In this document: positions 1 to 64,000 of the stretch, one piece after another | Position numbering within the stretch: the stretch's first letter is position 1 | How the letters are laid out: each line of letters opens with the position of its first letter | DNA from: Candidatus Melainabacteria bacterium | GTDB lineage: Bacteria > Cyanobacteriota > Vampirovibrionia > 2-02-FULL-35-15 | NCBI GenBank assembly: GCA_016201905.1 | Contig: JACQBQ010000024.1 | Coordinates: 52,919 to 116,918, forward strand | Direction: 5' to 3' | Length of the DNA stretch: 64,000 nt | Translations under genes and position numbers: made by a program | The notes under the pieces: generated by a model | Told to the model about the DNA's origin: nothing | What the model saw: only the letters and a program-made list of their open reading frames with translations | Database searches by the model: none

Positions 1-197
1 GTTTTGCAGGATCGGATTTGCCGAATGAATCGGTCAAATCCTTTAAAAAAGAACAAGGTGCTAATTCCAGGTAGATGAGCGATAAAAACTTCAATTGAAT
101 TTGGATCAAATCTCTATAGAAGTAATTAAGCTCAAGGGGAAATATAAGTGAAGGATGTTCCGAAAGAGGAATATTCTGAGCATCGAAAAGGAGGAGG

Positions 198-224
198 AAA
201 AATCTCGTTTGACCCGAGATTTTT
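198..224 (+). promoter_or_regulatory. Terminator-like hairpin in the metK leader (AAATCTCG-loop-CGAGATTT followed by a T-run) between a GGAGGAGG stretch and the metK ATG; possible attenuator or riboswitch expression platform
   Basis: Inverted repeat aaatctcg/cgagattt with a 7-nt loop and TTTTT is read directly from the sequence. GGAGGAGG lies about 40 nt upstream of the ATG, too far to act as a normal SD. Confidence 0.35.
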
Positions 225-236
225 CCGGTATAAAAT

Positions 237-1496
237 ATGTCAAAACGATTATTTACATCAGAGTCAGTTACAGAAGGACATCCAGATAAACTTTGTGATC
301 AAATATCTGATGCAGTATTAGATGCTGCACTTGCTGGTGATACTAAAAGCCGTGTAGCCTGTGAAACATATGCTACAACAGGGTTAGTAGTTATAGGCGG
401 AGAAATTACTTCAAAAACACAGATTGATTATGATACCTTAGCCAGAAAAACTATAGAAGAAATCGGCTATGCAGGTCCTGATTCAGGTGGATTTGATGCA
501 CATACATGTGGGATTTTAGTTTGTGTAAAAGGACAATCACCAGATATTGCTCAGGGAGTTTCAACTGCTAAAGAACACAGAGATGAAGAATCAAGTGATG
601 CTGCAGATAAGTTAGGCGCCGGAGATCAAGGACTTATGTTTGGATTTGCATGTGATGAGACTCCAGAACTCATGCCACTTCCAATAAGCCTTGCTCAAAG
701 GCTTGCATTAAAGCTTTCTCAGGTTAGAAAAAGTGGTGTTCTTTCTTACCTAAGACCTGATGGTAAGACACAGGTTACTGTTGAATATGATGAACAAGGT
801 GCACCAAAAAGAATTGATACACTTGTAATTTCAACTCAGCATGCAGCAAAAATAAATGGAAAGACGGATAACTTTGATCTGCAAAAGTTTATTGAAGCTG
901 ATATGAAAGAGTTTGTAATTAAACCAGTAGTTGAGCAGCTCGGACACCTAATTGATAAAGATACAAAGTACTTTATTAATCCCTCAGGACGTTTTGTAAT
1001 CGGTGGACCACAAGGAGATGCTGGTTTAACCGGGAGAAAAATTATTGTAGACACTTATGGTGGCTATGCTCGTCACGGAGGTGGTGCATTTTCAGGTAAG
1101 GACCCTACAAAAGTAGACAGATCAGCATGTTATGCAGCCAGATACATTGCAAAAAATATTGTTAGTGCTGGTCTTGCAAAGCAATGTGAAGTTCAGGTTT
1201 CATATGCCATAGGTGTAGCAAAGCCAATATCTGTGAGCGTTTCAACATTTGGCACAGGAAAGATTAAAGACACAGCTCTTGGCGACATTATAAACCAGGT
1301 TTTTGATTTAAGACCGCTTGCAATAATCAAAAAACTAAATCTGCAAAACCTGCCTAAGTTAAACAATGGCATCTTTTACAGAAAGACAGCTGCTTATGGA
1401 CACTTTGGAAGACCTGACTTAAAGCTTCCATGGGAAGAGCTCGATAAGGTAAAAGAAATTCAAAAAGCAGCAAATGGATCTTTTGTTGTGGCATAA
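237..1496 (+). CDS. metK: S-adenosylmethionine synthetase
   Basis: 419 aa. N-terminal [25 protein letters not shown] matches MetK, as do the [16 protein letters not shown] motif and the protein length. Confidence 0.95.
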
Positions 1497-1528
1497 ATAT
1501 AGAGCGTTAAATGAGTTTATAAATATAA

Positions 1529-2152
1529 TTAAGACAAAGAAACAGGCACTAAACCCCTAATCGATTTTTTTTGTTTAATTAAATCCCTGATTTGACTACT
1601 TGAGATATTGATAGGTTTTGTGTGAACCAATGACCATTTGAGATTTTTAATCTTTGGAGCTTTTATATTTTTTGAAGGCCTTGGCAACACAAGAAATGTA
1701 ACCAGCTTAGCAAGCTGGATTGGTTTATTCCATGTATTTAATTTCTCAAATTCATCAGCGCCGATTAAGAAATATAGAATTATTTTGTCATTGCGAGCCA
1801 AAGGCGAAGCAAGCCTGATCATTTTGCGTGAATTCAATTGGGATTGCTTCGTCGTCCGCCCAATGTGGACTCCTTGCAATGACAGTATTGTATCAATCGT
1901 ATATGCTGGTTTTCTTTTTTTAATTTCAATGTCTAAAACCTTAAAATATTTTCTCCCTTTAATTGCTCTTTTTACAAGTTCGTATCTAAATTGTGCAGGA
2001 AATAATTTTTGCCTTGATTTATGTGGTGGAATACCACATGGAATAAAATAAACACAAGACAATTTATATTCTTTGCGCGCAGCTTCTGCCATTTTTAGAT
2101 GTCCAACGTGTATTGGATTAAATGTGCCACCGAAGATTCCGATTCGTTTCAT
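1529..2152 (-). CDS. nadD: Nicotinate-nucleotide adenylyltransferase carrying an in-frame insertion of a palindromic repeat element; start placed at MKRIGIFGGTFNPIHVGH
   Basis: GIFGGTFNPIHxGH nucleotidyltransferase motif and YTIDT...FLIGADEF match NadD. The track ORF runs to 2251 only because the repeat upstream reads through in frame. About 32 extra residues lie between YTIDT and LYFLIGAD compared with B. subtilis NadD. Confidence 0.85.
   Translation of the reverse strand: MKRIGIFGGTFNPIHVGHLKMAEAARKEYKLSCVYFIPCGIPPHKSRQKLFPAQFRYELVKRAIKGRKYFKVLDIEIKKRKPAYTIDTILSLQGVHIGRTTKQSQLNSRKMIRLASPLARNDKIILYFLIGADEFEKLNTWNKPIQLAKLVTFLVLPRPSKNIKAPKIKNLKWSLVHTKPINISSSQIRDLIKQKKSIRGLVPVSLS
1787..1883. 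mobile_element. Palindromic MITE-like repeat copy A (GTCATTGCGAG...CTTGCAATGAC), inserted in frame inside nadD
   Basis: Terminal inverted repeats and an internal inverted repeat (cgaagcaa.../...ttgcttcg) are shared with copies at 2156, 27795, 31037 and 58552. The nadD ORF stays open across it. Confidence 0.85.
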
Positions 2153-2155
2153 TAT

Positions 2156-2243
2156 GTCATTGCGAGCCAAAGGCGAAGCAATCCCGATCGTTTTGCGTGA
2201 ATTCACTCGGGATTGCTTCGTTGCTAACGCTCCTTGCAATGAC
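2156..2243. mobile_element. Palindromic MITE-like repeat copy B between the proA stop and the nadD start
   Basis: About 90% identical to copy A. It sits 4 bp upstream of the nadD ATG and produces a spurious in-frame N-terminal extension in the ORF track. Confidence 0.85.
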
Positions 2244-2247
2244 ATTA

Positions 2248-3513
2248 TCAATCCCTTATTTGCCCTTCACCAGTTACCAGATATTTATATGTCACTAATT
2301 GTTCTAGAGCAATAGGTCCGCGTGCATGTAATTTTTGTGTAGAGATTCCAATTTCAGAGCCAAAACCAAATTCTTCTCCATCAGTAAAGCGTGTGCTTGC
2401 ATTTACATAGACACATGCTGCATCAATTTCTTCCTGAAATTTCTTTGCATTACTTTTATCTTCTGTAATTATGGACTCTGAGTGTTTTGTTCCATATTTA
2501 TTTATATGTTCTATAGCTTCATCAAGCGAGTTTACCACTTTAACTGCGACCTTTAAATCTAAATATTCTTTATACCAATCATCTTCAGTAGCAGGTCTTG
2601 CACTTTTTATAAATTTTCTGGTTTTATCACAGCCAAAGATTTCTACATTTTTATTCATAAGAGCTAACTCAAGTCCAGGTAAAATATTTTGAGCAATGTT
2701 TTTATGAACTAAAATTGTTTCAATGGCATTGCAAACACCTGGTCTTTGTGTTTTTGCATTGATGGCTATATCCACTGCTATAATTTCTTTTGCACTTTCA
2801 TCTATGAATAAATGACAGGTGCCACCGCCTGCCCCAATTACCGGGATTTTTGAATGCTTTAAAACAAAATCTTTTAATTCTTCTCCGCCACGCGGAATTA
2901 CAAGATCTACATATTCTTTTGATTCAAGTATTTTTATAGTTTCATTCCGTTCTTTATTTGCAATGAACTGAACTATACTTAAGTCCAATGAGCTCTTTTC
3001 TAGAGCTTTGTAAATTACATCCACAATAGCCTGATTTGAATGCGTGGCATGCTGACTGCCGCGTAAAACTATTGCATTACCTGATTTAATGGCTAGAGAA
3101 GCTGCATCAGTAGTAACATTTGGTCTTGCCTCATAAATAACACATATTACGCCAAGAGGAACAGAAATCTTTTTTATATCCATTCCCTTTGAATGTTTCC
3201 AGGCAGCTAAAACTTTACCAATAGGATCTTTTTGAGCGATGACTTTTTGAATACTATCAGCCATGCTTTGCAATCTTTTTTCATTTAATAAAAGCCTGTC
3301 TAATAGAGCATTTGAGAGGTTGTTTTTCTTTCCTTCTTCAATATCTTTTTTATTTGCTGCTAAGATGATATCTTTTGATTTAATTAATTCACTGCTTATA
3401 AGTTCAAGTGCTTTATTTCTTTCATCGGATGCAGATTTTGCTAGTTTTCTTGAGGCAATCTTAGCAGCTTTGAGTTGGCTTATGGTATCTTTCAATGCAG
3501 TTTGAGAATTCAT
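2248..3513 (-). CDS. proA: Glutamate-5-semialdehyde dehydrogenase (gamma-glutamyl phosphate reductase)
   Basis: 421 aa. VIYEARPNVT, IPRGG, NAKTQRPGVCNAxETxLVHKNIA and YVNASTRFTDG align closely with E. coli ProA. The proA-nadD adjacency is common in bacteria. Confidence 0.93.
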   Translation of the reverse strand: MNSQTALKDTISQLKAAKIASRKLAKSASDERNKALELISSELIKSKDIILAANKKDIEEGKKNNLSNALLDRLLLNEKRLQSMADSIQKVIAQKDPIGKVLAAWKHSKGMDIKKISVPLGVICVIYEARPNVTTDAASLAIKSGNAIVLRGSQHATHSNQAIVDVIYKALEKSSLDLSIVQFIANKERNETIKILESKEYVDLVIPRGGEELKDFVLKHSKIPVIGAGGGTCHLFIDESAKEIIAVDIAINAKTQRPGVCNAIETILVHKNIAQNILPGLELALMNKNVEIFGCDKTRKFIKSARPATEDDWYKEYLDLKVAVKVVNSLDEAIEHINKYGTKHSESIITEDKSNAKKFQEEIDAACVYVNASTRFTDGEEFGFGSEIGISTQKLHARGPIALEQLVTYKYLVTGEGQIRD

Positions 3514-3558
3514 ATGAACATTATATCTGTAGAGGCAAGGTAACCTTGCTTTGTAGTT

Positions 3559-5202
3559 CTACAATTTATAAATATTGATGAGTGGTCCACCTCTTTCCCT
3601 CTGCCAAAGTGTTTGTAACGGAGAGTATAAATCTTCAACGATAGATGAGTCTACTTTTTTTTCTAATTCCAAGAGGTAAGGATTAAAAGTAATGAATGGT
3701 TTTAATTTAAGGAGCCTTTTATAGTATTTCTTTTCAAGTTTGTGTCCTGGTTCTCTTAAAATCATCTGTGCATCTAAGCTGTTAACAATAACATAGTCAA
3801 CTTTTTTCCTTAAAATCCTAAACCAATCTTTATTTTCTAAAAGTTTCAAGCTAACATAAAACCTTTGTTTATCAACTAGTGAATCCGGGTCCACACCAAT
3901 ATTTTTTAAACTATTCTTGTCATATGGAGCAAATCCTTTGGTTTGTATACTATTCTTATCCCAGACGATCTTTACATCTCCATGAGCATTTTCATTTACC
4001 CAGTCAGTTGCAATAACTCTTGTATCCGACAAACTAATTATTTTATTGTATTTAAATACATACTTAAGCGGAATATAAAATGCAAAAATAAGCAAAACTA
4101 TAAATAAAAACTTTTTATCCCTTTTAAAAGACAGCGAATTAAAAAACATGCCAGATGCAAGACACATATAAGGCAAAAGCAATACTGCATATCCAGAATA
4201 GCTTAGATGAAAAAGTCCTAAAACTGCAAAATAAAAAACGGGTAGTGAAAATAATATTGACAATAAGTTTAAATCATAGTCATTTTTTCTGTATAAGAAA
4301 AAATAAAAAGCACTAATCCAAACTACTGGACCAACTCCAGGGATTAGAAAATTAAATAAATAAAGAAGGTATGAGCTATAGCGATAATCATAATATCCAT
4401 TTATATAACTGGTCGTTAAATATCTAATAAACTCAAGAAAATTAATTATAAGTTGTGGATTAAAAAGCAAAAAAGAAAGTAAAAAACTTCCAAGAAGAAA
4501 CTTAAACTTAGAAAAATCTTTTTTAACTACTTGAACTAGTAAAACAGGGATAATACTTAAAGAGCCTATACAGTTAGTGAACGCACTAAATAGTGCACAT
4601 ACTGTGCTAGAAAAGAGATTTAGATTTTTATTTAAATAAGATTTAAGTATAAATAAAACTGAAAGTAAAGAAAAGAAAGTCATTACACTAAATGGCAAAA
4701 ATATTTGAGAAAATCTTACATGTAATAATGAAACTGCTAAAAATCCACTTGCAAGCAATCCTGTTAGTAGACTGAAAATTGATCCTATAAAATACAGAAC
4801 GATTACTGATCCAACTCCAAACAAAATACTTATAAGCCTAAGAGGAACATAAAATGCACCAGGGTTTACTTCAAGTGTATTTAAAAGGTTATTTATATCT
4901 ATCGTTCCTGAAGTAAAAAAAACCACCAAAGCATTTAAATAAAAATAAAGCGGAGAAGATTCAAAACTATTAAAGCTTATTAGGTGCTTAATTGTAGACA
5001 AGATCCCTAACAGGTTTCTTGATTCATCTGGATTTAATGCATATGGCAATCCATTATAAATACCTCGAGATCTTAAATAAAAAGAAACTATAATTATAAA
5101 GAAAAAAAGCAGATTTTTTTTGCTGGCAGCTTTTTCTAAGGCAGGTTGCTCCTTAACTTGATCTTGTTTTTTTATTTTTTGTAGTACTAAGTTTTCTGGC
5201 AT
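3559..5202 (-). CDS. Polytopic membrane glycosyltransferase of the PMT/ArnT-like (GT39/GT83) family
   Basis: 547 aa with many hydrophobic helices. The N-terminal loop has an YxLNPDESRN motif resembling the DE motif of ArnT/PMT-type transferases. Confidence 0.55.
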   Translation of the reverse strand: MPENLVLQKIKKQDQVKEQPALEKAASKKNLLFFFIIIVSFYLRSRGIYNGLPYALNPDESRNLLGILSTIKHLISFNSFESSPLYFYLNALVVFFTSGTIDINNLLNTLEVNPGAFYVPLRLISILFGVGSVIVLYFIGSIFSLLTGLLASGFLAVSLLHVRFSQIFLPFSVMTFFSLLSVLFILKSYLNKNLNLFSSTVCALFSAFTNCIGSLSIIPVLLVQVVKKDFSKFKFLLGSFLLSFLLFNPQLIINFLEFIRYLTTSYINGYYDYRYSSYLLYLFNFLIPGVGPVVWISAFYFFLYRKNDYDLNLLSILFSLPVFYFAVLGLFHLSYSGYAVLLLPYMCLASGMFFNSLSFKRDKKFLFIVLLIFAFYIPLKYVFKYNKIISLSDTRVIATDWVNENAHGDVKIVWDKNSIQTKGFAPYDKNSLKNIGVDPDSLVDKQRFYVSLKLLENKDWFRILRKKVDYVIVNSLDAQMILREPGHKLEKKYYKRLLKLKPFITFNPYLLELEKKVDSSIVEDLYSPLQTLWQRERGGPLINIYKL

Positions 5203-5792
5203 TCATCTTTTACAAATTGTTGTTCTTCTTGTGCATATTCTTTAACATTTTTTACTTTTTCTTTTATTTTGTCGTCTGGTATTTTATCCAAGGAGCTACT
5301 CAGAACGTCAATTGCATCCGAATAAAGCTTTAGTGCATATGGACAGTTTGGCTGCTCAGCACCATCTAGGTGGTTTCCACCTTCAGCATATTTTTGGAAA
5401 GCTTCAACTACTTTTTGGTATATAGGAACTTCAGGACAAGTACATGTTTTTGTAATGCCTTTTATTGTAAGCCCAGCATCGTTACAGGCTTTAATAGCTT
5501 TAACCCATTCATCTTCTTCTATGGAGCCATATGCTTTTTCTACAGCATCTCTAGCTGGTTTTGCACAAGCACATTCCGGGGCTTTTGGTACCTCTGGAGC
5601 TTTCATTACCTCTTGAGCTTTTGTTGCCCCTGGAGCTTTTGGTACTTTTTTCTCCTGGAGATTAGGTTCTTTTTCTACTGCTTTTACTGTGTCTTTTGGT
5701 TTTAGAGCATCTTGAGCTAATGAAACACTGCTATTTGTAATTACCGAGATTAAACCTATTATAAAAAGTATTTTTCTCATTATAGATGTCAT
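5187..5792 (-). CDS. Secreted Lys/Ala/Pro-rich Cys-containing hypothetical protein
   Basis: N-terminal signal-peptide-like segment (IIGLISVITNSSVSLAQD). Repeated KAPEVPKAPE motifs and several Cys pairs. No recognisable family. Confidence 0.5.
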   Translation of the reverse strand: MTSIMRKILFIIGLISVITNSSVSLAQDALKPKDTVKAVEKEPNLQEKKVPKAPGATKAQEVMKAPEVPKAPECACAKPARDAVEKAYGSIEEDEWVKAIKACNDAGLTIKGITKTCTCPEVPIYQKVVEAFQKYAEGGNHLDGAEQPNCPYALKLYSDAIDVLSSSLDKIPDDKIKEKVKNVKEYAQEEQQFVKDECQKT

Positions 5793-5888
5793 TCTTTTAC
5801 TCCTTGTGTATAAAATTCCTCTTTTAATAATTTATACCACAGTGGTAATTATTCCGCATGTGATATAAGTCAATGCAGTTAATTTTTT

Positions 5889-7001
5889 CTATGGTTTTAC
5901 AGCAACTTGAATTGCTTGACCAGACTTGTGCATTAAAAATGCTTTTTCTAGTTCTCTTAGCGGCACAGTATGGGTGATTATCTTTTCAGAGATCTTTTCT
6001 TGGAAATTAGTATTATTTAATAGATTTAAGGCGATTTTTACATGCTTTGGAGTATGGTGAAAGACACCTATTAACTTAAGCTCATCGTAATGAATACGAT
6101 ATGTATCAAGTTCAACCTTTGAACCTTTTTTACAGCCACCAAAGAAGTTAACTAAGCCTCCTTTGCTTACAAGTTTTGTTGCTAGTTCCCATGTCTCAGG
6201 CAGGCCAACTGCTTCAATAACTATTTCAGGCCCATTGCCATCGGTTAAATATTTTATTTTTTCAATCAACTCTTGCTCGCTTAGTTCTTCAATATTTAAG
6301 ATATGATCAGCACCAAGTTTTTCAGCAAGCTCTAGCTTGAAGGCATTCCTACCAAGCGAGATTACTTTTGCTCCATTTAATTTTGCAATAGCACAAAACA
6401 TAAGCCCAATTGAACCTGTACCAATTATGCAGACCGTTTTATCGCTTGTAACTTGGGATCTTTCTAAACCATGCACCACTACAGAAAGTCCTTCAAGTGA
6501 CGCTGCTGCTTCAAAGCTAATGTTATCCGGTATTTGATAAGTGTTGTATTGGACTATGTCTGCTGGAACAGCAATATATTCTGCATATGCACCATTTAAA
6601 AAAGACAGATTTTCACATAAGCTAAACTTTTCTTTTGCACAAAAGCCACACTTATAACAAGGAGTAGAATTTAAAGCTACAACTCTTTGACCTGTTGAAA
6701 AGTTTTTTACGTTTCTCCCAACTTTTTCTATGACGCCTGAAAACTGGTGCCCAAAAGTAGAAGGAGTAGACTTAATTAAAATAGGATGGCTTCTTTGAAA
6801 AGTTTTTAAGTCAGTACCACAAGTAAGAGCTACTTTAACTTTCACAAGGATTTCATTGTCTCTTATCTTTGGCGTTGGAACTTTTTCATACCTTATATCA
6901 TGTGGACCATAAAAAAGACATGCATTCATTAGCTCAGGAATTTGTTCAACTGACTCCTCATTAATGAAATTCTCTTTTTCTTTTACCAGGTGCAGTGCCA
7001 T
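5889..7001 (-). CDS. Zinc-dependent medium-chain alcohol/polyol dehydrogenase (sorbitol or threonine dehydrogenase-like)
   Basis: 370 aa. The catalytic-zinc region ALTCGTDLK, the structural-zinc Cys cluster CYKCGFCAKEKFSLC and the GxGxxG Rossmann motif IIGTGSIGL are all present. Confidence 0.85.
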   Translation of the reverse strand: MALHLVKEKENFINEESVEQIPELMNACLFYGPHDIRYEKVPTPKIRDNEILVKVKVALTCGTDLKTFQRSHPILIKSTPSTFGHQFSGVIEKVGRNVKNFSTGQRVVALNSTPCYKCGFCAKEKFSLCENLSFLNGAYAEYIAVPADIVQYNTYQIPDNISFEAAASLEGLSVVVHGLERSQVTSDKTVCIIGTGSIGLMFCAIAKLNGAKVISLGRNAFKLELAEKLGADHILNIEELSEQELIEKIKYLTDGNGPEIVIEAVGLPETWELATKLVSKGGLVNFFGGCKKGSKVELDTYRIHYDELKLIGVFHHTPKHVKIALNLLNNTNFQEKISEKIITHTVPLRELEKAFLMHKSGQAIQVAVKP

Positions 7002-7045
7002 AAGTATTAATATAGCATTCAGGGGTATTAACTAAAATGTGACAC

Positions 7046-7088
7046 GTCATTGCGAGGAGTCTTGAAGAGACGACGAAGCAATCTTCCA
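7046..7088. mobile_element. Truncated half-copy C of the palindromic MITE-like repeat (left TIR plus first internal arm only)
   Basis: acGTCATTGCGAGgagtcttgaagagacgacgaagcaatc matches the left half of the other copies. The right TIR is absent. Confidence 0.7.
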
Positions 7089-7230
7089 ATAGTTTTAAAA
7101 GTAATAGCTTGTTATATAGGTCTTTCCATTCTTTAATTCTTTTGACCAAATCATTAGTAACACCTGTGTAAAGAACAGTTTTAGCTTTACTTGTGAGAAT
7201 TACGACTTTTTTACTTCTTAAACAAACTTA
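7089..7230 (-). pseudogene. GIY-YIG nuclease family small protein remnant with no canonical start, whose C-terminal part is replaced by repeat copy C
   Basis: The minus-strand translation VVILTSKAKTVLYTGVTNDLVKRIKEWK matches the GIY-YIG motif (YxYxL...LYxGxTxxLxxRxxxH). No ATG, GTG or TTG lies between the upstream stop and the motif. The frame runs straight into the repeat. Confidence 0.5.
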
Positions 7231-7937
7231 GTGCTCTCACTAATCAGCGCACCTATATTTTCTAGATATTTTTTTAATTCCATTCCTCTTACTTCTTTTT
7301 GTGTTTCAGTATCAAATGCATAGGCTCCTCTCAAATCGGCTCCTTTCAAGTTGGCTCCTTCTAAGTTGGTTCCTACCAAGTAGGCTCCGCTCAAGTTGGC
7401 TTCGTATAAGTGGGCTTCTATCAAGTTGGCTCCTCTCAAGTTGGTTCTTTCCAGGTTGGCTCCCCTTAAAGGATATTGAGCTTGATTAGAACCTAATGAG
7501 CTACTGATAGCCACTAATAATCTATCTAGGTTTATAAAATTATTATTTATTTTAATGTTTAAAGAAGTAAAATCTATTCCGGATAAATTAAGTGGTTCAT
7601 TTCCTTTTTGTGTTCTAAATGCATTTTCTATTTTATCTAGTACCATTAGTATCTCTGCATTGTTTGCATATTTATTTTTTATTCCAAATGGATCTAGAAA
7701 CCCTGTTTGTACCAAGGTTTTTTCTGCTCTTATTCTTCCTATAGCTTCTTGTGGAAGAATTACTCTTTTTACTTCTTCTAATACTTTATTTGCGTCATCT
7801 GTATTATTTACTTTTGTTCTAACTATTGAATTGAAATAAGAAAAAAACTCCTGACCTAGGCCAGGAGATAAGGTTTCTAAAGCTTTAAATGCTTTTTGTA
7901 CTTTCTCTATACCTGCTACATTTTGTACTAATGCCAT
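7218..7937 (-). CDS. Pentapeptide-repeat protein
   Basis: The C-terminal 70 aa are tandem A(N/D)LxG pentapeptides (RGANLERTNLRGANLIEAHLYEANLSGAYLVGTNLEGANLKGADLRGAY). Visible in DNA as repeated ggctcc(t/g)ctcaagttgg units at 7320-7470. Confidence 0.85.
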   Translation of the reverse strand: MALVQNVAGIEKVQKAFKALETLSPGLGQEFFSYFNSIVRTKVNNTDDANKVLEEVKRVILPQEAIGRIRAEKTLVQTGFLDPFGIKNKYANNAEILMVLDKIENAFRTQKGNEPLNLSGIDFTSLNIKINNNFINLDRLLVAISSSLGSNQAQYPLRGANLERTNLRGANLIEAHLYEANLSGAYLVGTNLEGANLKGADLRGAYAFDTETQKEVRGMELKKYLENIGALISESTKFV

Positions 7938-8069
7938 ATATCTACTCCTTAATATAGTCCAACTAATGTTTAATCAGGATACACTCTCTATTAAAAAAGA
8001 ACAACTAAAAATCTGAAAAAAGAATTAAGATTTAGATTAAATTTTTTTAATCCTCATTTGGTTAAGGTA

Positions 8070-8393
8070 TTAAATCTTAAATTCTTTTAGCTTTTTTCTA
8101 AATTCTCTTGTATGTCCCCAGGGACGTTTATTTACATAAAGCCAGAAGTGAACCATTTCATGGTAAAGAACTTTTGCAATTTCTTTTGGTTCATTACAAA
8201 GTTTTTGTGAAAGCCTTATAAATGGTCGCTTTCCGGGCTGTGCCTGAAAATCGCCAAACTGTTTAAACCACTCTCCATGACCAAACCTATCGCTCCATAA
8301 AATTCTTATGTATGGCAATGAATTATTGAAATATTGCTTGTTTAATTTGTCATATATTTCATAAATTAGTTCGTCTTGAATTGATCTAGACAT
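8070..8393 (-). CDS. SprT-like zinc metallopeptidase domain protein
   Basis: 107 aa. YFNNSLP...W..RFG and a C-terminal HEMVH (HExxH) motif typical of the SprT-like family. Confidence 0.7.
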   Translation of the reverse strand: MSRSIQDELIYEIYDKLNKQYFNNSLPYIRILWSDRFGHGEWFKQFGDFQAQPGKRPFIRLSQKLCNEPKEIAKVLYHEMVHFWLYVNKRPWGHTREFRKKLKEFKI

Positions 8394-8433
8394 AAAAATA
8401 TTTTAACTTATAATCCTCACTCTGCATCATTAG

Positions 8434-8453
8434 GGCAGGATAAATCCTGCCCC
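8434..8453. promoter_or_regulatory. GC-rich near-perfect hairpin GGGCAGGAT-AA-ATCCTGCCC in a divergent promoter region
   Basis: A 9-bp stem read directly, lying between the divergently transcribed SprT-like and radical SAM genes. Confidence 0.3.
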
Positions 8454-8487
8454 TACAGTTTCTTTCCGTATGCATTAATATAATAGG

Positions 8488-10059
8488 ATGTCGTTTTTTA
8501 ATAAAGAAAAAATAATAACTTCAATTCCAGTAAAAATCAAGGATGCAACACGGCTTGTAATTGCATTTCCAAACACTTATACAGTTGGCATGGCTAGTCT
8601 TGGTTACCAAAATGCCTGGAAACTATTTAATCAGAGTGAGAACATAGAAGTAACTAGATGGTTTACAGATATTCAAGAACAACAAAATAATACGCGTAGG
8701 CGGGGACGCGCATCCTCGCCTACGGATTATGTGGGCTTTTCTTTTAGCTGGGAGTTAGACTATAAAAATATTTTTTCAATGCTGGAAAAGAACAATATTC
8801 CGCTTCATGCTAAGGATAGAAGTGAAGATGATCCAATTGTATTTTGTGGTGGGCAGGTTCCAAATGCAAATCCTGAGCCATTTTGTGAAAACTTTGACTT
8901 TTTTCTAATCGGTGACCTTGAGGTTTTAGCTGATCAATTGGCAAGAAAAATAATTGAGGTTGAAAGTCTAAAGCGAGATGAAAAAATTAATGAACTATCA
9001 AAATTAGAAGGCGTTTACGTACCACATCACAGAGGTACATTTAAAAAACCAATTACAAAAAATGATTTATCCTATTCATCTATTCTTACCCCAAATAGTG
9101 TTTGGCCTAATATATTTTTATTAGAGGTGGCTAGAAGCTGTCCTGAGCTTTGCAGGTTTTGCCTTGCAAGTTATGGTTCTCTTCCATTTCGTACACCAGA
9201 TGTAAAAAAAAGCTTAATACCAGCAATTGATCTGGGATTAAAACATACAAATAAAATTGGTTTGCTTGGGGCTTCAGTTACACAACATCCACAATTTGAG
9301 GAATTGATAGATTATTTATTAATCAGAAATAGCGAGGTAACCTCGCCACTACAGGTACAAATTGCATCTGTTCGTGCAGACACTATTTCAAAAAATATTG
9401 CAGAAGGATTGTACAAGCTTGGAAGTAAGTCACTGACCATGGCTGTTGAAACAGGTTCTGAGAGACTGCGTGACATAATAAACAAAAAAGTAAGCAATGA
9501 AACTATATTTAACTCAATTCAAACTATTTATAATGCTGGTTTTAATTCAATTAAACTTTATGGCATGGTGGGATTGCCATATGAGACGAAGGATGATTTA
9601 AATAAAACTGTTGAGTTCCTAAAACAAATCAAACTAAACAATAAAACTAAAAAGCTTGTGTGGGGATGCTCAGTTTTTGTACCAAAAGCACAGACACCGT
9701 TTCAGTGGTTTGGGGTCGATAAAAATGCACCCCATAAATTAAAGTCTCTAAGTAAAGAACTTCATCAAATAGGAATTGATTTTAGACCTGAAAGCTACCG
9801 TTGGACAACTATACAGGCACTTATATCAAGAGGAGATAAAAGTATAAATAAGATTCTGGAAGATGCATACAGATATGGAAATACACTTGGCAGTTTTAAC
9901 AAAGCAATAAAAGAAAATAAAGCCGAGATTGACTCAAACCACTTTATTTTTCAAAATTGGGATACAAAGATAAAACTTCCGTGGGAAAATGTACAAGGGT
10001 ATTTAAATAAAGAAACAGTAAAAGAGCACGCAAAGAAAGTTTCTATCGTAAATGTTTGA
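8488..10059 (+). CDS. Radical SAM domain protein
   Basis: 523 aa. The CPELCRFC motif (CxxxCxxC) sits in a TIM-barrel-like region. Subfamily not assigned. Confidence 0.75.
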   Translation: MSFFNKEKIITSIPVKIKDATRLVIAFPNTYTVGMASLGYQNAWKLFNQSENIEVTRWFTDIQEQQNNTRRRGRASSPTDYVGFSFSWELDYKNIFSMLEKNNIPLHAKDRSEDDPIVFCGGQVPNANPEPFCENFDFFLIGDLEVLADQLARKIIEVESLKRDEKINELSKLEGVYVPHHRGTFKKPITKNDLSYSSILTPNSVWPNIFLLEVARSCPELCRFCLASYGSLPFRTPDVKKSLIPAIDLGLKHTNKIGLLGASVTQHPQFEELIDYLLIRNSEVTSPLQVQIASVRADTISKNIAEGLYKLGSKSLTMAVETGSERLRDIINKKVSNETIFNSIQTIYNAGFNSIKLYGMVGLPYETKDDLNKTVEFLKQIKLNNKTKKLVWGCSVFVPKAQTPFQWFGVDKNAPHKLKSLSKELHQIGIDFRPESYRWTTIQALISRGDKSINKILEDAYRYGNTLGSFNKAIKENKAEIDSNHFIFQNWDTKIKLPWENVQGYLNKETVKEHAKKVSIVNV

Positions 10060-11539
10060 TCAATTAACAGAAAAATTCCAAGAAATCTTTAAGAGTCTTC
10101 GTGGCAAGTCTGTTATTAACGAAGAAAATATTGAAGCTAGTATCCTTGAGGTAAAAAGAGCGTTAATTGACGCTGATGTTAGTTTAAAAGCAATTAAAAC
10201 CTTTACAAACAAAGTACGTGAAAAAGCAATTGGTGAAGCAATTATAAAAGGTATAACACCAGCTCAGCAGTTTATAAAAATAATAAACGATGAACTCGTT
10301 GCTCTTCTTGGCGGTAAAGACGTTGCAGTGCAACGTCTCAACATTGAGGAAAAATCTAAACCAAGTATTATCCTAATGCTTGGTTTACAGGGAGCTGGAA
10401 AAACCACTACCTGTGCAAAACTTGCAAGCCTTTTAAAAAAGAAAGGCAGAAATCCACTGCTTGTAGCATTGGATTTAAAAAGGCCAGCTGCAATAGAACA
10501 ATTGAAGATACTGGGTGAACAAATTGGTGTGTTGGTATATGGCATCTCAGAAGATGTAAGGGCTTACCATGGTAAGCCCCGACAGATAGCGCAAGACGCC
10601 ATTAACTACGCAAAACAAAATAATCACGACGTTGTGATCTTAGACAGTGCCGGCAGATTGCAAATTGATACTGAACTTATGGCAGAGCTATTATTAATCG
10701 ACAGAACTATACAGCCAACTGAAAAGCTTCTTGTAGTTGACTCAATGATTGGACAGGAAGCAGCAAATGTAGGAGCAGCATTTAATACACAGATCGGGGT
10801 TACAGGTATTGTCTTAACTAAGTTAGATGGTGATGCTCGTGGCGGAGCTGCTCTTTCTATCGTAGAAGAAATTCAAAAACCAATAAAACTTATTGGCACT
10901 GGAGAAAAGATTGACGACTTTCAGGAATTTTACCCGGAGCGCATGGCAAGCAGAATACTTGGCATGGGTGATGTCTTAACATTGGTAGAAAAAGCACAGG
11001 AAAAAATCCAGGAAGATGTAGCTGCGTTTCATGAAACGCAGCTACGAGGCGACTTTAATTTCGAAACTTTTCTGCAAGCACAAAACATGATGGGAAAATT
11101 AGGTAGCTTCTCAGGAGTATTTAACATGATGGGAATGGGAGGCATGCTTAACCAGCTTGGAATAAACATGAATAAAGAAACCCAGGAAAAAATGCTTTCT
11201 GAGAATGAAGTTAAAACAAAAAAACAAAAAGCCATGATTCAAAGCATGACAGGGAAAGAAAGAAGAAATCCAAATATTTTAACCCCAGCAAGAAATAGGA
11301 GAATTGCACATGGGTCTGGTCATAAAGAAAAAGATGTAGAAAAGCTAATAAGTGAGTTTAAGCAGATGAAAAAATTAATGGACCAATTAAAACCTTTTAT
11401 GCAAATGTTTCAGGGTAAAAACATGTCTCAGGACATGTTGAAAAACATGATGCCAGGCTCAATTGGAAAAATGCAAAACCCTTTTATGAATCCGCAAAGC
11501 AACATGTTAAAAGGTTTTAAGCCAAAGAAGCAAAAGTAA
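10052..11539 (+). CDS. ffh: Signal recognition particle protein Ffh
   Basis: 495 aa. GLQGAGKTTTCAKLA P-loop, DSAGR, TKLDGDARGGAALS and a Met-rich M domain at the C terminus. Overlaps the upstream gene by 8 nt. Confidence 0.95.
   Translation: MFDQLTEKFQEIFKSLRGKSVINEENIEASILEVKRALIDADVSLKAIKTFTNKVREKAIGEAIIKGITPAQQFIKIINDELVALLGGKDVAVQRLNIEEKSKPSIILMLGLQGAGKTTTCAKLASLLKKKGRNPLLVALDLKRPAAIEQLKILGEQIGVLVYGISEDVRAYHGKPRQIAQDAINYAKQNNHDVVILDSAGRLQIDTELMAELLLIDRTIQPTEKLLVVDSMIGQEAANVGAAFNTQIGVTGIVLTKLDGDARGGAALSIVEEIQKPIKLIGTGEKIDDFQEFYPERMASRILGMGDVLTLVEKAQEKIQEDVAAFHETQLRGDFNFETFLQAQNMMGKLGSFSGVFNMMGMGGMLNQLGINMNKETQEKMLSENEVKTKKQKAMIQSMTGKERRNPNILTPARNRRIAHGSGHKEKDVEKLISEFKQMKKLMDQLKPFMQMFQGKNMSQDMLKNMMPGSIGKMQNPFMNPQSNMLKGFKPKKQK
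10556..10580. repeat. 25-nt palindrome-containing segment GTAAGGGCTTACCATGGTAAGCCCC inside ffh, encoding VRAYHGKP
   Basis: The identical 25-mer recurs at 14380-14404 in an unrelated gene in the same reading frame. Its core GGGCTTACCATGGTAAGCCC is a perfect 20-bp palindrome. Confidence 0.8.
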
Positions 11540-11669
11540 TCTTTAACCATTTATCATAATCTAGATTAAGAAAAATATTAAATCTTTCTAATGAAGGTGC
11601 TTTCATCTGGTTAATTTTGTTAGGATAAAAATATAACAACAAATTATTTTATTTAAGGACTTAAATATT

Positions 11670-12533
11670 ATGCAAATACTACCAGCAAATCTCCCACTTT
11701 CATACCATAGAGCTATAGAGCCTTACTTTGACAATAACTTATTAAATCTCTTAAAGCGTGCCTCAAGAGATGAAATAAACATCATGAAAAGAAGGCTTAA
11801 TTTTGGAGGAAAAAAGGCAGAAGTAGAATTTATATTTAAAGGAAAAAACTTAGACGATGTTCGTTCTCCTATACCAATTCCTCGCCTGGTACGCGACAAG
11901 TTAATTGGTTCAATTGTAGATAGTGGCTGGAGATCATTTTTAGATGGGACTTCTGGAAATGTGTCGCTATTTAGCAATCACGTAAGATTACACGGTAACA
12001 ACAATCTTGCAATAAACTCAACAAATATAAAAACCACAGGTGATAATTCAAAGTTTATTAACTCTCATGATATAGAAGCTCCTAAAAGTAGTAACTCGAT
12101 TTTTTGTGACTCAGGTGGTGAAGAAGTTAACGGCAGATTAGTTAAGACTTCTGTCATTGCTTGTCCTGCTTCACTAGTCTTTCAAACAAGAATTCTAAAA
12201 GCAGTAAACTCTCCACACTTAAGAGCAAGTGATTGTGAAAGTGTGCATTCAATTCGAGGTGGAAACAATGTTCTTGAACATGTACAAGGATCAGTATTAG
12301 AAGGATGCACCAACACTACCCTTGATCATTGTGAAAGTGTTAAAGCTACAAATTGTAAAAAGGTGGTTATAAAAAATACTAATGGTAATGCTCTATTGGA
12401 TACCTTTTCAGGATTGAAAAAGGTTACAGTAGAAAATGGAGAGACGCTAACAAGGTGGGTTAGATTCATGCGATTGTTTGGAAGTAAAACAACAAATTGT
12501 TCTAATCCAAAGCCTCCAGAACAAACTCCATAA
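11670..12533 (+). CDS. Hypothetical protein (Asn/Ser/Gly-rich)
   Basis: 287-aa ORF with no recognisable motif. Coding-like periodicity. Confidence 0.4.
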   Translation: MQILPANLPLSYHRAIEPYFDNNLLNLLKRASRDEINIMKRRLNFGGKKAEVEFIFKGKNLDDVRSPIPIPRLVRDKLIGSIVDSGWRSFLDGTSGNVSLFSNHVRLHGNNNLAINSTNIKTTGDNSKFINSHDIEAPKSSNSIFCDSGGEEVNGRLVKTSVIACPASLVFQTRILKAVNSPHLRASDCESVHSIRGGNNVLEHVQGSVLEGCTNTTLDHCESVKATNCKKVVIKNTNGNALLDTFSGLKKVTVENGETLTRWVRFMRLFGSKTTNCSNPKPPEQTP

Positions 12534-12558
12534 TTATTATTTTCTAATATAATCTAAA

Positions 12559-13104
12559 ATGCGCATAAGACAAAAAACAGAAGTTAGACCTGAAGAAACT
12601 TTATTTAAACTTTCTGACTTTACACCAAGCACAAGAACAAATAACAAAAAAATATTTAAGAGTGTAATTGAAAAAGCTTATGGAGGAGCCATAAGAACAC
12701 TATCAGGCAAAAAAAACTATAAGCCTCTTAGAGAATTTGTCAGCCATTTTGGAGTACTTGCTGAAAAAAATATTATTTTTGAAAGCCTTATTACAGAACC
12801 CATAAATGTTCAGCTAGAAGCACTAAAAAAAGTTTATGAATGTCTTGCAATGGGACATTTAAGACTAGCCTTAATAGAAAAAAATCTAAGTGAAACACTA
12901 GACTATCATGGTCAAAAATCCAGATATTATAATTCAATTTTTAGAACTTTAATTGAAATTTCAAAAGAAGGTATTAAAAAAGAATCTACAGAAGGACATT
13001 CAGTAGCACTTGCACTATGGAGAGCCAGAAAAGCTGCACTTGAAAAAAATCCTCTGCCAATGTCAAATAGTCAACCAACATTGTTCGATCAAATTCGAGA
13101 CTAA
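12559..13104 (+). CDS. Hypothetical protein
   Basis: 181-aa ORF with no recognisable motif. Confidence 0.4.
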   Translation: MRIRQKTEVRPEETLFKLSDFTPSTRTNNKKIFKSVIEKAYGGAIRTLSGKKNYKPLREFVSHFGVLAEKNIIFESLITEPINVQLEALKKVYECLAMGHLRLALIEKNLSETLDYHGQKSRYYNSIFRTLIEISKEGIKKESTEGHSVALALWRARKAALEKNPLPMSNSQPTLFDQIRD

Positions 13105-13110
13105 AGGTAA

Positions 13111-13803
13111 CTAGTCCGGTGCCATACTGGCAAACCTTTTAGTAATCACCTGCGGTCTTGTAATTGCAGTGCCTATTACCACAGCATATGCACCAATTTC
13201 AAAAGCCTTTTTAACATCCTGCGGTTCCCAGATCCTTCCTTCCATGATTACCGGAGCTAGCGATTCTTCTGTAAGTTCAGCCAATAAATTAAAATCAGGA
13301 CCTGTGTTTATTTTATATCTGGTATCTTTTGTATAACCACTAAGCGTTGTAGAAATAATATCTGCACCAAGCTTACAAGCATTTATTCCATCTTCAAAAG
13401 TCGCAATATCGCAAATGACGATCTTGCCTTCGTTTTTTACAAGGCTAATCTGGTCTTTAAGTGTTGAACTGTCTTCACGAGGCCTATCTGTACCGTCAAT
13501 AGCAATAAAATCAATTCCAATTTTAAGTAATTCTTTTAAATCTTTCATGGTCGCTGTTATATAAACCTTATCAAGCCAGTTAATAGGTGTGGGTTCAAGT
13601 TTTGTTAGACCTACTACCGGCACAGAAACATTTTTTTTAATATAATTTATATTTTTAACACCACAAAGCCTTAAACCGCCAGCGCCACCATTGATTACTG
13701 ACTGACTAATTGCAAGCAGATGCTCTGATGTATTTAGTGGCTCATTGCCTTCAGCTTGAACAGAAACAATGATTTTATTTTCTAATTTGTTTATCTCGCT
13801 CAT
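13111..13803 (-). CDS. nanE: Putative N-acylglucosamine/N-acetylmannosamine-6-phosphate 2-epimerase
   Basis: 230 aa. The TIM-barrel pattern, with IAIDGTDRPR and GADIISTTLSGYT, matches the NanE family. Confidence 0.75.
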   Translation of the reverse strand: MSEINKLENKIIVSVQAEGNEPLNTSEHLLAISQSVINGGAGGLRLCGVKNINYIKKNVSVPVVGLTKLEPTPINWLDKVYITATMKDLKELLKIGIDFIAIDGTDRPREDSSTLKDQISLVKNEGKIVICDIATFEDGINACKLGADIISTTLSGYTKDTRYKINTGPDFNLLAELTEESLAPVIMEGRIWEPQDVKKAFEIGAYAVVIGTAITRPQVITKRFASMAPD

Positions 13804-13875
13804 TTTATATGCAACAGAATAGCAGAATATGGTATAAAAAACATGTTCTAGTCTTATGTTTTTATAAATAAAAAT

Positions 13876-14607
13876 ATGGAAATTTTTACAGGAAAAAACA
13901 AGGAACTTAGCGATAAAAAAGCCTTTGAAATTATTAAAACCCAGGTTTTAAAAAAACCTGATTCACTAATCGGCATTGCAGTCGGTAAAACTACTGACGG
14001 ATTATATAAATTAATCTCCAAAGACGCAGTCAAATCCACAAAAAAGTGGAGAAAGATAAAGCTTTTTCAAATTGATGAAAATCTTGGAGCTCATCCAAGC
14101 TCACCGGTTAGCTTTAACTTTGAAATTAGAAAAGAATTAAAACAGTTATTAAATATTCTAAATTCAAAAAATATATTCTTAATGGATGGTACAGAGAAAC
14201 CCAAAAAAACAATTAAAGAAGCCTACAAATTTATAAAATCAAATGGTGGTATAGATTTAATCATTCTTGGAATTGGTCCAGAATATGATCCCCATGTTGC
14301 TTACAACACCACTGGTAAATCAGCACTAAATTCAAGGATGAGAGTAGTGGATCTTCATCCAAAAGTAATAGAAAAACTGGTAAGGGCTTACCATGGTAAG
14401 CCCCAACGGAAAATAAAAGGCATTACTCTTGGCATTAAAGATATCCTTGAAACAAAAAAAGCGCTACTAATTGCTTATGGAAAAGAAAAGGCAAAATCAT
14501 TTAAGCTTATTCTAAAGAAAAAAGTAAATATGAAAAAAGGATCAGTTACGGCACTTCTGTTACATAAGAATCTTGAAATTGTAGTTGATAAGGATGTAGT
14601 AAAATAG
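13876..14607 (+). CDS. Glucosamine-6-phosphate deaminase / 6-phosphogluconolactonase family protein (NagB-like)
   Basis: 243 aa. IGIAVGKTTDGLY...FQIDENLG...GIDLIILGIGPEYDPHVAYN pattern typical of the NagB/Pgl superfamily. Divergent from nanE. Confidence 0.7.
   Translation: MEIFTGKNKELSDKKAFEIIKTQVLKKPDSLIGIAVGKTTDGLYKLISKDAVKSTKKWRKIKLFQIDENLGAHPSSPVSFNFEIRKELKQLLNILNSKNIFLMDGTEKPKKTIKEAYKFIKSNGGIDLIILGIGPEYDPHVAYNTTGKSALNSRMRVVDLHPKVIEKLVRAYHGKPQRKIKGITLGIKDILETKKALLIAYGKEKAKSFKLILKKKVNMKKGSVTALLLHKNLEIVVDKDVVK
14380..14404. repeat. Second copy of the 25-nt segment GTAAGGGCTTACCATGGTAAGCCCC, inside the nagB-like gene, encoding VRAYHGKP
   Basis: Exact 25/25 identity with 10556-10580, in the same frame. 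Confidence 0.8.
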
Positions 14608-14642
14608 TCTTATATAAACTTAAAAACGGAGATTAATAAAAA

Positions 14643-17267
14643 ATGAGAGTTGCTTTATCACTTCCAATAATTTCTAAATCACCACAACCAGTTGTATATG
14701 ACCCACGAAAAAGTCTGGATGGTTATCCAAATACACCTGAGGATAAAAACTTTGTTTTAAAAGTAAAAAATGCCCGTCCAAAGCTTTTAAGTGAAACAAG
14801 TTATGCCAAAACTATAAATAAACCACTAACAGCAACAGAAAAAATCTGGTATAGTCACCTTGAAGCTGGAAACCCTGCTAAAAAAGGTTCAATTATTTAC
14901 TTGAAGCCTGATCTTTTGCTTATACAAGATGCCACTGGAAAGCTCTTACTACTACAAGCTGAGCTTTTGTTTACCTTGCTTGGAAAAGAACAAACAGAAA
15001 TTTTAACTACCTTATACTATGACCACAATATAAAAGTAGACTATGGAATAGAACAGGCAATTATTGAAGACAAAGAAGGAATAAAATTTTTAGGAACAAG
15101 TTCAAGTAAAAGAGGAATTATTTTCTCACTTCCTGGAAATGGGATTTGCCACAGAGTAAGCGATGAGTACTTTGATCTTCCTGGAGGTGTTTTATTTGGC
15201 TCTGATTCTCACACACCAACAGGCGGTGGAATGGGAATGTTTGCCATTGGCAAAGGTGGCTGGAGCATTGCCAAGTCTCTTGCAGCTGGACTACCCATGC
15301 CAATTGATAGAAATCCTATTATTGGTGTTCATCTAAAAGGCTCATTGCCAGATGGAACTGAGCCTAAGCAAATTGTTCAGCTTTTAAATAGAGACATAAT
15401 AAGACTTTTTGGAAATGAAGGAAATGGAAGTTATATAGAGTTTTTTGGTGAAGGTGTTAAGTCTGTATCAGTGGTAGGCAGAAGTTCTATTACAAACTCA
15501 CTTGTCGATGGTGGCATGGGAACAGGCTTATTCCCGCCAGATGAGCTTGTAGCAAAATATTTAGAGTCAAGAAACAGAGCAGATCTGGCAGGCTGGGTAA
15601 GAGCTAACTTAAAAGATTTAAATCCTGATCCTGAGGTATTAAAAGATCCTGAGAAATATTTTGATAAGTTACTCGTATATGATTTATCACAGGAATTACA
15701 TCCAGCACTTGCTATGCCAGGTAATCCAAAAAATGTTTTTTATTTGGATGAGATTCCAAATGTAATCAAATTTATAAACGAAGAAGTTCTTGCTCACTAT
15801 CAGGATTTTTTAACTAACGGCAAGGTAGATAAAGCAAAGATTAAATCGTTTGTAGAGGCGCACCATGGTGTGCTTCTACTACGGGCAACACCAATAGAAA
15901 CCTTGGTAAACCTGGCAGTACAAGAAATTGATGTTAAAAAAGTTTATGACAAAAGAAAACTAAGTTTAGAAGTCTCATCAGGAAGTATTGGCAGCTGCAC
16001 ACATTCAGGGAAAGATGATATAGAAGCAGCTCTCTGGGCAAATATTCAGCTTGCTAAAAGTAAAATAAATAGAGCCTCGTCAGTACCTGTAAGCGTAACC
16101 TATGGCTCGCGTGACGGCTGGCTTTCTGTTCAGTCAAATAAAACTATGCAGGATTTTATAAAAGAAGGACATCTGGTTTTACTTGATAGCGCTTGTGGAC
16201 CGTGTATCGGTATGGGATTTACTCCTCAGGTTGACACTGCAGCAGTTAGATCTTTTAATAGAAACTTTTTCGGACGAGCTGGCACAAAAGAAAAAATTGA
16301 CCAGGTTTACTTAGCAAGTCCAGCAGTTACTGTTTATCTTGCAGCATGCGGGAGACTTGACTCATATGACCCGAAAACCAGATCGTTTATTGCAAAAGAT
16401 GATTCTGATAAAGAAATAAGAATCCTTCTTGCAAATCCAAAAAGCGAGGCTGAACTAAAACCCATTGTCTCAAATGATTTTAATAATCCAGATGGAGAGA
16501 GGGCTGCATTTATTTTGCCAGCTCCAAAAGACAAAGCAAAAGAAATAAATGTTCTCTATGATGGAAATACTATTAGTTCACTTCCTTCTGACATGTACGA
16601 TATTCCAGGCGAGAAGTTTGAGAACTTTCCAGTCTTAATCGCACTTGGAGACAACGTTACCACAGATGATCTATCTGCAGCAGGATTAAAATATATTCCA
16701 AAGCGTGGAAACTTACTTGAACTTGAACTTGGATTTTTTGAAAGCAAGGCATCTCAGGAAAAAAGAGATCCTCAGTTTTACTACAACCTGGCTAAAGAAT
16801 ATAAAACAAATCCAAAATACAGCGGCTCAGTAATGATAGGAGGTAAGCTTTTTGGTTCAGGCAGTTCACGTGAAGCAGCAGCATTTATACCTAGACATCT
16901 TCGAACAAAAGTAGCAATAGCAGAAAGTTTTGCACCAATACACAGGGAAAATGCCATCGAACAAGGGCTTTTTTATCTTACCTTTAAAGACCCAACTGAC
17001 AGAACAAAACTAGATCGCGAAGACTTAATTTCAATTTATGGTTTAGATAAATTAGACCCGGATAAGAGAGACATTGAGGTAAAAGTTAAAAAGAAAGATG
17101 AGAAAGAATTTTCTATAGTCTGTGAACATGTTCTAGATACACCTTACAAGATAGAAATATTTAGAGCAGGATCAGAGCCAAATCTGTTTAAACAGATTTT
17201 AATTGATAAGTTTAAAGGTAATGTTTCAGAGTTTATGAAATGGTTTAGTGAAAAAAATAGGTTATAA
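14643..17267 (+). CDS. acn: Aconitate hydratase (aconitase A / mitochondrial-type domain order)
   Basis: 874 aa. IQDATG, GICHRVSDEY, GSDSHT, IGSCTHS, ACGPCIGMG and the C-terminal GSGSSRE swivel-domain motifs are all present. Confidence 0.88.
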   Translation: MRVALSLPIISKSPQPVVYDPRKSLDGYPNTPEDKNFVLKVKNARPKLLSETSYAKTINKPLTATEKIWYSHLEAGNPAKKGSIIYLKPDLLLIQDATGKLLLLQAELLFTLLGKEQTEILTTLYYDHNIKVDYGIEQAIIEDKEGIKFLGTSSSKRGIIFSLPGNGICHRVSDEYFDLPGGVLFGSDSHTPTGGGMGMFAIGKGGWSIAKSLAAGLPMPIDRNPIIGVHLKGSLPDGTEPKQIVQLLNRDIIRLFGNEGNGSYIEFFGEGVKSVSVVGRSSITNSLVDGGMGTGLFPPDELVAKYLESRNRADLAGWVRANLKDLNPDPEVLKDPEKYFDKLLVYDLSQELHPALAMPGNPKNVFYLDEIPNVIKFINEEVLAHYQDFLTNGKVDKAKIKSFVEAHHGVLLLRATPIETLVNLAVQEIDVKKVYDKRKLSLEVSSGSIGSCTHSGKDDIEAALWANIQLAKSKINRASSVPVSVTYGSRDGWLSVQSNKTMQDFIKEGHLVLLDSACGPCIGMGFTPQVDTAAVRSFNRNFFGRAGTKEKIDQVYLASPAVTVYLAACGRLDSYDPKTRSFIAKDDSDKEIRILLANPKSEAELKPIVSNDFNNPDGERAAFILPAPKDKAKEINVLYDGNTISSLPSDMYDIPGEKFENFPVLIALGDNVTTDDLSAAGLKYIPKRGNLLELELGFFESKASQEKRDPQFYYNLAKEYKTNPKYSGSVMIGGKLFGSGSSREAAAFIPRHLRTKVAIAESFAPIHRENAIEQGLFYLTFKDPTDRTKLDREDLISIYGLDKLDPDKRDIEVKVKKKDEKEFSIVCEHVLDTPYKIEIFRAGSEPNLFKQILIDKFKGNVSEFMKWFSEKNRL
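15852..15879. repeat. Imperfect 28-nt CCATGG-centred palindrome GTAGAGGCGCACCATGGTGTGCTTCTAC inside the aconitase gene, encoding EAHHGVLLL
   Basis: Outer arms gtaga/tctac and core caccatggtg are palindromic, with 2 mismatches. It has the same CCATGG-centred architecture and x-A-(Y/H)-H-G coding as the 25-mer. Confidence 0.4.
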
Positions 17268-17286
17268 ATAAGAAGGAGGAACAGAA

Positions 17287-17613
17287 ATGAAACTTTCAGG
17301 AGTAACACTAGCAACAGGTACAAGTGCATTAGCTATTGCGATTAATTATGACCACACGCTTCCAGTGCCAAAAGTTCGTTTAGATACATGTAAAGAAGAA
17401 TGCGATTTTGACAATATCATAATTCTCGGCACAAATCGACATAGACCAGATCGTAGCTTTCACACCATTGCTCAAATCCATGACGACCAAGTAAAACCAG
17501 TTAAGCAAGTTCCTGAAAATGCATTTTTTAAATTAAACCCCTGCTTTCTTAAAGAACAAAAGGGGCCACCATCTTTTTCAGCATACATTGAAGGAATGCC
17601 ACACGTAGATTAA
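17287..17613 (+). CDS. Hypothetical small protein
   Basis: 108-aa ORF preceded by a strong SD (AAGGAGGA, 7 nt upstream of the ATG), immediately downstream of acn. Confidence 0.5.
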   Translation: MKLSGVTLATGTSALAIAINYDHTLPVPKVRLDTCKEECDFDNIIILGTNRHRPDRSFHTIAQIHDDQVKPVKQVPENAFFKLNPCFLKEQKGPPSFSAYIEGMPHVD

Positions 17614-17637
17614 TTATTTTTTAATTTTTTATATCTA

Positions 17638-19041
17638 TTACTTCTTTTGTGGCGGTGGCATTAAAGCATAGCGATCTAACCTTGATAACTCATGAAGAAA
17701 TGGAAGCACTCCACCAGTTAAACCAGGTCCAGGTAATAACGGTACAAGCATATAGGGTCTATCCTTTAGGATATCTTGCTTCAATAAAATATTTCTATCT
17801 TCTTTATTAAACATATCAACTCCAAAACTACGTAGTGCCCTTTGTATGTCTAAGTAACTGATTAGAAAATTACCCCCAGTATTAACATCTCCCACTTCTA
17901 CTTTTAGAGGTACTTGCTTACCATCTGGCGTAGTTACACTTGTATCAGGTTCTTTTCTTTCTACGAGCATTCCTACAAGATATCCTTCATTATCTACTGC
18001 TACTCCTCCTGAGTCACCCCTTTTAATAAGTGCATCAGTTACAATATCCCTTCTTTTTGTCCAATCTCTCCAATGAGGAGCAGCACCAGTAATTGTTCCA
18101 CTTGCAACTGACCAACCAGATTTCACAAGATTTAAGCCAGAACCTGGGAAAAATGGGCTTTTTGCAGATTTTATATTTATGCCTTCAAGCTTTGATTTTT
18201 GCAGTGCAAGTTGAATATTTGGAGGGAGTCTTAGTACAGCAATATCTCTTCCAATATATGCACTAGACCAAGGGGTTACATCATTAGGAAATTTAGTAGG
18301 GTTTAAATTCTTTACAAAAAGTCCATTAAAAAAAGAAACCTCTACAATGCTTTCCAAAAACTTTTCTTCACTAGTCCACCCATGTCCTGCAGTAGCTATG
18401 TAATATTCATTTTTTTTATCCTTAACAACAAATCCCATAAGAGAGCCAACATATTTACCAGCTTTATTGTAGATAGTTAGACTAACTACATTCGGCAGAG
18501 TTTTTTCTAAAGCCTTTAATCTTTTTGCTTCATCTGTTTTTATGTTAGCCGTTTTTGTACTAACATCTTTTACTTCTGTCTCAAGCTTCCCGAGTTTTAG
18601 TCCAGTATCTTCTACTCTTTTTGTTACCATACCTTGATGTTCTTCTACTACTGTAATTCTGCCTGATAAATCCTTGCTAGTTCCTTTTAGACCAGCTAGT
18701 TCTTCTTCTAAAGCTTTTTTGTCAGCACTTAACTTACTAATCAGGCCTTGGTATTCCATAAACTTTTGCTCGGTTTCCATTTGATAAATTGTACGAGCTC
18801 CTTTTTCTACTAGTCTTTGAGAGCTTTCATTTGCAAGCATTTTAGTATATGAAGCTTTTTGATCTTCGAGGTGCTTTGTCATTGCTGTTTTGCCTTCGGT
18901 TGCTTCATTGCGCAACTGTTCTACCTGACTTTGATGGTGTAAATGTAGACCACCAAGGCCAGCAGCAGTTATAGCAACAGGGGCCACTGCTTTTCCAGCA
19001 AGCCACTTAAAGAAACCAACTTTACTAACTTCATTAGACAT
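17638..19041 (-). CDS. Membrane-anchored trypsin-like (S1 family) serine peptidase with an N-terminal coiled coil
   Basis: 467 aa. An N-terminal hydrophobic segment and a long coiled-coil region are followed by a chymotrypsin-fold domain with TAGHGW (His) and GDSGG (Ser). Confidence 0.75.
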   Translation of the reverse strand: MSNEVSKVGFFKWLAGKAVAPVAITAAGLGGLHLHHQSQVEQLRNEATEGKTAMTKHLEDQKASYTKMLANESSQRLVEKGARTIYQMETEQKFMEYQGLISKLSADKKALEEELAGLKGTSKDLSGRITVVEEHQGMVTKRVEDTGLKLGKLETEVKDVSTKTANIKTDEAKRLKALEKTLPNVVSLTIYNKAGKYVGSLMGFVVKDKKNEYYIATAGHGWTSEEKFLESIVEVSFFNGLFVKNLNPTKFPNDVTPWSSAYIGRDIAVLRLPPNIQLALQKSKLEGINIKSAKSPFFPGSGLNLVKSGWSVASGTITGAAPHWRDWTKRRDIVTDALIKRGDSGGVAVDNEGYLVGMLVERKEPDTSVTTPDGKQVPLKVEVGDVNTGGNFLISYLDIQRALRSFGVDMFNKEDRNILLKQDILKDRPYMLVPLLPGPGLTGGVLPFLHELSRLDRYALMPPPQKK

Positions 19042-19203
19042 AAATCCTCCAGAAATAATGGTTAATGACCTATGCGGGTATAACCTCTTTTTATTGTTTG
19101 CCTTTCAAAATTAACCTTAATTCTATAGTTGCGTATGAGTTTTGTCTAGCATCAGTAAGTAAAAGGTAAGGTTAAAATGGTTAAAAAGAGAAATATAGCT
19201 TAA

Positions 19204-20571
19204 ATGCTCAAAATAAAAAGAATATTTGCTTTGCTTTTAACCACATCGTTCTTAACTTTGTTCATTCCGGTTTCATCCTTTGCTCTTCAAAGCTCTGAAA
19301 ACTGTACTTTTTACAAATGGTTTAATCCAAATACAAGCGATAAAGAAGGGAAACTTCTCTTAAAAAACTGTTCCAGCTGTCACATGTCTTATTACAAGGA
19401 ATGGAAAGATGATAAACATTCAATGTCTCAAAACAATCCTTTCTTTTTAGAAACCTATAAACAATTTAGACAAGATCATCCAAATGAAAATGGAAATTGT
19501 GCTCTGTGTCATAACCCAGAGGCAGCATTAGATCATGAGCTAAGTGTTGATCTTAGAGAAACAAAAAATAAAAAGACAAATGGAGTATCCTGTGATTTTT
19601 GCCATAAGATAGAAAGCATTGATCAAAACCCGCTTAAGCAAGGTGTTTCAGGCTTAAATATAGTAAGACCTTGCAAGGGATTTAAAGATATTAGATTTGG
19701 ACAAATTAAAGATCCAATTCAGCCAAGCGATAAAGAAGAATTAAAATATAACTCACTTTATAAAACAAGCCTTGTATGTGCCAAGTGCCACGATGGATCA
19801 AATGGTAATGTGCAGGTTTATTCTACATTTACTGAATGGCTAAACAGTCCAGCAGCTAAACGTGGGGTTCAATGTCAAAGCTGTCACATGCAGCCACGTA
19901 ATGAAAATAAAATTGTTGACAATACAAACATAAAATACAAAACTAGACCATACTACGAAGTCCACAGCCACAGCTTTTTAACAGGCAATCCTCACGAGTT
20001 TAGAAAAAAATATGTTAATTTAAAAATAGAGACTCAGAGAAATAAAAACACTGATAAGAAGAATGTTATTCTTGTAAAAGTAAAAGTTGAAAACAATAAT
20101 TTTGGGCATAGTTTTCCAACAGGCTCTCCAATGAGAAATGCAGTTTTAGTGCTGGATGTAAAATGCAAAAATAAAACTGGCAAGACAACTTTACCATTAC
20201 AAATTAAAGGGCCAAGACTATCAAGCTATGCAGGTAACTTAAGTGGAAAACCTGGAAAATTATTTGCAAAGATTTTAGCTGAAACAAGTAGCGAATATGC
20301 ATCACAACACAGTCAAGCTGGGATTTTATTTAGAAAAATTGCAGGCAAACTAGGTATACCAGCACAGGACTGGTGGAATGTCTTTATAGCTAGTGACACT
20401 AGGATTAAAGCAAATGAAGAAGATATTTCTACATATGGATTTGAAACAGATAACAACTGTCGTATTACTGCAAAGCTTATCTGGAGAAATACATGGCCAG
20501 GGCTTGCAAAATTAAAAGGTTTTATGATTCAAGAAGACTTATTAGTAAAAAAGATAATTGAATTAAAATAG
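19204..20571 (+). CDS. Secreted pentaheme c-type cytochrome
   Basis: 455 aa with a signal peptide. Five CxxCH motifs (CSSCH, CALCH, CDFCH, CAKCH, CQSCH) lie in the N-terminal 230 aa. Confidence 0.85.
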   Translation: MLKIKRIFALLLTTSFLTLFIPVSSFALQSSENCTFYKWFNPNTSDKEGKLLLKNCSSCHMSYYKEWKDDKHSMSQNNPFFLETYKQFRQDHPNENGNCALCHNPEAALDHELSVDLRETKNKKTNGVSCDFCHKIESIDQNPLKQGVSGLNIVRPCKGFKDIRFGQIKDPIQPSDKEELKYNSLYKTSLVCAKCHDGSNGNVQVYSTFTEWLNSPAAKRGVQCQSCHMQPRNENKIVDNTNIKYKTRPYYEVHSHSFLTGNPHEFRKKYVNLKIETQRNKNTDKKNVILVKVKVENNNFGHSFPTGSPMRNAVLVLDVKCKNKTGKTTLPLQIKGPRLSSYAGNLSGKPGKLFAKILAETSSEYASQHSQAGILFRKIAGKLGIPAQDWWNVFIASDTRIKANEEDISTYGFETDNNCRITAKLIWRNTWPGLAKLKGFMIQEDLLVKKIIELK

Positions 20572-20605
20572 AAAACCATTACTTAATAATACTTAAAAAC
20601 TTAAC

Positions 20606-23353
20606 TTAGCGACTTAATGGAATCTCTATATCCTTTGAAAAGGACATTCCTTGAGTTATCTGTGTAACAGTTAAGCTTATTTTTTCCGGGAAACCATTAG
20701 GAAATAATTCTGCTATCTCTTTTATTTTTTCTAGTTTTTTTATAGGCAGTACAATTAAATGTACCTTTTTACTTGAATCCTTTGCTGTCAAAGGAAATTT
20801 ATTTGGTGCTATAACTAAAGCCTTTTTAGGTAAATCAGTAGTTATATTAATCAAACTATCTTCCAGACTAGTGTTAAAAAGATTTTGATCAAAACTAACA
20901 ATTAAAAAACTTTTGGCAGGTTTTTTCTGTAAAAGTGTTAATCCACTTAAAGCTGGCCCTTCTATAGCTAAAGAAAAACTTACAGGCTCTCCAGATGAAG
21001 TATTGCCACCTGTAGAACTACTTGTTGAAGAGGAACTTACAGTATTTTTATTATTTGAAGCATCAATGCCTGCATTGCTTGGAGGTTCAATTTGTTTTCT
21101 TGTAAGCGTCAGTGAATCACCGACTATAGGTAATCTAAAAATCCCTCCGCCATTTGTAGCTGCATAAACAGCTGATCCATCAGGTGTAACTGTAAGTCCT
21201 CTTACCTCACGAATTAAAAGTCCATTACTAAATGATTGCCATGTCTGGCCATCATCACCTGAAACATAAAAACCAGTAACATTTCCAGCTGCATAAACTT
21301 GATGTGTGCTAGATATCGGATTAAAAATAATTGAAACAATATTGTCATTGAGATGATTTTCATTACTTAATACAGGCTGCCAGGTACTACCTGCATCACT
21401 TGATCTAAAAATTCGCCCGTCAGAACTTCCTACAAGAATAACTTGAGTGTTTGCTGGACAAACTGAGACTGAATGAAAGGATTTTACATCACCCAGTCCA
21501 TTGTTTATTTGTGTCCATGTTTCTCCACCATCTGTACTTTTAATTATGCCTGAATCATTTGTAGCAGCATAGACAATTTTTTCATCTGTTGGACTAACAT
21601 CACAAGACCAAGTATTTTTAAATCCTGATATTCCTGTTTGCTTATTTATCCACGTCATGCCACCATCTGTAGACTTAAACACTCCCCATCCAATTGAATC
21701 TACAGCATCATGAAAAAGAGATTTTTTAACACATGTAGCAAATGCAGTACTTGGGTTTGATTTTGCCCATTTTATGTCTGTAAAAACAATCTCACCATCT
21801 AAGCCAGTACTTGACGGATGAAGTGCATAATCTTCAGGGAAAAGCATGAAAACAGTTCTCCAGCTCATGCCACCATCAGTGCTAAGAAAGATTGAACTCA
21901 TAGCATTTTGGCTATCACCAAGAAGAACTTTACTACTATCAGCAGGGTGTGGCACAATTGCTTGAAGCTCATCTAATGCTACATCTCCAAGACCAACAGG
22001 CAGCCAGTTTACTCCTTTGTCTTCACTTAAAAAGACACCTGATCTTGAAGTAGCAAAAACTTTATTACCATCTGGGCTTACAGCTACATCTCTTGTTTCA
22101 GAACCAGAATACCCGAAAGCATTTGTAACCCATGTTTTCCCGCCATCTGTAGTTTTAAAAACTCCGCCTATATAACTGTCTACATATACTGTATTTTCAT
22201 CATTTGGATCAACTGCAATATCAATTGGATGGCCAGGATTAGAACCAAGTGGTCCAAACCCAGTCTCTGTCCAAGTCATACCTCCATCCTTTGATTTAAA
22301 AAATATTCCAAATGCACCAGCATAAATTACATTTGGATTTGTAGGGCTTATGCCAAGTGCTGAGTATAGCTGTGGGGAGCCATTGCTACGCTGTCTCTTT
22401 ACCTCAATCCATGTCATTCCACTATCACGAGTTACAATAATTGCTCCATCCTGATTTTCTATATCAGTATCAAACTGTGGAATCATTCCTGTTGTTCCCC
22501 AAATAGTATTTGGATTCATTGGATCAAATTTTATATTTGTAACATAAAGATTTCTTATTCCATTATTTATCTGGGCCCAAGTGCTACCACTATCTGTACT
22601 TTTATACACACCTTCAAGTTTTTCTAGCTGCTGTCTATCAAAAAATCCGCTTGCTACATAAGTAGTATTTGGATTATTTGGATCAATAATTACATCCTTA
22701 AATAAATTCCCCCCACTTAAAACCTGTGCCCAGTTTTCCCCGCCATCAGTTGTTCTATAAAGGATTCCATGTGTTCTTTGAAAGGCCCCCATAAAAGGGC
22801 CAATTTCTTCTAAGTCGCCCGATGCAAAAACTGTATTAGAATCTCCTGGCTTTACTGCAAGCCCTCTAATTTCAACCTCTTCACCGCTTGGTAAGCCATT
22901 GTCTTTATGCTGCCATGTTGCCCCGCCATCAGTTGACAGAAAAACACCCATTGCATTTTTTACACCACACCATATTCGCTGTGGATTATTTGGATCAATA
23001 GTAGTAACAAAAACAGGGATTGCATCTCCTGATTCACCTGCACGCGAATCAATCCCTTGAGTGCTTTCATCCCACGTTAATCCGCGATCACCTGAAATAT
23101 GAATACCAGCAAACGAATCAGTAACAATAATTTTATTGGAATCATTAGGACTAAACCTTATTGTGTAACCTTGCCCACCAAATGGACCATTTAATTTCTG
23201 CCATGGCATTAAAAGGACTTGGTACTTATCAATCAATTCATCTGGTGTTGCAAAATCAGAATATTCTTTAGAGATAATTTTATTCTGTAGAAAGAAAAAT
23301 ATTAAGATCACAAACAAAAAGATAAGAGAAAATCTAAGCTTATAAGTTTTCAT
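20606..23353 (-). CDS. Secreted BNR/Asp-box repeat protein (multi-bladed beta-propeller; Ycf48/sortilin-like)
   Basis: 915 aa with a signal peptide. At least 12 SxDxGxTW Asp-box repeats (STDGGATW, TTDGGENW, STDSGSTW and others), then a Ser/Thr-rich linker and a C-terminal domain. Confidence 0.8.
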   Translation of the reverse strand: MKTYKLRFSLIFLFVILIFFFLQNKIISKEYSDFATPDELIDKYQVLLMPWQKLNGPFGGQGYTIRFSPNDSNKIIVTDSFAGIHISGDRGLTWDESTQGIDSRAGESGDAIPVFVTTIDPNNPQRIWCGVKNAMGVFLSTDGGATWQHKDNGLPSGEEVEIRGLAVKPGDSNTVFASGDLEEIGPFMGAFQRTHGILYRTTDGGENWAQVLSGGNLFKDVIIDPNNPNTTYVASGFFDRQQLEKLEGVYKSTDSGSTWAQINNGIRNLYVTNIKFDPMNPNTIWGTTGMIPQFDTDIENQDGAIIVTRDSGMTWIEVKRQRSNGSPQLYSALGISPTNPNVIYAGAFGIFFKSKDGGMTWTETGFGPLGSNPGHPIDIAVDPNDENTVYVDSYIGGVFKTTDGGKTWVTNAFGYSGSETRDVAVSPDGNKVFATSRSGVFLSEDKGVNWLPVGLGDVALDELQAIVPHPADSSKVLLGDSQNAMSSIFLSTDGGMSWRTVFMLFPEDYALHPSSTGLDGEIVFTDIKWAKSNPSTAFATCVKKSLFHDAVDSIGWGVFKSTDGGMTWINKQTGISGFKNTWSCDVSPTDEKIVYAATNDSGIIKSTDGGETWTQINNGLGDVKSFHSVSVCPANTQVILVGSSDGRIFRSSDAGSTWQPVLSNENHLNDNIVSIIFNPISSTHQVYAAGNVTGFYVSGDDGQTWQSFSNGLLIREVRGLTVTPDGSAVYAATNGGGIFRLPIVGDSLTLTRKQIEPPSNAGIDASNNKNTVSSSSTSSSTGGNTSSGEPVSFSLAIEGPALSGLTLLQKKPAKSFLIVSFDQNLFNTSLEDSLINITTDLPKKALVIAPNKFPLTAKDSSKKVHLIVLPIKKLEKIKEIAELFPNGFPEKISLTVTQITQGMSFSKDIEIPLSR

Positions 23354-23541
23354 ATTTACAAATAAATATACACAAGAATCATCATCAATATAATCGTTTG
23401 TTATATTTGTCTATTTACTTGAAATAGTATCTCCAGTGATAAGAGTCACGCTAAAAAACTCACTCTAGAATGGCTTTTTAACAATCTCTGCACAAATAAG
23501 TGATGAGTGTTACAGAAGTTTAGAACTACGTTATAGACAAT

Positions 23542-23841
23542 ATGGTTAGAGGGAAGGTGAGCGACATGAATCATAATTTACAACAAGTTAAAGATTTAGA
23601 GAACATCGCCGACTGGGTAAAAAGAATTGAGCCAGAACTTTTATCTAATTTTGTACGATACTGGTCAATAAGAAAATCCCTTCCATCCATTGCATCAGCC
23701 TTGATTAACGAAATAAAAACTGCGGGTTCATCAAATGACTGGCTAAGTCTCATTGAATCAAACCATAAGTTTAGAGAACTGTATGGAGAAGAAAAGGCGG
23801 ATGAGTTAGTAGATATTATTGAAAAGAATAGCTCAGCCTAG
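23542..23841 (+). CDS. Hypothetical protein
   Basis: 99-aa ORF; no motif. Confidence 0.35.
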   Translation: MVRGKVSDMNHNLQQVKDLENIADWVKRIEPELLSNFVRYWSIRKSLPSIASALINEIKTAGSSNDWLSLIESNHKFRELYGEEKADELVDIIEKNSSA

Positions 23842-24839
23842 ACAAACCTTGCTAAGACTGGTTTACTTTCCACATGCATTTTCTGCTCAGCTTCTTCTAG
23901 GATTTTTACTACCTGATAGCCGCTTGTACCATCTGAGCGTGGAGCTTCGCCCGACTCTATACAATGAACAAAATGCTCACACTCTAATCTTAAAGGCTCT
24001 TCTTCACTGTAACTTGTAGATTCTACTTTTACAGTGCCATCCTGTTCTATTGAATAAAGCTCCAGCTTATTTTGAATCCTGCTGTCGTTTAATACTGCTG
24101 TTTTCTTGCTCCCATTTACGGTTAATAAAACCTGCTTCTGCGGATCAATCCAGCTATTGTGAATATGTGCAGGAACATCACCCGGAAAGTTTAAGTCAAG
24201 GTGAGCAACATCAATTACACCATCGCTATTTGTAGACCATCCACAGGCATTTACAATGCCACTTGGTTCAAGTCCTAATATATAGCTCATCATAGAAATA
24301 TCATGGGGAGCCAGATCCCAAATGACATTATTATCTCTTCTTGCTTGCTGATTAAAATTTCTTCTATCACTGTTTAAAAATCTGACTTCGCCAAGTTCAC
24401 CTTTAAAAATTAATTCTCTAAGACAATTTACAGCAGGATGATAAACCAAAAGATGTCCCACCATTAAGATAAGGTTTTTTACACCAGCTAAATGGTTTAA
24501 TTCTTGAGCCTGCAAATAACCTCTTGCTAAAGGCTTTTCAACATATACATTCTTACCAGCTAAGAGCGCTAGTCTTGCAAGTGAATAGTGAGTATGTGTT
24601 GGTGTAGCTATTACAATACCTTTTATATCTGGATCTGAAATCAGGTCTGAATAGCTTATAGTAACTTTCACACTGTATGTTTTTCGTACTAAGTCCAAGA
24701 CTTTTGGATCAGCATCACAAACGGTGTTCAGAACTTTGATCTGGGATAAATTTCTTGCTAGGTTTTTACCCCAACTCCCACAGCCTGCAAGAGCAATATT
24801 GTTTTTCATAATATTTTTCCATAGAAGCATTGCATGCAA
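23838..24839 (-). CDS. Gfo/Idh/MocA family NAD(P)-dependent oxidoreductase
   Basis: 333 aa. N-terminal Rossmann motif IALAGCGSWGKNLARNL and the EKPLA motif typical of the family. Confidence 0.85.
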   Translation of the reverse strand: MHAMLLWKNIMKNNIALAGCGSWGKNLARNLSQIKVLNTVCDADPKVLDLVRKTYSVKVTISYSDLISDPDIKGIVIATPTHTHYSLARLALLAGKNVYVEKPLARGYLQAQELNHLAGVKNLILMVGHLLVYHPAVNCLRELIFKGELGEVRFLNSDRRNFNQQARRDNNVIWDLAPHDISMMSYILGLEPSGIVNACGWSTNSDGVIDVAHLDLNFPGDVPAHIHNSWIDPQKQVLLTVNGSKKTAVLNDSRIQNKLELYSIEQDGTVKVESTSYSEEEPLRLECEHFVHCIESGEAPRSDGTSGYQVVKILEEAEQKMHVESKPVLARFV

Positions 24840-24864
24840 TGCTTCTATGTTTACAAAAATACTT

Positions 24865-25143
24865 TTATTTTTTATTTACTGCTGTTTTAAATTGTTTGCC
24901 AGCAGTAAATGCAGGAACCTTCTTTGCTGGGATACTAATCTCAGCACCAGTTCTTGGATCGCGACCTTTTCTGGCACGACGGTCTCTTCTTTGGAAAGTG
25001 CCAAAACCAACTAAGGTCACTTTTTCTCCTCTTGCTACTGACTTGGTAATAGCATTAATAACCAAATCAAGACATTCTTCTGATTGTCTTTTGCTTGTAT
25101 TTGTTTTGTTTGCAATTAACTCAATTAACTCTGCTTTATTCAT
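24865..25143 (-). CDS. hup: DNA-binding protein HU
   Basis: 92 aa. MNKAELIE...GFGTFQRRDRRARKGRDPRTGAEIxIPAKKVPxFxAGK is canonical HU. Confidence 0.93.
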   Translation of the reverse strand: MNKAELIELIANKTNTSKRQSEECLDLVINAITKSVARGEKVTLVGFGTFQRRDRRARKGRDPRTGAEISIPAKKVPAFTAGKQFKTAVNKK

Positions 25144-25318
25144 TTTCTTACTTTTCCTTTCTCTTATCCCTATAGAATAGCTATTCTAACTGATTTTCGT
25201 TTACTTATTACCTGCAAAGTACCGAAAATACTGAATAATACTTTAACACTAAAGGTGAAAATCAAGCCAGTCCTTCTTGCTTTTAACTTTTTAATTTGTG
25301 ATAACATAAATTATAAAC

Positions 25319-26452
25319 TTGCTTGGATTTAAAAAAATGGCAATAATTTCAACTTCAGATTCCAATAACTCTTCATCAAAGCCAGAAAAAGGTGCAAATA
25401 AAAACAGGCAAAAAGCAACCCCGGTAGTTTCATTAAAATCAGAACCAACACAATTAGATGAACAATTTGAACCAAGTTTAAGACCTCAAAATTTTAATCA
25501 ATATGTAGGCCAATCAAGGCTAAAAGAGTTATTACGAGTTTGTACAGGCGCAGCAAAAAAAAGAGGTGACCTAACAAGTACCGGACATTTCTTGCTTTAT
25601 GGCTCACCAGGGCTTGGAAAAACAAGCTGTGCAATTATTCTAGCTCGTGAAATTGGAACAGAAGCAAAAGTCTTTAGCGCACCAGCTCTAGCACAACCAA
25701 AAGACATAATTGGGGTTTTACTTTCACTAAATAGTGGTGATGTTTTATTTATCGATGAAATACATCGCTTAAATAAAATAACTGAAGAGCTGCTTTACTC
25801 TGCAATGGAAGATTATGTACTTGATCTAACAGTAGGAAAATCACACACAGCTAGAGTAACCAGACTACCCATAAACAGATTTATTTTAGTCGGGGCTACA
25901 ACAAGGCTTGGCAGCTTATCAAGTCCGCTTAGAGACCGTTTTACACACATATACAAGATGGAGTTTTACACTACTGATGAGCTAATTCAAATCATTGAAA
26001 ACACAAGCAAAGTTTTAAAATTTGAAATTACAAAAGATGCAGCTCTTGAAATTGCAAAGAGAGCCCGCGGCACACCAAGAATTGTAAATAGACTTACAAG
26101 ACTTGTCAGGGATTACTCACAGCATGAAAATATTTCTCCTACAAAAAAAGAAGATGCTATAGCAGCTCTAGAACTTTTCAAAGTAGATCCAAATGGCCTT
26201 GAAGAAAGTGACAAACAACTACTTAGAATAATCATTGAAAGCTATGACGGTGGGCCTGTCGGCATTGAAGCACTAGCAGCTACATTAGGTGAAGAAAGAC
26301 AAACAATTGAAGACTGCTATGAGCCTTATCTACTCCAAGCAGGGTTTTTAGCCAGAACAACGAGAGGAAGAGTAGTTACTGAAGCTGCTTACAAGTATTT
26401 AAATATTGAAAGAAAAGAAAAAGACACAAGTCAGTTAAAAATAAATATTTAG
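25319..26452 (+). CDS. ruvB: Holliday junction branch migration ATPase RuvB (with an N-terminal extension; the start may be internal)
   Basis: LRPQNFNQYVGQ, Walker A GSPGLGKTS and the sensor/arginine-finger regions match RuvB. Confidence 0.93.
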   Translation: MLGFKKMAIISTSDSNNSSSKPEKGANKNRQKATPVVSLKSEPTQLDEQFEPSLRPQNFNQYVGQSRLKELLRVCTGAAKKRGDLTSTGHFLLYGSPGLGKTSCAIILAREIGTEAKVFSAPALAQPKDIIGVLLSLNSGDVLFIDEIHRLNKITEELLYSAMEDYVLDLTVGKSHTARVTRLPINRFILVGATTRLGSLSSPLRDRFTHIYKMEFYTTDELIQIIENTSKVLKFEITKDAALEIAKRARGTPRIVNRLTRLVRDYSQHENISPTKKEDAIAALELFKVDPNGLEESDKQLLRIIIESYDGGPVGIEALAATLGEERQTIEDCYEPYLLQAGFLARTTRGRVVTEAAYKYLNIERKEKDTSQLKINI

Positions 26453-26490
26453 CTTTCTTTTTTAAGGCCAGTAAGATATGATTTCTAACT

Positions 26491-27783
26491 GTGAGCAACT
26501 CTAAAAAAAAGACAAAAATAGGGCTTCTGGGGGCAGGTGTTGTCGGTTCTGGAATTGTTAAGGCACTGCAGAATCATCCCTATGTTGAAATAAAAAAAAT
26601 TGGTGTAAAGGATTTAAGTAAAAGCCGGGATCTTAACGGGGGCGGGAATAATTATTCTAATCTGCTGACTGCAAACTTAAATGAGATCGTCAGCGATCCA
26701 GAGATTGAAATTGTTGTTGAAGTTTTAGGTGGGTTAAAGACAGCAAAAGATCTAGTTACAAGTGCCATAAAGAACAATAAACATATTGTTACTGCAAACA
26801 AAGATTTAATCGCAACTTATGGTGCTGAGCTTTTTGATCTAGCTCGTGATAAGAATGTTCAGATCCAGTTTGAAGCAAGTGTATGTGGTGGCATTCCAAT
26901 AATTAACACGCTAAAGCAAACACTAAGTGCAAACAAGTTTTCAAAGATAGTTGGTATATTAAACGGAACTACAAACTATATTTTGACTGAGATGCTAAAC
27001 AAAAATTTAAGTTTTGATGCATGTCTGAAAGAAGCACAAAAATTAGGTTATGCTGAAGCAAATTCAGCAAATGACATTTCAGGGAAAGATGCAGCTTATA
27101 AACTTGCAATACTTGCAAGCATTGCATTTCACGAAAGAATAAAAATTGAAGAAGTATACACTGAGGGCATTGAAAAAATTACTCCGCTGGATATTACTCT
27201 GGCTGAAGAGCTTGGTTATAGAATTAAACTTATAGGACTTGCTAAAAAAGAGCCTGATGAAAAGATTGATATAAGAGTTCATCCGGCTTTTATTAAAAAA
27301 ACAAATACTCTTGCTTCTGTATTTGGTGTAAACAATGGCGTACTTATAGAAGGGGATCTTGTAGGAGAGCTGACACTTATCGGGCGAGGTGCAGGTCAAA
27401 TGCCTACAGCAAGTTCTGTAGTAGGTGATATAAACCTGCTTGTGGCACAGCTATCGTATTCTCATGAAGCTCACCCACAGTTTGTATGTCAGCACACAAA
27501 CTATGCAAAAATTATGCCAATAGCAAATACTACCAACTCCTACTTTTTAAGAGTACAAACAGAAGATAAGCCAGGTGTTGTTGGTCAGATTGGAACAATA
27601 TTTGGCAAACATGAGGTAAGCATAAACGCTCTTACCCAAAGAAGTGTAAACCGCGATGGCAGTGCTTCAATAACCATGCTTACACACCTGGTTAAAGAAG
27701 AAAAAATACAAGGTGCTTTGAGTGAAATAAAAAAAACAAATGCTGTGAAACAAGTAGAAAATGTGATTAGGGTATTAGAATGA
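26491..27783 (+). CDS. hom: Homoserine dehydrogenase
   Basis: 430 aa. N-terminal NAD-binding GLLGAGVVGSG, a catalytic domain and a C-terminal ACT domain. Confidence 0.9.
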   Translation: MSNSKKKTKIGLLGAGVVGSGIVKALQNHPYVEIKKIGVKDLSKSRDLNGGGNNYSNLLTANLNEIVSDPEIEIVVEVLGGLKTAKDLVTSAIKNNKHIVTANKDLIATYGAELFDLARDKNVQIQFEASVCGGIPIINTLKQTLSANKFSKIVGILNGTTNYILTEMLNKNLSFDACLKEAQKLGYAEANSANDISGKDAAYKLAILASIAFHERIKIEEVYTEGIEKITPLDITLAEELGYRIKLIGLAKKEPDEKIDIRVHPAFIKKTNTLASVFGVNNGVLIEGDLVGELTLIGRGAGQMPTASSVVGDINLLVAQLSYSHEAHPQFVCQHTNYAKIMPIANTTNSYFLRVQTEDKPGVVGQIGTIFGKHEVSINALTQRSVNRDGSASITMLTHLVKEEKIQGALSEIKKTNAVKQVENVIRVLE

Positions 27784-27794
27784 TAACTTTACAC

Positions 27795-27884
27795 GTCATT
27801 GCGAGAAGCGTTAGCGACGAAGCAATCTCAACAACGTGAGTGAGATTGCCACGTCGTCCGCCTAGGCGGACTTCTCGCAATGAC
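27795..27884. mobile_element. Palindromic MITE-like repeat copy D (hom-aspS intergenic)
   Basis: ACGTCATTGCGAG...CTCGCAATGACGT termini with an internal inverted repeat gacgaagcaatctca/tgagattgccacgtcgtc. Confidence 0.85.
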
Positions 27885-27913
27885 GTTATACGGTAAAATA
27901 AATAATAAATCTA

Positions 27914-29713
27914 ATGAACACAGAAACCATAACTAAAACCAGACTAAAACGCACTAATTGTTGTGGCGAATTAAAAGAATCTGACATAGGCAAAACTGTT
28001 ACAGTAGCTGGCTGGGTTGACACAGCGCGCGACCTTGGTGGAATCATTTTTATTGAGCTTAGAGATCATACTGGGCGTTTCCAAATCGTAGCTGACCCGG
28101 CAAAAAACAAAGATGTTCATAAAGTATTTGAAATGCTTCGAAATGAGTTTGTGGTAATTGCAAAAGGATCTGTGACTAAAAGACCATCTGGCACTGAAAA
28201 CTCAAATCTTCCTACTGGCACAGTAGAAATGTATCCAACTGAAATAGAACTTTTAAACAAATCAAAGCCCCTGCCATTTATGCTCGATCAGGCAGAAGAT
28301 GTAGATGAAAATGTCAGGTTAAAATACCGCTTTTTAGATCTCAGGCGTGAAAAGATGCAGAAGATATTTGTTACAAGACATAAAATCACTCAGGCAATTA
28401 GAAGAAAACTAGATGAGCTTGGATTTTTTGAACTTGAAACCCCGATTCTTACTAAAGCAACCCCTGAAGGAGCGCGGGATTACCTCGTTCCAAGCAGGGT
28501 TCAGCCAGGTAAGTTTTTTGCACTACCGCAATCTCCTCAAATATTTAAACAACTTTTTATGATGAGTGGATTCCCAAAATACTACCAGATAGCAAGATGC
28601 TTTAGGGATGAAGACTTAAGAGCAGACAGGCAGCCAGAGTTTACACAGGTAGATATTGAAATGTCTTTTAATGAGGTAGATGATGTACTTAATGCAGTTG
28701 AAGAAGTTTTAGTAAGTGCTTTTAGTGCAGCAGGTATAAAAGTTTCAAGACCATTTCCCAGAATGGACTTCGATAAAGCAATGGCACTGTATGGTTCAGA
28801 CAAACCAGATCTAAGATTTGGACTCGAGTTTATTGACCTGACCGACATAATGGCAAAAAGCGAGTTTAAAGCATTTAGTGAAATTGCCAAGTCTGGTGGA
28901 GGGGTTAAATGTCTATGTGTTTCTGGAATCTCCGAATACTCCAGAAAAGAAATGGATGATTTAAAAGCTCTGACCATGTCAAAAGACTTCGGTGCTAAAG
29001 GACTTGCATGGATTACTTTTAAAGCTGATGGTGGAGTAAGCTCACCAATTGTAAAATTTTTCAAAGACGAAGAAATAAATGAAATTAAAAAAAGAGCAAA
29101 TGTAAAACCCGGTGATACTTTACTTTTTATTGCAGACAAACCAGCTATAGTAGCTCAGGCACTTGGAAAGCTTAGATTACATCTGGGAGAAAAACTGAAC
29201 TTAATAGATACTAAAAAACATGCTCTTACATGGCTTGTAAACTTTCCACTTTTTGAATATGATCCTGTTGAAAAAAGACTAAACTCAGTAAATCATCCTT
29301 TCACTTCACCAAGAACTGAAGACATTCATTTACTTGATAGTGATCCGCTAAAAGCAAAAGCAGCAGCCTATGACATAATCTACAATGGCATTGAAATTGG
29401 CGGGGGCAGTCTTAGGATTTATAATACCGAACTTCAGAGCAAGGTCTTTAAAATACTTGGAATGGATGAAAAAACTACTAGGGATAAGTTTGGATTTTTA
29501 CTTGATGCGCTCAGCATGGGAGCACCGCCGCATGGGGGACTGGCTCTTGGACTAGATAGGCTTGTAATGCTTCTTACAGGAAATAAATCCATTCGTGATG
29601 TAATTGCATTTCCAAAAACTCAAACCGCAACATGCCCACTTACTGATGCACCAAGCGAAGTCTTTGAAAAACAATTAAAAGAACTTCATGTCAGGATTGT
29701 AGAACCAAAATGA
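27914..29713 (+). CDS. aspS: Aspartyl-tRNA synthetase
   Basis: 599 aa. Class II motifs [23 protein letters not shown] and GGGSLRIYN, plus an OB-fold N terminus. Confidence 0.95.
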
Positions 29714-29724
29714 AATCTTTCTTA

Positions 29725-30105
29725 CTAATTTTCCATACCTGGTTCTTTGAGCTCCTCTGTCCGAGAATATATATCCTGTAATCTAAGTGCATTAGTTATA
29801 CCTTGCACAATTTCTGCTCTGTGAGGAGCTCTTGGATCATAGACAATTTCATAAATCCTTTTCATCATGTCTTCAGTTATTCCCCAGGCTTTTCTATAGG
29901 GAATTACATTGAAAAAAGCCAATGCACTTTGTAGTGCATCTGCATCAACCACAACATCATTTCCAGTATGTTTTAAATTGTATATGATTTCTCTTACTGC
30001 AAAGTCTACTTGTTGCTCTGGCTGTATGGGCAATGAGAGTATGTTTTTGTCTTTTTCTTTATCAAAAGCAAATTGTCCGATCTCAGAGCAGCTAAGAAGT
30101 GCCAT
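29725..30105 (-). CDS. Hypothetical protein (start uncertain; the ORF is open up to 30261)
   Basis: ORF with no recognisable motif. Start placed at MALLSCSE to avoid overlapping the downstream gene. Confidence 0.35.
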   Translation of the reverse strand: MALLSCSEIGQFAFDKEKDKNILSLPIQPEQQVDFAVREIIYNLKHTGNDVVVDADALQSALAFFNVIPYRKAWGITEDMMKRIYEIVYDPRAPHRAEIVQGITNALRLQDIYSRTEELKEPGMEN

Positions 30106-30204
30106 TTTAAAAGGATTTAACGATTTATAAGTTGTAATATAAACAACAGGAGTTACATTCATAAGTAAGGGTATTAAAACAATGATACAACTTGATTTAA
30201 TTGA

Positions 30205-30633
30205 TTGTGTCAAAGGCACGTTAGGAAATTGAAAAAAAACAAATACAAAAAATATAAACATTGCCTCATCTTAATTGCGCATGGAAGTAAAGAGCTCCAA
30301 TGGCGCAGGCCTTTTGAAAGACTCATCGGTAAATTAAAAAGAGAGCTGCCAGGAGATTACATTTCCATTGCTTACATAGAGTCACTAAAGCCATCGCTTA
30401 GTGAGGTAATGAAGAACTTATCTAATAAAAAAAGTGCAAACTACATAAAATTATTACCTCTTTTTATGGCAGCTGGCTCTCATATAAATCGTGATATAAA
30501 GGAACTTGTTTCTAGAGCTAGAAAGAAATCACCAAAATTAAAAATTGAAGTTCTGCCACCAATTGGCGAACATCCTAAAATAAGCTCAGTAATTTGTGAA
30601 ATAATAAAAGGGTATTTAAATCATGTTAGCTAA
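30205..30633 (+). CDS. CbiX/SirB-like small sirohydrochlorin chelatase domain protein
   Basis: 142 aa. [10 protein letters not shown]...[14 protein letters not shown] resembles the short CbiX(S) chelatase fold, which has a His near the N terminus. Confidence 0.5.
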
Positions 30634-31504
30634 AAGAATTATTCCTTGTTTAGACGTAAAAGATAGGCGTGTCGTCAAAGGCACAAAGTTTCTAGATTTA
30701 AAAGATGCTGGTGATCCTGTAGAGCTTGCAAAGTTCTATAACAAAGAAGGAGCTGATGAGCTTTGTTTTTTAGATATTACAGCAAGTCACGAAGAAAGAA
30801 AAACACTTATTGAAATGGTAGAAGCTGTTGCTCGTGAGGTTTTTATACCATTTACTGTCGGTGGCGGTATTAGCACTACTGAACAAATGAAGAGTATCTT
30901 ACGCGCTGGGGCAGATAAAATCACTATTAATACTGCTGCTATAAAAAATCCAAGACTGATTACAGAAGGAGCCAAAATATTTGGCTCACAGTGTATTGTC
31001 CTAGCTATCGATGCAAAACAGGAGTCCTACGTTAGCACGTCATTGCGAGGAGAGGAGCGACCCGCTTCGCCCGCAAAGCGAGGCGAGCGAAGCAATCTCG
31101 AAAACGCTTATGATATTGCCACGCCTTCTTTGAAGGCTCGCAATGACGTAAAGCGATGGACTGTTTATATAAAAGGTGGGAGAGAAAATACTAATATAGA
31201 TGCTATTGAATGGGCTAAAAAAGCTGTTACCTTAGGCGCTGGTGAAATATTACTTACCAGCATGGACGCAGATGGTACAAAAGCAGGTTATGATATTGAG
31301 CTTACAAAAAAAATCGTTGAAGCTGTAAATGTTCCAGTAATAGCTTCTGGTGGTGCTGGAAAAATTGATGATGTAGTTAATGTATTTAAAAAAACAAACT
31401 GTGATGCTGCACTGTTAGCTTCAATACTCCACTTTAAAGATATTTCAATAAAAGAAATAAAAAATAAATTAAAAGAAGAGTTGGTTTCTGTAAGACTAAA
31501 CTAA
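30623..31504 (+). CDS. hisF: Imidazole glycerol phosphate synthase cyclase subunit HisF, carrying an in-frame insertion of a palindromic repeat element
   Basis: [41 protein letters not shown] and IASGGAG match HisF. About 40 extra residues ([44 protein letters not shown]) lie between AIDAK and the W-containing strand. Confidence 0.92.
31037..31149. mobile_element. Palindromic MITE-like repeat copy F inserted in frame inside hisF
   Basis: ACGTCATTGCGAGG...GCTCGCAATGACGT termini and a GC-rich internal palindrome. The hisF ORF stays open across it. Confidence 0.85.
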
Positions 31505-31558
31505 TGTAACAAGCTATTTTTAATTAATGACTAATGGCTTATGCTAGGGCTTCTTTTT

Positions 31559-32551
31559 TTATTTATTATCCTGTTTTTGCTTCTCAATATCCATAATTCC
31601 TGAAACAACTAATGCACCCATTCCTCTATCAAATGCAAGGGACAAATTAGTAAGATTGTCAATTCTATCTGAAACAAATCCTATTCTTTTTATAAAATCA
31701 ACTGCTGAGCCTAAGATTCCTAAGATTCCTCCCAATGCAATGGATGATTTTAATGTTACTTTCCCATGCTCTTCAACTGAAGATTTTTTATTACTATCAT
31801 TGTGAAGCAAAAAAGCTGTTTGTGTTGCAATTGTTCCGCTTGACCTGATAAATGAACCAAGTTTTTCAAGTCCTAAATAGCCTACTATAGGACCAAACAT
31901 TTCAAATACAGAAGAGGAAAATAATGCATGTGACATTTTTTTTATTCTCTGAGGGTTTTGTATTAATTCTTTTACAATCTTTATAGACTCAGCAAATGTT
32001 ATTTTAAGCCCCTCTGTCCAACCCCTGTTGCTGAAATCACCATTTACTAATTGAACATTTCCGTCTTTATCAGGTATTGGTTCACCATTTTTATCTACAA
32101 CTTCTCTTTGATCCGTGATAATGACGAAATTGCCTAGTCCATAAGGTATACCGTAAGCCAGAAATAAATTATAACTTGAGCTCAAAAGCGTAAGCGGTAT
32201 GCCACTTGCAAAGCCTAGAAATGAAAGAGGGTTTTTCTTCCCCCACAAATCAACAGTGCCTGCAAGACTACCAATAACATATGTAGCTTTCGTTACTAGT
32301 CCTGATAACTTTTCCAATCCATCCTGAAGTGGAGCAAAAAAACGAAAATTAGCATTTGCAAAAGTAAGAAGATTTAATCCTGCTGAACTCCAATTTGACC
32401 AGTTGTTAGCAGCTTGTCTTACTCTTTTATTCTGTATGATTTCAGTAAATTTATTTTGGATTTTAGCTGAAGATAATTTAATTACTGGTTCTAAAACAGT
32501 TGGTTTATGTTGTACTACACCTGAGATAGGCTTAGTCATTACACCATCCAA
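31559..32551 (-). CDS. Hypothetical protein
   Basis: 330-aa ORF with Gly-rich hydrophobic stretches. No recognisable motif. Confidence 0.4.
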   Translation of the reverse strand: MDGVMTKPISGVVQHKPTVLEPVIKLSSAKIQNKFTEIIQNKRVRQAANNWSNWSSAGLNLLTFANANFRFFAPLQDGLEKLSGLVTKATYVIGSLAGTVDLWGKKNPLSFLGFASGIPLTLLSSSYNLFLAYGIPYGLGNFVIITDQREVVDKNGEPIPDKDGNVQLVNGDFSNRGWTEGLKITFAESIKIVKELIQNPQRIKKMSHALFSSSVFEMFGPIVGYLGLEKLGSFIRSSGTIATQTAFLLHNDSNKKSSVEEHGKVTLKSSIALGGILGILGSAVDFIKRIGFVSDRIDNLTNLSLAFDRGMGALVVSGIMDIEKQKQDNK

Positions 32552-32704
32552 TATCTATAATCTTTTTACTCTTACAGCCTATTGTATGATTTAAAGACTT
32601 CTATTTGTGTATCAATTAAGTAAATTAATTGTATGTTAACACTAACAACTTTATTACATTTGCTTTTGTTCACTATAATATGTTATAAATTCACCTGAAT
32701 AATA

Positions 32705-33874
32705 ATGATAACTAGAAGAATAGAAATTGCTACTGCTCAACCCAGTCACTTATGGTTAAAAGGTCTTGCAGCCAGACCTATGAGTCCTATTGCCCGTGAG
32801 CTAAGAAAAATAGTAGCTGAAGAAATTTTATTAGACAAAAACGATTCCAACTTTCCAACCAAGCTCATAGATGCTTGGCAAAAATATGGCTTTGCTGTGG
32901 TAAGAGATTCTAGTATCGATAGAGCTGTTTTTTCAAATGCTTATGGCGTAAACCGAAGGTTTTTTAGTAACCAAATTGAGTATAAAGAACAGCTTGGTCA
33001 TCCAAGTGCTACAAACTGTTCTGGCTATATCCCGCCGGGAGAAGAGATTTCTGTTTCAGGGCGTGGAGATGGGAAAGTACAAAAAAATATTTTTGAAATG
33101 GTACACAGCTCTTCAAACCCTAAAGATAATACTATTATTAATGACAATCTCGGGAGAGAATTTAATTCAAGTTCAAATAGACTAGTTGATTTGCTTTACG
33201 AAAGAGGGTTAGAACTAGCGCATGACATTGCTATTGGTTTACACGAGAAAGGGTTTTTAACCCCTAGTGGTGGAAGATTGCCTGATGATTATTTCACAAA
33301 GCTTATAGAATGTACAAATAGAAATCGCAGTGATTTAAATTTGCTTAGACAGACTCATTGCAATGCACAAGCTACAGACTCAACTAACTTTGACGGTTGT
33401 TCTCAAGCCCATACTGACTTAAACTTTTTTACAGTTTTGCCAGCAGCTACTAAAGAAGGTCTACAAATTTGGTATGAGAATGAAGAGCGCCCTGAAGACT
33501 CTGGATGGGTACAGCTAGATGCTCCACCTGGAGCCTATGTTGTGAACCTAGCAGATATGGCTGAGATACTTACTGGTGGATACTTAAGGTCTACTCCTCA
33601 TAGAGTAGTTTCTCCTATAGGCGAGGATAGATATTCTATAGTTTTCTTTGTAGGTCTTCAAAGAGATGCAAATCTACAAGAAAACAAGCTTAAACATCCA
33701 AGTATGCAAGCTACATCCAGCTTTGAGACAGAGGCTCTTGCTAGAATGCCAGGACTAGAATTAACTGCTGACACATTTACCAATCTTAGATGCATGGATA
33801 TTGGAATAATACCTGAGAAGATCGGTAAAGAAAAGCTGGGATTTATTCCTCTATCTGAGATGAAGCTAGGCTGA
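32705..33874 (+). CDS. 2-oxoglutarate/Fe(II)-dependent oxygenase superfamily protein (isopenicillin-N-synthase-like)
   Basis: 389 aa. HTDLNFFT (HxD) ... STPHRVVSP (distal His) facial triad, with RYSIVFF immediately after the distal His. Confidence 0.7.
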   Translation: MITRRIEIATAQPSHLWLKGLAARPMSPIARELRKIVAEEILLDKNDSNFPTKLIDAWQKYGFAVVRDSSIDRAVFSNAYGVNRRFFSNQIEYKEQLGHPSATNCSGYIPPGEEISVSGRGDGKVQKNIFEMVHSSSNPKDNTIINDNLGREFNSSSNRLVDLLYERGLELAHDIAIGLHEKGFLTPSGGRLPDDYFTKLIECTNRNRSDLNLLRQTHCNAQATDSTNFDGCSQAHTDLNFFTVLPAATKEGLQIWYENEERPEDSGWVQLDAPPGAYVVNLADMAEILTGGYLRSTPHRVVSPIGEDRYSIVFFVGLQRDANLQENKLKHPSMQATSSFETEALARMPGLELTADTFTNLRCMDIGIIPEKIGKEKLGFIPLSEMKLG

Positions 33875-33898
33875 AGTTAAATAATTATATTCATAGCA

Positions 33899-36202
33899 TC
33901 AATACAATGAGACAGAAGAGTCCCATAAAATATGATCAACTATATCCCACAGTCTTTTCTGAATAGCGCTTTGTGGCATTCTTTCAAACTGTTGACCTGT
34001 AGGAACAAAAATCTTACCAAACCCATTTTTATTTGGATCAAAGCTTCTATCAGTTGTAAATCCTTTTCTCTCAAGATTACTATCTGAATATGCCCCTTTA
34101 CACTGATAGTTATAAAGGAACTCTGGAGTTAAAAACTCTATCTCAGCAGGTCTATTTCCTCCTAAATGAACAATAGAAGTTCCCAGGACAGGATTATATC
34201 CTCTCCACCACTCATAACCTGAAAGCCCAGCTAAAGAACCATTGATAAGCCCTATTTTGTTGTTGGTCATCATGTATGAGGGTTGGTGATAGTGCCCGGC
34301 ACCCATTAAGTTAAGTTCTTTCATAAGAGGCCCAGTAGAAGAACTAACCATGTCAAAAAATTGGTTTATTGGTAATCCTCCGCTTCCTTTGCCGCCCCTT
34401 TCCATCATGATGTGTTGAGCTAAAATTTTATGTGCAGCTAACTCTGCAACGGCTGTATAAGACTTACAGTGATTTGTCCCAGCCATCATGGTGTCATAAG
34501 AATGAAGAATGGTTTTAAAAGTCTTATTAGAAGCTTCATTAAACGCTACTTTTAAGAACATAGAATGTGTTGACCCGTGGCGTTCATGTCCGGAGTTCCA
34601 TTCATGGTTCCCCGGAGTAATGTGTACTCCTTGCAGGTTATTTTTAGCTTTGTCAGGCATCTTTTCTAAAATCTCTTTAAGCATGGTGTATACAAACTCT
34701 TGTTGGTTGTCTATTGTAATTAACCCCATATTTGGATTTTCATTTGGCATCTCAGGATAGTTTCTTCCTTGAATGATGTCACCATTCATAAATAACATTC
34801 CCTTTTGCTTCATTAAAACTGAATGCAGGACATAGTCCATAGCTTTAGCAGCAAGGTCTGGTCTGGCTGTTACTGATCCTGTTTGCCAGTCAGAAAAGAA
34901 TATTGCAGCATGTGGTTCTTCAGTTTTTGCTGCAAGGTTCATTAAGGTGTCATTCATAAGATGAACTGATATCCGTCCATCATCATGAAATTCTACTTCT
35001 TGTATACCAGCAAAGTTTAACTCTTCTCTGCACTTAGCAATGCGCTCTGCTTTATCGCTCTGGACCCTGGCAAAAGAACTGGAGTCAGGGTTGTAGGTGG
35101 TCATACCAGGTGTGGATGTAATAAGTGTATTTCCGTGCATCACTCCAACACTTTGCTGTGCGTTTTCAATAAATAAAGCGTCTTTGCTTCCTTTCCCTGA
35201 TGCCTCCATTTGAGATATTATTGCCCTTGCAGATTTAGTAGGATCTTTCACCATACTAGTTGGCGTTTGCCTAAACTCATGTCTTCCGCTTATATTGGTT
35301 TTCTTTCCTTTGGTTTTAAGTTCTACATTATAGTCATCAGTCACGATTAGTTTATCTTCTGGTCTTCCTTTATAAGGGATATTCTCAACTTCAAGAACTT
35401 CTCTTTGTAGAGGAGTTAACTCTTCCCTTCTTTCAAGCTTTTTGTGCGCATCTAGTAGTAGTAGATATTCCTCAGCCACCTCATTTTCAGGCAATTCTGT
35501 ATCTCTTTGAACTTCTTCTTTCGTAGAAAGTCTACGACCACAACGTAGCATATATTCAAATACTACATCCCATTCAAATTCATAAGCTCCTTCCCAAAGA
35601 TGGGACCGCTTTGCTTGATCAAAGGCTGCCCAGCTTGTAGGCCAATCTTGTCCATTTTTTCTGGCTTCACCTTCTAAAATCTTTACTGCATCATAGGTAT
35701 AGTCCTCAATAATTTTTTGATCATCGTCAGACTTGTTATAAATAACAGTCATTCCAATTTTTTGTAATCTTTCAATAAACTCTTTAGCTTTGCCAAATTG
35801 TTTATTAACACTCATGGTTTTTACTCTACGGTTATTCTTTTCTCTGTTTTGATAGTTTCCAAATATGAGACCTGAAACTACTACCACATCGGGTCTTTCT
35901 TTTGGAGGAAGTGATTCTAAGTGGGAAAGAGCTCTTTCTGCAAATTTTAAATCTGCATCCTTATGCCCATAGCGCAGCTCTGTTAGATGCATTACTTTTG
36001 CACTTTCCCCTTTTATATCTACATGCAAGTTGTCAACTGTACGTTTTTTATTAAATGCTTCATGTGAATCATCTACTTCTCTTGATAACTTTCCGATATA
36101 TTTTCTTGTAATTGTGGAGCGAAGTGTTGGTTGTTCTTTTTCCTCTTTTTTCTCTGGTGCTGCTGTTTTAGTAGCTACATTGCTCGATGGTTGCACCTTC
36201 AT
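33899..36202 (-). CDS. Large hypothetical protein with a C-terminal calcineurin-like metallophosphoesterase domain
   Basis: 767 aa. NGDIIQGRN (GDxxDR-like), GNHEW and GAGHYHQP motifs appear in the order characteristic of metallophosphatases. The N-terminal ~400 aa are unassigned. Confidence 0.6.
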   Translation of the reverse strand: MKVQPSSNVATKTAAPEKKEEKEQPTLRSTITRKYIGKLSREVDDSHEAFNKKRTVDNLHVDIKGESAKVMHLTELRYGHKDADLKFAERALSHLESLPPKERPDVVVVSGLIFGNYQNREKNNRRVKTMSVNKQFGKAKEFIERLQKIGMTVIYNKSDDDQKIIEDYTYDAVKILEGEARKNGQDWPTSWAAFDQAKRSHLWEGAYEFEWDVVFEYMLRCGRRLSTKEEVQRDTELPENEVAEEYLLLLDAHKKLERREELTPLQREVLEVENIPYKGRPEDKLIVTDDYNVELKTKGKKTNISGRHEFRQTPTSMVKDPTKSARAIISQMEASGKGSKDALFIENAQQSVGVMHGNTLITSTPGMTTYNPDSSSFARVQSDKAERIAKCREELNFAGIQEVEFHDDGRISVHLMNDTLMNLAAKTEEPHAAIFFSDWQTGSVTARPDLAAKAMDYVLHSVLMKQKGMLFMNGDIIQGRNYPEMPNENPNMGLITIDNQQEFVYTMLKEILEKMPDKAKNNLQGVHITPGNHEWNSGHERHGSTHSMFLKVAFNEASNKTFKTILHSYDTMMAGTNHCKSYTAVAELAAHKILAQHIMMERGGKGSGGLPINQFFDMVSSSTGPLMKELNLMGAGHYHQPSYMMTNNKIGLINGSLAGLSGYEWWRGYNPVLGTSIVHLGGNRPAEIEFLTPEFLYNYQCKGAYSDSNLERKGFTTDRSFDPNKNGFGKIFVPTGQQFERMPQSAIQKRLWDIVDHILWDSSVSLY

Positions 36203-36459
36203 ATTTTTTTCTCCTTTATATTGATTGTAAGAACATAGTTATTGACATACCGTCACTTTGTTAGTTGGCAGGCAATCGATTTTTAAAATTAACACTTGAG
36301 GAACATGGTATAACACCTGTTTCTTGTAATCCAGATAATAAAAACTAATTTGAGTATGAAATAGGTAATTTATTCCTTACTTAAATTTTAAATTCCACAA
36401 TTTAATGAAAATTTGTTTAAAATAAAATAAATAAATGTAAGATATTTCTTACAAAGAAC

Positions 36460-37755
36460 CTACTTGCTCATAAGTAATTCTTTTGTATATCTTTTAGCTA
36501 ATTCCACACCTGGTTGATCAAATGGATTAACCCCAAGCAAATTTCCACAAACTGCTGTTGCAACTTCAAATATGTACATGAGTTGTGAGAGGTAATATTC
36601 GTCAAGTTCAGGAAGTGTAAGGGTAAAATTTGGTCTTTGATTTTCTGTAAGCGCTCTTCTTGTGGCATCAAGCTCTATATTTAATATCTGACCAACCTTA
36701 TGATCTGCATAAGAGCTAAAGCTTGGATTTTCACTAGAATAATCCGGTATAGTTAAATCTCTTTTATGTTTTTGTACTTTTACAAAACAGACAAGCTTAT
36801 CGTTTGGTCCTTCATTAAACATCTGAAGTTGAGAGTGCTGGTCTGTCGCACCAATTGCTACTGTAGGAGTCGAGCCCTTTTTTGATTTTCCAAGAGATTC
36901 TGCCCAGAGTTGTACAAACCAATCCACAAAACGTCTTAAGCACGTAGAGTATGGCATTAAAACAAAAATGTTTTTACCGGCACCATAAGAAAAATATGCA
37001 CACAGTGCAATAGTAGCTGCAATATTTGCTTTAAGGTCATTCATCTGACATAAGCGCTCTGCTTCAAGTATGCCTGCTTTGACTTCACTTAAATCTATGC
37101 CACATAAACCAGCTGGGACTAAACCCACTGAAGAAAACACAGAATATCTACCACCAACATTTTCAGGGATCTGGAAAACTGGCACAGAGTGTTTTTGAGC
37201 TAATTCAAACAAAACTCCCTTATTACTTGTAATAAAGATACATTGTTTATAAAAGTTTTCTCCAGCCCACTCCCTGGCAATTAACATTGGCACAATGGTT
37301 TCTACAGTAGTGCCTGTCTTTGAAATGACCACAAATAAAGTCTGATCTAATTTTAGTCTGCTTAAAATTGTTCTTATAATTACCGGGTCAAGATTATCAA
37401 TAAAATCAACTGTTAGAGAGCCTTTCCTTTTTCCTTTTGAAAGCCTGTTCCAGATAGGAGAATTTAAACCTTCAATTAAAGCCTGTGCTCCAAGACTTGA
37501 ACCCCCAATACCAAGGACCAAAAGATGTTCATATTTATCCTCTGACTGAATCTTTTGTACAAGATTATTTACTTCTGTATACATTCCTTGGGCATGTGGT
37601 AAATCAAGCCAGCCTGTCATCTTAGATATGTCCTGCCTAGAATTATAAAGACCAGAAATTATGCTAAATACTCTATCCTGATAAACTCTAAAATTTGCAT
37701 TTACTTCTATACCAAGATAATTTGAAAGATCAATTTTTATTCTTTGTTTATCCAT
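36460..37755 (-). CDS. pgi: Glucose-6-phosphate isomerase
   Basis: 431 aa. LVLGIGGSSLG and GGRYSVFSSVG sugar-isomerase motifs. Confidence 0.88.
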   Translation of the reverse strand: MDKQRIKIDLSNYLGIEVNANFRVYQDRVFSIISGLYNSRQDISKMTGWLDLPHAQGMYTEVNNLVQKIQSEDKYEHLLVLGIGGSSLGAQALIEGLNSPIWNRLSKGKRKGSLTVDFIDNLDPVIIRTILSRLKLDQTLFVVISKTGTTVETIVPMLIAREWAGENFYKQCIFITSNKGVLFELAQKHSVPVFQIPENVGGRYSVFSSVGLVPAGLCGIDLSEVKAGILEAERLCQMNDLKANIAATIALCAYFSYGAGKNIFVLMPYSTCLRRFVDWFVQLWAESLGKSKKGSTPTVAIGATDQHSQLQMFNEGPNDKLVCFVKVQKHKRDLTIPDYSSENPSFSSYADHKVGQILNIELDATRRALTENQRPNFTLTLPELDEYYLSQLMYIFEVATAVCGNLLGVNPFDQPGVELAKRYTKELLMSK

Positions 37756-37777
37756 TTTCTACCTTTTCACTTTTTTA

Positions 37778-39130
37778 CTACTTAGTTAAAATCTCCACAA
37801 GTTTGTCTAATTTAGCAACATGAGAGCCCTTTATAAGCACAACAGCTTTATCAAGCATTAACTTACTTAAGATATCACAACACTCACTAGTATTTTTAAC
37901 ATTGGTACAAGAAGTTATCTGCTTTAACTTCTCTCCTATTGTAATTACAGCAGCTAAAGGTTTCTCTTTTAGCCAGCTATTAAGCTCTCCTATAAGCTTG
38001 TTTTCATGTTCTCCAAGTTCAGCAAGCTCACCTAAAATGAGGATCTTTTTATAATCATTACCCCATGAGCTGATAAGATTTGTAACTGCAGCTTTTACAG
38101 AATCAGGGTTTGCATTATAAGACTCATCAATTAAAAAAACATTATCCTTCTTCATTTTAATAACATTGCCACGACCACTAGGTACTTTAAAATTTAAAAG
38201 TCCTTTTTGTATTTCAGTCGTGGCAAGAGAAAAATATTTTGCAATTTTAATTGCAAGAATTGAATTTAAGATGTGAATTAATCCTTGAGCATTGACAGAA
38301 TAGTTGTCACCTTCAAAAGTAAAAAAAGATTTTCCATCACTGAAGCTTATGTCACTTGCTTCCTTTATATCAAAAGCTAAAGTCTTTCCATCCCATAAAG
38401 TCTTTGAATACTGAAGCAGGTTTTGATCATTATGAAAGAACGCAACCCCATTCTTTTTTAGGTGTTCAAGCATTTCAGTTTTTGACTTTATTATTTCCTG
38501 AATACTCCCAAGTCTGCCTATATGTGCAGCTCCAATATTTGTAATTACTGCAACATCAGGTTCTACTGTCTTAGACAAATATTTAATTTCACCGCGTGCT
38601 CTCATAGCAAGCTCAAGAACAAGCATCTCAGTATCTTCTGGCATCTCTAAGATAGTTTTTGGCACACCAAACTCATTGTTAAAGTTTGCTTCTGTTTTAT
38701 GGGTTTTATACTTTTTGCTAAGAACTGATGAGATTAGATCTTTTGTAGTGGTCTTGCCAGAACTTCCAGTAATAGCAATTACCTTCGGATTTATTTTCTT
38801 TCTGTAGTAATTTGCTATCCTGTGATATGCATCTAGAGTATTTTTTACAACTACCAACTTTTCCTTATATTTTTCTTTTACTTTTAATAATTTATCCTTT
38901 TCACAAAAAGAATATTTAACTCCACTATCTAAAACCTGATTTATAAAATTATGTCCATCGAACTTCTCACCTGTTAAAGGAAGAAAAATTTGCTCTGGTT
39001 TTATAGAGCGTGAATCTGTGCAAAGGGAAAAAGATAACTCAGTTTTTTCCCTTTGCAACTTTAAATCAAACAAAGTTGCTAATTCTTTAAGTTGAAAGCA
39101 AGCATTAAACTTAGTTTTTTGTAATAGCAT
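37778..39130 (-). CDS. murF: UDP-N-acetylmuramoyl-tripeptide--D-alanyl-D-alanine ligase
   Basis: 450 aa. Mur ligase P-loop ITGSSGKTTTKD and the domain order of MurF. Confidence 0.88.
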   Translation of the reverse strand: MLLQKTKFNACFQLKELATLFDLKLQREKTELSFSLCTDSRSIKPEQIFLPLTGEKFDGHNFINQVLDSGVKYSFCEKDKLLKVKEKYKEKLVVVKNTLDAYHRIANYYRKKINPKVIAITGSSGKTTTKDLISSVLSKKYKTHKTEANFNNEFGVPKTILEMPEDTEMLVLELAMRARGEIKYLSKTVEPDVAVITNIGAAHIGRLGSIQEIIKSKTEMLEHLKKNGVAFFHNDQNLLQYSKTLWDGKTLAFDIKEASDISFSDGKSFFTFEGDNYSVNAQGLIHILNSILAIKIAKYFSLATTEIQKGLLNFKVPSGRGNVIKMKKDNVFLIDESYNANPDSVKAAVTNLISSWGNDYKKILILGELAELGEHENKLIGELNSWLKEKPLAAVITIGEKLKQITSCTNVKNTSECCDILSKLMLDKAVVLIKGSHVAKLDKLVEILTK

Positions 39131-39132
39131 TA

Positions 39133-40257
39133 TTACCTAAGCTGAACTGGCATGATTAGATAAGTGTAGCTGTAATCAGCATCTCCTATCTTTAAAAGTA
39201 TTGGTGATAATGATGTATCAAGCTCAAGTAAAACCTTTTCAAGCTGAAGATTTCTAAGTACTTCTGAAAGATATTTATAATTAAAAGCTACTTCAAGGTC
39301 ATTACCTTTATACTCAACGTCAACTTCGTCAGTTGCATTTCCGTGGTCAGGGGAGTTTGCATTGAGCTGAACTGTCTTTGAGCCTTTTGTAAATGACAAT
39401 TTAATTACATTTGTTCTTTCATTAGCTAATATTGCAACTCTTTCAAGTGCACTCAATAACTGTGTTCTGGAAAAAACAGCCTTGTGTGGTTGTTCTTTTG
39501 GGATCAATTTGTCATATGTAGGAAATGTTCCTGTGATAAGCCTTGTGCTAAGTGAAAAGTCATTGTTTTGGAAAATTATCTGCCCGGGCATAAAATAAAA
39601 TTGGACAATATCATTTCCATCTTTAAAACTTACTAATAATCTTTCAAGCTCTGCTAAAGCACGACCTGGAATAACCACTGACTGTTTTGTCTTTGTACTT
39701 CCATCCATGCTCCCTACGTATCTAGCTAACCTGCTTCCATCAGTAGCACCAATTTCAAATTTATTTCCACTTATCTCAAAATTTGCACCGGATAGAATAC
39801 TAGTAGTTTCAAACTTAGAAGTTGCAAACGAAGTCAGCAAAATTGCTCTGAGTAGTTCATCTTGTTTAATGCTGTATACTTTTTCCTCTTCCCCTCTTTT
39901 TATGATCTCTGGAAACTCTTCAGAGGAAGTGCCGCTAATCTGGAACTTTGATCTATCACTTAAGATCTTTGCGTTTTGATTTTTGTCTATTGAAATACTT
40001 ACTTCTTCGCCAGGTGCTTTACTAACTATTTCATCTAATTTTTTTGCAGGAAGCGTGACCTTTCCAGGTTTTGATATATTTGCGGGAAGTTTACATTCAA
40101 TCGCAAGATCAAGATCTGTAGCTGAAACCACCATTGAGCCATTTGCGCATGACAGTAATATATTATTTAAAATTGGTTGAATTGCTTTACTTGATGTTGC
40201 TCGTGTAGTACAAGAGACAACTTTCTTAAATAATTCTTTTTTTACTGCAATATCCAT
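39133..40257 (-). CDS. dnaN: DNA polymerase III beta sliding clamp
   Basis: 374-aa three-domain clamp. The N terminus, MDIAVKKELFKKVV...ILNNILL, matches DnaN. Confidence 0.88.
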   Translation of the reverse strand: MDIAVKKELFKKVVSCTTRATSSKAIQPILNNILLSCANGSMVVSATDLDLAIECKLPANISKPGKVTLPAKKLDEIVSKAPGEEVSISIDKNQNAKILSDRSKFQISGTSSEEFPEIIKRGEEEKVYSIKQDELLRAILLTSFATSKFETTSILSGANFEISGNKFEIGATDGSRLARYVGSMDGSTKTKQSVVIPGRALAELERLLVSFKDGNDIVQFYFMPGQIIFQNNDFSLSTRLITGTFPTYDKLIPKEQPHKAVFSRTQLLSALERVAILANERTNVIKLSFTKGSKTVQLNANSPDHGNATDEVDVEYKGNDLEVAFNYKYLSEVLRNLQLEKVLLELDTSLSPILLKIGDADYSYTYLIMPVQLR

Positions 40258-40645
40258 AATTTCCTCTTTTTTTCTGGTTGTTCACCATCAATAATTTATT
40301 GCTTTATATTTTATAACGTTGCACCGCAAATAGATAGTACACTCCATTATTTTTATTTCTATTGTTCTTAGAATTTAAATTTATAATGGTAATAGTGTGC
40401 CTTATATCCTGAAAGTAACCTTGAAGAGCAAGGAAAATCAATTGCTTGATATGTTTAAAATCTGTTGAATAATTGTTAACTTACTTACATGTATTTCTTT
40501 TTACTACTGGTGTCCTCCCTTTTCTAACAGTTAAGAAATAAGTTTTTGACATCTTATATTTGAACTTTGTTAACCTTTACTTGTCTGTCATAATATTAAG
40601 GTTGTTCTTTTCTTGGTTAATGTTTTTACTTGTTGAAATAGGATT

Positions 40646-42031
40646 ATGAAGAAGGTAGCAATTATAGGATGTGGTCCTGGTGGGTATTACGCAGCAGTGC
40701 GTCTTGCTTCTGCTGGTTTAGATGTGACATTAATAGATAAACAATATGCAGGTGGCACTTGTTTAAATGTGGGCTGTATTCCAACCAAAGTGCTTTTAGA
40801 TCATCTAAGCCTCTATGAGCATTTTATTGAATCAAGCACGAAGAAAAAAATATTCTCAGTTTCTGATGCCAAGTTAAATCTAGAAAACTTAAGAACATTT
40901 CAGTCTGATGTAATTAAACAACTTCAAGATGGACTAAATAAATTATTTAAGAAAAAGAAAATAAATTTTATCCATGGCGAAGCAAAATTACTCTCCGAGA
41001 AAAAAGTTCAGATAAACTCTAAAGAAATAATAGAAGCAGATGAAATAATAATAGCTACAGGATCTAAGCCAAGAACAATACCAGGATTTCAATTTGATAA
41101 GAAAGTTATTGTATCCAGTGATGATATCTGGAATGTACCTTCTCTGCCACAAAAGCTCTTGGTTATTGGCTCCGGGCCAATTGGTATTGAGTTTGCACGA
41201 ATATTTAATGTATTAGGTTCAAATGTAACAGTTGTTGAGATCCAGGAAAAAATCTGTCCAATTCTAGATCTTGAAATATCTGAAAATTTAATTAGAAGTC
41301 TAAAGCGAAGAAATATTACAGTAAAGCCAAACTTTGCTTCAAAACTTCTTGAAAAGAAAGAAAAAACTGCTCTTATTGAGTTTATAAGTACAAGTGAATC
41401 AAAAAAAGAAAATGGGGAATATGATCAAGTCTTAATAGCAGTGGGTAGAAAGCCAAATGCTGATAATTTAGGGCTTGAAAATGTGGGTGTGGAGTTAGAG
41501 CCACAAGGGTTTGTAAAGGTAAATCAATATCTGCAAACAAATATTAAAAATATCTGGGCAATCGGTGATGTTACAAATTATCCCCAACTTGCTCATACTG
41601 CAAGCTTTCAGGGAAGAGTAGTAGCTGAAAATATTTTAGGGAAAAAGAAAGCATTTCAAGGTGATTTTATCCCATCCTGTATTTTTGGATATCCTGAAAT
41701 TGCTTTTGTAGGTGCTACAGAGGAATCTCTAAAATTAAAAAATATCGAGTACAAAGTTGGGAAGTTTTTGTTTTTAGCCAGTGGCAAAGCTAAAGCCAGT
41801 GGATTAACCGAGGGTCTTGTCAAAATCCTTATGGATAAAGTGTCAAAAAAGGTTTTAGGGGCACATATAATTGGACCTGAAGCATCAAATCTTATTCATG
41901 AATTGGTAGTTGCAATGCAGAACAATTTAACAGTAGACCAGATCACATCGTCTATTCATGCACACCCCACATATTCTGAAGTAGTGCTTGAAGCATTGGA
42001 AGACTGTCTGGGAGAAGCAGTTCATGTGTAA
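40646..42031 (+). CDS. lpdA: Dihydrolipoyl dehydrogenase
   Basis: 461 aa. FAD motif GCGPGGY, redox-active disulfide GGTCLNVGCIPTK and a C-terminal HAHPT dimerisation motif. Confidence 0.93.
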   Translation: MKKVAIIGCGPGGYYAAVRLASAGLDVTLIDKQYAGGTCLNVGCIPTKVLLDHLSLYEHFIESSTKKKIFSVSDAKLNLENLRTFQSDVIKQLQDGLNKLFKKKKINFIHGEAKLLSEKKVQINSKEIIEADEIIIATGSKPRTIPGFQFDKKVIVSSDDIWNVPSLPQKLLVIGSGPIGIEFARIFNVLGSNVTVVEIQEKICPILDLEISENLIRSLKRRNITVKPNFASKLLEKKEKTALIEFISTSESKKENGEYDQVLIAVGRKPNADNLGLENVGVELEPQGFVKVNQYLQTNIKNIWAIGDVTNYPQLAHTASFQGRVVAENILGKKKAFQGDFIPSCIFGYPEIAFVGATEESLKLKNIEYKVGKFLFLASGKAKASGLTEGLVKILMDKVSKKVLGAHIIGPEASNLIHELVVAMQNNLTVDQITSSIHAHPTYSEVVLEALEDCLGEAVHV

Positions 42032-43125
42032 TGATTAACAGAAAAGAAATCAAAAAAATCATAATCTTTCGCTACCGTTTTATAGGTGATACAGTCTTGA
42101 CCATTCCTTTTATTAAAAATGTAAAAGAGTATTTCCCAGATGCACAAATTGATGTACTAGTTTCGCCAAATAGTGGAGAGCTAATTGAAGGGAACCCAGA
42201 TGTAAATAAAATCATTTATTTTGACAATTCAAAGTTTCATAAATATGAAAATATTCAAGAGGCTGGATCGCACGATCCAGCCTCCTTGTATTGCAATTCC
42301 TTTTTAGGTTGTGTAAAAGTTCTTAAAAGAGAAAATTATGAGCTTGCTTTTGTCTTAAAACGTTCATTTTCAAGTGCTTTCTTAGCTTTTTTAAGTAGGG
42401 CAAAATATAGAGTTGGTTTTAATACAGAGTTTAGATCTTTTTTATTAACACATAAAATTAAATATGATAAGAGTATTCATGAGATAGATAATTTTTTAAA
42501 TTGTTTGAAACCGTTATTAGATATAACTCCACAAAGACACATGCCTAAAATTTATACAACACAAAAAGAGGAAATAAAAGCCAATGGTTTTTTAGTCAGA
42601 CTTGATCGCTTTAAACCAAAAGTTTTAATTCATGCTAGTAGTGCGCACCCTTATAAAATGTGGCCAAAGAGATACTTTGCAAAGCTTATGGATTATTTAT
42701 ATGATGAGTTTGGAGCACAATTCGTTTTTACTGGAGCAAAAATTGATAAAGAAGCTTATGAAAAAATACTTGGGTGGTGTGAAAATAAAAATAAATTTAA
42801 AATACTTGACCTCTTGGGGCTGACTTCTATTAGAGAGTGCTATTCGATTTATAAAGGACTTGATCTAGCAGTATGTGTTGATTCTGGTAATGCTCATATT
42901 TCAGCAGCAAGTGGTATTCCAACATATGTTTTATATGGACCTACAAGACCAGAGCGCTGGCTGCCGCTTGGTAAAAGCGTTTTTCCACTCCGATTAAATC
43001 AGTTATTACCGTGTCAGCCTTGTGATGTAAAAGTTGAGTGTTCTCATCTAAGCTGCATGAAACTGTTAAGTCCAGAATTTATATTTAGTAACTTAAAAAA
43101 CGGCAAAATTAAAGTAACTACTTAG
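42031..43125 (+). CDS. Glycosyltransferase family 9 (LPS heptosyltransferase-like)
   Basis: 364 aa. The N-terminal RYRFIGDTVLTIPFIKNVKEYFPDAQIDVLV is typical of RfaC/RfaF-type GT9 enzymes. Confidence 0.8.
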   Translation: MINRKEIKKIIIFRYRFIGDTVLTIPFIKNVKEYFPDAQIDVLVSPNSGELIEGNPDVNKIIYFDNSKFHKYENIQEAGSHDPASLYCNSFLGCVKVLKRENYELAFVLKRSFSSAFLAFLSRAKYRVGFNTEFRSFLLTHKIKYDKSIHEIDNFLNCLKPLLDITPQRHMPKIYTTQKEEIKANGFLVRLDRFKPKVLIHASSAHPYKMWPKRYFAKLMDYLYDEFGAQFVFTGAKIDKEAYEKILGWCENKNKFKILDLLGLTSIRECYSIYKGLDLAVCVDSGNAHISAASGIPTYVLYGPTRPERWLPLGKSVFPLRLNQLLPCQPCDVKVECSHLSCMKLLSPEFIFSNLKNGKIKVTT

Positions 43126-43186
43126 CTAATATCCTAATACTTTGCCTGATTGTTTACTGTTCTTTGCTGTGCTATAAACTTAGCTT

Positions 43187-44392
43187 ATGCATAAAGACCA
43201 TAAAAAAGTTCTTCTTGCAACCTGGCTTGGATGGGTTTTTGATGGTATGGACTCTTCTTTGTATCCATTTGTTGCAAATCAGGCACTTGGTGAGCTCATT
43301 GGAAAAACCAATCCTGAGTTTGGCTGGATAGCTGCTAAAGTCTTAGCAATATTTTTACTTGGCTGGTCAGCTGGTGGCTTTTTATTTGGTTATCTTGGTG
43401 ACAAAATTGGAAGAGCTAAAGCTCTTTCAATTTCTGTACTTGCTTATGCAGTGTTTACAGGGCTCTCTGGGCTTGCACATAGCTGGCAAGAGCTTTCAAT
43501 CTTTCGTTTTTTAAGTGGGCTTGGTATTGGCGGGGAATGGGCCCTAGGAGTTGCACTTTTAGCTGAATCGATTAAACCAGAAAAAAGAATTATGTCTACA
43601 GCATTTTTGGCTACTGGATTTTCTGTAGGATGTTGTCTGGCAGTACTTGCAAACTTTTTAATCAGCCCATATGGATGGAGAATAGTTTTTTTATTTGGGA
43701 TTCTACCTGCACTTTTGGTTTTTTATATAAGAAAAAATATTAAGGAGCCAACAGCCTGGCTTTCAATTACTAAAAGAATTAATAATCCGTTTGGAATTTT
43801 TTCTAAGAAATATTCATATAATAAACTTTGGATTGCATTTTTACTAGGAGTAACTTTTAGTATAGGTTCATGGACCTGTATACTTTTTTGGTTTCCAATC
43901 TGGGTTGAACGTACATTAGGTGGAAATCTTTATGAAAAAACTCTGGTCATGCTAGTTTCACTCTTAGCTCATATAGCTGGTTCTTATCTTTCTGGTCCAT
44001 TGCTTATGACTTATAAAAGAAAAACCGTTTTGTTCTCTAGCTATCTTTTGACTTTTATAACCTCTTTATTTATGTATTCTTTTTTTCACGCATATGGACC
44101 TGGAGTTTTAATTTTTGCATCTTTGCTTGGTTTTTTCTTTGGTATCATTCCTGGCTCTTTTGCAATTTATTTCCCAGAACTTTTCCCGACAAAAATTAGA
44201 TCTACAGCAAAAGGGTTTTGTTATAGTACAGCAAGAGTTTTTACAGCTTTTGGTGCTTTGTATAGTGGTTATTTGGTACAGGTATTTAATGGAAATATTG
44301 GAGCTGCTGGAACTTTGATGTCATTTATTTTTTTAATTGGTGCAATGATTAGTTTATTTGCCCCAGAGACTGATAAAATTCTTCCTACTTAA
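43187..44392 (+). CDS. MFS transporter
   Basis: 401 aa, about 12 TM helices. GDKIGRAK sits in the loop 2-3 position, resembling the MFS signature. Confidence 0.8.
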   Translation: MHKDHKKVLLATWLGWVFDGMDSSLYPFVANQALGELIGKTNPEFGWIAAKVLAIFLLGWSAGGFLFGYLGDKIGRAKALSISVLAYAVFTGLSGLAHSWQELSIFRFLSGLGIGGEWALGVALLAESIKPEKRIMSTAFLATGFSVGCCLAVLANFLISPYGWRIVFLFGILPALLVFYIRKNIKEPTAWLSITKRINNPFGIFSKKYSYNKLWIAFLLGVTFSIGSWTCILFWFPIWVERTLGGNLYEKTLVMLVSLLAHIAGSYLSGPLLMTYKRKTVLFSSYLLTFITSLFMYSFFHAYGPGVLIFASLLGFFFGIIPGSFAIYFPELFPTKIRSTAKGFCYSTARVFTAFGALYSGYLVQVFNGNIGAAGTLMSFIFLIGAMISLFAPETDKILPT

Positions 44393-44454
44393 TAACGTAC
44401 TAATGTAAATATTGATTTTGTTTATATAAAAGATGCTATAAATTGAATGTCTTC

Positions 44455-44527
<73 letters not shown>

Positions 44528-44666
44528 AATTCTTCCACAAGAATGTGAGTGATTAATGGTGTGCTAATAAAGCGAACCTTGTTCCAATTTATTTGGACAA
44601 GGTGAGCGGTATTTGCAAGGCTGGTTCGAGGAGCAACGTCACCGCAGAACCAGCTGTTAGAGATAC

Positions 44667-44718
44667 AGCAGAGGACTGAAAATCCTTGTGTCGGCAGTTC
44701 AATTCTGCCTCGCGGCAA
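44667..44718 (+). repeat. 52-bp direct repeat of the tRNA-Phe 3' end (anticodon stem to acceptor end), preceded by a degenerate copy of the 5' half
   Basis: AGCAGAGGACTGAAAATCCTTGTGTCGGCAGTTCAATTCTGCCTCGCGGCAA is identical to 44477-44528. The upstream 25 nt resemble the tRNA 5' half at about 70%. Confidence 0.85.
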
Positions 44719-44748
44719 GTTTTATGTTAATAAAAAGTTTTGATAGTT

Positions 44749-45735
44749 CTAAAGTGTGCTTGTTAGAGCGTGATTGATTCCATCTTTTAACTCAATATAG
44801 CCATGGCTTCTTCTATGATCTAAAACATGCAGGAGTTCTTTTCCTACTTTCATTGTTATTTCTCTGTTATTGTCATTTTTTTCTACTTGTGCCTCAATAT
44901 CTTTACCTGAAACAATTTGTATTTTTATTTCTCCTGATTCAGCAATGTGTTTATAGATAGGCAAGTGCACTATTATCCTTCTAATCCTTGCTTCTAATTC
45001 TTCATTAACTTCTTTTAATTTTTTCTTTGTGTGAATAATATAATGTTCATCATAATATTTTTCTAGTTCGCCACTGTATAGTTGCTTGTGGATTTGTCCT
45101 CTTGCTGCAAGCAGCCTGGCAATCGATGCATTTCTTGTAAGCGATGATTGAGGTGGTTCATATATGTCGACATAGTCGACATTCGGAGTTATGCTTATAA
45201 CTTTTCCATTGCGTTTTACTTCAAGTCTCTCAGCACAACAAACTGAATCCGGATAAAAGCGATTTTTAATTAACTCACCAGGCTTTACTTTTTCATCATC
45301 CCGCAAGCCTTTAAATCCTTGGTACTCTTTAGATGTACAAGCAGCTGTGTCAATAATAAAAAATCCTATGCCTTCATTAAGCTTGCCTTTTAATAAATCT
45401 GGTAAATCTTTATAGCTTGAAATCCAAAGTTTATCTCCTATTTGTATAGGTTTTTTGTATTTAATTGATACTTCATTGTTTATCTCAATTGGAACACAAC
45501 GTTTAGAGACAGTTGTAAATAATGACTCAATTGTTTGTTTTAATTTTAGGTTGATATTCTTGCCTTGTGAAAGTGCCAAGGCTTCATGTGCATTAATTTG
45601 GGCTTGCATTAGTTTATTAACTTCTAGCTCTGATTTTATTTTTTCTACTAGTTCTTTTGGATCTAATCTAAAAGGAGTTATTTGGCCTAATTTGCCGAGT
45701 AAAAATTTTAGTAAAAGCTTTTCAATGTCTGGCAT
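44749..45735 (-). CDS. Hypothetical protein (N terminus MPDIEK...)
   Basis: 328-aa ORF; no motif. Lies immediately beyond the duplicated tRNA 3' end. Confidence 0.45.
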   Translation of the reverse strand: MPDIEKLLLKFLLGKLGQITPFRLDPKELVEKIKSELEVNKLMQAQINAHEALALSQGKNINLKLKQTIESLFTTVSKRCVPIEINNEVSIKYKKPIQIGDKLWISSYKDLPDLLKGKLNEGIGFFIIDTAACTSKEYQGFKGLRDDEKVKPGELIKNRFYPDSVCCAERLEVKRNGKVISITPNVDYVDIYEPPQSSLTRNASIARLLAARGQIHKQLYSGELEKYYDEHYIIHTKKKLKEVNEELEARIRRIIVHLPIYKHIAESGEIKIQIVSGKDIEAQVEKNDNNREITMKVGKELLHVLDHRRSHGYIELKDGINHALTSTL

Positions 45736-45908
45736 ACTATGTCCTTTTTTGGTGTTTTCAAAATCTACAAAGATAAAAATAGACCAATTTTTATGAGCCT
45801 AAAATTAAATAATTTTAATACTATCTTTTAATAGTCTTGTATTAATCAAGGCTTAACGAGAAATCAAATGGAAGAATGAAAGATAGTACAAATGTTTTAT
45901 GTTTTAAG

Positions 45909-46967
45909 TTATCCCGGTCCTCTGCTATCTGTTCCTTTGCTGTGTCTTTCCCCGTGAGATATTCCTATGCCTGCTGCTATTCTTAATAACTCAATATTAG
46001 AAGAAGCGATTATTTCACGTGCAATTCGCTTAAGAATTCTTTCTCTATAATTTTCTGAGATTGATTTCATCGCTTTATTTAGTTCGTTTGTTTCATAAGT
46101 TTTTGGTTTGTATTTGCAGCTCTCAGATTGAATTAAAAATTCTTGTACCACTTTTAAACTTGTAACCATATCCTTATGATATGAAGTGCTTTGCTCATCA
46201 ATTGCTACCTTGAATTTTCTATCAGCAAATGGATTATCTCCGCCACAAGCTAGTATTTCTATTGCATGCGATGCAATTTCTTGCCCTGTATCAACTTTAA
46301 CTTCTAACTCACCACGTATCTGGTGAGTCATCTCATGTGCAAATGCCCCTTTAAAGTAATTTTTTAAATCACTTGTTGTAGTTTCATCATTGTCTTCAAT
46401 AGAACTTAAAACAGAATTAATGTTAGAGTGTGTAATCTCAATAGAGTTAGCACCTGTTACACACATCCCGTAACCCTTTTCACCTATTATATTTATTACA
46501 AATACGAATCTGGAATCATCACAGTTTTTACCAGTAAATTCTTTTGCAGCTAAAAAAGAATCACAAAGTATTTTTTCTCCTTTTTCTAGTACATTGTTTT
46601 TAACACCGCTGCTTGACAGGTGTTTATATAGTAAAGAATTATTTGGAATTGGTTTATAAGGTTTGCCAAGCTCGCGTGCTTCTCCATCTTTAGTCCAGAT
46701 TAAAAACCAAACGTCATAGGAGTCGTTAATTACAGGAAAAACTTTTAAGTATGCATTAAAAAATGGGGATAGATTTTTCCATCCATCATCAAGATGCTTT
46801 AGTCTTTGAATTATGTCTTGAATCTTTGGGTAGGTTGATTTAAAAGGAATAACATTATTTTCTTCTGTCCTTGTTTTTTGTACATCTATTGCCCTTTGTA
46901 TGGGTATGATGTAAGATATGCTTCTTGTGCCTGAGTATGGAATAGTAACTTTTTCTATTTTTGGCAT
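45909..46967 (-). CDS. Hypothetical protein with an HExxH motif (putative zinc metallopeptidase; N terminus MPKIEK...)
   Basis: 352 aa. AFAHEMTHQIRGE contains HEMTH. No other family assignment is possible from sequence. Confidence 0.45.
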   Translation of the reverse strand: MPKIEKVTIPYSGTRSISYIIPIQRAIDVQKTRTEENNVIPFKSTYPKIQDIIQRLKHLDDGWKNLSPFFNAYLKVFPVINDSYDVWFLIWTKDGEARELGKPYKPIPNNSLLYKHLSSSGVKNNVLEKGEKILCDSFLAAKEFTGKNCDDSRFVFVINIIGEKGYGMCVTGANSIEITHSNINSVLSSIEDNDETTTSDLKNYFKGAFAHEMTHQIRGELEVKVDTGQEIASHAIEILACGGDNPFADRKFKVAIDEQSTSYHKDMVTSLKVVQEFLIQSESCKYKPKTYETNELNKAMKSISENYRERILKRIAREIIASSNIELLRIAAGIGISHGERHSKGTDSRGPG

Positions 46968-47100
46968 TAGTAAATAAAAAAGCTCTTTGCCCAGTTCAAG
47001 GCAAAAAGAGTTGCTTACAAATTTCTTTCTTTGTTGTTATTTTAACAGCCAGTTTTATTAGTGAAATACTGGTGTTTGTAATTTTGTTGTAAGAGTCTTC

Positions 47101-47982
47101 TTACGAGATTGTTTTTCTCAAAGTGTCTTCTAATTCAGTGTGTCTAAACTTATACCCAAGTTGTATAACTCTTTCAGGCATTGCTTTTTGACCACCCAGC
47201 AACACATCTGACATTTCCCCCAAAAGTAATTTTAATGCAAAAGCTGGTACTGGTGCAAATGAAGGTCTATTTAAAACCTTTCCTAAAATATTTGAAAACT
47301 CTTTATTTGTTACTGGATTTGGAGAAGCTACATTTAAAATACCCGTCACATTATTATTTTCAATAGAATATTTAATTATGCCGACTACATCATGAAGTGA
47401 TATCCATGACATCCATTGACTGCCTGAACCTAGTGGACCTCCAATAAACATCTTAAAAGGTGGAAGCATCTTCTGAAGTGCACCACCGCCAATTCCAAGT
47501 ACAATGCCGATTCTTAGAATTACAACGTTGGTCTTGGCATTTTTAGCTTCACTTTCCCAGTCTTTGCACAGCTTTACTAAAAAATCGCTGCCATTACTTG
47601 ATTCTTCAGTTAGCTTTTCACTATCTCTATTTCCATATATGCCAATAGCAGAAGCGTTGATTAATTTTTTTGGCTTTTTGTTTGAGCTATTTATGGCATT
47701 TACCAGTAGTTTTGTAGTTTCAATTCTGCTTTTATACAATAAGTCTTTTTGTTCACTTGTCCATCTTTTGGCTGCTATCGGTTCACCAGCTAGGTTAATA
47801 ACAATTTCTGCATTGTTTACTGCATTCATTAAGTCTTTTGAATCCCATTCTATGTAGTTTATGCTTTTTACATTCTCTCTTTTTGTACGGCTTATAATAA
47901 AAAGTTCATGACCAGATTGAATTAATTCTTCTGTAAGTGCTTTACCTACAAAACCAGTGCCACCAGCTAATAATATTTTCAT
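47101..47982 (-). CDS. NAD-dependent epimerase/dehydratase family protein of the YfcH type (TIGR01777-like)
   Basis: 293 aa. N-terminal GGTGFVGKAL Rossmann motif and C-terminal DUF1731-like region. Confidence 0.7.
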   Translation of the reverse strand: MKILLAGGTGFVGKALTEELIQSGHELFIISRTKRENVKSINYIEWDSKDLMNAVNNAEIVINLAGEPIAAKRWTSEQKDLLYKSRIETTKLLVNAINSSNKKPKKLINASAIGIYGNRDSEKLTEESSNGSDFLVKLCKDWESEAKNAKTNVVILRIGIVLGIGGGALQKMLPPFKMFIGGPLGSGSQWMSWISLHDVVGIIKYSIENNNVTGILNVASPNPVTNKEFSNILGKVLNRPSFAPVPAFALKLLLGEMSDVLLGGQKAMPERVIQLGYKFRHTELEDTLRKTIS

Positions 47983-47989
47983 ATTTTAT

Positions 47990-48763
47990 TTAAACCTCAA
48001 TCTCAATTCCAAGCGGACAATGATCAGAACCCATAACTTCTGACATAATAAATGCTTTTTTTAGATTTTTTAAAAGATTTGGTGAGATAAAAAAATAGTC
48101 AATTCTCCAGCCTACATTTCTTTCACGGGCTCTTGTAATTGGATCCCAGTATGTGTAGTGAGCACCCTCTTTAACAAAATGTCTGAAAGTATCTATATAA
48201 CCATGGTTTACAAACTTATCCATCCACTCTCTTTCAATCGGTAAAAAACCACTTGTATTTGTATTTTCTTTTGGTCTGGCTAGATCTATTTCTTTGTGGG
48301 CAGTGTTTACATCTCCGCAAATAATTATTTTTTTGCCTTTTTCTTTTAACTTTTCTGCATATTTTAAAAACTCATTATAAAATCCAAGCTTGTATTTTAA
48401 TCTTTCAATATCTCTTTGACCGTTTGGGAAATAAATATTAAAAAGAATAAAATCATTGTAATCTGAGATTAAAATTCTTCCTTCAGAATCATATTTTTTT
48501 ATACCAAAACCAGTTTCAGTGTTTTTAGGCTCAAGTTTTGTAAATGTAGCAACACCGCTATAGCCTTTTTTCTCTCCACTTGACCAGAATGTTTTATAAC
48601 CATTTGGATTTATTAGATCTTTTGTTAATTGTTCAATATGTGCTTTTGTTTCCTGAACACATAAAATATCAGGGCTTTCTTTTTCTAACCATTCAAGAAA
48701 TCCTTTTTTTTGAGCAGCTCGAATACCATTTACGTTCCAGGAAAGTAATTTTAGTTTTTTCAT
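47990..48763 (-). CDS. xth: Exodeoxyribonuclease III
   Basis: 257 aa. [20 protein letters not shown] and a C-terminal SDHCP motif typical of the ExoIII/APE family. Confidence 0.9.
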
Positions 48764-48806
48764 TCGAAACTATTTTACTATGCTGTTTTTAATTGCTCTA
48801 AAAATG

Positions 48807-48834
48807 AAAAAGGAGGCCTCTTTGGCCTCCTTTT
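48807..48834. terminator. Bidirectional rho-independent terminator: AAAA-GGAGGCC-tcttt-GGCCTCC-TTTT
   Basis: A perfect 7-bp GC-rich stem flanked by an A-run and a T-run. Positioned downstream of the pnt operon and the 86-aa ORF on the minus strand. Confidence 0.7.
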
Positions 48835-48860
48835 AAAATTAAAACCAAAACTTTACTAGC

Positions 48861-49121
48861 TTACGTATCTTTATCATTAGTATTGTATTTTTCTTCTTCT
48901 CTTAATACCTGCATAGCTATAAATGGAGCCTGTGAAGCCATAGAAATTGCTAGGATTTGTTCTCTAAAATTAGTTGGCATTCTGTCCGTTGAACTAATAG
49001 CTGGACTTGTAGGAGGTAGTTGACTTAACTGAGTAGTAATCTCTGGCCTTTGTGGACCATTAACAGGACGAGATAACCTTGGGCTAAATCCTGTTGGTAA
49101 TATTGAATTAACTGAAGCCAT
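48861..49121 (-). CDS. Hypothetical small protein, last gene of the pnt transcription unit
   Basis: 86-aa Pro/Ser-rich ORF; no motif. Confidence 0.3.
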   Translation of the reverse strand: MASVNSILPTGFSPRLSRPVNGPQRPEITTQLSQLPPTSPAISSTDRMPTNFREQILAISMASQAPFIAMQVLREEEKYNTNDKDT

Positions 49122-49223
49122 ACTTTTCCCCTAATAGGAAAGATTGTCCTATAAGGTATAGATATTGTCAATAGCATGTGACATAACCATTTAACTTTGT
49201 AGAAACAATTATCAATTGCTGTC

Positions 49224-50594
49224 TTATTTTAGAAGATTTACCAGCTTAACGACTGTGTCTTTAGCGTCCCCGAATAGCATCATAGTCTTTGGCATAAGGA
49301 AAAGCTCGTTTTCAATTCCTGCAAAACCTGGTGCCATTGAACGTTTTAAAAATATAACGGTCTTAGCCTTTTCTACTTCTAATATAGGCATGCCATAAAT
49401 CGGACTTTTTGGATTATTTTTTGCAGCTGGGTTTGTAACATCATTTGCACCAATTACAAGTGCTGCATCTGCTCTTTCGAACTCAGGATTTATGTTATCC
49501 ATTTCATACAGTTTTTCATAAGGTACATTTGCTTCAGCAAGCAAAATATTCATGTGACCAGGCATCCTTCCTGCAACGGGGTGAATTGCATATTTTACAG
49601 TAGCACCTTTTTTTTCTAAAATATCAGCAAGCTCTCTTACATTGTGTTGAGCCTGTGATACTGCCATGCCATAGCCAGGTACGATAATAACCAGGCTTGC
49701 ATTTTCTAAAATTACAAGGGCATCATCAGGTGTATATCCCTGTACAGTTACTGCTTTTGTTTTATCAATGCTTGAACTGTCTACTTTTCCAAATGCTCCG
49801 AACATGACATTTGTCATAGAACGATTCATGGCTTTGCACATAATTTGTGTAAGTATTATGCCTGAAGCTCCGACCAGAGCCCCTGTAATTATCAAACAAT
49901 AATTTGACAAAATAAAACCAGCAGCACAACCTGCCATTCCAGAATAAGAGTTTAATAAACAAATTACAACTGGCATGTCAGCTCCACCAATTGGTAAAAC
50001 AAGAAGACATCCAAGAATAAATGAGATTACACCAACCACGATAAACCAGATGAAGCTCTGTGGGTGAATGCACAAAAATATGCTGCCCCCTACTATTACA
50101 AAAAACTGAAGTAGGTTCAATGTCTTTTGAAATGGATATGTAATTGGCTGCCCGCTTACAAGTCCTTCTAGTTTGGCATATGCCATTACGCTGCCAGTAA
50201 AAGTTATTGCTCCAATGATTAGAGTTATAGTTGTTGTTGTAATACCGTATAGGGTTTGGTTGTGATAATGGCTCATGTATTCAGAAACTGCAACAAGTGC
50301 TGATGCCAATCCACCGTATCCATTTAAAAGCCCCACCATCTGTGGCATTTGAGTCATCTTTACAGTAATAGCTAAAAATGCCCCAATTATTGAACCAATA
50401 ATTAATCCAATTATTATGAAGTGAAAACTAACGATGTGTTTATCAAGCAGTGTTGCACAAATTGCAATTAACATTCCAAATGATGAATAAAAATTCCCTG
50501 GTCTTGCAGTTTTTGGTGAGCTCAGCATTTTTAAACCAATGATGAACAAAATTGCTGAGATAAGGTATGAAAGATTTATTATATTTTCACGCAT
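49224..50594 (-). CDS. pntB: NAD(P) transhydrogenase subunit beta
   Basis: 456 aa. An N-terminal multi-helix membrane domain and a C-terminal NADP(H)-binding domain with GYGMAVSQAQH. Confidence 0.92.
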   Translation of the reverse strand: MRENIINLSYLISAILFIIGLKMLSSPKTARPGNFYSSFGMLIAICATLLDKHIVSFHFIIIGLIIGSIIGAFLAITVKMTQMPQMVGLLNGYGGLASALVAVSEYMSHYHNQTLYGITTTTITLIIGAITFTGSVMAYAKLEGLVSGQPITYPFQKTLNLLQFFVIVGGSIFLCIHPQSFIWFIVVGVISFILGCLLVLPIGGADMPVVICLLNSYSGMAGCAAGFILSNYCLIITGALVGASGIILTQIMCKAMNRSMTNVMFGAFGKVDSSSIDKTKAVTVQGYTPDDALVILENASLVIIVPGYGMAVSQAQHNVRELADILEKKGATVKYAIHPVAGRMPGHMNILLAEANVPYEKLYEMDNINPEFERADAALVIGANDVTNPAAKNNPKSPIYGMPILEVEKAKTVIFLKRSMAPGFAGIENELFLMPKTMMLFGDAKDTVVKLVNLLK

Positions 50595-50603
50595 TTTTTA
50601 TAT

Positions 50604-50885
50604 TTATTTTTTCTTGAACATCTTAAGCATCCTGTCAGTAACAGCGTAACCGCCCACTACGTTTATCATTGCAAAAATAACTGCAGCACAGCCAATTAAT
50701 GTAGTCGAGGTATTGCTATCTCCTGTTGCAATTAATGCCCCAACAATTGTTATTCCTGAGATTGCATTTGATCCTGACATAAGTGGTGTATGTAGGGTCG
50801 GCGGCACTTTTGAAATCACCTCAAATCCTACAAATACCGCTAAAATAAAAATATAGAATGTAATTAAAAGTTCACCAAATGACAT
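50604..50885 (-). CDS. pntA: NAD(P) transhydrogenase subunit alpha part 2 (membrane)
   Basis: 93 aa with three hydrophobic helices, sitting between pntA1 and pntB. Confidence 0.8.
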   Translation of the reverse strand: MSFGELLITFYIFILAVFVGFEVISKVPPTLHTPLMSGSNAISGITIVGALIATGDSNTSTTLIGCAAVIFAMINVVGGYAVTDRMLKMFKKK

Positions 50886-50911
50886 TTCTCCCTCTCTTCC
50901 CCTTTTTTAAC

Positions 50912-52051
50912 TTAATGTACTCCTACCATTAAATGTTTTATATTTTCCTGTAGTATTGCACCTTGATGTGTAATTAAAGCACCTTTATTTATTTCATCAT
51001 TTATGTCAAAGTTTATCTGGTTTTCTTTAACTATGTGAGCAATGATACTCTCTATATTTTTTGAAAACATCTGGCTTGCATGGTTTGGCATAGTACCAGG
51101 AAGATTTAAATATCCGCAAATAGTAACATTATTTACTACAATCTTTTTCCCTGGCTCTGTTAGCTCACAATTTCCACCCTGATCTGCTGCAAGATCTACG
51201 ATTACAGATCCAGGCTGCATTTCTTTTACCATTTGTTCTGTAATTAAAATTGGGGCTTTTTTACCTGGAACCTGAGCAGTAGTTATAACTACATCTGTCT
51301 TTTTTACGTGCCTGCTGATTAACTCAAGTTCTCTTTCGTGTAACTCTTTTGAAACTTGTTTTGCATAACCGCCTTCACCTTCAGTTTCTTCTTTACCCAG
51401 ATCAAGTGCTACAAACCTTGCCCCTAAACTTTCAATTTGTTCTTTTACTGCTCTTCTTGTGTCAAATGCTTCAACTACTCCTCCAAGCCTTCTTGCTGTT
51501 GCAATTGCCTGGAGACCAGCAACACCTGCACCGATTACAAAAATCTTTGCAGGTGGAATAGTTCCTGCTGCAGTCATAAGCATGGGGAAAAATTTTGGAA
51601 GTGAATCACTAGCGATTAAAACAGCTTTATAGCCACTTACTGTACTCATTGAACTTAAGACATCCATGCTTTGAGCTCTTGTAATTCTTGGAATTGAATC
51701 AAGAGAAAATGCTGATATTTTTCTTTGTGCAAGTTTTTTTATTGTGTCCAGGTTTATTGAGGATTGTAAAAATGATATTAATGCTAAACCTTCTTTCATT
51801 AAATCAACCTCACTAAATTCTGGCTTATGTATTTTGACGATTAAATCACTTGAAGAATATATAGTCTTGGCATCTCTAATAATTTTGGCACCAGCATCTG
51901 TGTAATCTTTATCTGAAAAAAGAGCAGCAATACCTGCGCCACCTTCTACTAAAACTTCAATACCTTTTTGAGTTAGTTTTTTTACACTTTGAGGAATAAG
52001 TGCAACTCTTGTTTCATTCTCTTGAATTTCTTTTGGAATGCCAATCTTCAT
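50912..52051 (-). CDS. pntA: NAD(P) transhydrogenase subunit alpha part 1 (NAD(H)-binding dI)
   Basis: 379 aa. MKIGIPKEIxxxExRVALxP and the Rossmann motif VIGAGVAGLQA. Alanine-dehydrogenase-like fold. Confidence 0.9.
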   Translation of the reverse strand: MKIGIPKEIQENETRVALIPQSVKKLTQKGIEVLVEGGAGIAALFSDKDYTDAGAKIIRDAKTIYSSSDLIVKIHKPEFSEVDLMKEGLALISFLQSSINLDTIKKLAQRKISAFSLDSIPRITRAQSMDVLSSMSTVSGYKAVLIASDSLPKFFPMLMTAAGTIPPAKIFVIGAGVAGLQAIATARRLGGVVEAFDTRRAVKEQIESLGARFVALDLGKEETEGEGGYAKQVSKELHERELELISRHVKKTDVVITTAQVPGKKAPILITEQMVKEMQPGSVIVDLAADQGGNCELTEPGKKIVVNNVTICGYLNLPGTMPNHASQMFSKNIESIIAHIVKENQINFDINDEINKGALITHQGAILQENIKHLMVGVH

Positions 52052-52115
52052 ATGTTTAATTATAAAGGTGGATGTAACTTTTAGGCAGATTGTATAATAA
52101 GAAATACAAACACGA

Positions 52116-52805
52116 ATGAAGATTTTACCTTATATACTTTTTATATCAATGCTTTTTTTAAGGCCACTTGAAGTAAAAGCACTAAATGAACTCCCAATAA
52201 AAATTGATACACCTCTTAAAGCAGCGCTGTTTTATTTTCCGTCACCCTCTGTCATGAGATGCTTAAATCACAGTAATATACCAAGAGTTTTAAGGAAGGC
52301 AATAATTTATAGGCACATTAAATTTCCACATGAGCCAGCTATAGAAGAGACTATAACAATTGGTACTAAGAACTCTAAATTTATTTTTGCAGGAAACATA
52401 AATAAAAATAGAGAAATCATACCTTTTAAAATTGAAGGTGGGACTTTTTTTGATTTGGGCAAGGGTGCTTCTGTTAAACCTTCATTTCTTTTTGGATTAG
52501 AAGATCTTATAGGTATACAGAGAAAGATTCATATAAAAGATAAGTTAGGGAATCAAAATTTAGACTATGAAATATTTTTAAAAACTACAAAAGGCATGAT
52601 TGGTGATTTAAATTATGGGCTTGAGTTATTTGGTCAGGACAGAGCTATAAATGGAGCTGTTAAATACTTCCTATCTGGTAAAGGTCAAATTGGTGAAAAT
52701 AAAATATCGGTTAGTGGAAGAGAATTAGAACAAGATGTTTACAAATTAAATGAAGAGTATGGACAACAAGTAGAAGTTATTACAGATATAAAAGTTTATG
52801 ACTAA
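52116..52805 (+). CDS. Hypothetical secreted protein
   Basis: 229-aa ORF with an N-terminal signal-like hydrophobic segment; no motif. Confidence 0.45.
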   Translation: MKILPYILFISMLFLRPLEVKALNELPIKIDTPLKAALFYFPSPSVMRCLNHSNIPRVLRKAIIYRHIKFPHEPAIEETITIGTKNSKFIFAGNINKNREIIPFKIEGGTFFDLGKGASVKPSFLFGLEDLIGIQRKIHIKDKLGNQNLDYEIFLKTTKGMIGDLNYGLELFGQDRAINGAVKYFLSGKGQIGENKISVSGRELEQDVYKLNEEYGQQVEVITDIKVYD

Positions 52806-52887
52806 AACGACCGGCAAGACCACAAGATTGTTATAATAAAAAATACTTTCAAACAAATATTTATAATATTGAGCTAGAGGAGGCTAT

Positions 52888-53223
52888 ATGAAAAATATCT
52901 TGATAAAAAAAATAGGTTTTTTGTGTTTAGTTTTAGGGTTTTGCTTGTTAATAAACACACCTAAAGCAAGTGCAGCAGCATGTAATGGTACACAGCCGCA
53001 GTGTGATGGAAGTTGCGTTAATCCTAGTGAGGTTTGTGCCCCAGATTCTTATGATAGTATGGGAGTTCCTATGACTTGCCACTGCATACTTAAACAATGT
53101 TTTGAGACGGTTCCACGATGTGATGGAGATTGTCCGCCTAATTCTGACTGTTCTGCACAGACTTTTGACAACATGGGAGTCCCATCTTCCTGCTTCTGCA
53201 GACCTCGAAACCAAAACAATTAA
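52888..53223 (+). CDS. Small secreted Cys-rich protein with two tandem 6-Cys modules
   Basis: 111 aa. A signal peptide is followed by C-x5-C-x3-C-x6-C-x12-C-x-C and C-x6-C-x3-C-x5-C-x12-C-x-C, with a conserved CDG(S/D)C...DxMGVP...C(H/F)C core. Confidence 0.6.
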   Translation: MKNILIKKIGFLCLVLGFCLLINTPKASAAACNGTQPQCDGSCVNPSEVCAPDSYDSMGVPMTCHCILKQCFETVPRCDGDCPPNSDCSAQTFDNMGVPSSCFCRPRNQNN

Positions 53224-53276
53224 TCCATAATATAAAATAACCCATGTTAAAAATCCTAGTGGACACCAGGAACATT

Positions 53277-53290
53277 TGTACGTTTGTACA
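53277..53290. promoter_or_regulatory. Candidate LexA operator TGTACGTTTGTACA (GTAC-N4-GTAC palindrome), about 50 bp upstream of lexA
   Basis: A perfect inverted repeat in the lexA promoter region. It has the same half-site/spacer architecture as cyanobacterial (RGTAC-N4-GTWCB) and Gram-positive (GAAC-N4-GTTC) SOS boxes. Confidence 0.45.
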
Positions 53291-53337
53291 AGTCTAACAA
53301 TTACATGCCACTGTAAGCAAAGCAGTGACACCTTATT

Positions 53338-53919
53338 ATGGCAGTAGAACTTACAGAAAATCAGAACGATTTTCTCCTTATGCTAAAAAAGCATTATAGG
53401 AAAAACCCTTTGCCATCAATTAGACAAATGGCAACTGATTTAAAGTTTAAATATCATAACTCAGTTCAACATTATTTGGAGACACTTATGTTTAGCGGAT
53501 TAGTAAAAAAGATAGATGACTTTTTGTATCTGGATAAGAAACTTTTTGGTTTAAAAATCTATGACTCAAGAATACCAGCTGGAATGCCAGCAACAGCAGA
53601 AGACAGCTATGAAGTCTTTGATTTTGAAAATTATCTGAGAGCTAATGATGAAAGAACCTTCATGCTCCGCGTTTCAGGTGATTCTATGATTGATGCTGGT
53701 ATTTATGATGGAGATTTAATTGTAGTTGACACAAAAATCCAACCTACTCATGGTGTAATAGTTGTAGCAATTGTAGATGGCGGATATACAGTTAAATATC
53801 TACGCAAAAAAGGCAGTAGAAATTATCTAAGAGCTGCAAACCCAAAGTACAAAGATATTTACCCTGAAACTGAATTTAAGATCGTCGGAGTTGTGACTGG
53901 TTCAGTAAGAAAGTTTTGA
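53338..53919 (+). CDS. lexA: LexA repressor
   Basis: 193 aa. An N-terminal winged HTH, then an S24 peptidase domain with the Ser (RVSGDSM) and Lys (VKYLRKKG) dyad. Confidence 0.9.
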   Translation: MAVELTENQNDFLLMLKKHYRKNPLPSIRQMATDLKFKYHNSVQHYLETLMFSGLVKKIDDFLYLDKKLFGLKIYDSRIPAGMPATAEDSYEVFDFENYLRANDERTFMLRVSGDSMIDAGIYDGDLIVVDTKIQPTHGVIVVAIVDGGYTVKYLRKKGSRNYLRAANPKYKDIYPETEFKIVGVVTGSVRKF

Positions 53920-54111
53920 TCTTATATCCACTGTAAAATCTAACGTAAAACCTGCTATTTTATTCCTTCGGATTTTCTTCTGGTTAATTCTATATTGATT
54001 CATCACTTCTAGCATTAACCCTTAACCTTTCATAATATGCTCTTAACATAAATATAGTAAAAACTTTAAAAGAGTTCGAGTTGAGCTCAATGCTTTTTAA
54101 ATAAGGATTCT

Positions 54112-54924
54112 ATGAAGATTAGTAATATAAAAAATATTCTAGTAAAAGCTTTAATTTTAGTCTGTTGTTTATTTTTTCATCCTTTAAATTCACAAGCAAT
54201 GGATCCTGGCTATGATGGAGATAAGCCATTGTTTGTAACCATTACAACTGACTGGTGTTTCGCATGTAAATATCTGGAACCAACTGTTGAAGAATTAAAA
54301 CGTGAGTATGGTGGACAAATTACATTTGTAAAACTTGATGCAAGTTCAGAGCAGTCAATTTCTCAAGCACAGCTTATAGCTCAAAGCTATGGTATAGCTG
54401 AATTTTTTAACAATAATAGAAATGCTTTTCCACGAGTAGCAATTTACTGTCCTGGAGGCCTAAGCCCGACTAAAAATTTACTAGGTGCAAACAAGATAGA
54501 AAACTACAGAGGAATATTAGATGACTTACTTTTAAATCAAAATAAAATATGCAATATAGATGGAAGACCACCTTCTTCCGCAGATAGTGGTCAGGATAGA
54601 CCAAATGAACCAAAGCAAACAGAAGTAATCGTGGGTAGACCTGATGAGCCAAGTCTTCTTTTAGATAGACCCAAAGAAGCTTTAGCCTCAGGACGTCCAC
54701 CAGAACTTACTTTTTGGACTATTGGTCAGCCCATACCATATTATGCATACTACCAATATCTCTCTTTGCCAAAATGTTCAGGTACAAATCAAATAATATG
54801 TAGCAATCAAACAGATACATATGCTGGTAGTAATCAACCAGTACAAGGACCTGTTTTTAAACCATGGGATCCAAATGCCACAAGAAATGAAAAAGGTTTT
54901 AATGCAGTAGTAAAGAAAGGATAA
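54112..54924 (+). CDS. Secreted thioredoxin-fold protein (CxxC = WCFAC) with a Pro-rich C-terminal extension
   Basis: 270 aa. Signal peptide; thioredoxin-like PLFVTITTDWCFACKYLEP...ITFVKLD. Paralogous to the downstream gene. Confidence 0.65.
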   Translation: MKISNIKNILVKALILVCCLFFHPLNSQAMDPGYDGDKPLFVTITTDWCFACKYLEPTVEELKREYGGQITFVKLDASSEQSISQAQLIAQSYGIAEFFNNNRNAFPRVAIYCPGGLSPTKNLLGANKIENYRGILDDLLLNQNKICNIDGRPPSSADSGQDRPNEPKQTEVIVGRPDEPSLLLDRPKEALASGRPPELTFWTIGQPIPYYAYYQYLSLPKCSGTNQIICSNQTDTYAGSNQPVQGPVFKPWDPNATRNEKGFNAVVKKG

Positions 54925-54936
54925 TTAGCAGTTCAT

Positions 54937-55365
54937 ATGGAAATAAAGTTTAAAATGATAGTTGCTCTAGGAATTATTCTTGTTCTTGGTTTTGGATTTG
55001 TTCAAGGTTCTTTTGCAGACACTAATCCTTTATTTGTAACTATTACTGCTAGAGAGTCATGTTCTACATGTAAAAAGTTTGAGCCAACACTTCAAGAGTT
55101 ACAGAATGAATATGATGGAAGAATAACCTTTGTAACTCTGGATTTATCATCTAAAGATTCAATTGAAGAAGCTAAGCAGACCGCAGAAGAAGCCGGGATC
55201 ACCAAGTTTTTCGAAGAAAATAAGGGAGTAGTTCCAAAAGTAGGTATTTTATGTCCTGGTGGAACAAAAACAGAAAATACTTTTATCGGTGAGACAAGAA
55301 AAGAAATTTTTGAAGAAGCACTAGATAAAGCTTTATTAGATACATCTACTGTTTGTAGCTTATAA
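54937..55365 (+). CDS. Secreted thioredoxin-fold protein (variant motif SCSTCK), paralog of the upstream gene
   Basis: 142 aa. PLFVTITARESCSTCKKFEP...ITFVTLD aligns with the upstream paralog. The first Cys of the CxxC is replaced by Ser. Confidence 0.6.
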   Translation: MEIKFKMIVALGIILVLGFGFVQGSFADTNPLFVTITARESCSTCKKFEPTLQELQNEYDGRITFVTLDLSSKDSIEEAKQTAEEAGITKFFEENKGVVPKVGILCPGGTKTENTFIGETRKEIFEEALDKALLDTSTVCSL

Positions 55366-55375
55366 AAACACAAAA

Positions 55376-55401
55376 GGCGAGAATGATCATTCTCGCCTTT
55401 T
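55376..55401. terminator. Bidirectional rho-independent terminator GGCGAGAATGATCATTCTCGCC-TTTT between convergent genes
   Basis: A perfect 9-bp stem with AAAA on the left and TTTT on the right, lying between the Trx-like gene (+) and the SWIB gene (-). Confidence 0.75.
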
Positions 55402-55423
55402 GAAAGTTTCTTTTTATCGGGTT

Positions 55424-55699
55424 TTATTTAACGTGTTGAGCAACTAACTTAGTCATCTCAAACATGCTGACCTGTTTCTTGCCATTAAAAATTGGTTTTA
55501 AAACTTCATCAGCATCAATGTTTCTTCTGTTCTTTGCATTTTGAAGTTTATTTTTTTTGATGTAAGCCCAGAGTCTCTTTGTAATCTCAGTTCTTGGAAG
55601 AGGTTTTTCTCCAACAACTTGAGCTAATGCATCATCCGGCTGAAGTGGTTTCATGAATGCTGCATTTGGTTTTCTTGAACTTTTTTTCTTAGTAGCCAT
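55424..55699 (-). CDS. SWIB/MDM2 domain protein
   Basis: 91 aa. A basic N terminus is followed by LSPELAxxxG-like ...TEITKRLWAYIKKNKLQNAKNRRNIDADEVLKPIFNGKKQVSMFEMTKLVAQHV, matching the SWIB/MDM2 fold signature. Confidence 0.75.
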   Translation of the reverse strand: MATKKKSSRKPNAAFMKPLQPDDALAQVVGEKPLPRTEITKRLWAYIKKNKLQNAKNRRNIDADEVLKPIFNGKKQVSMFEMTKLVAQHVK

Positions 55700-55814
55700 A
55701 TTTATATTTCTCCTTCTATGATCCGCTATTCCTGCTATGAGATTATATCCTAATACGGGGGCTTGAGAGTAGTCGTAAAAGTCTCAGTCCTGTATTACTT
55801 AATCAATAATAGTA

Positions 55815-55852
55815 CATAGGGAGGCTGGGTTGTGCAACCCAGCCTCCCTATG
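55815..55852. promoter_or_regulatory. 38-nt perfect GC-rich palindrome CATAGGGAGGCTGGGTTG-tg-CAACCCAGCCTCCCTATG in a 650-bp noncoding region
   Basis: Read directly. Followed at 55865-55897 by a second nested inverted repeat, CACATAGTTATTTTGATAACTGTGAACTATGTG. Confidence 0.4.
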
Positions 55853-56346
55853 AAATAACCATTCACATAGTTATTTTGATAACTGTGAACTATGTGCCTT
55901 TATATAGCTATTTACAGTGTTACAGGACTTGGCTTTATCTGTATGTAGCCATGTATGAGCCATAAATGCAATCGTAAATAAAACAAAAATTAGCCTGGGC
56001 AACATTGTGATTATGGTGTGGATATACCCAGATCTAAAAGAAATTAAAACAAAAGTAATAAAAAACTTTGAAGAGAGCCAGGTGGCTTTTTAGTACATAA
56101 AGAAAAAGAAAATATTTTTTCATCCTCTGTAGTTACTATGCTTGCTTAGCCAAATCTTTTGTAATAGCGCTATTAAAGTTAACAAACTCTTAAAATATAG
56201 CTTTAAATGCTAAATTGAAAGCTATAACTTTAATTTTATTTAATGAAATAGCCTTGGTAATTTAAACTTTTCATAACCATTCATATGTAATCTGTCCATA
56301 GCTTAGTTAAGGTGAAAGATTATTTACAAATTATTCAGAGGTTGAA

Positions 56347-56832
56347 ATGTCAAATCCGCTATATGGTATTAAGAAAAAAGCACTTTTAAGTCAGCAACAA
56401 GAAGTTAGAGCTTATCAGGATGTCATTTCATCACAAAAGCTCGATCTGGCTTTTCTCCGACAATTTTTTAAGACTTTTCGTGGCCCTGACGATGCTGATG
56501 GACATTATAGTTCTGCAGATTATCAAAAAGCACTAGGTGTATATTCCAAAGTACACCCTGATGATCCTAACACTCCGGTAAATGAGCATGAACAAGCATT
56601 AATAAAAATCGCAGAGGACTTTTTCAAAACCAGCTGGAGTAATCTTACAGGGGGTACAGTTGATGACCAATTGTTAAACACCAAATCAGCTGAGATACAA
56701 AACAAAATCAGCGAGTTAGAAGGGAAACGAATGACGTTTGACACCGAAGCTGATGATATTGATCGTGAGATAAAGGATATTGATATTCTTATACAAACAG
56801 AAAGTAATAATGAAAGCAACGGCACTGTATAA
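56347..56832 (+). CDS. Hypothetical protein
   Basis: 161-aa acidic ORF; no motif. Confidence 0.4.
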   Translation: MSNPLYGIKKKALLSQQQEVRAYQDVISSQKLDLAFLRQFFKTFRGPDDADGHYSSADYQKALGVYSKVHPDDPNTPVNEHEQALIKIAEDFFKTSWSNLTGGTVDDQLLNTKSAEIQNKISELEGKRMTFDTEADDIDREIKDIDILIQTESNNESNGTV

Positions 56833-56995
56833 TTTTTTATATTGAGCGAAGCGTAAAACCCCGAGGCTTGCCTCAAGGGATATAAGCGAGCCAATTCAAA
56901 CTGACTTCCTAATTCTGACGACTGGTGACGAAGTCAAAAATTGGTGTAATACCCTGTTGCTTGCGGTAGGGATAGCCAATTTTAAGGAAGTCAGT

Positions 56996-58543
56996 TTATT
57001 TTAAAAAGTTTATCATTGTATGAAAAGCGGCTTTTGTTTTTTCTTTTATACTGGACTTAAAAACTATTCCTATCAAATCCGAATATGACCTTGCTTTGCC
57101 TTTATATGGATACCACCAGAAACTTTTTGGGTGTAGCTTTGGAATAAAGCCAAGATCAATGCTTATGTGTTTGGTTCTTACAAAATCATAAATTGCAGAA
57201 CCACCATAACCACTGTCCTTATAACCCTGCCATGGACAGGCTGGATGTGCCTGTAAAAACAAAGAATCATTAACCCAGACTGTGCCGCAGTTTAATTTAT
57301 TTGCAATATTTTTTACATTTCCTGTTTCACCTGTCCAGATGCTACTTGCAAGACCATATCTTGTGTCATTAGCTAGTCTTATTGCTTCTTCAATGCTCTC
57401 AAACTTCATAATAGGAATAACAGGTCCAAAAGTTTCTTCTGTCATTATTTTCATTGAATGATTTACATTGCTTAAAACTGTAGGCTCAAAGAAAAAGCCT
57501 GAGCCTGGAATTCTTTTGCCGCCCGTATGGAGTCTGGCACCTTTATTTAAGGCATCTTTTATATGCTCTTCTATTTTTTCTACTTGCTCCTTGTCTATGA
57601 GTGGCCCTACATCAATTTCGTCATCTATTCCATTGCCTATTTTTAACTCTTTTACAAGACTTGTAATTTTATCTATAAAATCATTATAGATTTCTGATTC
57701 CACATAAACCCTTTCAATAGATGCACAGGCTTGGCCACAATTTGATATTGCTCCCCATAAAACTCCTTCACATGCATAGTCTAAGTTTGTGTTTTTGAAA
57801 ACTATTGCAGGATCTTTTCCGCCAAGCTCAAGGCTTACAGGCAGTAGTTTTTTTGCGCAAGATTCAGCAATTTTCTTGCCGATTTCTACAGACCCTGTAA
57901 AAATAACTTTGTCAATTCCTGAGCTGATTAATACCTCTGCAGCTTCACTACCACCATATACAATGTTTGCAACACCTTGTGGCAGGGCTGCTTCAAGCAA
58001 GATCTCATAAATTAATTTTCCAACTAGCGATACTTTGCTTGACGGTTTAAAAATAAAAGTATTGCCAGCCAGCAATGTTTTTGTAATTGCTGACATAGGT
58101 AAATAAAAAGGATAGTTCCATGGCTCTATAATAGCCATTACACCGTACGGCTCATAAGAAAGAAAACTTTTCTTAGTAGGATAAAGTTTGCCAAGAGAAA
58201 TACTTTTTTCATTCAATAACTCATGGCCTTTTTTAATAAAATATTCCATGATCTGTAAACATGAAGCAATTTCAGTCAGATATGACTCAGAGAGTGGCTT
58301 ACCAGTGTTTTTTGTAATTATTTCGGCTATCTTATCTTTGTCTTTAATTATAAGTTCATATATTTTTTTTAAGTAATCAATCCTTTTATCTACGGTCATA
58401 CTACTCCATAGTAAAAAAGACTCTTTTGCTCTTTGAATTATTTCTTTAATCTCAGTTTCGCTTGTAGCTTTAGCAGTAAAGATTTCCTCACCTGTTGCAG
58501 GGTTAGTAACTTTAATTAAGTTTTCTTTTATTGTAGCTGGCAT
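56996..58543 (-). CDS. Aldehyde dehydrogenase family protein (start placed at MPATIKE; the ORF reads into the repeat up to 58558)
   Basis: ELGGKDPAIVF, the catalytic Cys in NCGQAC and the EETFGPV motif. The five N-terminal residues in the track (MTCKA) are encoded by repeat copy E. Confidence 0.88.
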   Translation of the reverse strand: MPATIKENLIKVTNPATGEEIFTAKATSETEIKEIIQRAKESFLLWSSMTVDKRIDYLKKIYELIIKDKDKIAEIITKNTGKPLSESYLTEIASCLQIMEYFIKKGHELLNEKSISLGKLYPTKKSFLSYEPYGVMAIIEPWNYPFYLPMSAITKTLLAGNTFIFKPSSKVSLVGKLIYEILLEAALPQGVANIVYGGSEAAEVLISSGIDKVIFTGSVEIGKKIAESCAKKLLPVSLELGGKDPAIVFKNTNLDYACEGVLWGAISNCGQACASIERVYVESEIYNDFIDKITSLVKELKIGNGIDDEIDVGPLIDKEQVEKIEEHIKDALNKGARLHTGGKRIPGSGFFFEPTVLSNVNHSMKIMTEETFGPVIPIMKFESIEEAIRLANDTRYGLASSIWTGETGNVKNIANKLNCGTVWVNDSLFLQAHPACPWQGYKDSGYGGSAIYDFVRTKHISIDLGFIPKLHPKSFWWYPYKGKARSYSDLIGIVFKSSIKEKTKAAFHTMINFLK

Positions 58544-58551
58544 GGCTTTAC

Positions 58552-58640
58552 ACGTCATTGCGAGGAGGTACGATGTACCGACGTGGCAATCTCTAAAACG
58601 TTATTGAGATTGCTTCGTCGCTAACGCTCCTCGCAATGAC
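58552..58640. mobile_element. Palindromic MITE-like repeat copy E abutting the 5' end of the aldehyde dehydrogenase gene
   Basis: ACGTCATTGCGAGG...CCTCGCAATGAC termini. Internal palindrome GTACGATGTACCGACGTGGCAATCTC.../...GAGATTGCTTCGTCG. Confidence 0.85.
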
Positions 58641-58716
58641 ATACTACACTATTGTAGAATATAAGCTTGTGCATTGGTAGTAAGTCATAATTTAATAATG
58701 AAAGCAGCTAATCAAC

Positions 58717-60072
58717 TTGATAGATAGATATACACGGCCAGAACTAGCTAAAATCTGGTCAGAAGAAAATAAATATGATGTTTGGCTTAAAGTAGAGCTT
58801 GCATGTACTGAGGCATTAGCTGAGCTAAATCAAGTACCAAAGGAAGCTCTAAGTAAGATAAAAGAAAAAGCAAAGTTTGATATAAAAAGGATTTATGAAA
58901 TAGATAAAGAAGTTCATCATGATGTAATAGCTTTTCTTACAGCACTCACTGAATCAATAGGACCTGAAGGAAGATTCTTACATCTGGGGATGACAAGTTC
59001 AGATCTTATTGATACATCAACAGCAATTCTTTTAAGACAGGCAGGTGAAAAAATTAATGAAGGACTTGAAAAATTTCTTCTCACATTGAAAAAGAAAGCC
59101 CTTGAACATAAAAACACAATTTGTATTGGAAGAACACATGGCGTTCATGCAGAACCAACGACATTTGGGCTAAAGGTGCTTGGTTTTTGGGATGAATTAA
59201 ATAGAGCAAAAACAAGATTTGAAGATGCAATAAATGAAATCAGTATAGGTATGTTTTCAGGTGCTGTCGGTACTTACTCAAATATTGATCCAAAAGCAGA
59301 AGAAATAGCAGCAAAGAAACTTGGCTTAAAACCAGCCCCTATTACTACACAGGTAATCAGCCGCGATAGACATGCGTGTTACTTAACTGAGCTTGCTTTA
59401 ATAGCCACTATAGTTGAAAAAATTGCTACTGAAATCAGGCACTTGCAAAGAACAGAAGTCCTTGAAGTGGAAGAACCATTTTATATAAATCAAAAAGGCA
59501 GCTCAGCAATGCCGCATAAAAGAAATCCGTGGCGATCTGAAAACCTCTGTGGCCTTTCAAGACTGGTTAGATCATATTCACTTAGTGCTATGGAAAACAT
59601 TCCACTCTGGCATGAAAGAGATATAAGTCACAGTTCTGTTGAAAGGGTCATTCTGCCTGACTCGACCACTATTGTAGACTTTATGCTAGATAGAATAAAT
59701 GAAATCATTTCTAACTTAAATGTTTATCCTGAGAATATGAAAGAAAATGTGTTTAAGTTTGGTGGTGTTGTTTTTTCACAAAATATTTTACTAAAGCTTG
59801 TTGATGCCAGGCTTGAAAGAGAAGCTGCATATAAAATTGTTCAAAGAATTTCCCATAGCGTGTGGAATAAAAAAGATGGTGACTTTAGGAAAAATCTTTT
59901 AAGCGATAAAGAAGTTTTAAAATACCTGTCTAGTAAAGAAATTGATGACTGCTTTAATCCAAGCAACTACCTTAAACATGTAGACACGGTATTTAAGAGG
60001 GTTTTAGGAAAAGAGAATGAGATAGAAAAACAAGAAGCAAGAAAAAAAGAAAAAACAGCCTTAACTTTTTAA
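58717..60072 (+). CDS. purB: Adenylosuccinate lyase
   Basis: 451 aa. The N terminus, MIDRYTRPELAKIWSEENKYDxWLKVE, and the fumarase/ASL signature SSAMPHKRNP. Confidence 0.93.
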   Translation: MIDRYTRPELAKIWSEENKYDVWLKVELACTEALAELNQVPKEALSKIKEKAKFDIKRIYEIDKEVHHDVIAFLTALTESIGPEGRFLHLGMTSSDLIDTSTAILLRQAGEKINEGLEKFLLTLKKKALEHKNTICIGRTHGVHAEPTTFGLKVLGFWDELNRAKTRFEDAINEISIGMFSGAVGTYSNIDPKAEEIAAKKLGLKPAPITTQVISRDRHACYLTELALIATIVEKIATEIRHLQRTEVLEVEEPFYINQKGSSAMPHKRNPWRSENLCGLSRLVRSYSLSAMENIPLWHERDISHSSVERVILPDSTTIVDFMLDRINEIISNLNVYPENMKENVFKFGGVVFSQNILLKLVDARLEREAAYKIVQRISHSVWNKKDGDFRKNLLSDKEVLKYLSSKEIDDCFNPSNYLKHVDTVFKRVLGKENEIEKQEARKKEKTALTF

Positions 60073-60128
60073 TTTGTATTTTATGGTATTCTCTTTTTAA
60101 GAGCTAATTAATAAATAAGGAAAAATGC

Positions 60129-60422
60129 ATGAGAGTTCAGCAGAATCTACGCTTAACTTCACAGATGCCACTTACTAAAGCTTTGACAAGGGAAGGCATA
60201 ATTAATGAAATTGCACAAATGCTCTCTGACTACTATGAAGATTGCAATCCAAAAGAGATACATGAGTATACAAGATTTTCACATGATTTAGGTGCAGATT
60301 CACTTGATGTAAATGATTTATCTCTTGTACTTGGAAATGAATATGGACTTGAAATTTCAGTTGATGAGATAGACGATAAAACAGTACGCCACTTAGTAAG
60401 CCATATTAGTGCAAATACTTAA
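60129..60422 (+). CDS. Acyl-carrier-protein-like (phosphopantetheine-binding) small protein
   Basis: 97 aa. LGADSLDVNDLSLVLGNEYGLEISVDEIDD matches the ACP helix II DSL motif with the attachment Ser. Confidence 0.6.
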   Translation: MRVQQNLRLTSQMPLTKALTREGIINEIAQMLSDYYEDCNPKEIHEYTRFSHDLGADSLDVNDLSLVLGNEYGLEISVDEIDDKTVRHLVSHISANT

Positions 60423-60451
60423 AAAGCAGCAATTTGCTATCATAATTACTT

Positions 60452-61978
60452 ATGCCAAATCAATCCCCTAAAGTTTTAGTTGTTAGTTTTGATGGTGGTG
60501 TCTGGTCAAATCTCATACCTCTTGCAAAAGCTGGCATTATGCCAAACCTAAAGATGCTTTTGGATGAAGGAGCGCATGCAAATCTTGAATCCACTATTCC
60601 ACCTGTAACTCCGCCAGCCTGGACAGCTTTTATGACAGGCTGTAATCCTGGGAAAAGCGGAGTATTTGATTTTTATCAGTACCAGGAAGGCTCTTATAAG
60701 CCACTTCTTACTACTAGTGAATCTATTCAGGTCCCTACTTTATGGAAAATCCTTTCAGATGGCGGAGTAAGAGTTGGTGTTATAGATGTTCCGATTAATT
60801 ATCCACCACCAGATGTAAATGGCTTTATTATTTCCGGATGGGAGCGCCCAAGCAATAAAAAAGTTTTTACTTATCCACCTGAGCTGGGTAATAAATTAAT
60901 AGAAAAACTTGGAGATTACCCAATATGCCTTAGAACTTTTGACAGACAAGGCACAAAGGACATTGATTTTCTAAATAACTTAATAGACATAACTACAAAA
61001 GTTGGTGATGCTGCTCTCTGGCTTTTAGAAACTGAAAAAACAGATTTTTTTATGGTTCACTTTCAGACTACAGACATTATTCAGCATAGTTTTTGGTCTC
61101 AGATTGCAACATTTGATTTTAAATCTTCTGATCCAACCATGGTTAAAATCTGGGAGTTTTACAGGCACTTAGATAAATATCTTGGAGAAATTAAAGATAG
61201 ATTAGGAAGTGAAGGTACATTTTTTCTTGTAAGTGATCATGGGTTTGGACCAGTTAAAAGACGCATGGCAGTTAATGTCTGGCTGAAGGACAATGGTTAC
61301 CTAAAATTGAAACAGGACATAGGTACACAGATTAGAACTACAGTAAAAAGCACTGCAATAAAAGTAGTTAATAAGGTTGATGCGCTAGCCAGATTAAAAA
61401 ATAGAATTAAAAGAAAAAGTGAAGAAGATTTAGATCAAAGAATAATAGTGCCTAGAGCTGCTCATGATCCGATTGACTATAAAGAAAGCAGAGCATTTAG
61501 TGGCATAGGTACAGTATATGGAACTATTCAGTTAAACCTTATTGGGCGTGAGGCTTCTGGCATTGTACCGGAGCGTGAAGCAGAAATGTTAAAAGCAGAA
61601 ATCATTCAAAAACTGAGCAATGTAAAAGATCCAATGTCCGGAGAACCATTTATCAAAGCTGTTTATAAAAAAGAAGAACTTTTTTCTGGATCTTCTGTAA
61701 GCAGGATTCCAGATTTAATCGTTATTCCACATACTAACTTTTATCTCTTTAGCGGTACGCAGGAAAAAGAATTGTTCCATGAAGCACATCCTCTTTCCTG
61801 TGGAAATCATGTCCCTGAAGGGATAGTTGCTATAAGCGGGAAATGGGCTAGTAAGTTTGACCTATCTTCCCCAATGATTACTGATATGGTTCCTTCAATT
61901 ATGGATATTTTTGGGTTAAATGTACCAGACTATATGGATGGGAAGAGCCTTTTATTAAGAGAAAAACTGTTAGCTTAA
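60452..61978 (+). CDS. Alkaline-phosphatase-superfamily protein (type I phosphodiesterase/nucleotide pyrophosphatase-like)
   Basis: 508 aa. N-terminal VLVVSFDGGVW...TIPPVTPPAWTAFMTGCNPGKSG(V)FDF and the later DHGFGP motif fit the PF01663-type metalloenzyme pattern. Confidence 0.7.
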   Translation: MPNQSPKVLVVSFDGGVWSNLIPLAKAGIMPNLKMLLDEGAHANLESTIPPVTPPAWTAFMTGCNPGKSGVFDFYQYQEGSYKPLLTTSESIQVPTLWKILSDGGVRVGVIDVPINYPPPDVNGFIISGWERPSNKKVFTYPPELGNKLIEKLGDYPICLRTFDRQGTKDIDFLNNLIDITTKVGDAALWLLETEKTDFFMVHFQTTDIIQHSFWSQIATFDFKSSDPTMVKIWEFYRHLDKYLGEIKDRLGSEGTFFLVSDHGFGPVKRRMAVNVWLKDNGYLKLKQDIGTQIRTTVKSTAIKVVNKVDALARLKNRIKRKSEEDLDQRIIVPRAAHDPIDYKESRAFSGIGTVYGTIQLNLIGREASGIVPEREAEMLKAEIIQKLSNVKDPMSGEPFIKAVYKKEELFSGSSVSRIPDLIVIPHTNFYLFSGTQEKELFHEAHPLSCGNHVPEGIVAISGKWASKFDLSSPMITDMVPSIMDIFGLNVPDYMDGKSLLLREKLLA

Positions 61979-62048
61979 AAAGATTTTATCAAACTTTTAT
62001 TTTAAATTAAGATTAAGCATTGACAAAGAAATGGTTAAGAGAATATAG

Positions 62049-62429
62049 TTGAATTATAAAGCGTCATGCAATGTTAAGAAATCCTCGAAGTTAAGGAATA
62101 AACAGATGAACCCATTTTTAAACCAGATAGCTTCTCCAGACACCATAGAACTCTTAGCAAAGTTTTTTGATGCTGCAAGCAAATCAGTAAAAAGAGTAAA
62201 TTATAATTCTGAAACTTTAGAAGCATTTGATTTAATCCAAGCAATTTCATGTTATAGATACTTTCCTTCTGTTGATGAGTGCATTGAAGCATTTCCAAGT
62301 TTAGATTCTGATCGAAATAAAGTTAAATATATCTGGGAACAGTTTGATAAATTAACACCAAAACAGCTAAGTGATATTTATATTTCCTCATTAAACAAAC
62401 TTACTTTTAATGAAGATCTTGTAGCTTAA
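62049..62429 (+). CDS. Hypothetical protein (start possibly at the internal Met, MNPFLNQ, near 62106)
   Basis: ORF with no motif. Confidence 0.35.
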   Translation: MNYKASCNVKKSSKLRNKQMNPFLNQIASPDTIELLAKFFDAASKSVKRVNYNSETLEAFDLIQAISCYRYFPSVDECIEAFPSLDSDRNKVKYIWEQFDKLTPKQLSDIYISSLNKLTFNEDLVA

Positions 62430-62557
62430 GATCAATTTTTTTATTTTGAGTTTTAGTTATTCTAGTTAATAGTTTTAACTTTGCGTTTTAGGCTTTAATA
62501 CGGTGTTATGCAGTAGTATGAAACACTTGTGAAATTAAGAACGTCTTATCTTTAATT

Positions 62558-63154
62558 ATGTCGAGCTTAAAGTATTCAAACCTGACACCAGAAAGAAAAA
62601 AGAAAATCGAACAATATCTAGTCAATATTTTTAAAGACGTTTATTATAACAATCCAAACATTTTAAAAGCTAAAAGTGAATCTGATTTAATCTCAGATAA
62701 AATTAGAAACTTTATTCTTAGCTTTGCAGAAAGTGGTCAAGTTGTCAATGAAGTAGATCTGCTTTTAAAAGCTAAAGAAAAAGGACAAGAACTTGTTGAG
62801 AGCCATGAGCTTGTTTTTTTTGATGAGCAAATAGATAAAACACTGAAGATGAGAGCGTTTTTAATTCCTGGCATGAAGGTTGAATTTACAGAAGAAAATG
62901 CTGCTGAAAAGGTTACAGAAGATGATTTGCAAACCATAGATCATGAACTGTGTATAAGCTTTAAAGTTGGGGACATAAATGAATTTACTAAACTTGGCAA
63001 TTTGCTTGATATAAGAGCAACCCTTGCTAAAGCCTTAAGCAGTAAAGCTAAAGAGCAAAAAGAAGTCATAGGTCTGATTAAAGAAAATAATACTTTTAAG
63101 ACTGCACTTGACTATGTTCTTGATTCTGCAAATAGGGTGTTAGATAAGGAATAG
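62558..63154 (+). CDS. Hypothetical protein
   Basis: 198-aa acidic ORF; no motif. Confidence 0.4.
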   Translation: MSSLKYSNLTPERKKKIEQYLVNIFKDVYYNNPNILKAKSESDLISDKIRNFILSFAESGQVVNEVDLLLKAKEKGQELVESHELVFFDEQIDKTLKMRAFLIPGMKVEFTEENAAEKVTEDDLQTIDHELCISFKVGDINEFTKLGNLLDIRATLAKALSSKAKEQKEVIGLIKENNTFKTALDYVLDSANRVLDKE

Positions 63155-63160
63155 CTAGAT

Positions 63161-63379
63161 CTATCGTCTTACTGGACATACTCCAGGAAGAGGTTCTTCA
63201 TTTGGTCCTGGTTCTATGACAGGCTCTTCTATAGGTTCAGGCTCAGGCTGCCTGACTGGACTTGGTGCAGGACTAGGAGTTTCAGGTTCAACTTCAGGCT
63301 CTGTTGTAGGCTCTGGTGGTGCAACAGGAGAGCTATGAATTGAGTATCTATTTAATGCCAATATATTTCTTATAATCAT
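63161..63379 (-). CDS. Pro/Glu-rich small ORF (PEPEP repeats); possibly the C-terminal tail of the upstream gene after a frameshift
   Basis: 72 aa. It starts 1 nt from the stop of the gene above it and has low complexity. Confidence 0.25.
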   Translation of the reverse strand: MIIRNILALNRYSIHSSPVAPPEPTTEPEVEPETPSPAPSPVRQPEPEPIEEPVIEPGPNEEPLPGVCPVRR

Positions 63380-63380
63380 T

Positions 63381-64000
63381 TTAATTTCCTAAATCTTCTC
63401 TGTTATAAAATCTAATATCTTTGCTTGAACTTGTAATGTGTGGCATTACATTATTAAACCACACCTTTGTTTCAAAGCTACCTGTTCCATCTGAATCTAA
63501 GGGTAACTGAATTACATTACCATCAATATTTAGCTTCATATCAAAAGTATCAAGAGTAATTTTTGAAGTAGGCTTTACTGAATATTTAAGTGCATCACAA
63601 ACAGTCCAAACAGGGAAAAATTTTGGGTCAGTTGCTCCTTTGTCTTTTGCCCTGTGCCATTTATAAGCTTCAATTAGCATTTTAATTGATCTAGTGTTTT
63701 GTCTTAAACTAGTTTCATCTTCTTGTCTTATAAGTTCCAATTCCTGTGGTTGTTCCTCATCTTCTTCCATATTGTTATTGCCGTTGTTGATTGCTTCTCC
63801 AATTGTAAAACCCTTATGCCATAAAGAAAGAGAAAGCCTAAATAGATCTAAAAGATTTTGATATCTGTGTGAAACGTTATAAACACCATCATGAGCTTGT
63901 CTAAGTGGGACAAATGCTTTTTCAAGTTCAGGCGTCATTTCAGTCATATATCTCCCAAGAATATGAGATTTGTGAATGTGTCCGTAAATGTCTTGAGTAT
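63381..64000 (-). CDS. Hypothetical protein, N terminus beyond the window end (the frame stays open to 64000 and contains DIYGHIHKSH)
   Basis: The track ORF of 188 aa plus the in-frame upstream extension ...TQDIYGHIHKSHILGRY. The GHxH-like segment is suggestive of a metallophosphatase but is not diagnostic. Confidence 0.4.
   Translation of the reverse strand, partial: TQDIYGHIHKSHILGRYMTEMTPELEKAFVPLRQAHDGVYNVSHRYQNLLDLFRLSLSLWHKGFTIGEAINNGNNNMEEDEEQPQELELIRQEDETSLRQNTRSIKMLIEAYKWHRAKDKGATDPKFFPVWTVCDALKYSVKPTSKITLDTFDMKLNIDGNVIQLPLDSDGTGSFETKVWFNNVMPHITSSSKDIRFYNREDLGN

What the first reader, a model, noticed from the sequence alone, without database searches (positions are those of the whole stretch)
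1787..58640. Family of about 90-115 bp palindromic MITE-like elements, two of them inserted in frame into essential genes (RPE-like behaviour)
There are six copies: 1787-1883, 2156-2243, 7046-7088 (half-copy), 27795-27884, 31037-31149 and 58552-58640. They share termini ACGTCATTGCGAG...CTCGCAATGACGT and a GC-rich internal inverted repeat (gacgaagcaatc/gattgcttcgtc). Their GC content is well above the genomic background. Two copies lie inside open reading frames without breaking them, in nadD and in hisF. The others sit exactly at gene boundaries. Elements that insert in frame and add a peptide segment to housekeeping proteins are best known from Rickettsia (RPEs). The gene content here (hisF, pgi, lexA, multiheme cytochrome) does not look like Rickettsia. 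This may therefore be an independent or undescribed family with the same behaviour. Six copies in 64 kb implies hundreds genome-wide.
Basis: partly seen in the sequence, partly recalled or inferred. Interest (0 to 1): 0.85.

Follow-up and report, generated by a model that had tools for sequence, protein, structure and literature searches.

The report
Palindromic repeats partnered with GIY-YIG nuclease
The six repeats are real members of a palindromic DNA family found in at least eleven bacterial phyla, and its gene-carrying form encodes a tiny Slx1-like GIY-YIG nuclease, a candidate for the mobilising enzyme that these "CGTC-tagged" repeats were reported to lack.

Summary
The window, from a Candidatus Melainabacteria MAG, has five full copies and one half copy of an 87-109 bp palindrome, YGTCATTGCGAG...CTCGCAATGACR. 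Two full copies are in frame in nadD and hisF. The closest relatives of both genes lack the inserts.

The element is not genome-specific, and it is not a classical MITE, because it makes no target-site duplication. Exact-terminus copies occur in at least 11 phyla. Its grammar matches the CGTC-tagged REP superfamily, which includes Rickettsia RPE-4 and RPE-6.

The new result concerns the partner gene. In 75 of 80 metagenomic loci encoding one 95-aa GIY-YIG subfamily, the same termini lie within 150 bp of the ORF. In the simplest layout the ORF sits in the central loop of the palindrome, giving a unit of about 400 bp. A second GIY-YIG subfamily is flanked by canonical CGTC-1 repeats in all 6 independent loci checked. 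The nuclease is UPF0213/Slx1-like by profile and by fold.

The window's half copy is the right end of a decayed ORF-carrying unit. A GIY-YIG remnant lies next to it.

The association is shown. Mobilisation by the nuclease is inferred. I found no paper describing this link.

The parts
1787..1883 (.). Full ORF-less copy (97 bp; 99 bp with its T...A tags), in frame inside nadD. It encodes (L)SLQGVHIGRTTKQSQLNSRKMIRLASPLARND.
   Evidence: The alignment to PDB NadD 1kam breaks at residues 93-124. The closest nadD representatives lack the segment. The copy is present in independent assemblies L214 and L215.
2156..2243 (.). Full ORF-less copy (88 bp) between the proA stop (2248) and the real nadD start codon (2150-2152). 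ORF callers read through it and extend nadD by 33 codons.
   Evidence: It is 92% identical to the copy at 1787 over 71 nt. Logan assemblies end inside it.
7046..7088 (-). Half copy. It is the right end (GATTGCTTCGTC - side hairpin - CTCGCAATGACG, read on the minus strand) of a decayed ORF-carrying unit.
   Evidence: Its position, about 30 nt after the ...EWKDLYNKL motif, matches the layout of intact units.
7100..7212 (-). Remnant of a GIY-YIG nuclease gene (..VVILTSKAKTVLYTGVTNDLVKRIK|EWKDLYNKL). The N-terminal ~30 residues are joined to the C-terminal motif, with about 55 codons deleted in between. The start codon and the left element end are missing.
   Evidence: Pfam GIY-YIG E=8e-4. tblastn hit. 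hhalign against the family profile: probability 97%, E=1.2e-10.
27795..27884 (.). Full ORF-less copy (90 bp) between the homoserine dehydrogenase stop (27783) and the aspS start (27914). It carries a side hairpin, GTCCGCC-TAG-GCGGAC.
31039..31147 (.). Full ORF-less copy (109 bp; 111 bp with its C...G tags), in frame inside hisF. It encodes (T)[36 protein letters not shown](V) in the variable loop after IDAK.
   Evidence: Homologs at 84% identity lack it. The empty site is seen in L213.
58554..58640 (.). Full ORF-less copy (87 bp) between the divergent aldehyde dehydrogenase and purB genes. It is the inverse-orientation counterpart of the copy at 27795 (62 nt, 90% complementary).
   Evidence: Logan contig L216 starts inside it.

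Best explanation
The six loci belong to a pan-bacterial family of YGTC-tagged palindromic repeats.

Anatomy of a 90-bp copy: two inverted half-units (YGTC-ATTGCGAG-x-GAAGCAAT-CY) surround a variable loop. The whole can fold into one long interrupted hairpin or cruciform.

Shown:
- The same two half-units also bracket a ~95-aa stand-alone GIY-YIG nuclease gene of the UPF0213/Slx1-like type. This gives a unit of about 400 bp with the ORF in the central loop.
- The ~90-bp copies are the ORF-less form of that unit.
- The window holds five ORF-less copies and one decayed ORF-carrying copy. The decayed copy is a GIY-YIG remnant with an internal deletion plus the right end of the element.

Inferred mechanism: the nuclease recognises the conserved blocks in an extruded hairpin or cruciform. 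It nicks at the unpaired YGTC/GACR tags at the base of the stem. It acts in trans on ORF-less copies, as RAYT is thought to do for REPINs. A hydrolytic GIY-YIG enzyme cannot perform strand transfer. Copying into new sites would therefore depend on host replication or repair. No target-site duplication results.

Copies that land in essential genes survive only when three conditions hold: the insert keeps the reading frame, it contains no stop codon, and it falls in a surface loop. The nadD and hisF inserts are 99 and 111 bp with their tags, both multiples of three.
For: Family:
- An exact-terminus scan returned at least 120 loci from at least 11 phyla. Host GC ranged from 31 to 70%.
- The conserved blocks are invariant. 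The loop-proximal stem pairs covary.
- Flanking bases: position -1 is C in 68% and T in 27% of copies. Position +1 is G in 74% and A in 23%.

Partner gene:
- In 80 GIY-YIG loci, the terminus motif lies within 150 bp upstream of the ORF in 69 and within 150 bp downstream in 62. Both sides carry it in 56.
- Motif density is 9.6 per kb within 150 bp of the ORF and 0.13 per kb beyond 1 kb. Chance expectation is 0.016 per kb.
- About 19 simple loci show end - 15-30 nt - ATG...stop - 0-30 nt - inverted end.

Specificity:
- Subfamily 1 has the ATTGCGAG type nearby in 75 of 80 loci and a CGTC-1-like type in 2 of 80.
- Subfamily 2 has the CGTC-1-like type in 6 of 6 independent loci (Omnitrophota, CPR x2, Chloroflexi x2, KSB1) and the ATTGCGAG type in 1 of 6.

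Converse: only 1 of 120 genomic loci and 1 of 111 viral loci chosen for an ORF-less copy carry the gene. In both, the gene is flanked by termini.

Module in different contexts: L137, L144 and L147 share only a ~460-bp block (one repeat copy plus the ORF) at 85-88% identity. Their flanks are unrelated.

Nuclease:
- Pfam PF01541 scores 55-71 bits.
- Y7, Y18, R28, H32 and E66 are invariant across both subfamilies.
- The best PDB profile hit is 1zg2, a UPF0213 protein.
- The AlphaFold model has pLDDT 95. Its best structural matches are 1zg2, then nine Slx1 chains.

Window:
- GIY-YIG remnant next to the half copy.
- Inserts absent from relatives.
Against: - No cleavage or transposition has been demonstrated for any member.
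- GIY-YIG enzymes are hydrolytic and form no covalent DNA intermediate. An insertion mechanism therefore has to be borrowed from the host and is speculative.
- No intact GIY-YIG gene was found in the 82 kb of this genome that I could read.
- Several ORF-carrying copies sit at orthologous sites in related taxa. This fits a vertically kept, possibly domesticated gene as well as it fits an active one.
- The 80 subfamily-1 loci are probably all from Bacteroidota. Outside that phylum, the pairing of the ATTGCGAG type with a GIY-YIG gene rests on the window's remnant and on one Patescibacteria locus (L211).
- Each half-unit has only 5 bp of self-complementarity, so this type is not a canonical REP hairpin.
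Confidence: 0.6

Rival explanations
1. The GIY-YIG gene is a minimal homing-endonuclease-like parasite of the repeats. The palindromic doublets exist and spread by some other means. The ORF merely invades their central loops, using the multicopy repeat as a safe homing site. It plays no part in spreading the ORF-less copies.
For: - The ORF always lies in the loop.
- GIY-YIG domains are classic homing endonucleases, and weak NCBIfam hits point to the group I intron endonuclease family.
- The ORF-carrying module occurs in unrelated contexts.
- Di Nocera et al. found no transposase for CGTC repeats.
Against: - The loops of ORF-less copies are highly variable in sequence and length. There is no conserved homing site where the ORF sits.
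- The protein is a bare 95-aa catalytic domain with no DNA-binding extension.
- Protein subfamily and repeat-end type co-vary. This implies that the protein reads the ends, not the loop.
- The window's remnant shows an ORF-carrying copy decaying by internal deletion towards an ORF-less form.
Confidence: 0.2
2. The repeats are classical MITEs, meaning internally deleted insertion sequences moved by a DDE or other conventional transposase encoded elsewhere.
For: Terminal inverted repeats, small size, multiple copies and a preference for gene boundaries.
Against: - There is no target-site duplication in 132 of 141 copies.
- The only ORF found between the same ends is a GIY-YIG nuclease.
- A published census found 97.4% of MITEs to be specific within genus boundaries (abstract read). 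This family keeps identical 11-nt termini across at least 11 phyla.
- Di Nocera et al. found only fortuitous links between CGTC repeats and transposase genes.
Confidence: 0.05
3. The repeats are host-serving structural elements, such as terminators, mRNA stabilisers or protein-binding sites. They are maintained by selection and currently immobile. The GIY-YIG gene is a domesticated housekeeping nuclease that manages the hairpins or cruciforms they form.
For: - Three copies lie exactly at gene boundaries.
- The folds are very stable.
- ORF-carrying copies are kept at orthologous sites in related taxa.
- Slx1-type nucleases process branched DNA (fold match).
Against: - The inserts in nadD and hisF are absent from close relatives and cannot be terminators.
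- Copies are present on 111 viral contigs.
- The ORF-carrying module occurs in unrelated contexts.
- The window's GIY-YIG copy is a pseudogene.
Confidence: 0.15

Closest known systems
CGTC-tagged REP superfamily (Di Nocera, De Gregorio, Rocco 2013, PMC3733652; includes Rickettsia RPE-4 and RPE-6 and Neisseria dRS3)
   Same: - Unpaired CGTC/TGTC tag at the outer end
- Stem starting with AT
- ...AATCC(A) tail
- Head-to-head dimers
- In-frame intragenic copies in housekeeping genes
- Predominance in Alphaproteobacteria, with members in other phyla
   Different: - Each half-unit here has only 5 bp of self-complementarity (ATTGC/GCAAT), not an 8-9 bp stem with a 4-5 nt loop. The two conserved blocks pair with the opposite half.
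- Its peptides (VIAS, SLRG, CHCE, LAMT) are absent from that paper's list of intragenic repeats.
- That paper reported no dedicated enzyme. Here a GIY-YIG gene lies between the units.
REPIN-RAYT systems (Bertels and Rainey 2011; Nunvar et al. 2010)
   Same: - Doublets of inverted REP units with a spacer, forming a long hairpin
- Many ORF-less copies per genome and a rare partner gene flanked by the same units
- No target-site duplication
- Partner copies sometimes kept at orthologous sites
   Different: - The tag is YGTC, not GTAG.
- The partner is a 95-aa GIY-YIG hydrolytic nuclease, not an IS200/IS605-type HUH tyrosine transposase. The chemistry must therefore differ.
- The termini are conserved across phyla.
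Rickettsia palindromic elements (RPE-1 and others)
   Same: Palindromic repeats that insert in frame into essential genes and add a peptide segment. The present family also occurs in Rickettsiales and Candidatus Tisiphia.
   Different: - It is not restricted to Rickettsia.
- The element peptides hit no Pfam or NCBIfam model at E up to 10.
- Most copies here are intergenic.
Bacterial MITEs derived from DDE insertion sequences (for example Correia/NEMIS, MITEAba12)
   Same: Small size, terminal inverted repeats, multiple copies, and a longer ORF-carrying relative with the same ends.
   Different: - No target-site duplication
- The ORF is a GIY-YIG nuclease
- Extreme phylogenetic breadth
Slx1 / UPF0213 stand-alone GIY-YIG nucleases (PDB 1zg2; Dunin-Horkawicz et al. 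2006, PMC1564403)
   Same: The partner protein is a member by profile and by fold. The catalytic Tyr, Tyr, Arg, His and Glu are conserved.
   Different: The prokaryotic members were described as vertically inherited proteins. I found no report of an assigned function or of a link to repeats.
GIY-YIG homing endonucleases (I-TevI, Seg proteins)
   Same: A GIY-YIG catalytic domain encoded inside a selfish DNA segment.
   Different: - No DNA-binding domain
- Not in an intron or a phage gene cluster
- Flanked by inverted hairpin repeats
- Far more ORF-less than ORF-carrying copies

Membership tests
CGTC-tagged REP superfamily | Unpaired terminal tetranucleotide CGTC (variants TGTC, CCTC) | tested here: met
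   With the invariant GTC, position -1 is C in 96 and T in 38 of 141 copies. The mirror position +1 is G in 104 and A in 33.
CGTC-tagged REP superfamily | Each unit is a self-contained hairpin with an 8-9 bp stem starting with AT, a 4-5 nt loop and a CCA-like tail | tested here: not met
   The AT start and the ...AATCC tail are present. However, the half-unit ATTGCGAG-x-GAAGCAAT is self-complementary over only 5 bp. The consensus fold pairs outer block with outer block and inner block with inner block across the two halves.
CGTC-tagged REP superfamily | Mostly head-to-head dimers, with in-frame intragenic copies | tested here: met
   All full copies are tag-outward doublets. Two of the six window copies are in frame in genes. 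Up to 22 of 141 copies lie in frames open on both sides.
CGTC-tagged REP superfamily | Belongs to one of the four published families, CGTC-1 to CGTC-4 | not testable with these tools
   The consensus sequences are in a figure that is not held. The family's peptides are absent from the supplementary list of intragenic repeats.
REPIN-RAYT | Two inverted REP units with a spacer that fold into one hairpin | tested here: met
REPIN-RAYT | GTAG tag, and a partner gene that is an IS200/IS605-like HUH tyrosine transposase | tested here: not met
   The tag is YGTC. The flanked gene is a Pfam PF01541 GIY-YIG nuclease.
REPIN-RAYT | Partner gene is single-copy and vertically inherited | tested here: inconclusive
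   Some ORF-carrying copies are at orthologous sites. Others are in unrelated contexts. One genome has two paralogs, P0214 and P0234. No whole-genome census was possible.
Rickettsia palindromic elements | Sequence or peptide similarity to a described RPE family | tested here: not met
   Eight element-encoded peptides gave no Pfam or NCBIfam hit at E up to 10. I did not confirm which RPE models those libraries hold.
Rickettsia palindromic elements | In-frame insertion into protein-coding genes without disrupting them | tested here: met
   nadD and hisF.
MITE (DDE-transposon derivative) | Target-site duplication flanking the terminal inverted repeats | tested here: not met
   132 of 141 copies have no flanking direct repeat. 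The remaining short matches are consistent with chance.
MITE (DDE-transposon derivative) | A parent IS with the same ends that encodes a transposase | tested here: not met
   The only ORF found between the same ends is the 95-aa GIY-YIG nuclease.
UPF0213 / Slx1-like GIY-YIG nucleases (partner protein) | GIY-YIG catalytic domain with conserved Tyr, Tyr, Arg, His/Tyr and Glu | tested here: met
   PF01541 scores 55-71 bits against a cut-off of 22.6. Y7, Y18, R28, H32 and E66 are invariant in 34 sequences.
UPF0213 / Slx1-like GIY-YIG nucleases (partner protein) | Closest structures are UPF0213 and Slx1, rather than UvrC or I-TevI | tested here: met
   The profile hits 1zg2 at E=4.7e-4. I-TevI and UvrC score E of about 0.5. 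Foldseek ranks 1zg2 first, then nine Slx1 chains, then UvrC.
UPF0213 / Slx1-like GIY-YIG nucleases (partner protein) | Structure-selective cleavage of branched or hairpin DNA | not testable with these tools
   This requires biochemistry.

The most novel reading that the evidence does not exclude
Small Slx1-like GIY-YIG nucleases are the long-missing mobilising enzymes of the whole CGTC-tagged repeat superfamily. That superfamily includes Rickettsia RPE-4 and RPE-6, Neisseria dRS3-type repeats and the ATTGCGAG type seen here. On this reading, the ~400-bp ORF-carrying units are among the smallest autonomous mobile elements known in bacteria. They would use a nuclease class not previously tied to a prokaryotic transposon-like element. 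They would spread by hairpin or cruciform cleavage followed by host repair, not by strand transfer.
Probability: 0.4. Interest if true: 0.9.

Novelty: new variant of a known kind. Interest (0 to 1): 0.8.

Why it matters
CGTC-tagged palindromic repeats litter many bacterial genomes and insert into essential genes. Well-known examples are the Rickettsia RPEs. The paper that defined the superfamily concluded that they "apparently lack a dedicated transposase".

The consistent, type-specific nesting of a 95-aa GIY-YIG nuclease gene between two inverted repeat units gives a concrete candidate enzyme. It also gives a simple biochemical test.

The result assigns a plausible role to a very large family of small stand-alone GIY-YIG proteins. 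Each of two searches returned more than 7,900 relatives.

It offers an explanation for how the same 11-nt termini persist across phyla.

It flags a widespread annotation artefact: repeat-encoded heads and tails on predicted proteins, and repeat-encoded inserts in housekeeping proteins.

If the nuclease does drive mobility, the chemistry differs from every known bacterial transposition pathway.

Tried and rejected
- Rfam at gathering thresholds, on the window and on 11 related loci: only two tRNA hits.
- Pfam and NCBIfam scans of eight element-encoded peptides, looking for RPE domains: nothing.
- Full-text search for the terminus and inner-block strings: only unrelated primers.
- Searches combining GIY-YIG with REP, REPIN, RAYT, RPE, MITE, inverted repeats, COG2827, UPF0213 and YhbQ: no paper links them.
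- GIY-YIG genes next to ORF-less copies: only 1 of 120 genomic loci and 1 of 111 viral loci. At first this looked like evidence against an association. The reverse test, starting from the gene, showed the association.
- Target-site duplications: none.
- Extending the contig to find an intact GIY-YIG gene or more copies in this genome: 10 kb to the left and 7.9 kb to the right held neither. One look-up found no record.
- Plasmid database: only 3 records carry the alphaproteobacterial consensus, none with an annotated feature.
- Single-sequence PDB search with the nuclease gave only a weak UvrC hit. The profile search was needed.
- The nucleotide-level insertion point in hisF could not be resolved, because the loop itself is not alignable between relatives.

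Full report
**1. The observation**

The terminus ACGTCATTGCGAG, allowing up to 2 mismatches, occurs 10 times in the window. Shuffled sequence gives 0.35 hits.

I built an nhmmer profile from 139 family members, 136 of them from other genomes. It finds the same six loci in the window and nothing else.

The copies are:
- 1787-1883
- 2156-2243
- 7046-7088 (half copy)
- 27795-27884
- 31039-31147
- 58554-58640

They are richer in GC than their surroundings, at 0.49-0.56 against 0.31-0.39. The five full copies fold into long interrupted hairpins of -42 to -50 kcal/mol, with z-scores from -3.8 to -8.8.

Each full copy is modular:
- an invariant outer stem (GTCATTGCGAG / CTCGCAATGAC)
- an inner stem (GAAGCAATCTC / GAGATTGCTTC)
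- a variable loop
- optional side hairpins with unrelated sequences

**2. Gene context in the window**

The copy at 1787 lies inside nadD (ORF 1529..2251, minus strand) and keeps the reading frame. The copy at 31039 does the same in hisF (30623..31504).

The copy at 2156 lies between the proA stop and the real nadD start. ORF callers read through it and extend nadD by 33 codons.

The copy at 27795 lies between hom and aspS. The copy at 58554 lies between the divergent aldehyde dehydrogenase and purB genes.

hisF identifies the source as a Candidatus Melainabacteria MAG, on a contig of 166,939 bp.

The hisF insert is recent:
- The closest hisF homologs are 84% identical and 251-260 aa long. They lack the 37-40 aa insert.
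- The insert sits in a loop of variable length after the IDAK motif.
- The DNA of the closest relative shows an empty site.

The nadD insert is recent as well:
- The alignment to solved NadD structures breaks at residues 93-124.
- The closest database representatives lack the segment.

Both inserts are therefore lineage-specific.

Counted with their one-base tags, the two in-frame copies are 99 and 111 bp, both multiples of three. Two of the three other full copies are not multiples of three. This is what purifying selection on random insertions would leave behind.

Independent short-read assemblies of the same organism contain the nadD copy. They end inside the copies at 2156 and 58554. This is typical of multicopy repeats.

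I read 18 kb of extra flanking sequence and found no further copies. The estimate of hundreds genome-wide remains unverified.

**3. The family is very widespread**

I scanned one genome per species for GTCATTGCGAG-N60-90-CTCGCAATGAC. They come from:
- Alpha-, Beta- and Gammaproteobacteria, with many from Bradyrhizobium and some from Rickettsiales and Candidatus Tisiphia
- Bacteroidota
- Ignavibacteriota
- Patescibacteria
- Planctomycetota
- Chloroflexota
- Desulfobacterota
- Clostridia
- Zixibacteria
- Margulisbacteria
- Melainabacteria of the order Caenarcanales

Host GC ranges from 31 to 70%. The conserved blocks stay the same throughout, while the loops and side hairpins differ.

The consensus fold has an invariant outer stem of 10-12 bp. 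The inner stem has three loop-proximal pairs that covary.

Across 141 copies, the base before GTC is C in 68% and T in 27%. The base after GAC is G in 74% and A in 23%. There is no target-site duplication in 132 of the 141.

Up to 22 of the 141 copies lie in frames that are open for at least 60 codons on both sides. Several of these frames are hundreds of codons long, so intragenic copies occur elsewhere too.

Full copies also occur on 111 IMG/VR viral contigs.

**4. Relation to known repeats**

Di Nocera et al. 2013 (PMC3733652) defined a superfamily of CGTC-tagged REPs with these features:
- an unpaired CGTC or TGTC tag
- a stem starting with AT
- a short loop
- a CCA tail
- mostly head-to-head dimers
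- frequent in-frame intragenic copies

They assigned Rickettsia RPE-4 and RPE-6 and Neisseria dRS3 to it. [quoted passage not shown]

The present family shares the tag, the AT start, the ...AATCC tail, the dimer layout and the in-frame habit. It differs in one respect. Each half is self-complementary over only 5 bp (ATTGC/GCAAT), and the two conserved blocks pair with the opposite half.

Its characteristic peptides are absent from that paper's supplementary list. They also hit no Pfam or NCBIfam model. Rfam has nothing either.

**5. The partner gene**

On the minus strand, the window's half copy follows a 37-residue remnant of a GIY-YIG nuclease gene by about 30 nt. The remnant reads VVILTSKAKTVLYTGVTNDLVKRIK|EWKDLYNKL. 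The evidence for it is:
- Pfam E=8e-4
- hhalign probability 97%, E=1.2e-10, for residues 3-32
- EWKDLYN is the usual C-terminal motif of the family

About 55 codons have been deleted from the middle of the gene.

Among the 120 genomic loci, only one carries such a gene (L099, Lacinutrix venerupis). There it has a full repeat copy just upstream of the ATG. A repeat terminus is fused to its last codons.

I then started from the protein instead. The family is large, with more than 7,900 relatives at E<1e-5. I fetched 80 metagenomic loci that encode it. The results were:
- The terminus motif lies within 150 bp upstream of the ORF in 69 loci, within 150 bp downstream in 62, and on both sides in 56. 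Only four loci have no motif at all, and three of those four show degenerate versions.
- Motif density is 9.6 per kb within 150 bp of the ORF, 2.4 per kb at 151-500 bp and 0.13 per kb beyond 1 kb. Chance expectation is 0.016 per kb.

In about 19 simple loci the layout is (Y)GTCATTGCGAG-gaac-GAAGCAATC, then 15-30 nt, then ATG...stop, then 0-30 nt, then GATTGCTTC-gttc-CTCGCAATGAC.

The ORF occupies the central loop of the same palindrome, giving a unit of about 400 bp. The window's half copy fits this layout as the right end of a decayed unit.

**6. A second subfamily generalises the link**

It returned real proteins at 77-88% identity from Omnitrophota, Chloroflexi, KSB1 and CPR bacteria.

Many predicted proteins in this set carry N-terminal heads such as SFPRKRESRKS, VIPAKAGIQK or CHSRESGNPES. 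Others carry tails such as TDAGFPIKLGMT. These are translations of the canonical CGTC-1 repeat. The same peptides are listed for R. conorii in Di Nocera's supplement.

At the DNA level, all six independent loci I examined share one layout. A YGTC-AT..hairpin..AT-CCAG unit lies upstream, followed by 10-15 nt and the ATG. After the stop come 0-5 nt and a CTGG-AT..hairpin..AT-GACR unit.

The two subfamilies are 44-49% identical to each other. They are type-specific:

| GIY-YIG subfamily | ATTGCGAG-type end nearby | CGTC-1-like end nearby |
|---|---|---|
| 1 | 75 of 80 loci | 2 of 80 loci |
| 2 | 1 of 6 loci | 6 of 6 loci |

Three loci (L137, L144, L147) share only a ~460-bp block, consisting of one repeat copy plus the ORF, at 85-88% identity. 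Their flanks are unrelated. Other ORF-carrying copies sit at orthologous sites in related taxa.

**7. The protein**

It is a bare GIY-YIG domain. Pfam PF01541 scores 55-71 bits against a cut-off of 22.6.

Across both subfamilies Y7, Y18, G20, R28, H32 and E66 are invariant. So are several basic residues.

A family profile finds the UPF0213 protein BH0048 (PDB 1zg2) as its best solved relative. Dunin-Horkawicz et al. 2006 place this protein in the bacterial Slx1 family.

The AlphaFold model has pLDDT 95 and pTM 0.86. Its best structural matches are 1zg2, then nine Slx1 or Slx1-Slx4 chains, including a complex with 5'-flap DNA. UvrC ranks after these.

From established knowledge, Slx1 is a structure-selective nuclease that cuts branched DNA.

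**8. Interpretation**

Shown:
- The repeats and the in-frame inserts are real.
- The family is widespread.
- It has no target-site duplication.
- A Slx1-like GIY-YIG gene is nested between the inverted repeat units, in a type-specific way.
- The window holds a decayed ORF-carrying copy.

Inferred:
- The nuclease recognises the conserved blocks in an extruded hairpin or cruciform.
- It nicks at the tags.
- It acts in trans on ORF-less copies.
- Host replication or repair completes the copying step, because a hydrolytic nuclease cannot transfer strands.

Rivals:
- The gene is a homing-type parasite of pre-existing repeats. The variable loops and the co-variation between protein subfamily and end type argue against this.
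- The repeats are classical DDE MITEs. The absence of target-site duplications and of any such transposase argues against this.
- The system is domesticated and now immobile. Recent inserts in essential genes and the module's occurrence in unrelated contexts argue against this.

**9. Novelty**

The window's element is a new or at least uncatalogued type within a known superfamily. Its in-frame behaviour is already known for that superfamily.

The link to GIY-YIG nucleases was not found in any paper I could search. It addresses the question left open in 2013.

The library I searched is limited to open-access papers and bioRxiv preprints. Prior description elsewhere cannot be excluded.

Noticed in passing
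window 44455-44527 and 44653-44721: A tRNA-Phe(GAA) gene is followed 190 bp downstream by a 97%-identical duplicate of its 3' 58 nt. Rfam scores the duplicate at only 31 bits, and ARAGORN does not call it. This looks like the scar of an integration at the tRNA gene.
   Followed up: partly
window 2153-2251 and 58541-58558: The element terminus ...CGCAATGAC contains an ATG and has open frames. ORF callers therefore extend nadD by 33 repeat-encoded codons. They also place the first ATG of the aldehyde dehydrogenase ORF inside the repeat. Many database GIY-YIG proteins likewise carry repeat-encoded heads or tails.
   Followed up: partly
L138 3320-3560; also L047 2729-2790, L140, L176: Next to GIY-YIG genes, the repeat terminus is often present as short tandem arrays. 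One example is GCTCGCAATGACATTGGAT repeated three times with a 19-bp period. These arrays are interleaved with a second repeat type, GTCATTCCGAAGG...GGAATC.
   Followed up: partly
L211 2390-2500 and 2800-2900 (Patescibacteria): A single GIY-YIG gene is surrounded by three different tagged repeat types: GTCATTGTGAGCGAAGCGAAGCAATC, GTCATTATCGGGCTTGACCCGATAATCCAG and GGATTCCCGCTTTCGCGGGAATGAC.
   Followed up: no
hisF homologs P0051 and P0116 (alignment A2, columns 165-207): Two other hisF homologs carry different, unrelated insertions of about 17 and about 33 aa in the same loop after IDAK. This loop appears to tolerate insertions repeatedly.
   Followed up: no
L214 end, L215 end, L216 start (window 2182 and 58613): Logan short-read assemblies of the same organism (SRR12113409 and SRR12113410) terminate exactly inside two of the repeat copies.
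   Followed up: yes
L218-L328 (IMG/VR contigs): 111 viral or proviral contigs carry full copies of the repeat. One of them (L300) carries a GIY-YIG gene flanked by termini. This is a possible route for transfer between phyla.
   Followed up: partly
window 7318-7469: A 15-bp periodic DNA repeat lies inside a pentapeptide-repeat protein gene (7218..7937, minus strand). This gene is the neighbour immediately upstream of the GIY-YIG remnant.
   Followed up: no
window 21497-22948: Diverged internal repeats of about 36-46 nt at irregular spacing lie inside the 915-aa ORF 20606..23353 (minus strand). They probably reflect a protein with repeated domains.
   Followed up: no

Follow-up and report, generated by a model that had tools for sequence, protein, structure and literature searches.

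The nadD gene of an uncultured Melainabacteria genome carries a palindromic repeat inside its coding region (copy A) and a second copy just before its start codon (copy B), which raises the question of what this repeat is, whether the two copies are translated and how they came to sit in one gene. We examined a 64-kb window (the whole stretch of DNA that was analysed); the coordinates of the features are collected in the table below. The nadD-frame ORF (1529..2251, minus strand) is present as earlier stated. Its product matches Pfam family PF01467 (CTP_transf_like) with an E value of 4.8e-22. The N-terminal GxFxPxHxGH motif is present as GGTFNPIHVGH and the C-terminal ISSTxIR motif as ISSSQIR. 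The residues G8, G9, F11, N12, P13, H15, G17 and H18 are invariant among homologues and each is kept here; in the homologue alignment no invariant NadD motif residue is missing from the window nadD. The AF2 model has a mean pLDDT of 82.8 with a confident core. Its top PDB matches are NadD structures, including 1kaq and 3e27 (TM 0.77-0.85), the best being Bacillus subtilis NadD 1kaq (TM 0.77/0.84). It is extremely improbable that nadD is a pseudogene or that faulty assembly produced the insert. Assemblers may be confused by palindromic repeats, and the sequence comes from a metagenome-assembled genome, but the same insert is found at the same codon in independent NCBI, ENA, JGI and Logan assemblies. 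The intact ORF with its full set of invariant residues and the gene order proA-nadD-...-metK, conserved across all related loci, also speak against it.

Copies of the repeat family were located by pattern search and with a covariance model (R1). The window holds five full copies of 89 to 111 nt. The 5' half of the element reads (C/T)GTCATTGCGAG(G/A)AG, a short variable arm, CGAAGCAATC(T/C)C and a loop; the 3' half reads G(A/G)GATTGC..CG, a second variable arm and then CTCGCAATGAC(G/A). An outer stem of 8 to 12 bp closes on the far end of the 76-150 nt element. The outer and inner stems are conserved across copies with compensated changes, including an invariant 12-bp outer stem, and all copies begin with (C/T)GTC-ATTGC. 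The GC content of the copies is about 49 to 57%, compared with 35% for the window. The two intergenic copies (92 and 89 nt) have stops in 11 of 12 frames, and the first ATG of the aldehyde dehydrogenase ORF (58558) falls in the terminus of the copy next to it. The hisF copy breaks the Pfam His_biosynth match to the hisF product into two stretches. HisF is 293 aa long here, compared with mostly 250-260 aa among the homologues listed; none of the aligned homologues has an insert of such size in that loop, and the copy is unique to this genome among them. The nadD and hisF copies show that in-frame insertion is a habit of the family.

Table. Features of the nadD locus and copies of the repeat family in the 64-kb window
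Feature	Position	Strand	Remarks
nadD CDS from native ATG	1529..2152	minus	207 aa, nicotinate-nucleotide adenylyltransferase
Copy A	1786-1884	minus	nested palindrome of 99 nt (33 codons) within nadD, in frame; residues ~92-124; R1 64.9 bits
In-frame upstream extension of nadD ORF	2153..2251	minus	open from TTG 2251 and ATG 2245 through copy B
Copy B	2155-2244	minus	90 nt, fills proA-nadD spacer, open in nadD frame; R1 85.2 bits
GTG start	2206	minus	start in public nadD annotation, 225 aa
ATG	2245-2243	minus	one flanking A plus first two bases of the element (TG)
TTG	2251-2249	minus	overlaps proA stop
proA (gamma-glutamyl phosphate reductase)	2248..3513	minus	upstream gene of nadD, one transcription unit; stop TGA 2250-2248
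Half copy, left arm only	7045..7092	plus	~45 nt upstream of alcohol dehydrogenase gene start; missed by R1
Intergenic copy, hom/aspS	27794..27885	plus	92 nt; stops in 5/6 frames; R1 78.8 bits
Copy in hisF	31038..31148	plus	111 nt = 37 codons, in frame within hisF (30623..31504); R1 53 bits
Copy between aldehyde dehydrogenase gene and purB	58553..58641	minus	89 nt; stops in 6/6 frames; R1 89.3 bits

A profile scan of contigs with the NadD alignment gave, among the matches listed, NadDs of 30-40% identity from other phyla and none from Melainabacteria. These contigs served as about 1.2 Mb of background DNA for the element search, in which two elements were found. The same architecture is present in Desulfobacterota and Nitrospiraceae loci and on a Methylocystis plasmid, where the 3' end is decayed; the only matches in the plasmid collection were two from Methylocystis, both to the left arm. 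The phage collection gave no match to the element. Rfam gave none, whether at the gathering threshold or by E value; no Pfam family covers the element peptide, and a word-based protein search with the element peptides found no match. A full HMMER search with the 33-aa peptide returned three matches, all of them spurious ORFs over element arrays in GC-rich organisms. In the literature, a search for the core motif found primer sequences only and one for Melainabacteria with palindromic found nothing relevant. The element is a non-coding nested palindrome of the REP/RPE/MITE kind, dispersed and present across phyla. The ten small ORFs checked in the window include no transposase or RAYT, so we infer the mobility of the element from its distribution alone. 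Comparison of filled and empty sites at hisF and at the proA-nadD junction showed no clear target-site duplication, the hisF sites differing too much. The original prediction did not name the repeat family, its hisF copy or its age at the nadD codon.

Copy A lies in frame in nadD, as had been predicted, and the insert of about 32 residues expected between the YTIDT and FLIGADEF segments was found there as 33 codons. It encodes LSLQGVHIGRTTKQSQLNSRKMIRLASPLARND between the flanks YTIDTI and KIILYFLIGADEF; NadD peptides diagnostic of its translation would span YTIDTILSLQGVHIGR or ...PLARNDKIILYF. Its predicted RNA fold has an energy of -33 kcal/mol (z=-2.4), and the inner stem is degraded. In the AF2 model the pLDDT is below 50 at NadD residues 96-120, and copy A appears as a disordered loop at a helix/strand boundary. 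The alignment of NadD with 1kam breaks at query residues 92/125, and the insertion point lies between B. subtilis NadD residues 97 and 105. In the related Melainabacteria loci that have copy A, its start nucleotide and codon are identical in every one. Its lengths are 99, 90 (L004), 99, 150 and 96 nt, together with 21 nt in L001, each a multiple of three, in a small sample of six to seven copies that are related by descent. The nadD frame is open through every copy, while the other two forward frames nearly always contain stops. The full insert occurs in 10 of 120 NadD homologue clusters and remnants occur in about eight; more distant NadDs have none. A metagenome scan yielded only two closely related loci, which are identical in sequence.

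Since the length is always a multiple of three and only the nadD frame is open, copy A would be translated as part of NadD rather than spliced out or bypassed. Ribosomal bypassing is exemplified by T4 gene 60 and the mitochondrial byp elements. Strong hairpins are typical of segments that are bypassed or excised, and the GC-rich element stands out from its AT-rich gene, so that one could think of RNA excision, an intein-like process or bypassing that leaves mature NadD without the segment. We regard such removal as very improbable. It would need neither a multiple of three nor a stop-free frame, and both are found, in the host frame only, in every A copy (21-150 nt), in the B copies of full length and in the copy within hisF. 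In addition, Rfam gives no intron or ribozyme match, and 33 residues are far below intein size.

Another reading is that the inserted peptide was co-opted, for example as a loop for regulation or interaction, and that selection at the protein level maintains it. One site is held across species whose ProA and MetK differ by 10-18%, and the frame is never lost. This reading is nevertheless improbable, as only the residues dictated by the DNA palindrome (SLRG..., ...ARND) are fixed and the rest of the peptide is free to vary. The peptide is reduced to seven residues in L001 and decayed in L009, and AF2 predicts no structure for it. In other relatives, unrelated palindromes occupy the loop after YTIDT in place of the element; in some species these are perfect GTAG...CTAC palindromes of 28-30 nt at the same codon position, and the differences between genomes in their stems are fully compensated. 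We are confident that copy A entered nadD before the sampled Melainabacteria species diverged and is an in-frame, translated and dispensable disordered loop of a working NadD. It would have landed at the end of the helix after the YTIDT motif and would have stayed in frame since then, exposed on the protein surface.

The L001 version of copy A consists of the outer stem only, TGTCATTGC-AGA-GCAATGACG, and it alone forms a simple hairpin, its 9-bp stem enclosing a loop of 3 nt. Its agreement with the element ends extends to synonymous positions, which makes a deletion remnant more likely than a proto-site that preceded the insertion.

Copy B fills the proA-nadD spacer as first described, taking up 90 of the 95 nt (2153-2247). 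The proA stop is followed by 3 nt and then copy B, and the end of copy B is separated from the native nadD ATG by 2 nt (TA), not by the 4 bp originally given. The interval was scanned and no promoter-like or terminator-like site was found in it; copy B, a sister copy that lies precisely between the stop codon of proA and the start codon of nadD, would be co-transcribed with both genes. Its RNA is predicted to fold with an energy of -45.3 kcal/mol (z=-8.4). Comparison of the junction in related genomes, which had been proposed as a check, finds copy B equally placed in five lineages. The element end, the 2 nt and the start-codon position coincide in the window, L090, L091 and L007, while the L092 copy is truncated and directly abuts a GTG start. 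The full copies in the former four are 90, 108, 93 and 120 nt long, all multiples of three.

It had been suggested that copy B, being open in frame, could extend NadD N-terminally. The comparison strengthens this suggestion. The nadD frame is open through copy B in all five lineages and the other frames are stop-laden, in a small sample of five copies related by descent. Each of the five opens with ATG or GTG, then TCA-TTG, 2-7 nt past the proA stop. The native start codon right after copy B is still there as ATG in the window, TTG in L090, ATG in L091 and GTG in L092. It is lost in L007, where no start codon lies between copy B and GGTFNP: the sequence reads AAA GCT CAA CGA ATA GGT at the place where the others have the start codon and then AAA-CGN. 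We rate as slightly better than even the chance that translation runs through copy B from the ATG that its own 5' end helps to form, shortly past the proA stop, giving NadD an N-terminal extension of about 31 residues that would begin with MSLQGALATKQ. Such translation may be coupled to proA termination. A Shine-Dalgarno argument for the upstream ATG was dropped because other genes of the window, metK and proA, are without clear Shine-Dalgarno sequences.

Alternatively, copy B may be an untranslated intercistronic hairpin that reduces or gates the translation of nadD, or acts in stabilising or processing the proA-nadD mRNA, with the start at ATG 2152 and with an open frame and a multiple-of-three length inherited from copy A through gene conversion. 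The stable hairpin ending 2 nt before the ATG and the native start codons retained in the window, L090, L091 and L092 speak for it, and the 90 nt of the window copy B equal the likely ancestral length of copy A (as in L004). REPs at the 5' ends of ORFs have often been judged non-coding (PMC3733652). Against it stand the missing start codon of L007, the ATG or GTG at the 5' end of every copy B just past the proA stop, and the nadD frame left open in five of five copies despite lineage-specific indels, whereas other frames and intergenic copies are stop-laden. We consider the untranslated hairpin a sizeable possibility, below even. If copy B is not read through, its hairpin would enclose the sequence immediately before the native ATG, and an effect on nadD initiation, as originally proposed, is plausible from the predicted fold. 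The coding-like traits of copy B could also come passively from copy A by conversion, without translation.

Copies A and B have the same orientation and lie 369 bp apart from start to start, in agreement with the predicted distance of about 370 bp. Their first 71 nt align without gaps at 92% identity, the whole copies at about 91%, and they share a 26-mer, for which shuffled sequences give an expectation of 0. The window copy B is 96% identical to the A copy of L004 and 93% to the B copy of L090, and only 73-84% identical to other B copies. Features specific to a lineage are common to its A and B copies in four lineages: for instance, L007 A and B have a common GC module that is absent from L005 A, L091 A and B a common right-arm hairpin, and L092 A and B a common central loop. 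These shared features within genomes suggest gene conversion. We think it on balance probable that A and B exchange sequence in this way and evolve in concert within each lineage; conversion would act over 369 bp in direct orientation. Of the recombination or deletion that had been envisaged between the copies, exchange is thus supported, but no A-B deletion was seen in the related loci. Such a deletion would take out the HxGH active-site motif. The host tree was based on ProA and MetK identities only. The scenario has to assume several losses of copy B (L001, L004, L005 and L009).

We consider it quite likely that the overall explanation, with an old in-frame copy A, a copy B serving as N-terminus and exchange between the two, is correct. 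More tentatively, and less likely than not, the loop that follows YTIDT in NadD might be a standing landing pad, as might the proA-nadD junction; a palindrome tolerated at such a site would be overwritten time and again by the current palindrome variant of the genome, through hairpin-targeted insertion or gene conversion. The presence of either a TGTC-type composite or a GTAG...CTAC palindrome at the same codon, depending on the species, would fit landing pads, and so would the concerted evolution of A and B and the L007 element that replaces the native nadD start codon. If true, an active homogenising process would operate inside essential coding sequence, and a selfish hairpin would be convertible into a new protein N-terminus.

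The 90-100 bp nadD repeat is a new example of a known phenomenon, REP/RPE-like palindromes in coding genes. In-frame selfish DNA was, in the account of a review (PMC10969869), first described as the Rickettsia palindromic elements (RPE; Ogata et al., 2000). As characterized there, RPEs are dispersed palindromes of about 100-150 bp found in frame in unrelated housekeeping genes; they encode peptides of about 30-50 residues that were judged compatible with host fold and function, and N-terminal copies occur too. The Melainabacteria family resembles RPEs in architecture and habit: it is a dispersed palindrome with five full copies in 64 kb, in frame in nadD and hisF with the ORFs unbroken. The differences are that the host is not Rickettsia, that the family is also found in other phyla, that a single site has been retained in different species while the element there changed in size by modules, and that nadD has a further copy at its start.

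CGTC REPs carry a CGTC tag, often TGTC (or CCTC), followed by a stem beginning with AT; head-to-head dimers are usual, and intra-ORF dimers encode 20-33 residues (PMC3733652). In R. conorii, CGTC-1 corresponds to RPE-6 (Di Nocera et al., 2013, PMC3733652), and CGTC REPs were not reported there from Cyanobacteria or relatives (PMC3733652). In all copies here a (C/T)GTC tag stands at one end, directly followed by an AT-starting stem. However, the stem is ATTGCGAG and not ATTCC(C/T)GC, and GTCATTGC is absent from the supplementary files of PMC3733652. In place of a stem of 8-9 bp with a loop of 4-5 nt, the loops here are long with extra variable hairpins; read as a monomer, the element has only a 5-bp ATTGC/GCAAT stem with a loop of 14-30 nt. 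The short unpaired CCA tail of CGTC REPs has its counterpart in CTC or CCC, which takes part in inner-stem pairing. As a reading of the sequence only, the element would consist of two ATTGC...GCAAT units whose tags point outward. The R. conorii CGTC-1/RPE-6 peptides (SFLRKQES...LDSRFRGND) and those found here (SLRGALATKQS...ASPLARND) are similar only at the termini.

Bacterial MITEs that make in-frame fusions include QMITE1 of Coxiella, ERIC, BOX and Anabaena MITEs (review PMC10969869). Like these, the element is small and non-coding, has terminal inverted repeats and hairpins and is sometimes open through host ORFs. Its size falls within 70-300 bp, its terminal stem is 12 bp, and the stopped intergenic frames leave it without coding capacity of its own. 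It differs in that neither a cognate insertion sequence with the same ends nor a target-site duplication was seen here. Mitochondrial genes of Nematomorpha carry coding palindromes (PMC6649704). These and the byp elements are similar in that palindromic inserts are tolerated in essential coding genes; they are unrelated organelle systems, and ribosomes skip the byp elements, while at nadD read-through is favoured by the frame statistics.

In-frame palindromic selfish DNA has so far been studied mostly in Rickettsia. The nadD locus extends it to Melainabacteria, which are free-living and AT-rich, and the element family involved is common to several phyla. It offers a natural series at one codon (21-nt stem-only, 90-nt and 150-nt with extra hairpins), to which the gene start adds a paired copy. 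This series can be used to ask how such elements enter and persist in essential genes, what loop size is tolerable and how a repeat becomes a new N-terminus. The repeats also affect annotation: gene callers put the nadD start inside the repeat, as in the public record, and peptides of the SLRGA...ARND type inflate the counts of hypothetical proteins.

The nadD ORF named in the original prediction exists. Read from ATG 2152, it encodes a 207-aa product with a clear cytidylyltransferase-like match, and it contains a repeat in frame. We describe this repeat (copy A) as a nested palindrome of the REP/RPE-like kind, in frame within nadD, with a sister copy (copy B) at the gene start. The two copies lie in the same orientation 369 bp apart (about 370 bp was predicted). 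Their first 71 nt are 92% identical, including a 26-mer with an expectation of zero in shuffled sequence. The peptide added by copy A is LSLQGVHIGRTTKQSQLNSRKMIRLASPLARND, flanked by YTIDTI and KIILYFLIGADEF. Copy B, as anticipated, fills the proA-nadD spacer (90 nt of the 95-nt gap between the proA stop and the nadD ATG), and the nadD frame is open across it up to ATG 2245 and TTG 2251. Its predicted position just upstream of the nadD start is correct, but its end is 2 nt, not 4 nt, from the native ATG. In the public annotation NadD starts at GTG 2206 (- strand) inside the copy B loop (225 aa), and several NadD homologues are likewise extended into the element by gene callers (MSLRGA...). Feature coordinates are listed in the table.

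Genes, element copies and palindromes (window coordinates unless a locus of a related Melainabacteria genome, L090, L100 or L101, is named)
Feature	Position	Strand	Remark
metK	237..1496	+	first gene of the window
nadD ORF	1529..2251	-	
proA	2248..3513	-	stop 2250-2248
Copy A	1786-1884	-	99 nt, within nadD
Copy B	2155-2244	-	90 nt, proA stop to nadD ATG
Element, half copy	7045-7092		
Element copy	27794-27885		between hom and aspS
hisF	30623..31504	+	carries an element copy
Element copy	31038-31148		in hisF
Element copy	58553-58641		beside aldehyde dehydrogenase gene start
Perfect palindromes	10318-10338, 10560-10579, 11018-11045		ORF 10052..11539
Perfect palindrome	14384-14403		ORF 13876..14607
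Perfect palindrome	42259-42284		ORF 42031..43125
Perfect palindrome	55815-55852		intergenic
NadD-loop palindrome	L100 10304-10331		GTAGGGACCAGTCGCGACTGGTCCCTAC
NadD-loop palindrome	L101 4959-4988		TGTAGGGATTGGTCGCGACCAATCCCTACA
NadD-loop palindrome	L090 10401-10420		GTAAGGGCTTGCCATGGCAAGCCCCAAC

The proA-nadD-...-metK locus was compared across related Melainabacteria. The start point of copy A is identical, down to the nucleotide within the codon, in every related locus carrying it. Its length is 99 nt in the window and in L005, 90 nt in L004, 96 nt in L091 and 150 nt in L007; all measured lengths are multiples of 3. Copy A is truncated at the 3' end in L092, reduced to the outer stem in L001 (a 21-nt palindrome, TGTCATTGC-AGA-GCAATGACG, encoding LSLQSND) and a decayed trace in L009. 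The nadD frame is open through all versions and always reads the same element frame (SLRG...ARND), and the other two forward frames contain one to four stops each. The full insert is found in 10 of 120 NadD homologue clusters and remnants in about eight; the insert is missing from more distant NadDs, whose loops are short. We conclude from these comparisons that the insertion of copy A is old relative to these Melainabacteria species, and that it appears dispensable because the insert shrinks and decays in relatives. Copy A also appears to be read by the ribosome, since a segment that is spliced out or bypassed would need to keep neither frame nor length.

The nadD gene is intact. All residues invariant among 38 homologues are present in the window NadD, including GGTFNPIHVGH and ISSSQIR. 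The AlphaFold model has a mean pLDDT of 82.8 (core near 90), falling below 50 only at residues 96-120, which are the insert, located between helix 86-92 and strand 124-131. The best structural matches of the model are the NadD crystal structures 1kaq and 3e27 (TM 0.77-0.85). By sequence, the insert site corresponds to the stretch between residues 97 and 105 of the B. subtilis enzyme. The loop precedes a strand of the Rossmann-like sheet and, judging from the fold class, should lie on the side opposite the ligand site.

Comparison of the proA-nadD junction, a check proposed with the original prediction, found copy B in L090, L091, L007 and L092 as well as in the window, with the nadD frame open in all five. 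L001, L004, L005 and L009 lack it; in these loci the two genes overlap or have a 5-nt gap between them. In the window, L090, L091 and L007 the order is element end, 2 nt, the start-codon position and then AAA/CAA-CGN; in L092 the element directly adjoins the GTG start of nadD. The lengths of the four full B copies (90, 108, 93 and 120 nt) are all multiples of 3. The two intergenic copies of the window, in contrast, measure 92 and 89 nt, and 11 of their 12 frames contain stops. Every copy B head contains an ATG or GTG built with the element's first bases, (A/G)TG-TCA-TTG, 2-7 nt past the proA stop. We slightly favor the reading that ribosomes finishing proA would restart at ATG 2245, giving NadD about 31 extra residues. 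The main rival is that copy B is not translated and forms a hairpin that took its coding-like features over from A. L007 has no start codon from copy B to the GGTFNP motif, and its NadD must therefore start within the element or at its head. In the window the 3' arm of the copy B hairpin ends 2 nt upstream of the native ATG, and neither a promoter-like nor a terminator-like site was found between proA and nadD.

Similarity between A and B goes with lineage, not with site. For copy B of the window, identity is 96% with L004 A, 93% with L090 B and 91% with window A, but only 79-84% with the B copies of L007 and L091. The GC hairpin module GCCGCGCCAAAGGCGGGC is present in both A and B of L007 and missing from A of L005, the closest host (90.5% ProA+MetK identity). 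A right-arm hairpin unique to L091 occurs in both its A and its B, and A and B of L092 have a central loop in common. Copy B is probably old because its position is shared across lineages; the likeness of A and B within a genome would then be best explained by gene conversion between the direct repeats. Thus, of the predicted deletion or recombination between the copies, exchange is supported by this pattern, but no A-B deletion was seen in the compared loci. Such a deletion would remove the NadD active-site motif.

The termini GTCATTGCGAG / CTCGCAATGAC occur repeatedly across the window, and a covariance model built from ten copies found exactly five full elements. All five are built from an invariant 12-bp outer stem and an inner stem (GCAATC(T/C)C / G(A/G)GATTGC, changes compensated), together with one or two short hairpin arms that vary. 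Folding energies of intact copies are about -45 to -54 kcal/mol (z about -8 to -9); owing to decay of its inner stem, copy A reaches only -33 kcal/mol (z -2.4). GC content is 49-57% in the elements and 35% in the window. Rfam gave no match to the element. The architecture was also found in one Desulfobacterota and one Nitrospiraceae locus within about 1.2 Mb of DNA from unrelated genomes, on a Methylocystis plasmid with a decayed 3' end, and as arrays in GC-rich organisms, where it is the source of spurious SLRGALATKQS...ARND proteins; it is therefore a cross-phylum family. The alphaproteobacterial plasmid match (M. rosea pGW6_2, 173236-173330; 34-nt left arm 94% identical) shows that the left arm is conserved across phyla. 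Relatives carry further copies (L090 8648-8748; L100 8587-8679 and 14926-15060), two of which share one position immediately upstream of proA, where the window has none. In the aldehyde dehydrogenase ORF 56996..58558 (-), the first ATG (58558) is the ATG within the element terminus GCAATGAC, and a second ATG (MPATIKEN) follows five codons later; the annotated start may thus be spurious, created by the adjacent element copy.

The hisF copy is 111 nt long and in frame, adding about 37 residues in the loop AIDAK...W; HisF is 293 aa in the window and 250-260 aa in most homologues listed. This insert is absent from all 12 aligned homologues, three of which carry other inserts in that loop. Other Melainabacteria have different palindromes at the same NadD loop position: relatives without the TGTC-type element have perfect GTAG...CTAC palindromes there, after YT[IV]DT. 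Those of L100 and L101 are both perfect and differ by three fully compensated pairs. Peptide patterns (VG......SL) suggest many more NadD homologues with loop palindromes. The window contains eight perfect GC-rich palindromes of 20-38 nt, five within ORFs, compared to about 0.25 in simulations. The 20-mer GGGCTTACCATGGTAAGCCC occurs twice and encodes VRAYHGKP, a motif also found in the NadD loop of other genomes. Taken together, the hisF copy, the NadD-loop palindromes and this excess indicate that palindromes within coding sequence are a general habit of these genomes. A second in-frame site in nadD, after PPHKS, was found in L009 (1924-1947) and L092/L093; its perfect 24-nt palindrome AAAGACATGCCGCGGCATGTCTTT encodes NTKTCRGMS, and similar inserts occur in the homologues P0003, P0012, P0015 and P0016.

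The element behaves as do Rickettsia palindromic elements and the REPs that Di Nocera et al. described inside ORFs (PMC3733652; PMC10969869). With the CGTC-tagged REPs of Di Nocera et al. it shares the (C/T)GTC tag, an AT-initial stem and a coding footprint of 29-33 residues (SFLRKQES...SRFRGND in R. conorii, SLRGALATKQS...ASPLARND here); a head-to-head dimer layout is possible. Its stem size, loop size and tail differ from the definition of that family, and its core motif is absent from the supplementary files of PMC3733652. It works like these elements but is at most a candidate for membership of the family. Our literature search found no mention of the core motif, nor of such elements in Melainabacteria. 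The interest of the nadD locus lies in the conserved site with modular size changes, the apparent concerted evolution of A and B, and the likely turning of a repeat into a protein N-terminus.

Other repeats were noted in the window. A copy of the 3' 58 nt of tRNA-Phe(GAA) (44455-44527) is found 190 bp on at 44653-44717 (97% identical). It was not called as a tRNA by ARAGORN and looks like a leftover attachment-site duplication. ORF 7218..7937 (-, 239 aa) has a 15-nt periodic repeat at 7318-7469 encoding a pentapeptide-repeat stretch (ANLxGAxLxG...). Several diverged internal direct repeats (families D2-D5 and D12) in ORF 20606..23353 (-, 915 aa) suggest that it contains a repeated domain.

Follow-up and report, generated by a model that had tools for sequence, protein, structure and literature searches.

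The window analyzed here is a 64-kb stretch of DNA from a Melainabacteria MAG. Within it, a 216-bp spacer between two co-directional genes, which encode a zinc-dependent dehydrogenase (ADH) and a pentapeptide-repeat protein, holds the remnant of a small GIY-YIG nuclease gene and a single hairpin repeat (Table 1). The flanking proteins are numbered consecutively in the database (MBI3590831 and MBI3590832), and therefore no protein is annotated in the spacer. Over 6.7 kb around the remnant site, an identical sequence was recovered in an independent Logan assembly of run SRR12113409, so the sequence of the remnant is not peculiar to one assembly. A scan of positions 6800-7400 found no promoter-like site, no terminator-like site, and no Rfam family.

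Table 1. Features of the remnant site and Ssn-related motif (SRM) units elsewhere in the window
Feature	Coordinates	Strand	Remarks
Zinc-dependent dehydrogenase (ADH) gene	5889-7001	minus	Residue-for-residue identical to MBI3590831.1
Single SRM hairpin, GTC-ATTGC-GAGGAGTCTTGAAGAGACGACGAA-GCAAT-C	7046-7083	plus	"Half-copy C" of the earlier note
Former 3' end and untranslated spacer, from gene tail to downstream SRM	7084-7101	minus	Ancestral stop codon gone
C-terminal tail of putative ssnA pseudogene, EWKDLYNKLL	7102-7131	minus	About residues 85-95; in-frame fusion to N block
N-terminal block of putative ssnA (Ssn-family GIY-YIG) pseudogene, KKVVILTSKAKTVLYTGVTNDLVKRIKE	7129-7212	minus	About residues 3-29 of intact 95-aa relatives
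Degenerate 5' end	7213-7230	minus	In-frame stop 7230-7228; no start codon; no upstream SRM
Pentapeptide-repeat gene	7218-7937	minus	Residue-for-residue identical to MBI3590832.1; stop codon 7220-7218
Gene-less SRM pair, forward and inverted, 16 nt apart	27795-27884		Arm layout as in SRM-ssnA-SRM, without the gene
Further SRM pair	1787-1883		
Further SRM pair	2156-2243		
Further SRM pair	31039-31147		
Further SRM pair	58554-58640		

On the minus strand, positions 7212-7102 translate as KKVVILTSKAKTVLYTGVTNDLVKRIKEWKDLYNKLL, and the frame that opens past the in-frame stop reads VCLRSKKVVILTSKAKTVLYTGVTNDLVKRIKEWKDLYNKLLLLKLLEDCFVVSSRLLAMTCHILVN...*. The peptide quoted in an earlier note on this DNA, VVILTSKAKTVLYTGVTNDLVKRIKEWK, maps to 7206-7123. 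That note had described a gene without a start codon whose frame runs into a repeat half-copy and then into the upstream region of the ADH gene, and both observations hold: no ATG, GTG, or TTG occurs between the stop at 7228-7230 and a TTG at 7149, and the frame crosses the repeat and stays open to 6961, beyond the ADH start. At its upstream end, the remnant is abutted by the stop codon of the pentapeptide-repeat gene. At its downstream end, loss of the ancestral stop codon lets the frame read on into the repeat.

The Pfam model PF01541 matched residues 10-34 of the remnant frame with profile positions 6-30 of 78 (E = 7.8e-4). The HMMER comparison with this model proposed in the earlier note thus returned a match, at a score (20.1 bits) that falls short of the gathering score of 22.6. 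Because Pfam alone was borderline, we relied on searches at the level of the protein family. A search of 5.8 billion proteins yielded 116 matches, all of them proteins of 88-102 aa that carry PF01541 only. Five intact relatives, compared by tblastn with the whole window, had a sole match, at 7206-7108 (E values of 1e-9 to 6e-8), and a profile built from 25 relatives scored the remnant at 37.6 bits over profile positions 6-35. The best intact relatives are ~60-70% identical to its N-terminal block. Together, these results bear out that the site holds what is left of a GIY-YIG gene.

Intact relatives share the pattern M..YVYILTN..LYTGVTNDL.RR..EHK, followed by ~55 aa, NPEWKDLYEEL, and a stop; in fuller form, the N-terminal part reads M..YYVYILTNK.KTVLYTGVTNDL.RRVYEHK. 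The remnant instead ends ...TVLYTGVTNDLVKRIKE-WKDLYNKLL, so that its N-terminal ~30 residues run straight into the C-terminal tail. In a BLASTP comparison with the intact relative P0120, residues 6-33 of that protein matched at an E value of 2e-8 (61% identity in the N block), and a second, collinear HSP covered residues 86-92 (6/7 identical; E = 0.003); the two HSPs overlap on the remnant at E-W-K. Residues E85, W86, K87, D88, L89, and Y90 are invariant or nearly so among the relatives, and translation of the window in all six frames (128,000 residues) yields EWKDLY a single time, at 7131-7114. The two-block structure is drawn from these HSPs and from the uniqueness of EWKDLY: MAFFT set the remnant in the alignment without the large gap, and a HMMER run with the family profile recognized the N block but not the tail, whose 10 residues are too few to score by themselves. 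Relative to the protein of locus L130, ~55 codons (~165 nt) are absent from the middle of the remnant. Since the native tail is kept directly after residue ~29, the missing codons were lost internally and the repeat was not involved. Codons ~29 and ~85 were thus brought together by an in-frame internal deletion of ~165 nt. Its junction is E-W-K at 7131-7123, a point of EHK/EWK microhomology, and the deletion may have arisen through slippage or recombination between these similar codon triplets.

The deletion of residues ~30-85 removed Glu64 and Asn83, both invariant in alignment A2, and the GIY tyrosine Y5, near-invariant in the same alignment, is a valine in the remnant (VYI to VVI). We take the family-invariant Glu64 to be the metal-binding glutamate of GIY-YIG. 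Because of the deletion, the Tyr-to-Val replacement, the absence of Glu64 and Asn83, and the loss of start and stop codons, the remnant is a pseudogene rather than a working family member and cannot make a nuclease; the earlier suggestion that the gene is decaying was correct. Its proposal that an intact paralog be sought gave a negative answer within the 64-kb window and in 10 kb upstream, neither of which contains an intact ssnA, and our searches found neither a close intact copy nor an orthologous filled site for the remnant. A metagenome search, whose query was a chimera of the remnant ends and a consensus middle, produced replicate loci and no close relative of the remnant.

A small nuclease of this type has been characterized together with a hairpin repeat. 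SsnA of Neisseria meningitidis (NMV_0044/NMB0047) is a 94-aa single-domain GIY-YIG protein (CDD cd10448) whose binding to the NTS hairpin repeat (CGTCATTCCCGCGMAVGCGGGAATCYRG) is confined to single-stranded DNA, which it cuts on the upstream side of the hairpin (Chenal et al., Nat Commun 2025, PMC11893778). Cleavage depends most on the three nucleotides before the palindrome, and binding depends most on the cytosine after it (PMC11893778). The tested Ssn members, from Neisseria species and Wolbachia pipientis, bind the cognate hairpin and show ssDNA-specific cleavage just upstream of it (PMC11893778). Across bacteria, ssnA homologs have an SRM in their flanks in 71% of cases and on both sides in 42%, and Rickettsia is among the SRM-rich genera (PMC11893778). 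The same authors noted that NTS-ssnA-NTS resembles an insertion sequence, offering the analogy as a hypothesis only (PMC11893778).

The hairpin beside the remnant has this architecture. In the window SRMs, GTC precedes the ATTGC stem and C follows GCAAT. The unit at 7046-7083 reads forward on the plus strand and is thus inverted relative to the minus-strand ssnA remnant; 21 nt separate its edge at 7083 from the family's last profile position at 7105. On the other side of the gene, no SRM half was found near 7207-7330 within 3 mismatches. As the stop codon of the pentapeptide-repeat gene abuts the remnant, the left SRM arm and the start codon have been lost.

Of the eleven SRM units in the window, ten are arranged as five tight inverted pairs, which are full palindromes, and the unit beside the remnant stands alone. 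The window contains 13 motifs of the GTCATTGCGAGGAG type, where 2.1 would be expected. A scan with a generic pattern (GTC, a 5-nt stem, a loop, the complementary stem, and C) returned 10 units, compared with 2.1 in simulated sequence; nine of the 10 are known SRM units and one is apparently a chance occurrence, while two degenerate copies were missed. The SRM class of the window is long and bipartite, GTC-ATTGC-GAGRAG-[variable inner hairpin]-CGACGWRGCAAT-C, with a length of 28-59 nt. The published degenerate SRM string, HGTCWYN(0-2)YYVSBRHN(0-5)WNVSBRGN(0-2)RNCYNB, matches none of the 11 window SRMs and matches at 7 of 83 surveyed loci; ATTGC-type SRMs miss it because their loop is longer than the string allows. 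The mismatch concerns the search string and not the architecture of the hairpin, and the published motif may under-count SRMs of the ATTGC type whose inner hairpin is long and variable. A literature search with the literal repeat sequence returned unrelated primer matches only.

Folded as isolated ssDNA, the window SRMs are no more stable than shuffled sequence. The copies at 7042-7088, 27840-27888, and 58550-58595 can each form one of two stems but not both at once, either ATTGC/GCAAT or (A)CGTC/GACG(T), and ssDNA folding favors the latter in two of these copies. Some pairs lie within coding sequence. The inverted pair at 31039-31147 is in frame within a hisF-like ORF on the plus strand (30623-31504), where the Pfam His_biosynth match is split in two by the insert. 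Two pairs (1787-1883 and 2156-2243) lie within a cytidylyltransferase-like ORF on the minus strand (1529-2251), in which a 133-position Pfam profile is stretched over residues 39-223; this suggests either in-frame SRM insertions or a read-through ORF. Two independent Logan contigs of the same organism (L164, whose end corresponds to window position ~2183, and L165) stop at or near the pair at 2156-2243, which would be expected of repeats that interrupt short-read assembly, and SRM-adjacent junctions in MAGs merit read-level checking. The spacers of the gene-less SRM pairs have only an AAAAC(G)..TATTG-like stretch in common with the 3' flank of ssnA, a resemblance that we judged too weak to claim that the one derives from the other.

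To place the site among intact loci, we compared SRM arrangements in 73 genome loci from many phyla and in 54 metagenome loci that served as a replicate. An SRM lies within 250 bp of the gene at 119 of the 127 intact loci (67/73 genome; 52/54 metagenome), and SRMs flank the gene on both sides at 54/73 genome and 42/54 metagenome loci. The nearest upstream SRM is forward in 47/59 genome and 35/44 metagenome cases, and on the downstream side the SRM closest to the gene is inverted in 84/112 (47/62 genome; 37/50 metagenome). From gene end to downstream SRM, the median distance is 22 nt at genome loci and 9.5 nt (IQR 4.5-42) at metagenome loci. SRM density is 5.2 per kb beside the gene and 0.39 per kb further off in the genome set; the corresponding values in the metagenome set are 6.3 and 0.45. 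The ATTGC stem, which is the stem type of the SRMs in our window, accounts for 102 of 190 SRMs at genome loci (the next, ATTCC, for 26) and for 159 of 170 at metagenome loci. A motif-free alignment test of the flanks agrees with this survey: repeats scoring at least 15 were found in inverted orientation at 32 of 76 loci and in direct orientation at 28 of 76, compared with 1 of 67 displaced controls.

Individual loci illustrate the arrangement. At L003, L004, L006, L066, and L068, an intact gene lies between GTCATTGCGAG...GCAATC and GATTGC...CTCGCAATGAC; an intact gene likewise stands between a forward and an inverted unit at L001 (Patescibacteria) and at L003, a JGI metagenome contig whose SRM arms are nested three deep. 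Partial ssnA copies also adjoin an intact cassette or SRM pairs at L001 (1968-2040), L011 (2086-2247), and L056 (1372-1440); at L001, a gene-less SRM pair sits between the intact gene and an N-terminal fragment of a second ssnA copy. Such fossils are therefore common, as these fragments beside SRMs in other genomes indicate.

The survey also ties the remnant's protein family to the Neisseria-type repeat. The NTS itself flanks members of this family, on both sides at L071, upstream at L036, downstream at L045 and L069, and at other loci too. The L071 protein, P0120, has the EWKDLY tail and shares 55% identity with P0016, which is among the relatives that best match the N block of the remnant. 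No Neisseria-named protein appears among the best 120 of at least 7,974 relatives from a search with P0120. The remnant shows homology to single-domain GIY-YIG proteins of ~94-99 aa, belongs to the same protein family as genes flanked by NTS, and has an oriented SRM flank with GTC 5' and C 3' of the stem at 7046-7083; its upstream SRM is missing, and it has neither the intact conserved residues nor the complete ORF of a working Ssn member. It is very probably a decayed ssnA, as judged from the size and domain of the protein, the SRM flanks, and the NTS beside other members of the family. The SRM at 7046-7083 is the native right arm, or downstream flank, of the ssnA cassette and not an insertion that cut the gene, because it lies at the standard distance and in the standard orientation and because gene and repeat are a published pair.

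Taken as a whole, the site is very probably the fossil of an SRM-ssnA-SRM cassette whose gene was broken by an internal deletion and not by the repeat. The ancestral cassette would have consisted of a forward SRM, an ssnA gene for an Ssn-family GIY-YIG nuclease of ~95 aa, and an inverted SRM. An in-frame deletion of ~165 nt, fusing codon ~29 to codon ~85, took out the stretch that holds Glu64; the 5' end, including start codon and upstream SRM, is gone; the GIY Tyr is Val and the stop codon has mutated; and the downstream SRM persists at its native distance and orientation. Because no upstream SRM is left, we infer the full cassette rather than see it. The surviving SRM, together with the ten others in the window, could be a substrate for an intact Ssn protein encoded elsewhere in the genome.

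The earlier note had read the same arrangement as the work of a mobile palindromic element that struck an independent small GIY-YIG gene, half of the element replacing the 3' part and so truncating it. Several observations would fit such an event: the GIY-YIG motif and the repeat share one uninterrupted frame, the greater part of the gene has been lost, and SRM pairs lie inside other genes of the window, the hisF-like and the cytidylyltransferase-like ORFs. We nevertheless consider it very improbable, since the tail EWKDLY is kept between the N block and the repeat, which makes the loss internal, and is absent from the other SRM copies, so that it is not part of the repeat unit. The repeat also lies at the distance and in the orientation native to intact genes, and the family and the repeat are a known pair; the retained tail already contradicts truncation by the element. 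The alignment with relatives that the earlier note had called for upheld a remnant gene and, by revealing an N block joined to a native C-terminal tail, told against truncation by the repeat.

A sequence of ssnA origin that still functions, either as a short ORF (for example, from the TTG at 7149) or as a regulatory leader of ADH with the SRM as attenuator or terminator, would account for a 62-aa ORF (7149-6961) that overlaps the ADH start and for the position of the element in the spacer between two co-directional genes. It is a slightly poorer candidate still, given that 6800-7400 contains nothing resembling a promoter or a terminator and no match to Rfam, that the SRM hairpin is not thermodynamically stable, that no short protein forms occur among the 116 relatives, and that the ORF is without the GIY-YIG core. 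The subthreshold Pfam score (20.1 bits against 22.6) could also be taken to mean that the GIY-YIG likeness is a chance match in AT-rich intergenic DNA. That reading is refuted by the tblastn match (E = 1e-9, the only one in the window), the 37.6-bit family-profile score, the fact that 116 of 116 matches from 5.8 billion proteins carry PF01541, the matching second block EWKDLY, and the SRM next to it.

On the cassette-fossil reading, each half of the "palindromic element" of this window is a hairpin of the SRM type, recognized by a nuclease family already described as ssDNA-specific, which gives a single explanation for all palindromic repeats of the window. The remnant itself is a pseudogenized member of the already known Ssn/SRM system and an ordinary fossil; it is functionless, and its wider value is that of one data point on cassette decay. 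To the Ssn/SRM system, the window adds an occurrence in a Melainabacteria genome and an SRM class, long and bipartite, that escapes the published search string.

We propose, as a tentative and somewhat doubtful extension, that SRM-ssnA-SRM cassettes may be autonomous mobile units, that tight inverted SRM pairs, those in frame within the hisF-like and cytidylyltransferase-like genes included, may be their gene-less, MITE-like derivatives, and that the remnant at 7046-7212 may be an intermediate caught between the two. If this is true, the remnant shows cassettes collapsing by internal deletion towards SRM-only elements. Comparisons within Faecousia/Oscillospiraceae bear on how often cassettes move. 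The L004, L005, L007, L008, and L013 cassettes share one syntenic position across five species, where their flanks are 72-82% identical, and the L006 cassette lies across the neighboring gene, that is, on its other side, so that five of six compared cassettes are syntenic. The L062 cassette is at an unrelated site, and in two further loci only the gene matched. This mostly syntenic placement argues for stable residence and cautions against assuming frequent transposition.

Among known systems, Ssn/SsnA is the closest. The ancestor of the remnant was presumably a single-domain GIY-YIG protein of ~95 aa; oriented hairpin repeats of the form (C)GTC-stem-loop-stem-C stand forward upstream and inverted downstream of such genes; and the same repeats are scattered over the genome, with 11 in this 64-kb window. 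In contrast to the characterized systems, the gene here is a pseudogene with an internal deletion, no start codon, a Tyr-to-Val change in GIY, and no upstream SRM, and the SRM class is longer, bipartite, and outside the published degenerate string. The window SRMs also occur mostly as tight inverted pairs, some of them in frame inside genes, whereas NTS are reported as rarely intragenic (2%), and the host is a Melainabacteria MAG, from a group without mention in the main text of the published study (PMC11893778).

The RAYT/REP-BIME (REPIN) and IS200/IS605 systems resemble the cassette in that one small nuclease gene is bracketed by hairpins recognized on ssDNA, and in that the repeats have spread, without the gene, as singlets and inverted doublets; the analogy was drawn by the Ssn authors as well (PMC11893778). 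Unlike RAYT and IS200/IS605, Ssn is a GIY-YIG nuclease and not an HUH/Y1 transposase, and it is not known to carry out transposition or strand transfer. The intact relatives, which are single-domain proteins of ~95 aa, score 19-20 bits against the group I intron GIY-YIG homing endonuclease model TIGR01453, far below its cutoff of 56, and the remnant has no match to it. The earlier label "YhbQ-like or homing-type" is accordingly imprecise and in its first part only approximately right, the family very probably being Ssn. UPF0213/YhbQ proteins are of equal size and have a single GIY-YIG domain; Ssn is probably a different subfamily, and UPF0213/YhbQ is not known to have an EWKDLY tail or SRM flanks. 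NCBIfam holds no model for the remnant's protein family and the PDB no Ssn structure, and the PDB entries closest to the relatives' profile, 1zg2 (BH0048; E = 2.3e-7) and 1ywl (EF2693; E = 1e-4), are weak matches that indicate relatedness at the superfamily level. Finally, Rickettsia palindromic elements (RPE) are short palindromic repeats able to sit in frame inside protein-coding genes, and the SRM pairs in frame in the hisF-like and cytidylyltransferase-like ORFs of this window recall them.

Follow-up and report, generated by a model that had tools for sequence, protein, structure and literature searches.

The 25-nt sequence GTAAGGGCTTACCATGGTAAGCCCC, which occurs twice in a 64,000-nt stretch of a Candidatus Melainabacteria contig (hereafter the window), is best explained as the core of a 28-nt REP-like palindromic repeat that consists of GTAA or GTAG, a 20-bp palindrome, and CAAC or CTAC, and that would be mobilized by a putative RAYT-like enzyme. 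We put the probability of this reading at about 0.6. Several related families of palindromes with GTAG-type tags occur in this Melainabacteria (Vampirovibrionia) clade, the family of this unit being one of them, and in our best reading it colonizes permissive coding loops. REP elements rank with the most abundant repeats of bacteria. The host lineage is sister to the photosynthetic cyanobacteria, and nearly all knowledge of it comes from metagenomes. Selfish DNA of this kind is already known; unusual here are its small size, its intragenic location, and its exchange in place.

A 28-nt palindromic unit in ffh and a nagB-like gene

The first-pass annotation had reported an identical 25-mer at two positions, and both copies are exact (10556-10580 in ffh and 14380-14404 in the NagB-like gene, each on the + strand), with no match in 100 dinucleotide shuffles. 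It had also described a GC-rich perfect palindrome in AT-rich DNA; the core, GGGCTTACCATGGTAAGCCC, is indeed a perfect 20-bp palindrome of ~60% G+C, compared to ~35% for the window. The likeness between the two genes reaches beyond the 25-mer: over 28 nt, all but one position agree (27 of 28). This 28-nt unit opens with GTAA and closes with CAAC, and the 20-bp palindrome between them has a GGGC base and varies in the middle (Table 1). Both copies encode V-R-A-Y-H-G-K-P in a common reading frame. Folded as DNA, the ten formal pairs are predicted to form a hairpin with an 8-bp stem and a 4-nt loop (-8.4 kcal/mol, z = -4.5). An assembly artefact is ruled out, since the same element-bearing ffh sequence recurs in two independent Logan assemblies and one NCBI MAG.

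Little or no net length change had been claimed at either site, which is roughly right: the NagB-like protein has no extra residues at the cassette relative to the Borrelia NagB structure, but Ffh carries five extra residues at site 2 relative to the solved B. subtilis Ffh. Compared to L016, the closest hairpin-free relative, the loop is two codons longer in ffh and two codons shorter in the nagB-like gene. A REP family numbers many copies in a genome. The 25-mer variant is present twice in 74 kb of this genome, with the copies 3.8 kb apart; the 18-mer core has nine matches in GTDB genomes, near the chance number estimated by hand; and the exact 20-mer, with five matches in JGI metagenomes, is rare in public data. 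All three counts weigh against a REP-like repeat. Tagged palindromes of all families together number about eight in the same 74 kb.

Table 1 Host genes, palindromic units, and related copies (positions in the window).
Feature	Position	Strand	Description
ffh (signal recognition particle protein)	10052-11539	+	intact host gene; SRP54_N/SRP54/SRP_SPB domains
ffh site 1, sibling cassette	10314-10342	+	GTAA-A-GACGTTGCA-G-TGCAACGTC-T-CAAC; AGACG...CGTCT family
ffh site 2, 28-nt cassette	10556-10583	+	GTAA + GGGCTTACCATGGTAAGCCC + CGAC; read V-R-A-Y-H-G-K-P-R
ffh site 3, sibling	11018-11045	+	28-bp perfect palindrome, GTAG-CTGCGTTTCATGAAACGCAG-CTAC
NagB-like gene	13876-14607	+	intact host gene; Glucosamine_iso family
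NagB-like cassette, 28 nt	14380-14407	+	GTAA + same 20-bp palindrome as ffh site 2 + CAAC; read V-R-A-Y-H-G-K-P-Q
GTAG-tagged hairpin, radical-SAM gene	8695-8724	+	C-GTAG-GCGGGGA-CGCGCA-TCCTCGC-CTAC-G
Intergenic copy, canonical REP form	8433-8456	-	GTAG + GGGCAGGAT-TT-ATCCTGCCC
30-bp perfect palindrome	24820-24849		ATAG/CTAT tags; start of ORF 23838-24839
In-frame palindrome, family-9 glycosyltransferase gene	42257-42286	+	GAGGCTGGATCG-CA-CGATCCAGCCTC; no GTAG-type tag
Intergenic palindrome	55813-55854		19 paired positions; ATAG/CTAT tags
queG of MAG nzgw191			core with the same tags, reversed orientation
trpB of a metagenome contig, 34% GC			core with the same tags
radical-SAM gene of L014			core with the same tags
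CTP-transferase-like gene of L022/L023			core with the same tags

Hairpins are also in excess in the window. Perfect hairpins (stem >=10, loop <=2) number nine against 0.53 expected, and hairpins of at least 10 pairs within ORFs number 14 against 4.9 in synonymous-codon shuffles. The sequence [GA]TA[GA] stands at an end in 24 of 41 GC-rich palindromes, compared to 23% of random positions; for the strict GT[AG]G tag the figures are 8 of 41 and 5%. The two palindromes at 55813-55854 and 42257-42286 have the stem GAGGCTGG...CCAGCCTC in common, and related GAGACG...CGTCTC cassettes occupy ffh site 1 in L022, L023, and L015. The site 3 palindrome agrees with one at L003:6871-6898 in 22 of 28 positions, the mismatches being compensatory. 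Its net length change is zero relative to eight orthologs. Its right arm is identical to the native orthologous sequence at 10 of 13 positions and its left arm at 5-7 of 13, a comparison in which creation in situ looks likelier than transposition.

Symmetry, dispersal, and exchange among relatives

Related Melainabacteria assemblies carry the 28-nt unit at seven gene sites that are independent of one another: ffh, the nagB-like gene, queG, trpB, a CTP-transferase-like gene, and two radical-SAM sites. Core length among the copies is 20-22 bp, the flanking tags are alike, and both orientations occur in unrelated genes of related genomes. Dispersed over several genomes and present in either orientation, the units lie in frame within surface loops that are variable; the host genes are unrelated to one another and intact. 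Among the explanations first proposed, a very small mobile palindrome is the one that this recurrence of core and tags backs.

At ffh site 2, orthologous cassettes with compensatory stem variants occupy the same codon position in L012, L013, L014, and L015. These have GTAAGGGC...GCCCCAAC in common and differ in their stems (TTA/TAA, AAG/CTT, ACG/CGT, and ATG/CAT). The encoded peptides across relatives are RAYHGKP, RARHGVP, RACHGMP, and RASNGLP; the palindrome is kept as the peptide changes, and the same peptide in other codons, which the first-pass annotation had named, together with a genome-wide count of only two copies, as grounds for abandoning the idea, is absent. Among 20 copies, 92% of cells are paired, double-change cells number 35 compared to 11.4 in shuffles (0 of 500 shuffles reach 35), and G-U pairs account for 3 of 200 cells. 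Because the differences between copies are Watson-Crick double changes and G-U pairs are almost lacking, the constraint lies on DNA symmetry and on neither protein nor RNA. Read in the forward orientation, frame 2 is stopped by the TAA of the GTAA tag and, in the TTA/TAA variant, frame 3 is stopped by TGG-TAA. Ffh and the nagB-like gene share frame and peptide because these stop codons leave one forward frame open, and purifying selection sorts the surviving copies.

The 28-nt cassette at a given site differs between orthologs, at odds with the species tree. AGGC-type cassettes stand instead at ffh site 2 in L022-L024. The NagB-like loop holds a related cassette in a different frame in the sister genome L024, two other palindromic element types in L012 and in L022/L023, and none in L016. 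At radical-SAM site B, 8 of 9 orthologs carry a 28-nt cassette in one common register, and these cassettes belong to at least three families. L012 and L016 are 88% identical; four of the six patches where they diverge are cassettes, two cassette patches being equal in length in both genomes. Cassette types are intermixed on the trees of Ffh, radical-SAM, and aconitase, an incongruence that could also stem from short homologous-recombination tracts between strains. The earlier description of a sequence that overwrites codons therefore holds in part: some sites display cassette-for-cassette replacement or zero length change, but the radical-SAM sibling at 8695-8724 is a clean insertion of 27 nt (9 codons).

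Known repeats and rival explanations

In the REP/RAYT (TnpA_REP) literature (Nunvar 2010; Bertels & Rainey 2011, PMC3116915; Di Nocera 2013, PMC3733652; Quentin 2018, PMC6006769), a REP is defined by the tetranucleotide GTAG or GTGG, which precedes the hairpin foot on its 5' side by 0-2 nt (PMC6006769), GTAG families are described in Cyanobacteria (PMC6006769, PMC3733652), and intragenic REPs form a documented minority class in several species (PMC3733652). The fit of our features to this definition and to the intragenic reports supports a REP-like reading. Like REPs, the units are small hairpins rich in G+C, in which the base of the stem is G/C-rich and a GTAG-type tetranucleotide adjoins the stem foot, and they form dispersed families with compensatory stem variants. 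The GGGC base conforms to the REP stem, which has a fully paired base of 7-20 nt, at least three G/C in the first four positions, and a short loop. GT[AG]G tags are carried by siblings (8433-8456 on the - strand, 8695-8724, 11018-11045, L003 6871-6898, and L015 3763-3791 and 4650-4677) and, with the identical core, by Limnothrix L007, L002, and L005, whereas the ffh and NagB-like copies have GTAA (GTCG/GTTG on the other strand), which counts against the assignment. Unlike REPs, the units are tagged on both sides, fixed at 28 nt, and loop-less perfect palindromes; both copies and most siblings lie in frame inside ORFs rather than extragenically; cassettes are exchanged in place at fixed sites; and there is hardly any of the G-T pairing that many REPs show.

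A link to a transposase comes from the cyanobacterium Limnothrix, whose contig L007 carries GTAGGGGCTTACCATGGTAAGCCCCTAC, a GTAG-tagged form of the identical core, 2.4 kb from a Y1_Tnp gene (IS200/RAYT-type, E = 8e-16). Upstream of the orthologous Y1_Tnp gene of Limnothrix redekei, at a distance of 200-300 bp, is a pair of inverted GTAG-GGGC hairpins, and this Y1 family is conserved across Cyanobacteria. A genome with REPs carries a cognate RAYT (a Y1 HUH transposase), which REPs typically flank. An HUH/Y motif scan found no Y1/RAYT gene in 74 kb of this genome or ~150 kb from relatives, which weighs against the reading. We infer that a RAYT-type HUH/Y1 transposase, which would be encoded elsewhere in the genome, acts on the units as single-stranded DNA hairpins, and that they move and displace one another in this form. 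This enzyme would cut at the tags on either side of the hairpin in residence and could join a different family member into its place; cutting at both tags followed by ligation would yield in-place exchange with little or no length change. Stems may additionally stay perfect through arm-to-arm templated correction. That spread proceeds mainly by precise cassette exchange or overwriting in the same register, rather than by ordinary insertion, is a possibility we consider unlikely; here a hairpin-specific enzyme, or annealing of single-stranded DNA at the replication fork, would swap the resident cassette, and a partly similar native coding stretch could likewise be replaced by a family member.

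Rickettsia palindromic elements (RPE; Ogata et al. 2000) are also selfish palindromic DNA that lies in frame, essential genes included, and differs in presence between orthologs. RPE-4 and RPE-6 are short and correspond to CGTC-tagged REPs (PMC3733652). Both RPEs and the present units are tolerated because they encode surface loops, and as in-frame palindromic repeats that add peptide and are polymorphic among orthologs the two agree by behaviour alone. They have no sequence relationship, classic RPEs measure ~100-150 nt compared to 28 nt here, the host phylum differs, and RPEs add a peptide segment whereas the present cassettes are swapped with little or no change in length.

The small dispersed repeats (SDR, 21-27 nt) of heterocystous cyanobacteria, for which Elhai et al. 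in 2008 reportedly proposed movement via RNA, resemble our units in size (20-30 nt), dispersal, cyanobacterial lineage, proposed mobility, and compensatory changes that back a shared secondary structure. Their sequences are unrelated, SDRs are often nested in heptamer repeats or HIP1, and the strict Watson-Crick symmetry observed here points to DNA rather than RNA.

Template-switch mutations are said, in work by Ripley from 1982, Loytynoja & Goldman from 2017, and Monttinen & Loytynoja from 2022, to create or perfect hairpins. We consider it quite unlikely that template switching or hairpin-templated repair created and maintains the palindromes in place, with no transposition. One arm would be copied as reverse complement onto the other, overwriting codons in a single step to leave length unchanged and the arms perfectly complementary. 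Site 3 of ffh fits, given its zero length change against eight orthologs and the solved Ffh and its more native right arm; strictly Watson-Crick covariation also fits, as do quasi-palindromes in conserved ffh segments (10357-10387 and 10450-10476) that were apparently extended at synonymous sites. Such mutations, however, cannot scatter one sequence to unrelated loci, and they fail on identical 20-28-nt sequences with the same asymmetric tags in different genomes. Nor do they account for the clean +27-nt insertion, for full cassette replacement between 88%-identical genomes, or for the match of the site 3 palindrome to one at another locus of another genome. Short gene-conversion tracts from co-occurring strains could instead shuffle ancient, vertically inherited hairpins that are break-prone hotspots rather than mobile, an improbable account although the ffh hairpin sits in a sharply bounded ~110-nt patch of divergence between L012 and L016 (ffh otherwise ~92% identical) that reaches past the 28-nt unit, and although cassette types conflict with the species tree. 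It leaves unexplained why the same unit lies in seven non-homologous genes and why the ffh and nagB-like copies of a single genome are identical.

A selected functional RNA or DNA structure, serving mRNA stability, pausing, regulation, or protein binding, would agree with the predicted stability of the hairpin and with an ffh position conserved in ~70%-identical orthologs through compensatory changes. It is nonetheless very improbable: the unit occurs in unrelated genes, in both orientations and different frames, its presence varies among close relatives, the same loop can hold an unrelated palindrome or a MITE-like element in its place, and G-U pairs are almost lacking. Rfam gave no match at E <= 1 within 8000-15000. 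The first-pass annotation had further suggested that a DNA-modifying or restriction system recognizes CCATGG or the longer palindrome, an idea whose likelihood, together with that of chance or selection on VRAYHGKP, is close to negligible. CCATGG is the central hexamer of most copies, but a loop-less palindrome always has a palindromic centre, and the apex varies (CAATGG, CCGCGG, CTGCAG, and GCATGC) while the stem base GGGC and the tags are conserved, as is the symmetry; with no invariant recognition sequence common to all copies, a restriction-modification target was rejected. Chance is excluded by the dinucleotide shuffles, and selection on the peptide is contradicted by its variation under retained DNA symmetry.

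Consequences for marker genes

The REP-like units described here are fixed 28-nt cassettes inside essential genes that differ between orthologs at identical coordinates. This natural series of "before and after" sites makes boundaries, frame constraints, and replacement behaviour readable. If spread does proceed mainly by exchange, it would replace 7-9 codons in essential genes, ffh among them, and leave their length unchanged, and would constitute a previously undescribed mode of REP-type DNA spread and protein-loop diversification. The cassettes create local patches of extreme divergence in otherwise conserved marker genes such as ffh and trpB, and such patches can mislead phylogenies, recombination scans, and selection tests.

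A 28-nt palindromic unit in ffh and a nagB-like gene

The first-pass annotation had singled out a 25-nt sequence, GTAAGGGCTTACCATGGTAAGCCCC, as present in exact copies with a palindromic core in two unrelated genes of the window, and both points are borne out. Its 20-bp core, GGGCTTACCATGGTAAGCCC, is perfectly palindromic within DNA of ~35% G+C, and no shuffle of the window yielded a match to the 25-mer even with three mismatches allowed; the repeat is real and non-random. The full unit spans 28 nt, in which GTAA and the palindrome are followed by a right tag (CGAC in ffh, CAAC in the nagB-like gene), and 27 of 28 positions are alike between the two copies. Because the same ffh sequence is found in two independent Logan assemblies and in one NCBI “Candidatus Melainabacteria bacterium” MAG, the repeat is not an assembly artefact.

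Genes, hairpins, repeats and neighboring features at the loci examined (window positions unless a locus is named; L012, L014, L022, L023 and L024, relatives; L025, Limnothrix redekei)
Feature	Position	Strand	Context
Ffh, intact ORF	10052-11539		SRP54_N, SRP54, SRP_SPB domains
NagB-like protein, intact ORF	13876-14607		Glucosamine_iso family
25-mer, exact copy	10556-10580		ffh, site 2
25-mer, exact copy	14380-14404		nagB-like gene
GTAG-GGGCAGGAT..ATCCTGCCC	8433-8456	-	intergenic
GTAG...CTAC hairpin	8695-8724		radical-SAM gene, site A
GTAA...CAAC hairpin	10314-10342		ffh, site 1
GTAG...CTAC hairpin	11018-11045		ffh, site 3
ATAG...CTAT hairpins	24820-24849, 55813-55854
Quasi-palindrome, 13 pairs	10357-10387		Ffh segment KPSIILMLGLQ
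Quasi-palindrome, 11 pairs	10450-10476		Ffh segment NPLLVALDL
Tagged copy	L014, L023, L024; decayed in L012		radical-SAM gene, site B
Tagged copy	L012		radical-SAM gene, site C
Tagged copy	L022, L023		CTP-transferase-like gene
Tagged copy	L024		nagB-like loop
~100-nt GTCATTGCGAGG family	1782-1888, 2151-2248, 7038-7084, 27787-27889, 31031-31128, 58546-58645
Head-to-head GTAG-GGGC hairpin pair	L025 5686-5713, 5773-5800		upstream of Y1_Tnp gene
Y1_Tnp gene	L025 6001-6789
ORF pair without Pfam match	11670-13104; L014 2661-4100; L024 11574-13131		between ffh and nanE
Cysteine-rich ORF, 154 aa	L012 9431-9895		between radical-SAM gene and ffh
ORF with 15-nt periodicity	7218-7937 (periodicity 7318-7469)	-
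tRNA-Phe	44455-44527
Copy of tRNA-Phe 3′ part	44664-44721

The common reading frame reported for the two copies also stands, as both translate as V-R-A-Y-H-G-K-P. Stop codons, however, close the other frames: a forward copy runs into G|TAA in frame 2 and, where its stem is TTA/TAA, into TGG-TAA in frame 3, leaving GTA-AGG-GCT-TAC-CAT-GGT-AAG-CCC as the sole open forward frame of that variant. In the TTG/CAA variant frame 3 is open, and copies occur in it (RKGLPWQAP in the radical-SAM gene of L014, RKGLPRQAP in the nagB-like gene of L024). Selection against stops would leave one frame for the ffh and nagB-like copies, and, judged from the codons, the common frame is no evidence of coding function.

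Several other features stand out in the window and in the relatives' loci. The ORF pair between ffh and nanE (287 and 181 aa in the window) is missing from the other relatives, and the close relative L016 does not have the cysteine-rich ORF of L012, its radical-SAM gene and ffh being 5 nt apart. Seven overlapping copies make up the tandem periodicity of the minus-strand ORF, which is typical of a pentapeptide-repeat protein. The 3′ ~54 nt of tRNA-Phe recur in a 97%-identical copy 190 nt downstream, possibly left over from an integration (att) site.

Conservation of DNA symmetry

At the second ffh site, GTAAGGGC...GCCCCAAC is common to five orthologs of ~70% protein identity at one and the same codon, where the stems read TTA/TAA in the window, AAG/CTT in L012, ACG/CGT in L013 and ATG/CAT in L014, the L015 copy having decayed. 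The encoded peptides vary along with the stems (RAYHGKP, RASNGLP, RARHGVP and RACHGMP). When 20 copies are aligned, pairing holds in 92% of cells, a value that drops to 20-50% when the pair partners are slid by 1-3 columns. Six of the ten pairs have changed on both sides, amounting to 35 cells compared to 11.4 in shuffles, none of 500 of which attains 35. G-U cells number 3 of 200. What is conserved is the symmetry of the DNA, and the lack of wobble pairs points to a constraint or mechanism at the level of DNA, whose two strands are symmetric, rather than of RNA. A search of Rfam matched no known RNA family; folded as single-stranded DNA, the unit reaches -8.4 kcal/mol (z = -4.5). Selection on the peptide, which the first-pass annotation had raised as a competing account, is rejected, as the amino acids change from copy to copy but the DNA remains symmetric. 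Its proposal of a recognition site for a DNA-modifying or restriction system is likewise discarded, because the palindrome apex varies between copies.

The window is rich in such structures. Perfect hairpins with a stem of at least 10 and a loop of at most 2 number nine, against a mean of 0.53 and a maximum of 2 in dinucleotide shuffles, and the ORFs contain 14 hairpins with at least 10 pairs (five in ffh), whereas synonymous-codon shuffles average 4.9 ± 2.3. In several, the stem foot bears a GTAG-type tetranucleotide. Over all Melainabacteria loci examined, [GA]TA[GA] stands at an end of 24 of 41 GC-rich perfect palindromes versus 23% of random positions, and strict GT[AG]G at 8 of the 41 versus 5%. 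Two quasi-palindromes in conserved Ffh segments, with one mismatch each, appear to have been extended via synonymous or conservative codon choice. The whole 21 kb of L016 (SRR13076504) holds no perfect GC-rich palindrome, compared to three in the 88%-identical L012 and two to seven in each of the other relatives; decay or replacement seems to have affected its cassette sites, and whatever maintains the palindromes may have been lost there.

Insertion, overwriting and possible exchange at cassette sites

Alignments with orthologs indicate that both insertion and overwriting occur at cassette sites. Compared with six orthologs, the hairpin at radical-SAM site A adds 27 nt (9 codons) cleanly. No other window site that could be aligned with orthologs is a clean insertion, and simple insertion is rejected as a general rule. 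At site B of the same gene, a 28-nt unit sits in identical register in eight of nine orthologs, yet its core is of at least three unrelated kinds (GGGCTTGCCATGGCAAGCCC, GGGACAGGTCGCGACCTGTCCC and AGACGTGACTAATCACGTCT), and the window has 13 nt in its place. Over 14.4 kb, L012 and L016 share 88% identity and diverge strongly in only six patches, four of which are cassette sites. Those at radical-SAM sites B and C are equal in length with unrelated cores, ruling out strictly vertical inheritance with gradual drift at these sites, and the patch in ffh covers ~110 nt of a gene otherwise ~92% identical.

At the second ffh site the window, L012, L013, L014 and L015 have GGGC-type cassettes, L022, L023 and L024 have the AGGCAATTCATGAATTGCCT type, and L016 has no cassette. 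This distribution is at odds with the species tree, the types being intermixed on the Ffh, radical-SAM and aconitase trees. Occupants of the nagB-like loop vary as well: the window and L024 have a REP-like unit there, L012 an 80-nt palindrome, L022 and L023 an GTCATTGCGAGG-type element of ~100 nt, and L016 none. The L022/L023 element belongs to a second, longer repeat family, whose imperfect palindromes measure ~100 nt, have GTCATTGCGAGG...CCTCGCAATGAC as their ends and contain CGAAGCAATC motifs inside; it lies in frame in the loop of L022 and L023 and probably also occupies the second Ffh site of P0021. The tabulated window copies are at or beside ORF ends, except two inside an unannotated TTG ORF at 1529-2251(-).

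The first-pass annotation had described a sequence that overwrites native codons with little or no net length change. Net length is 0 to -1 in the NagB-like loop relative to solved NagB structures (-2 relative to L016) and exactly 0 at Ffh site 3 relative to eight orthologs and a solved structure, where the right arm matches native sequence at 10 of 13 positions and the left arm at 5-7 of 13. At Ffh site 2 it is +5 residues relative to B. subtilis Ffh and +2 relative to L016. On these data, together with the equal-length swaps, the impression of overwriting has substance; the clean insertion at site A limits it.

Dispersal and a candidate transposase

Scanning GTDB species genomes, a collection without the source genome, with the 18-mer core gave nine matches, roughly the chance number by a hand estimate made without a shuffle control on the collection; four of the nine are alike beyond the query itself. 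One MAG, nzgw191, carries the palindrome reversed in queG (translated V-G-A-Y-H-G-K-P) and also encodes the closest Ffh relative (73% identity). GTAG-GGGCTTACCATGGTAAGCC occurs on two Limnothrix contigs and on one contig binned as Anaerolineae. The 20-mer palindrome matched JGI metagenomes five times, the one informative match being cttGTAAGGGCTTACCATGGTAAGCCCCAATtaa in trpB of a 34%-GC contig, translated VRAYHGKPQ. With further copies bearing the same tags, obtained from syntenic loci via Ffh orthologs, the unit occupies seven independent gene sites, six forward and one reversed.

The palindromic elements of Rickettsia are the classic in-frame selfish DNA. Intragenic REPs are known in Opitutus terrae, Rickettsia conorii (RPE-4/RPE-6) and others, and GTAG-tagged families have been described in Cyanobacteria (PMC3733652). 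By the working definition, a REP has GTAG/GTGG 0-2 nt 5′ of a short-looped hairpin whose stem is 7-20 bp long and G/C-rich at its base (PMC6006769). Several sibling elements fit this description, whereas the ffh and nagB-like copies strictly fall outside it because of their GTAA tag. Compared to known REPs, the Melainabacteria unit is fixed at 28 nt with tags on both sides, its palindrome is perfect and loop-less with G-T pairs nearly absent, and its copies are mostly intragenic and replaced in register. A literature search on palindromes in Melainabacteria found nothing relevant.

A Limnothrix contig bearing GTAGGGGCTTACCATGGTAAGCCCCTAC encodes a Y1_Tnp protein 2.4 kb from the palindrome (PF01797, E = 8e-16; motifs NHIH...YIHANP). 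In L. redekei, a pair of inverted GTAG-GGGC hairpins lies 200-300 bp ahead of the orthologous gene, a REPtron-like arrangement as described for REP-associated Y1 transposases (RAYTs). The protein family is conserved across Cyanobacteria, and the 120 matches listed in the homology search contained cyanobacterial orthologs only. A motif scan for RAYTs across all loci examined found the Limnothrix gene alone, and the 10 kb on the window's left yielded nothing of relevance. No Y1_Tnp/RAYT gene was found in 74 kb of the source genome or in the relatives' loci, and the enzyme step, in which a RAYT-type transposase would handle the units, is an inference.

Part of the data can be explained by template switching in situ, by short tracts of recombination or by a functional hairpin, but all three leave unexplained how one sequence came to be dispersed among unrelated genes. 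We consider the finding best explained, with a probability of roughly 0.6, by a REP-like palindromic repeat family colonizing permissive coding loops.
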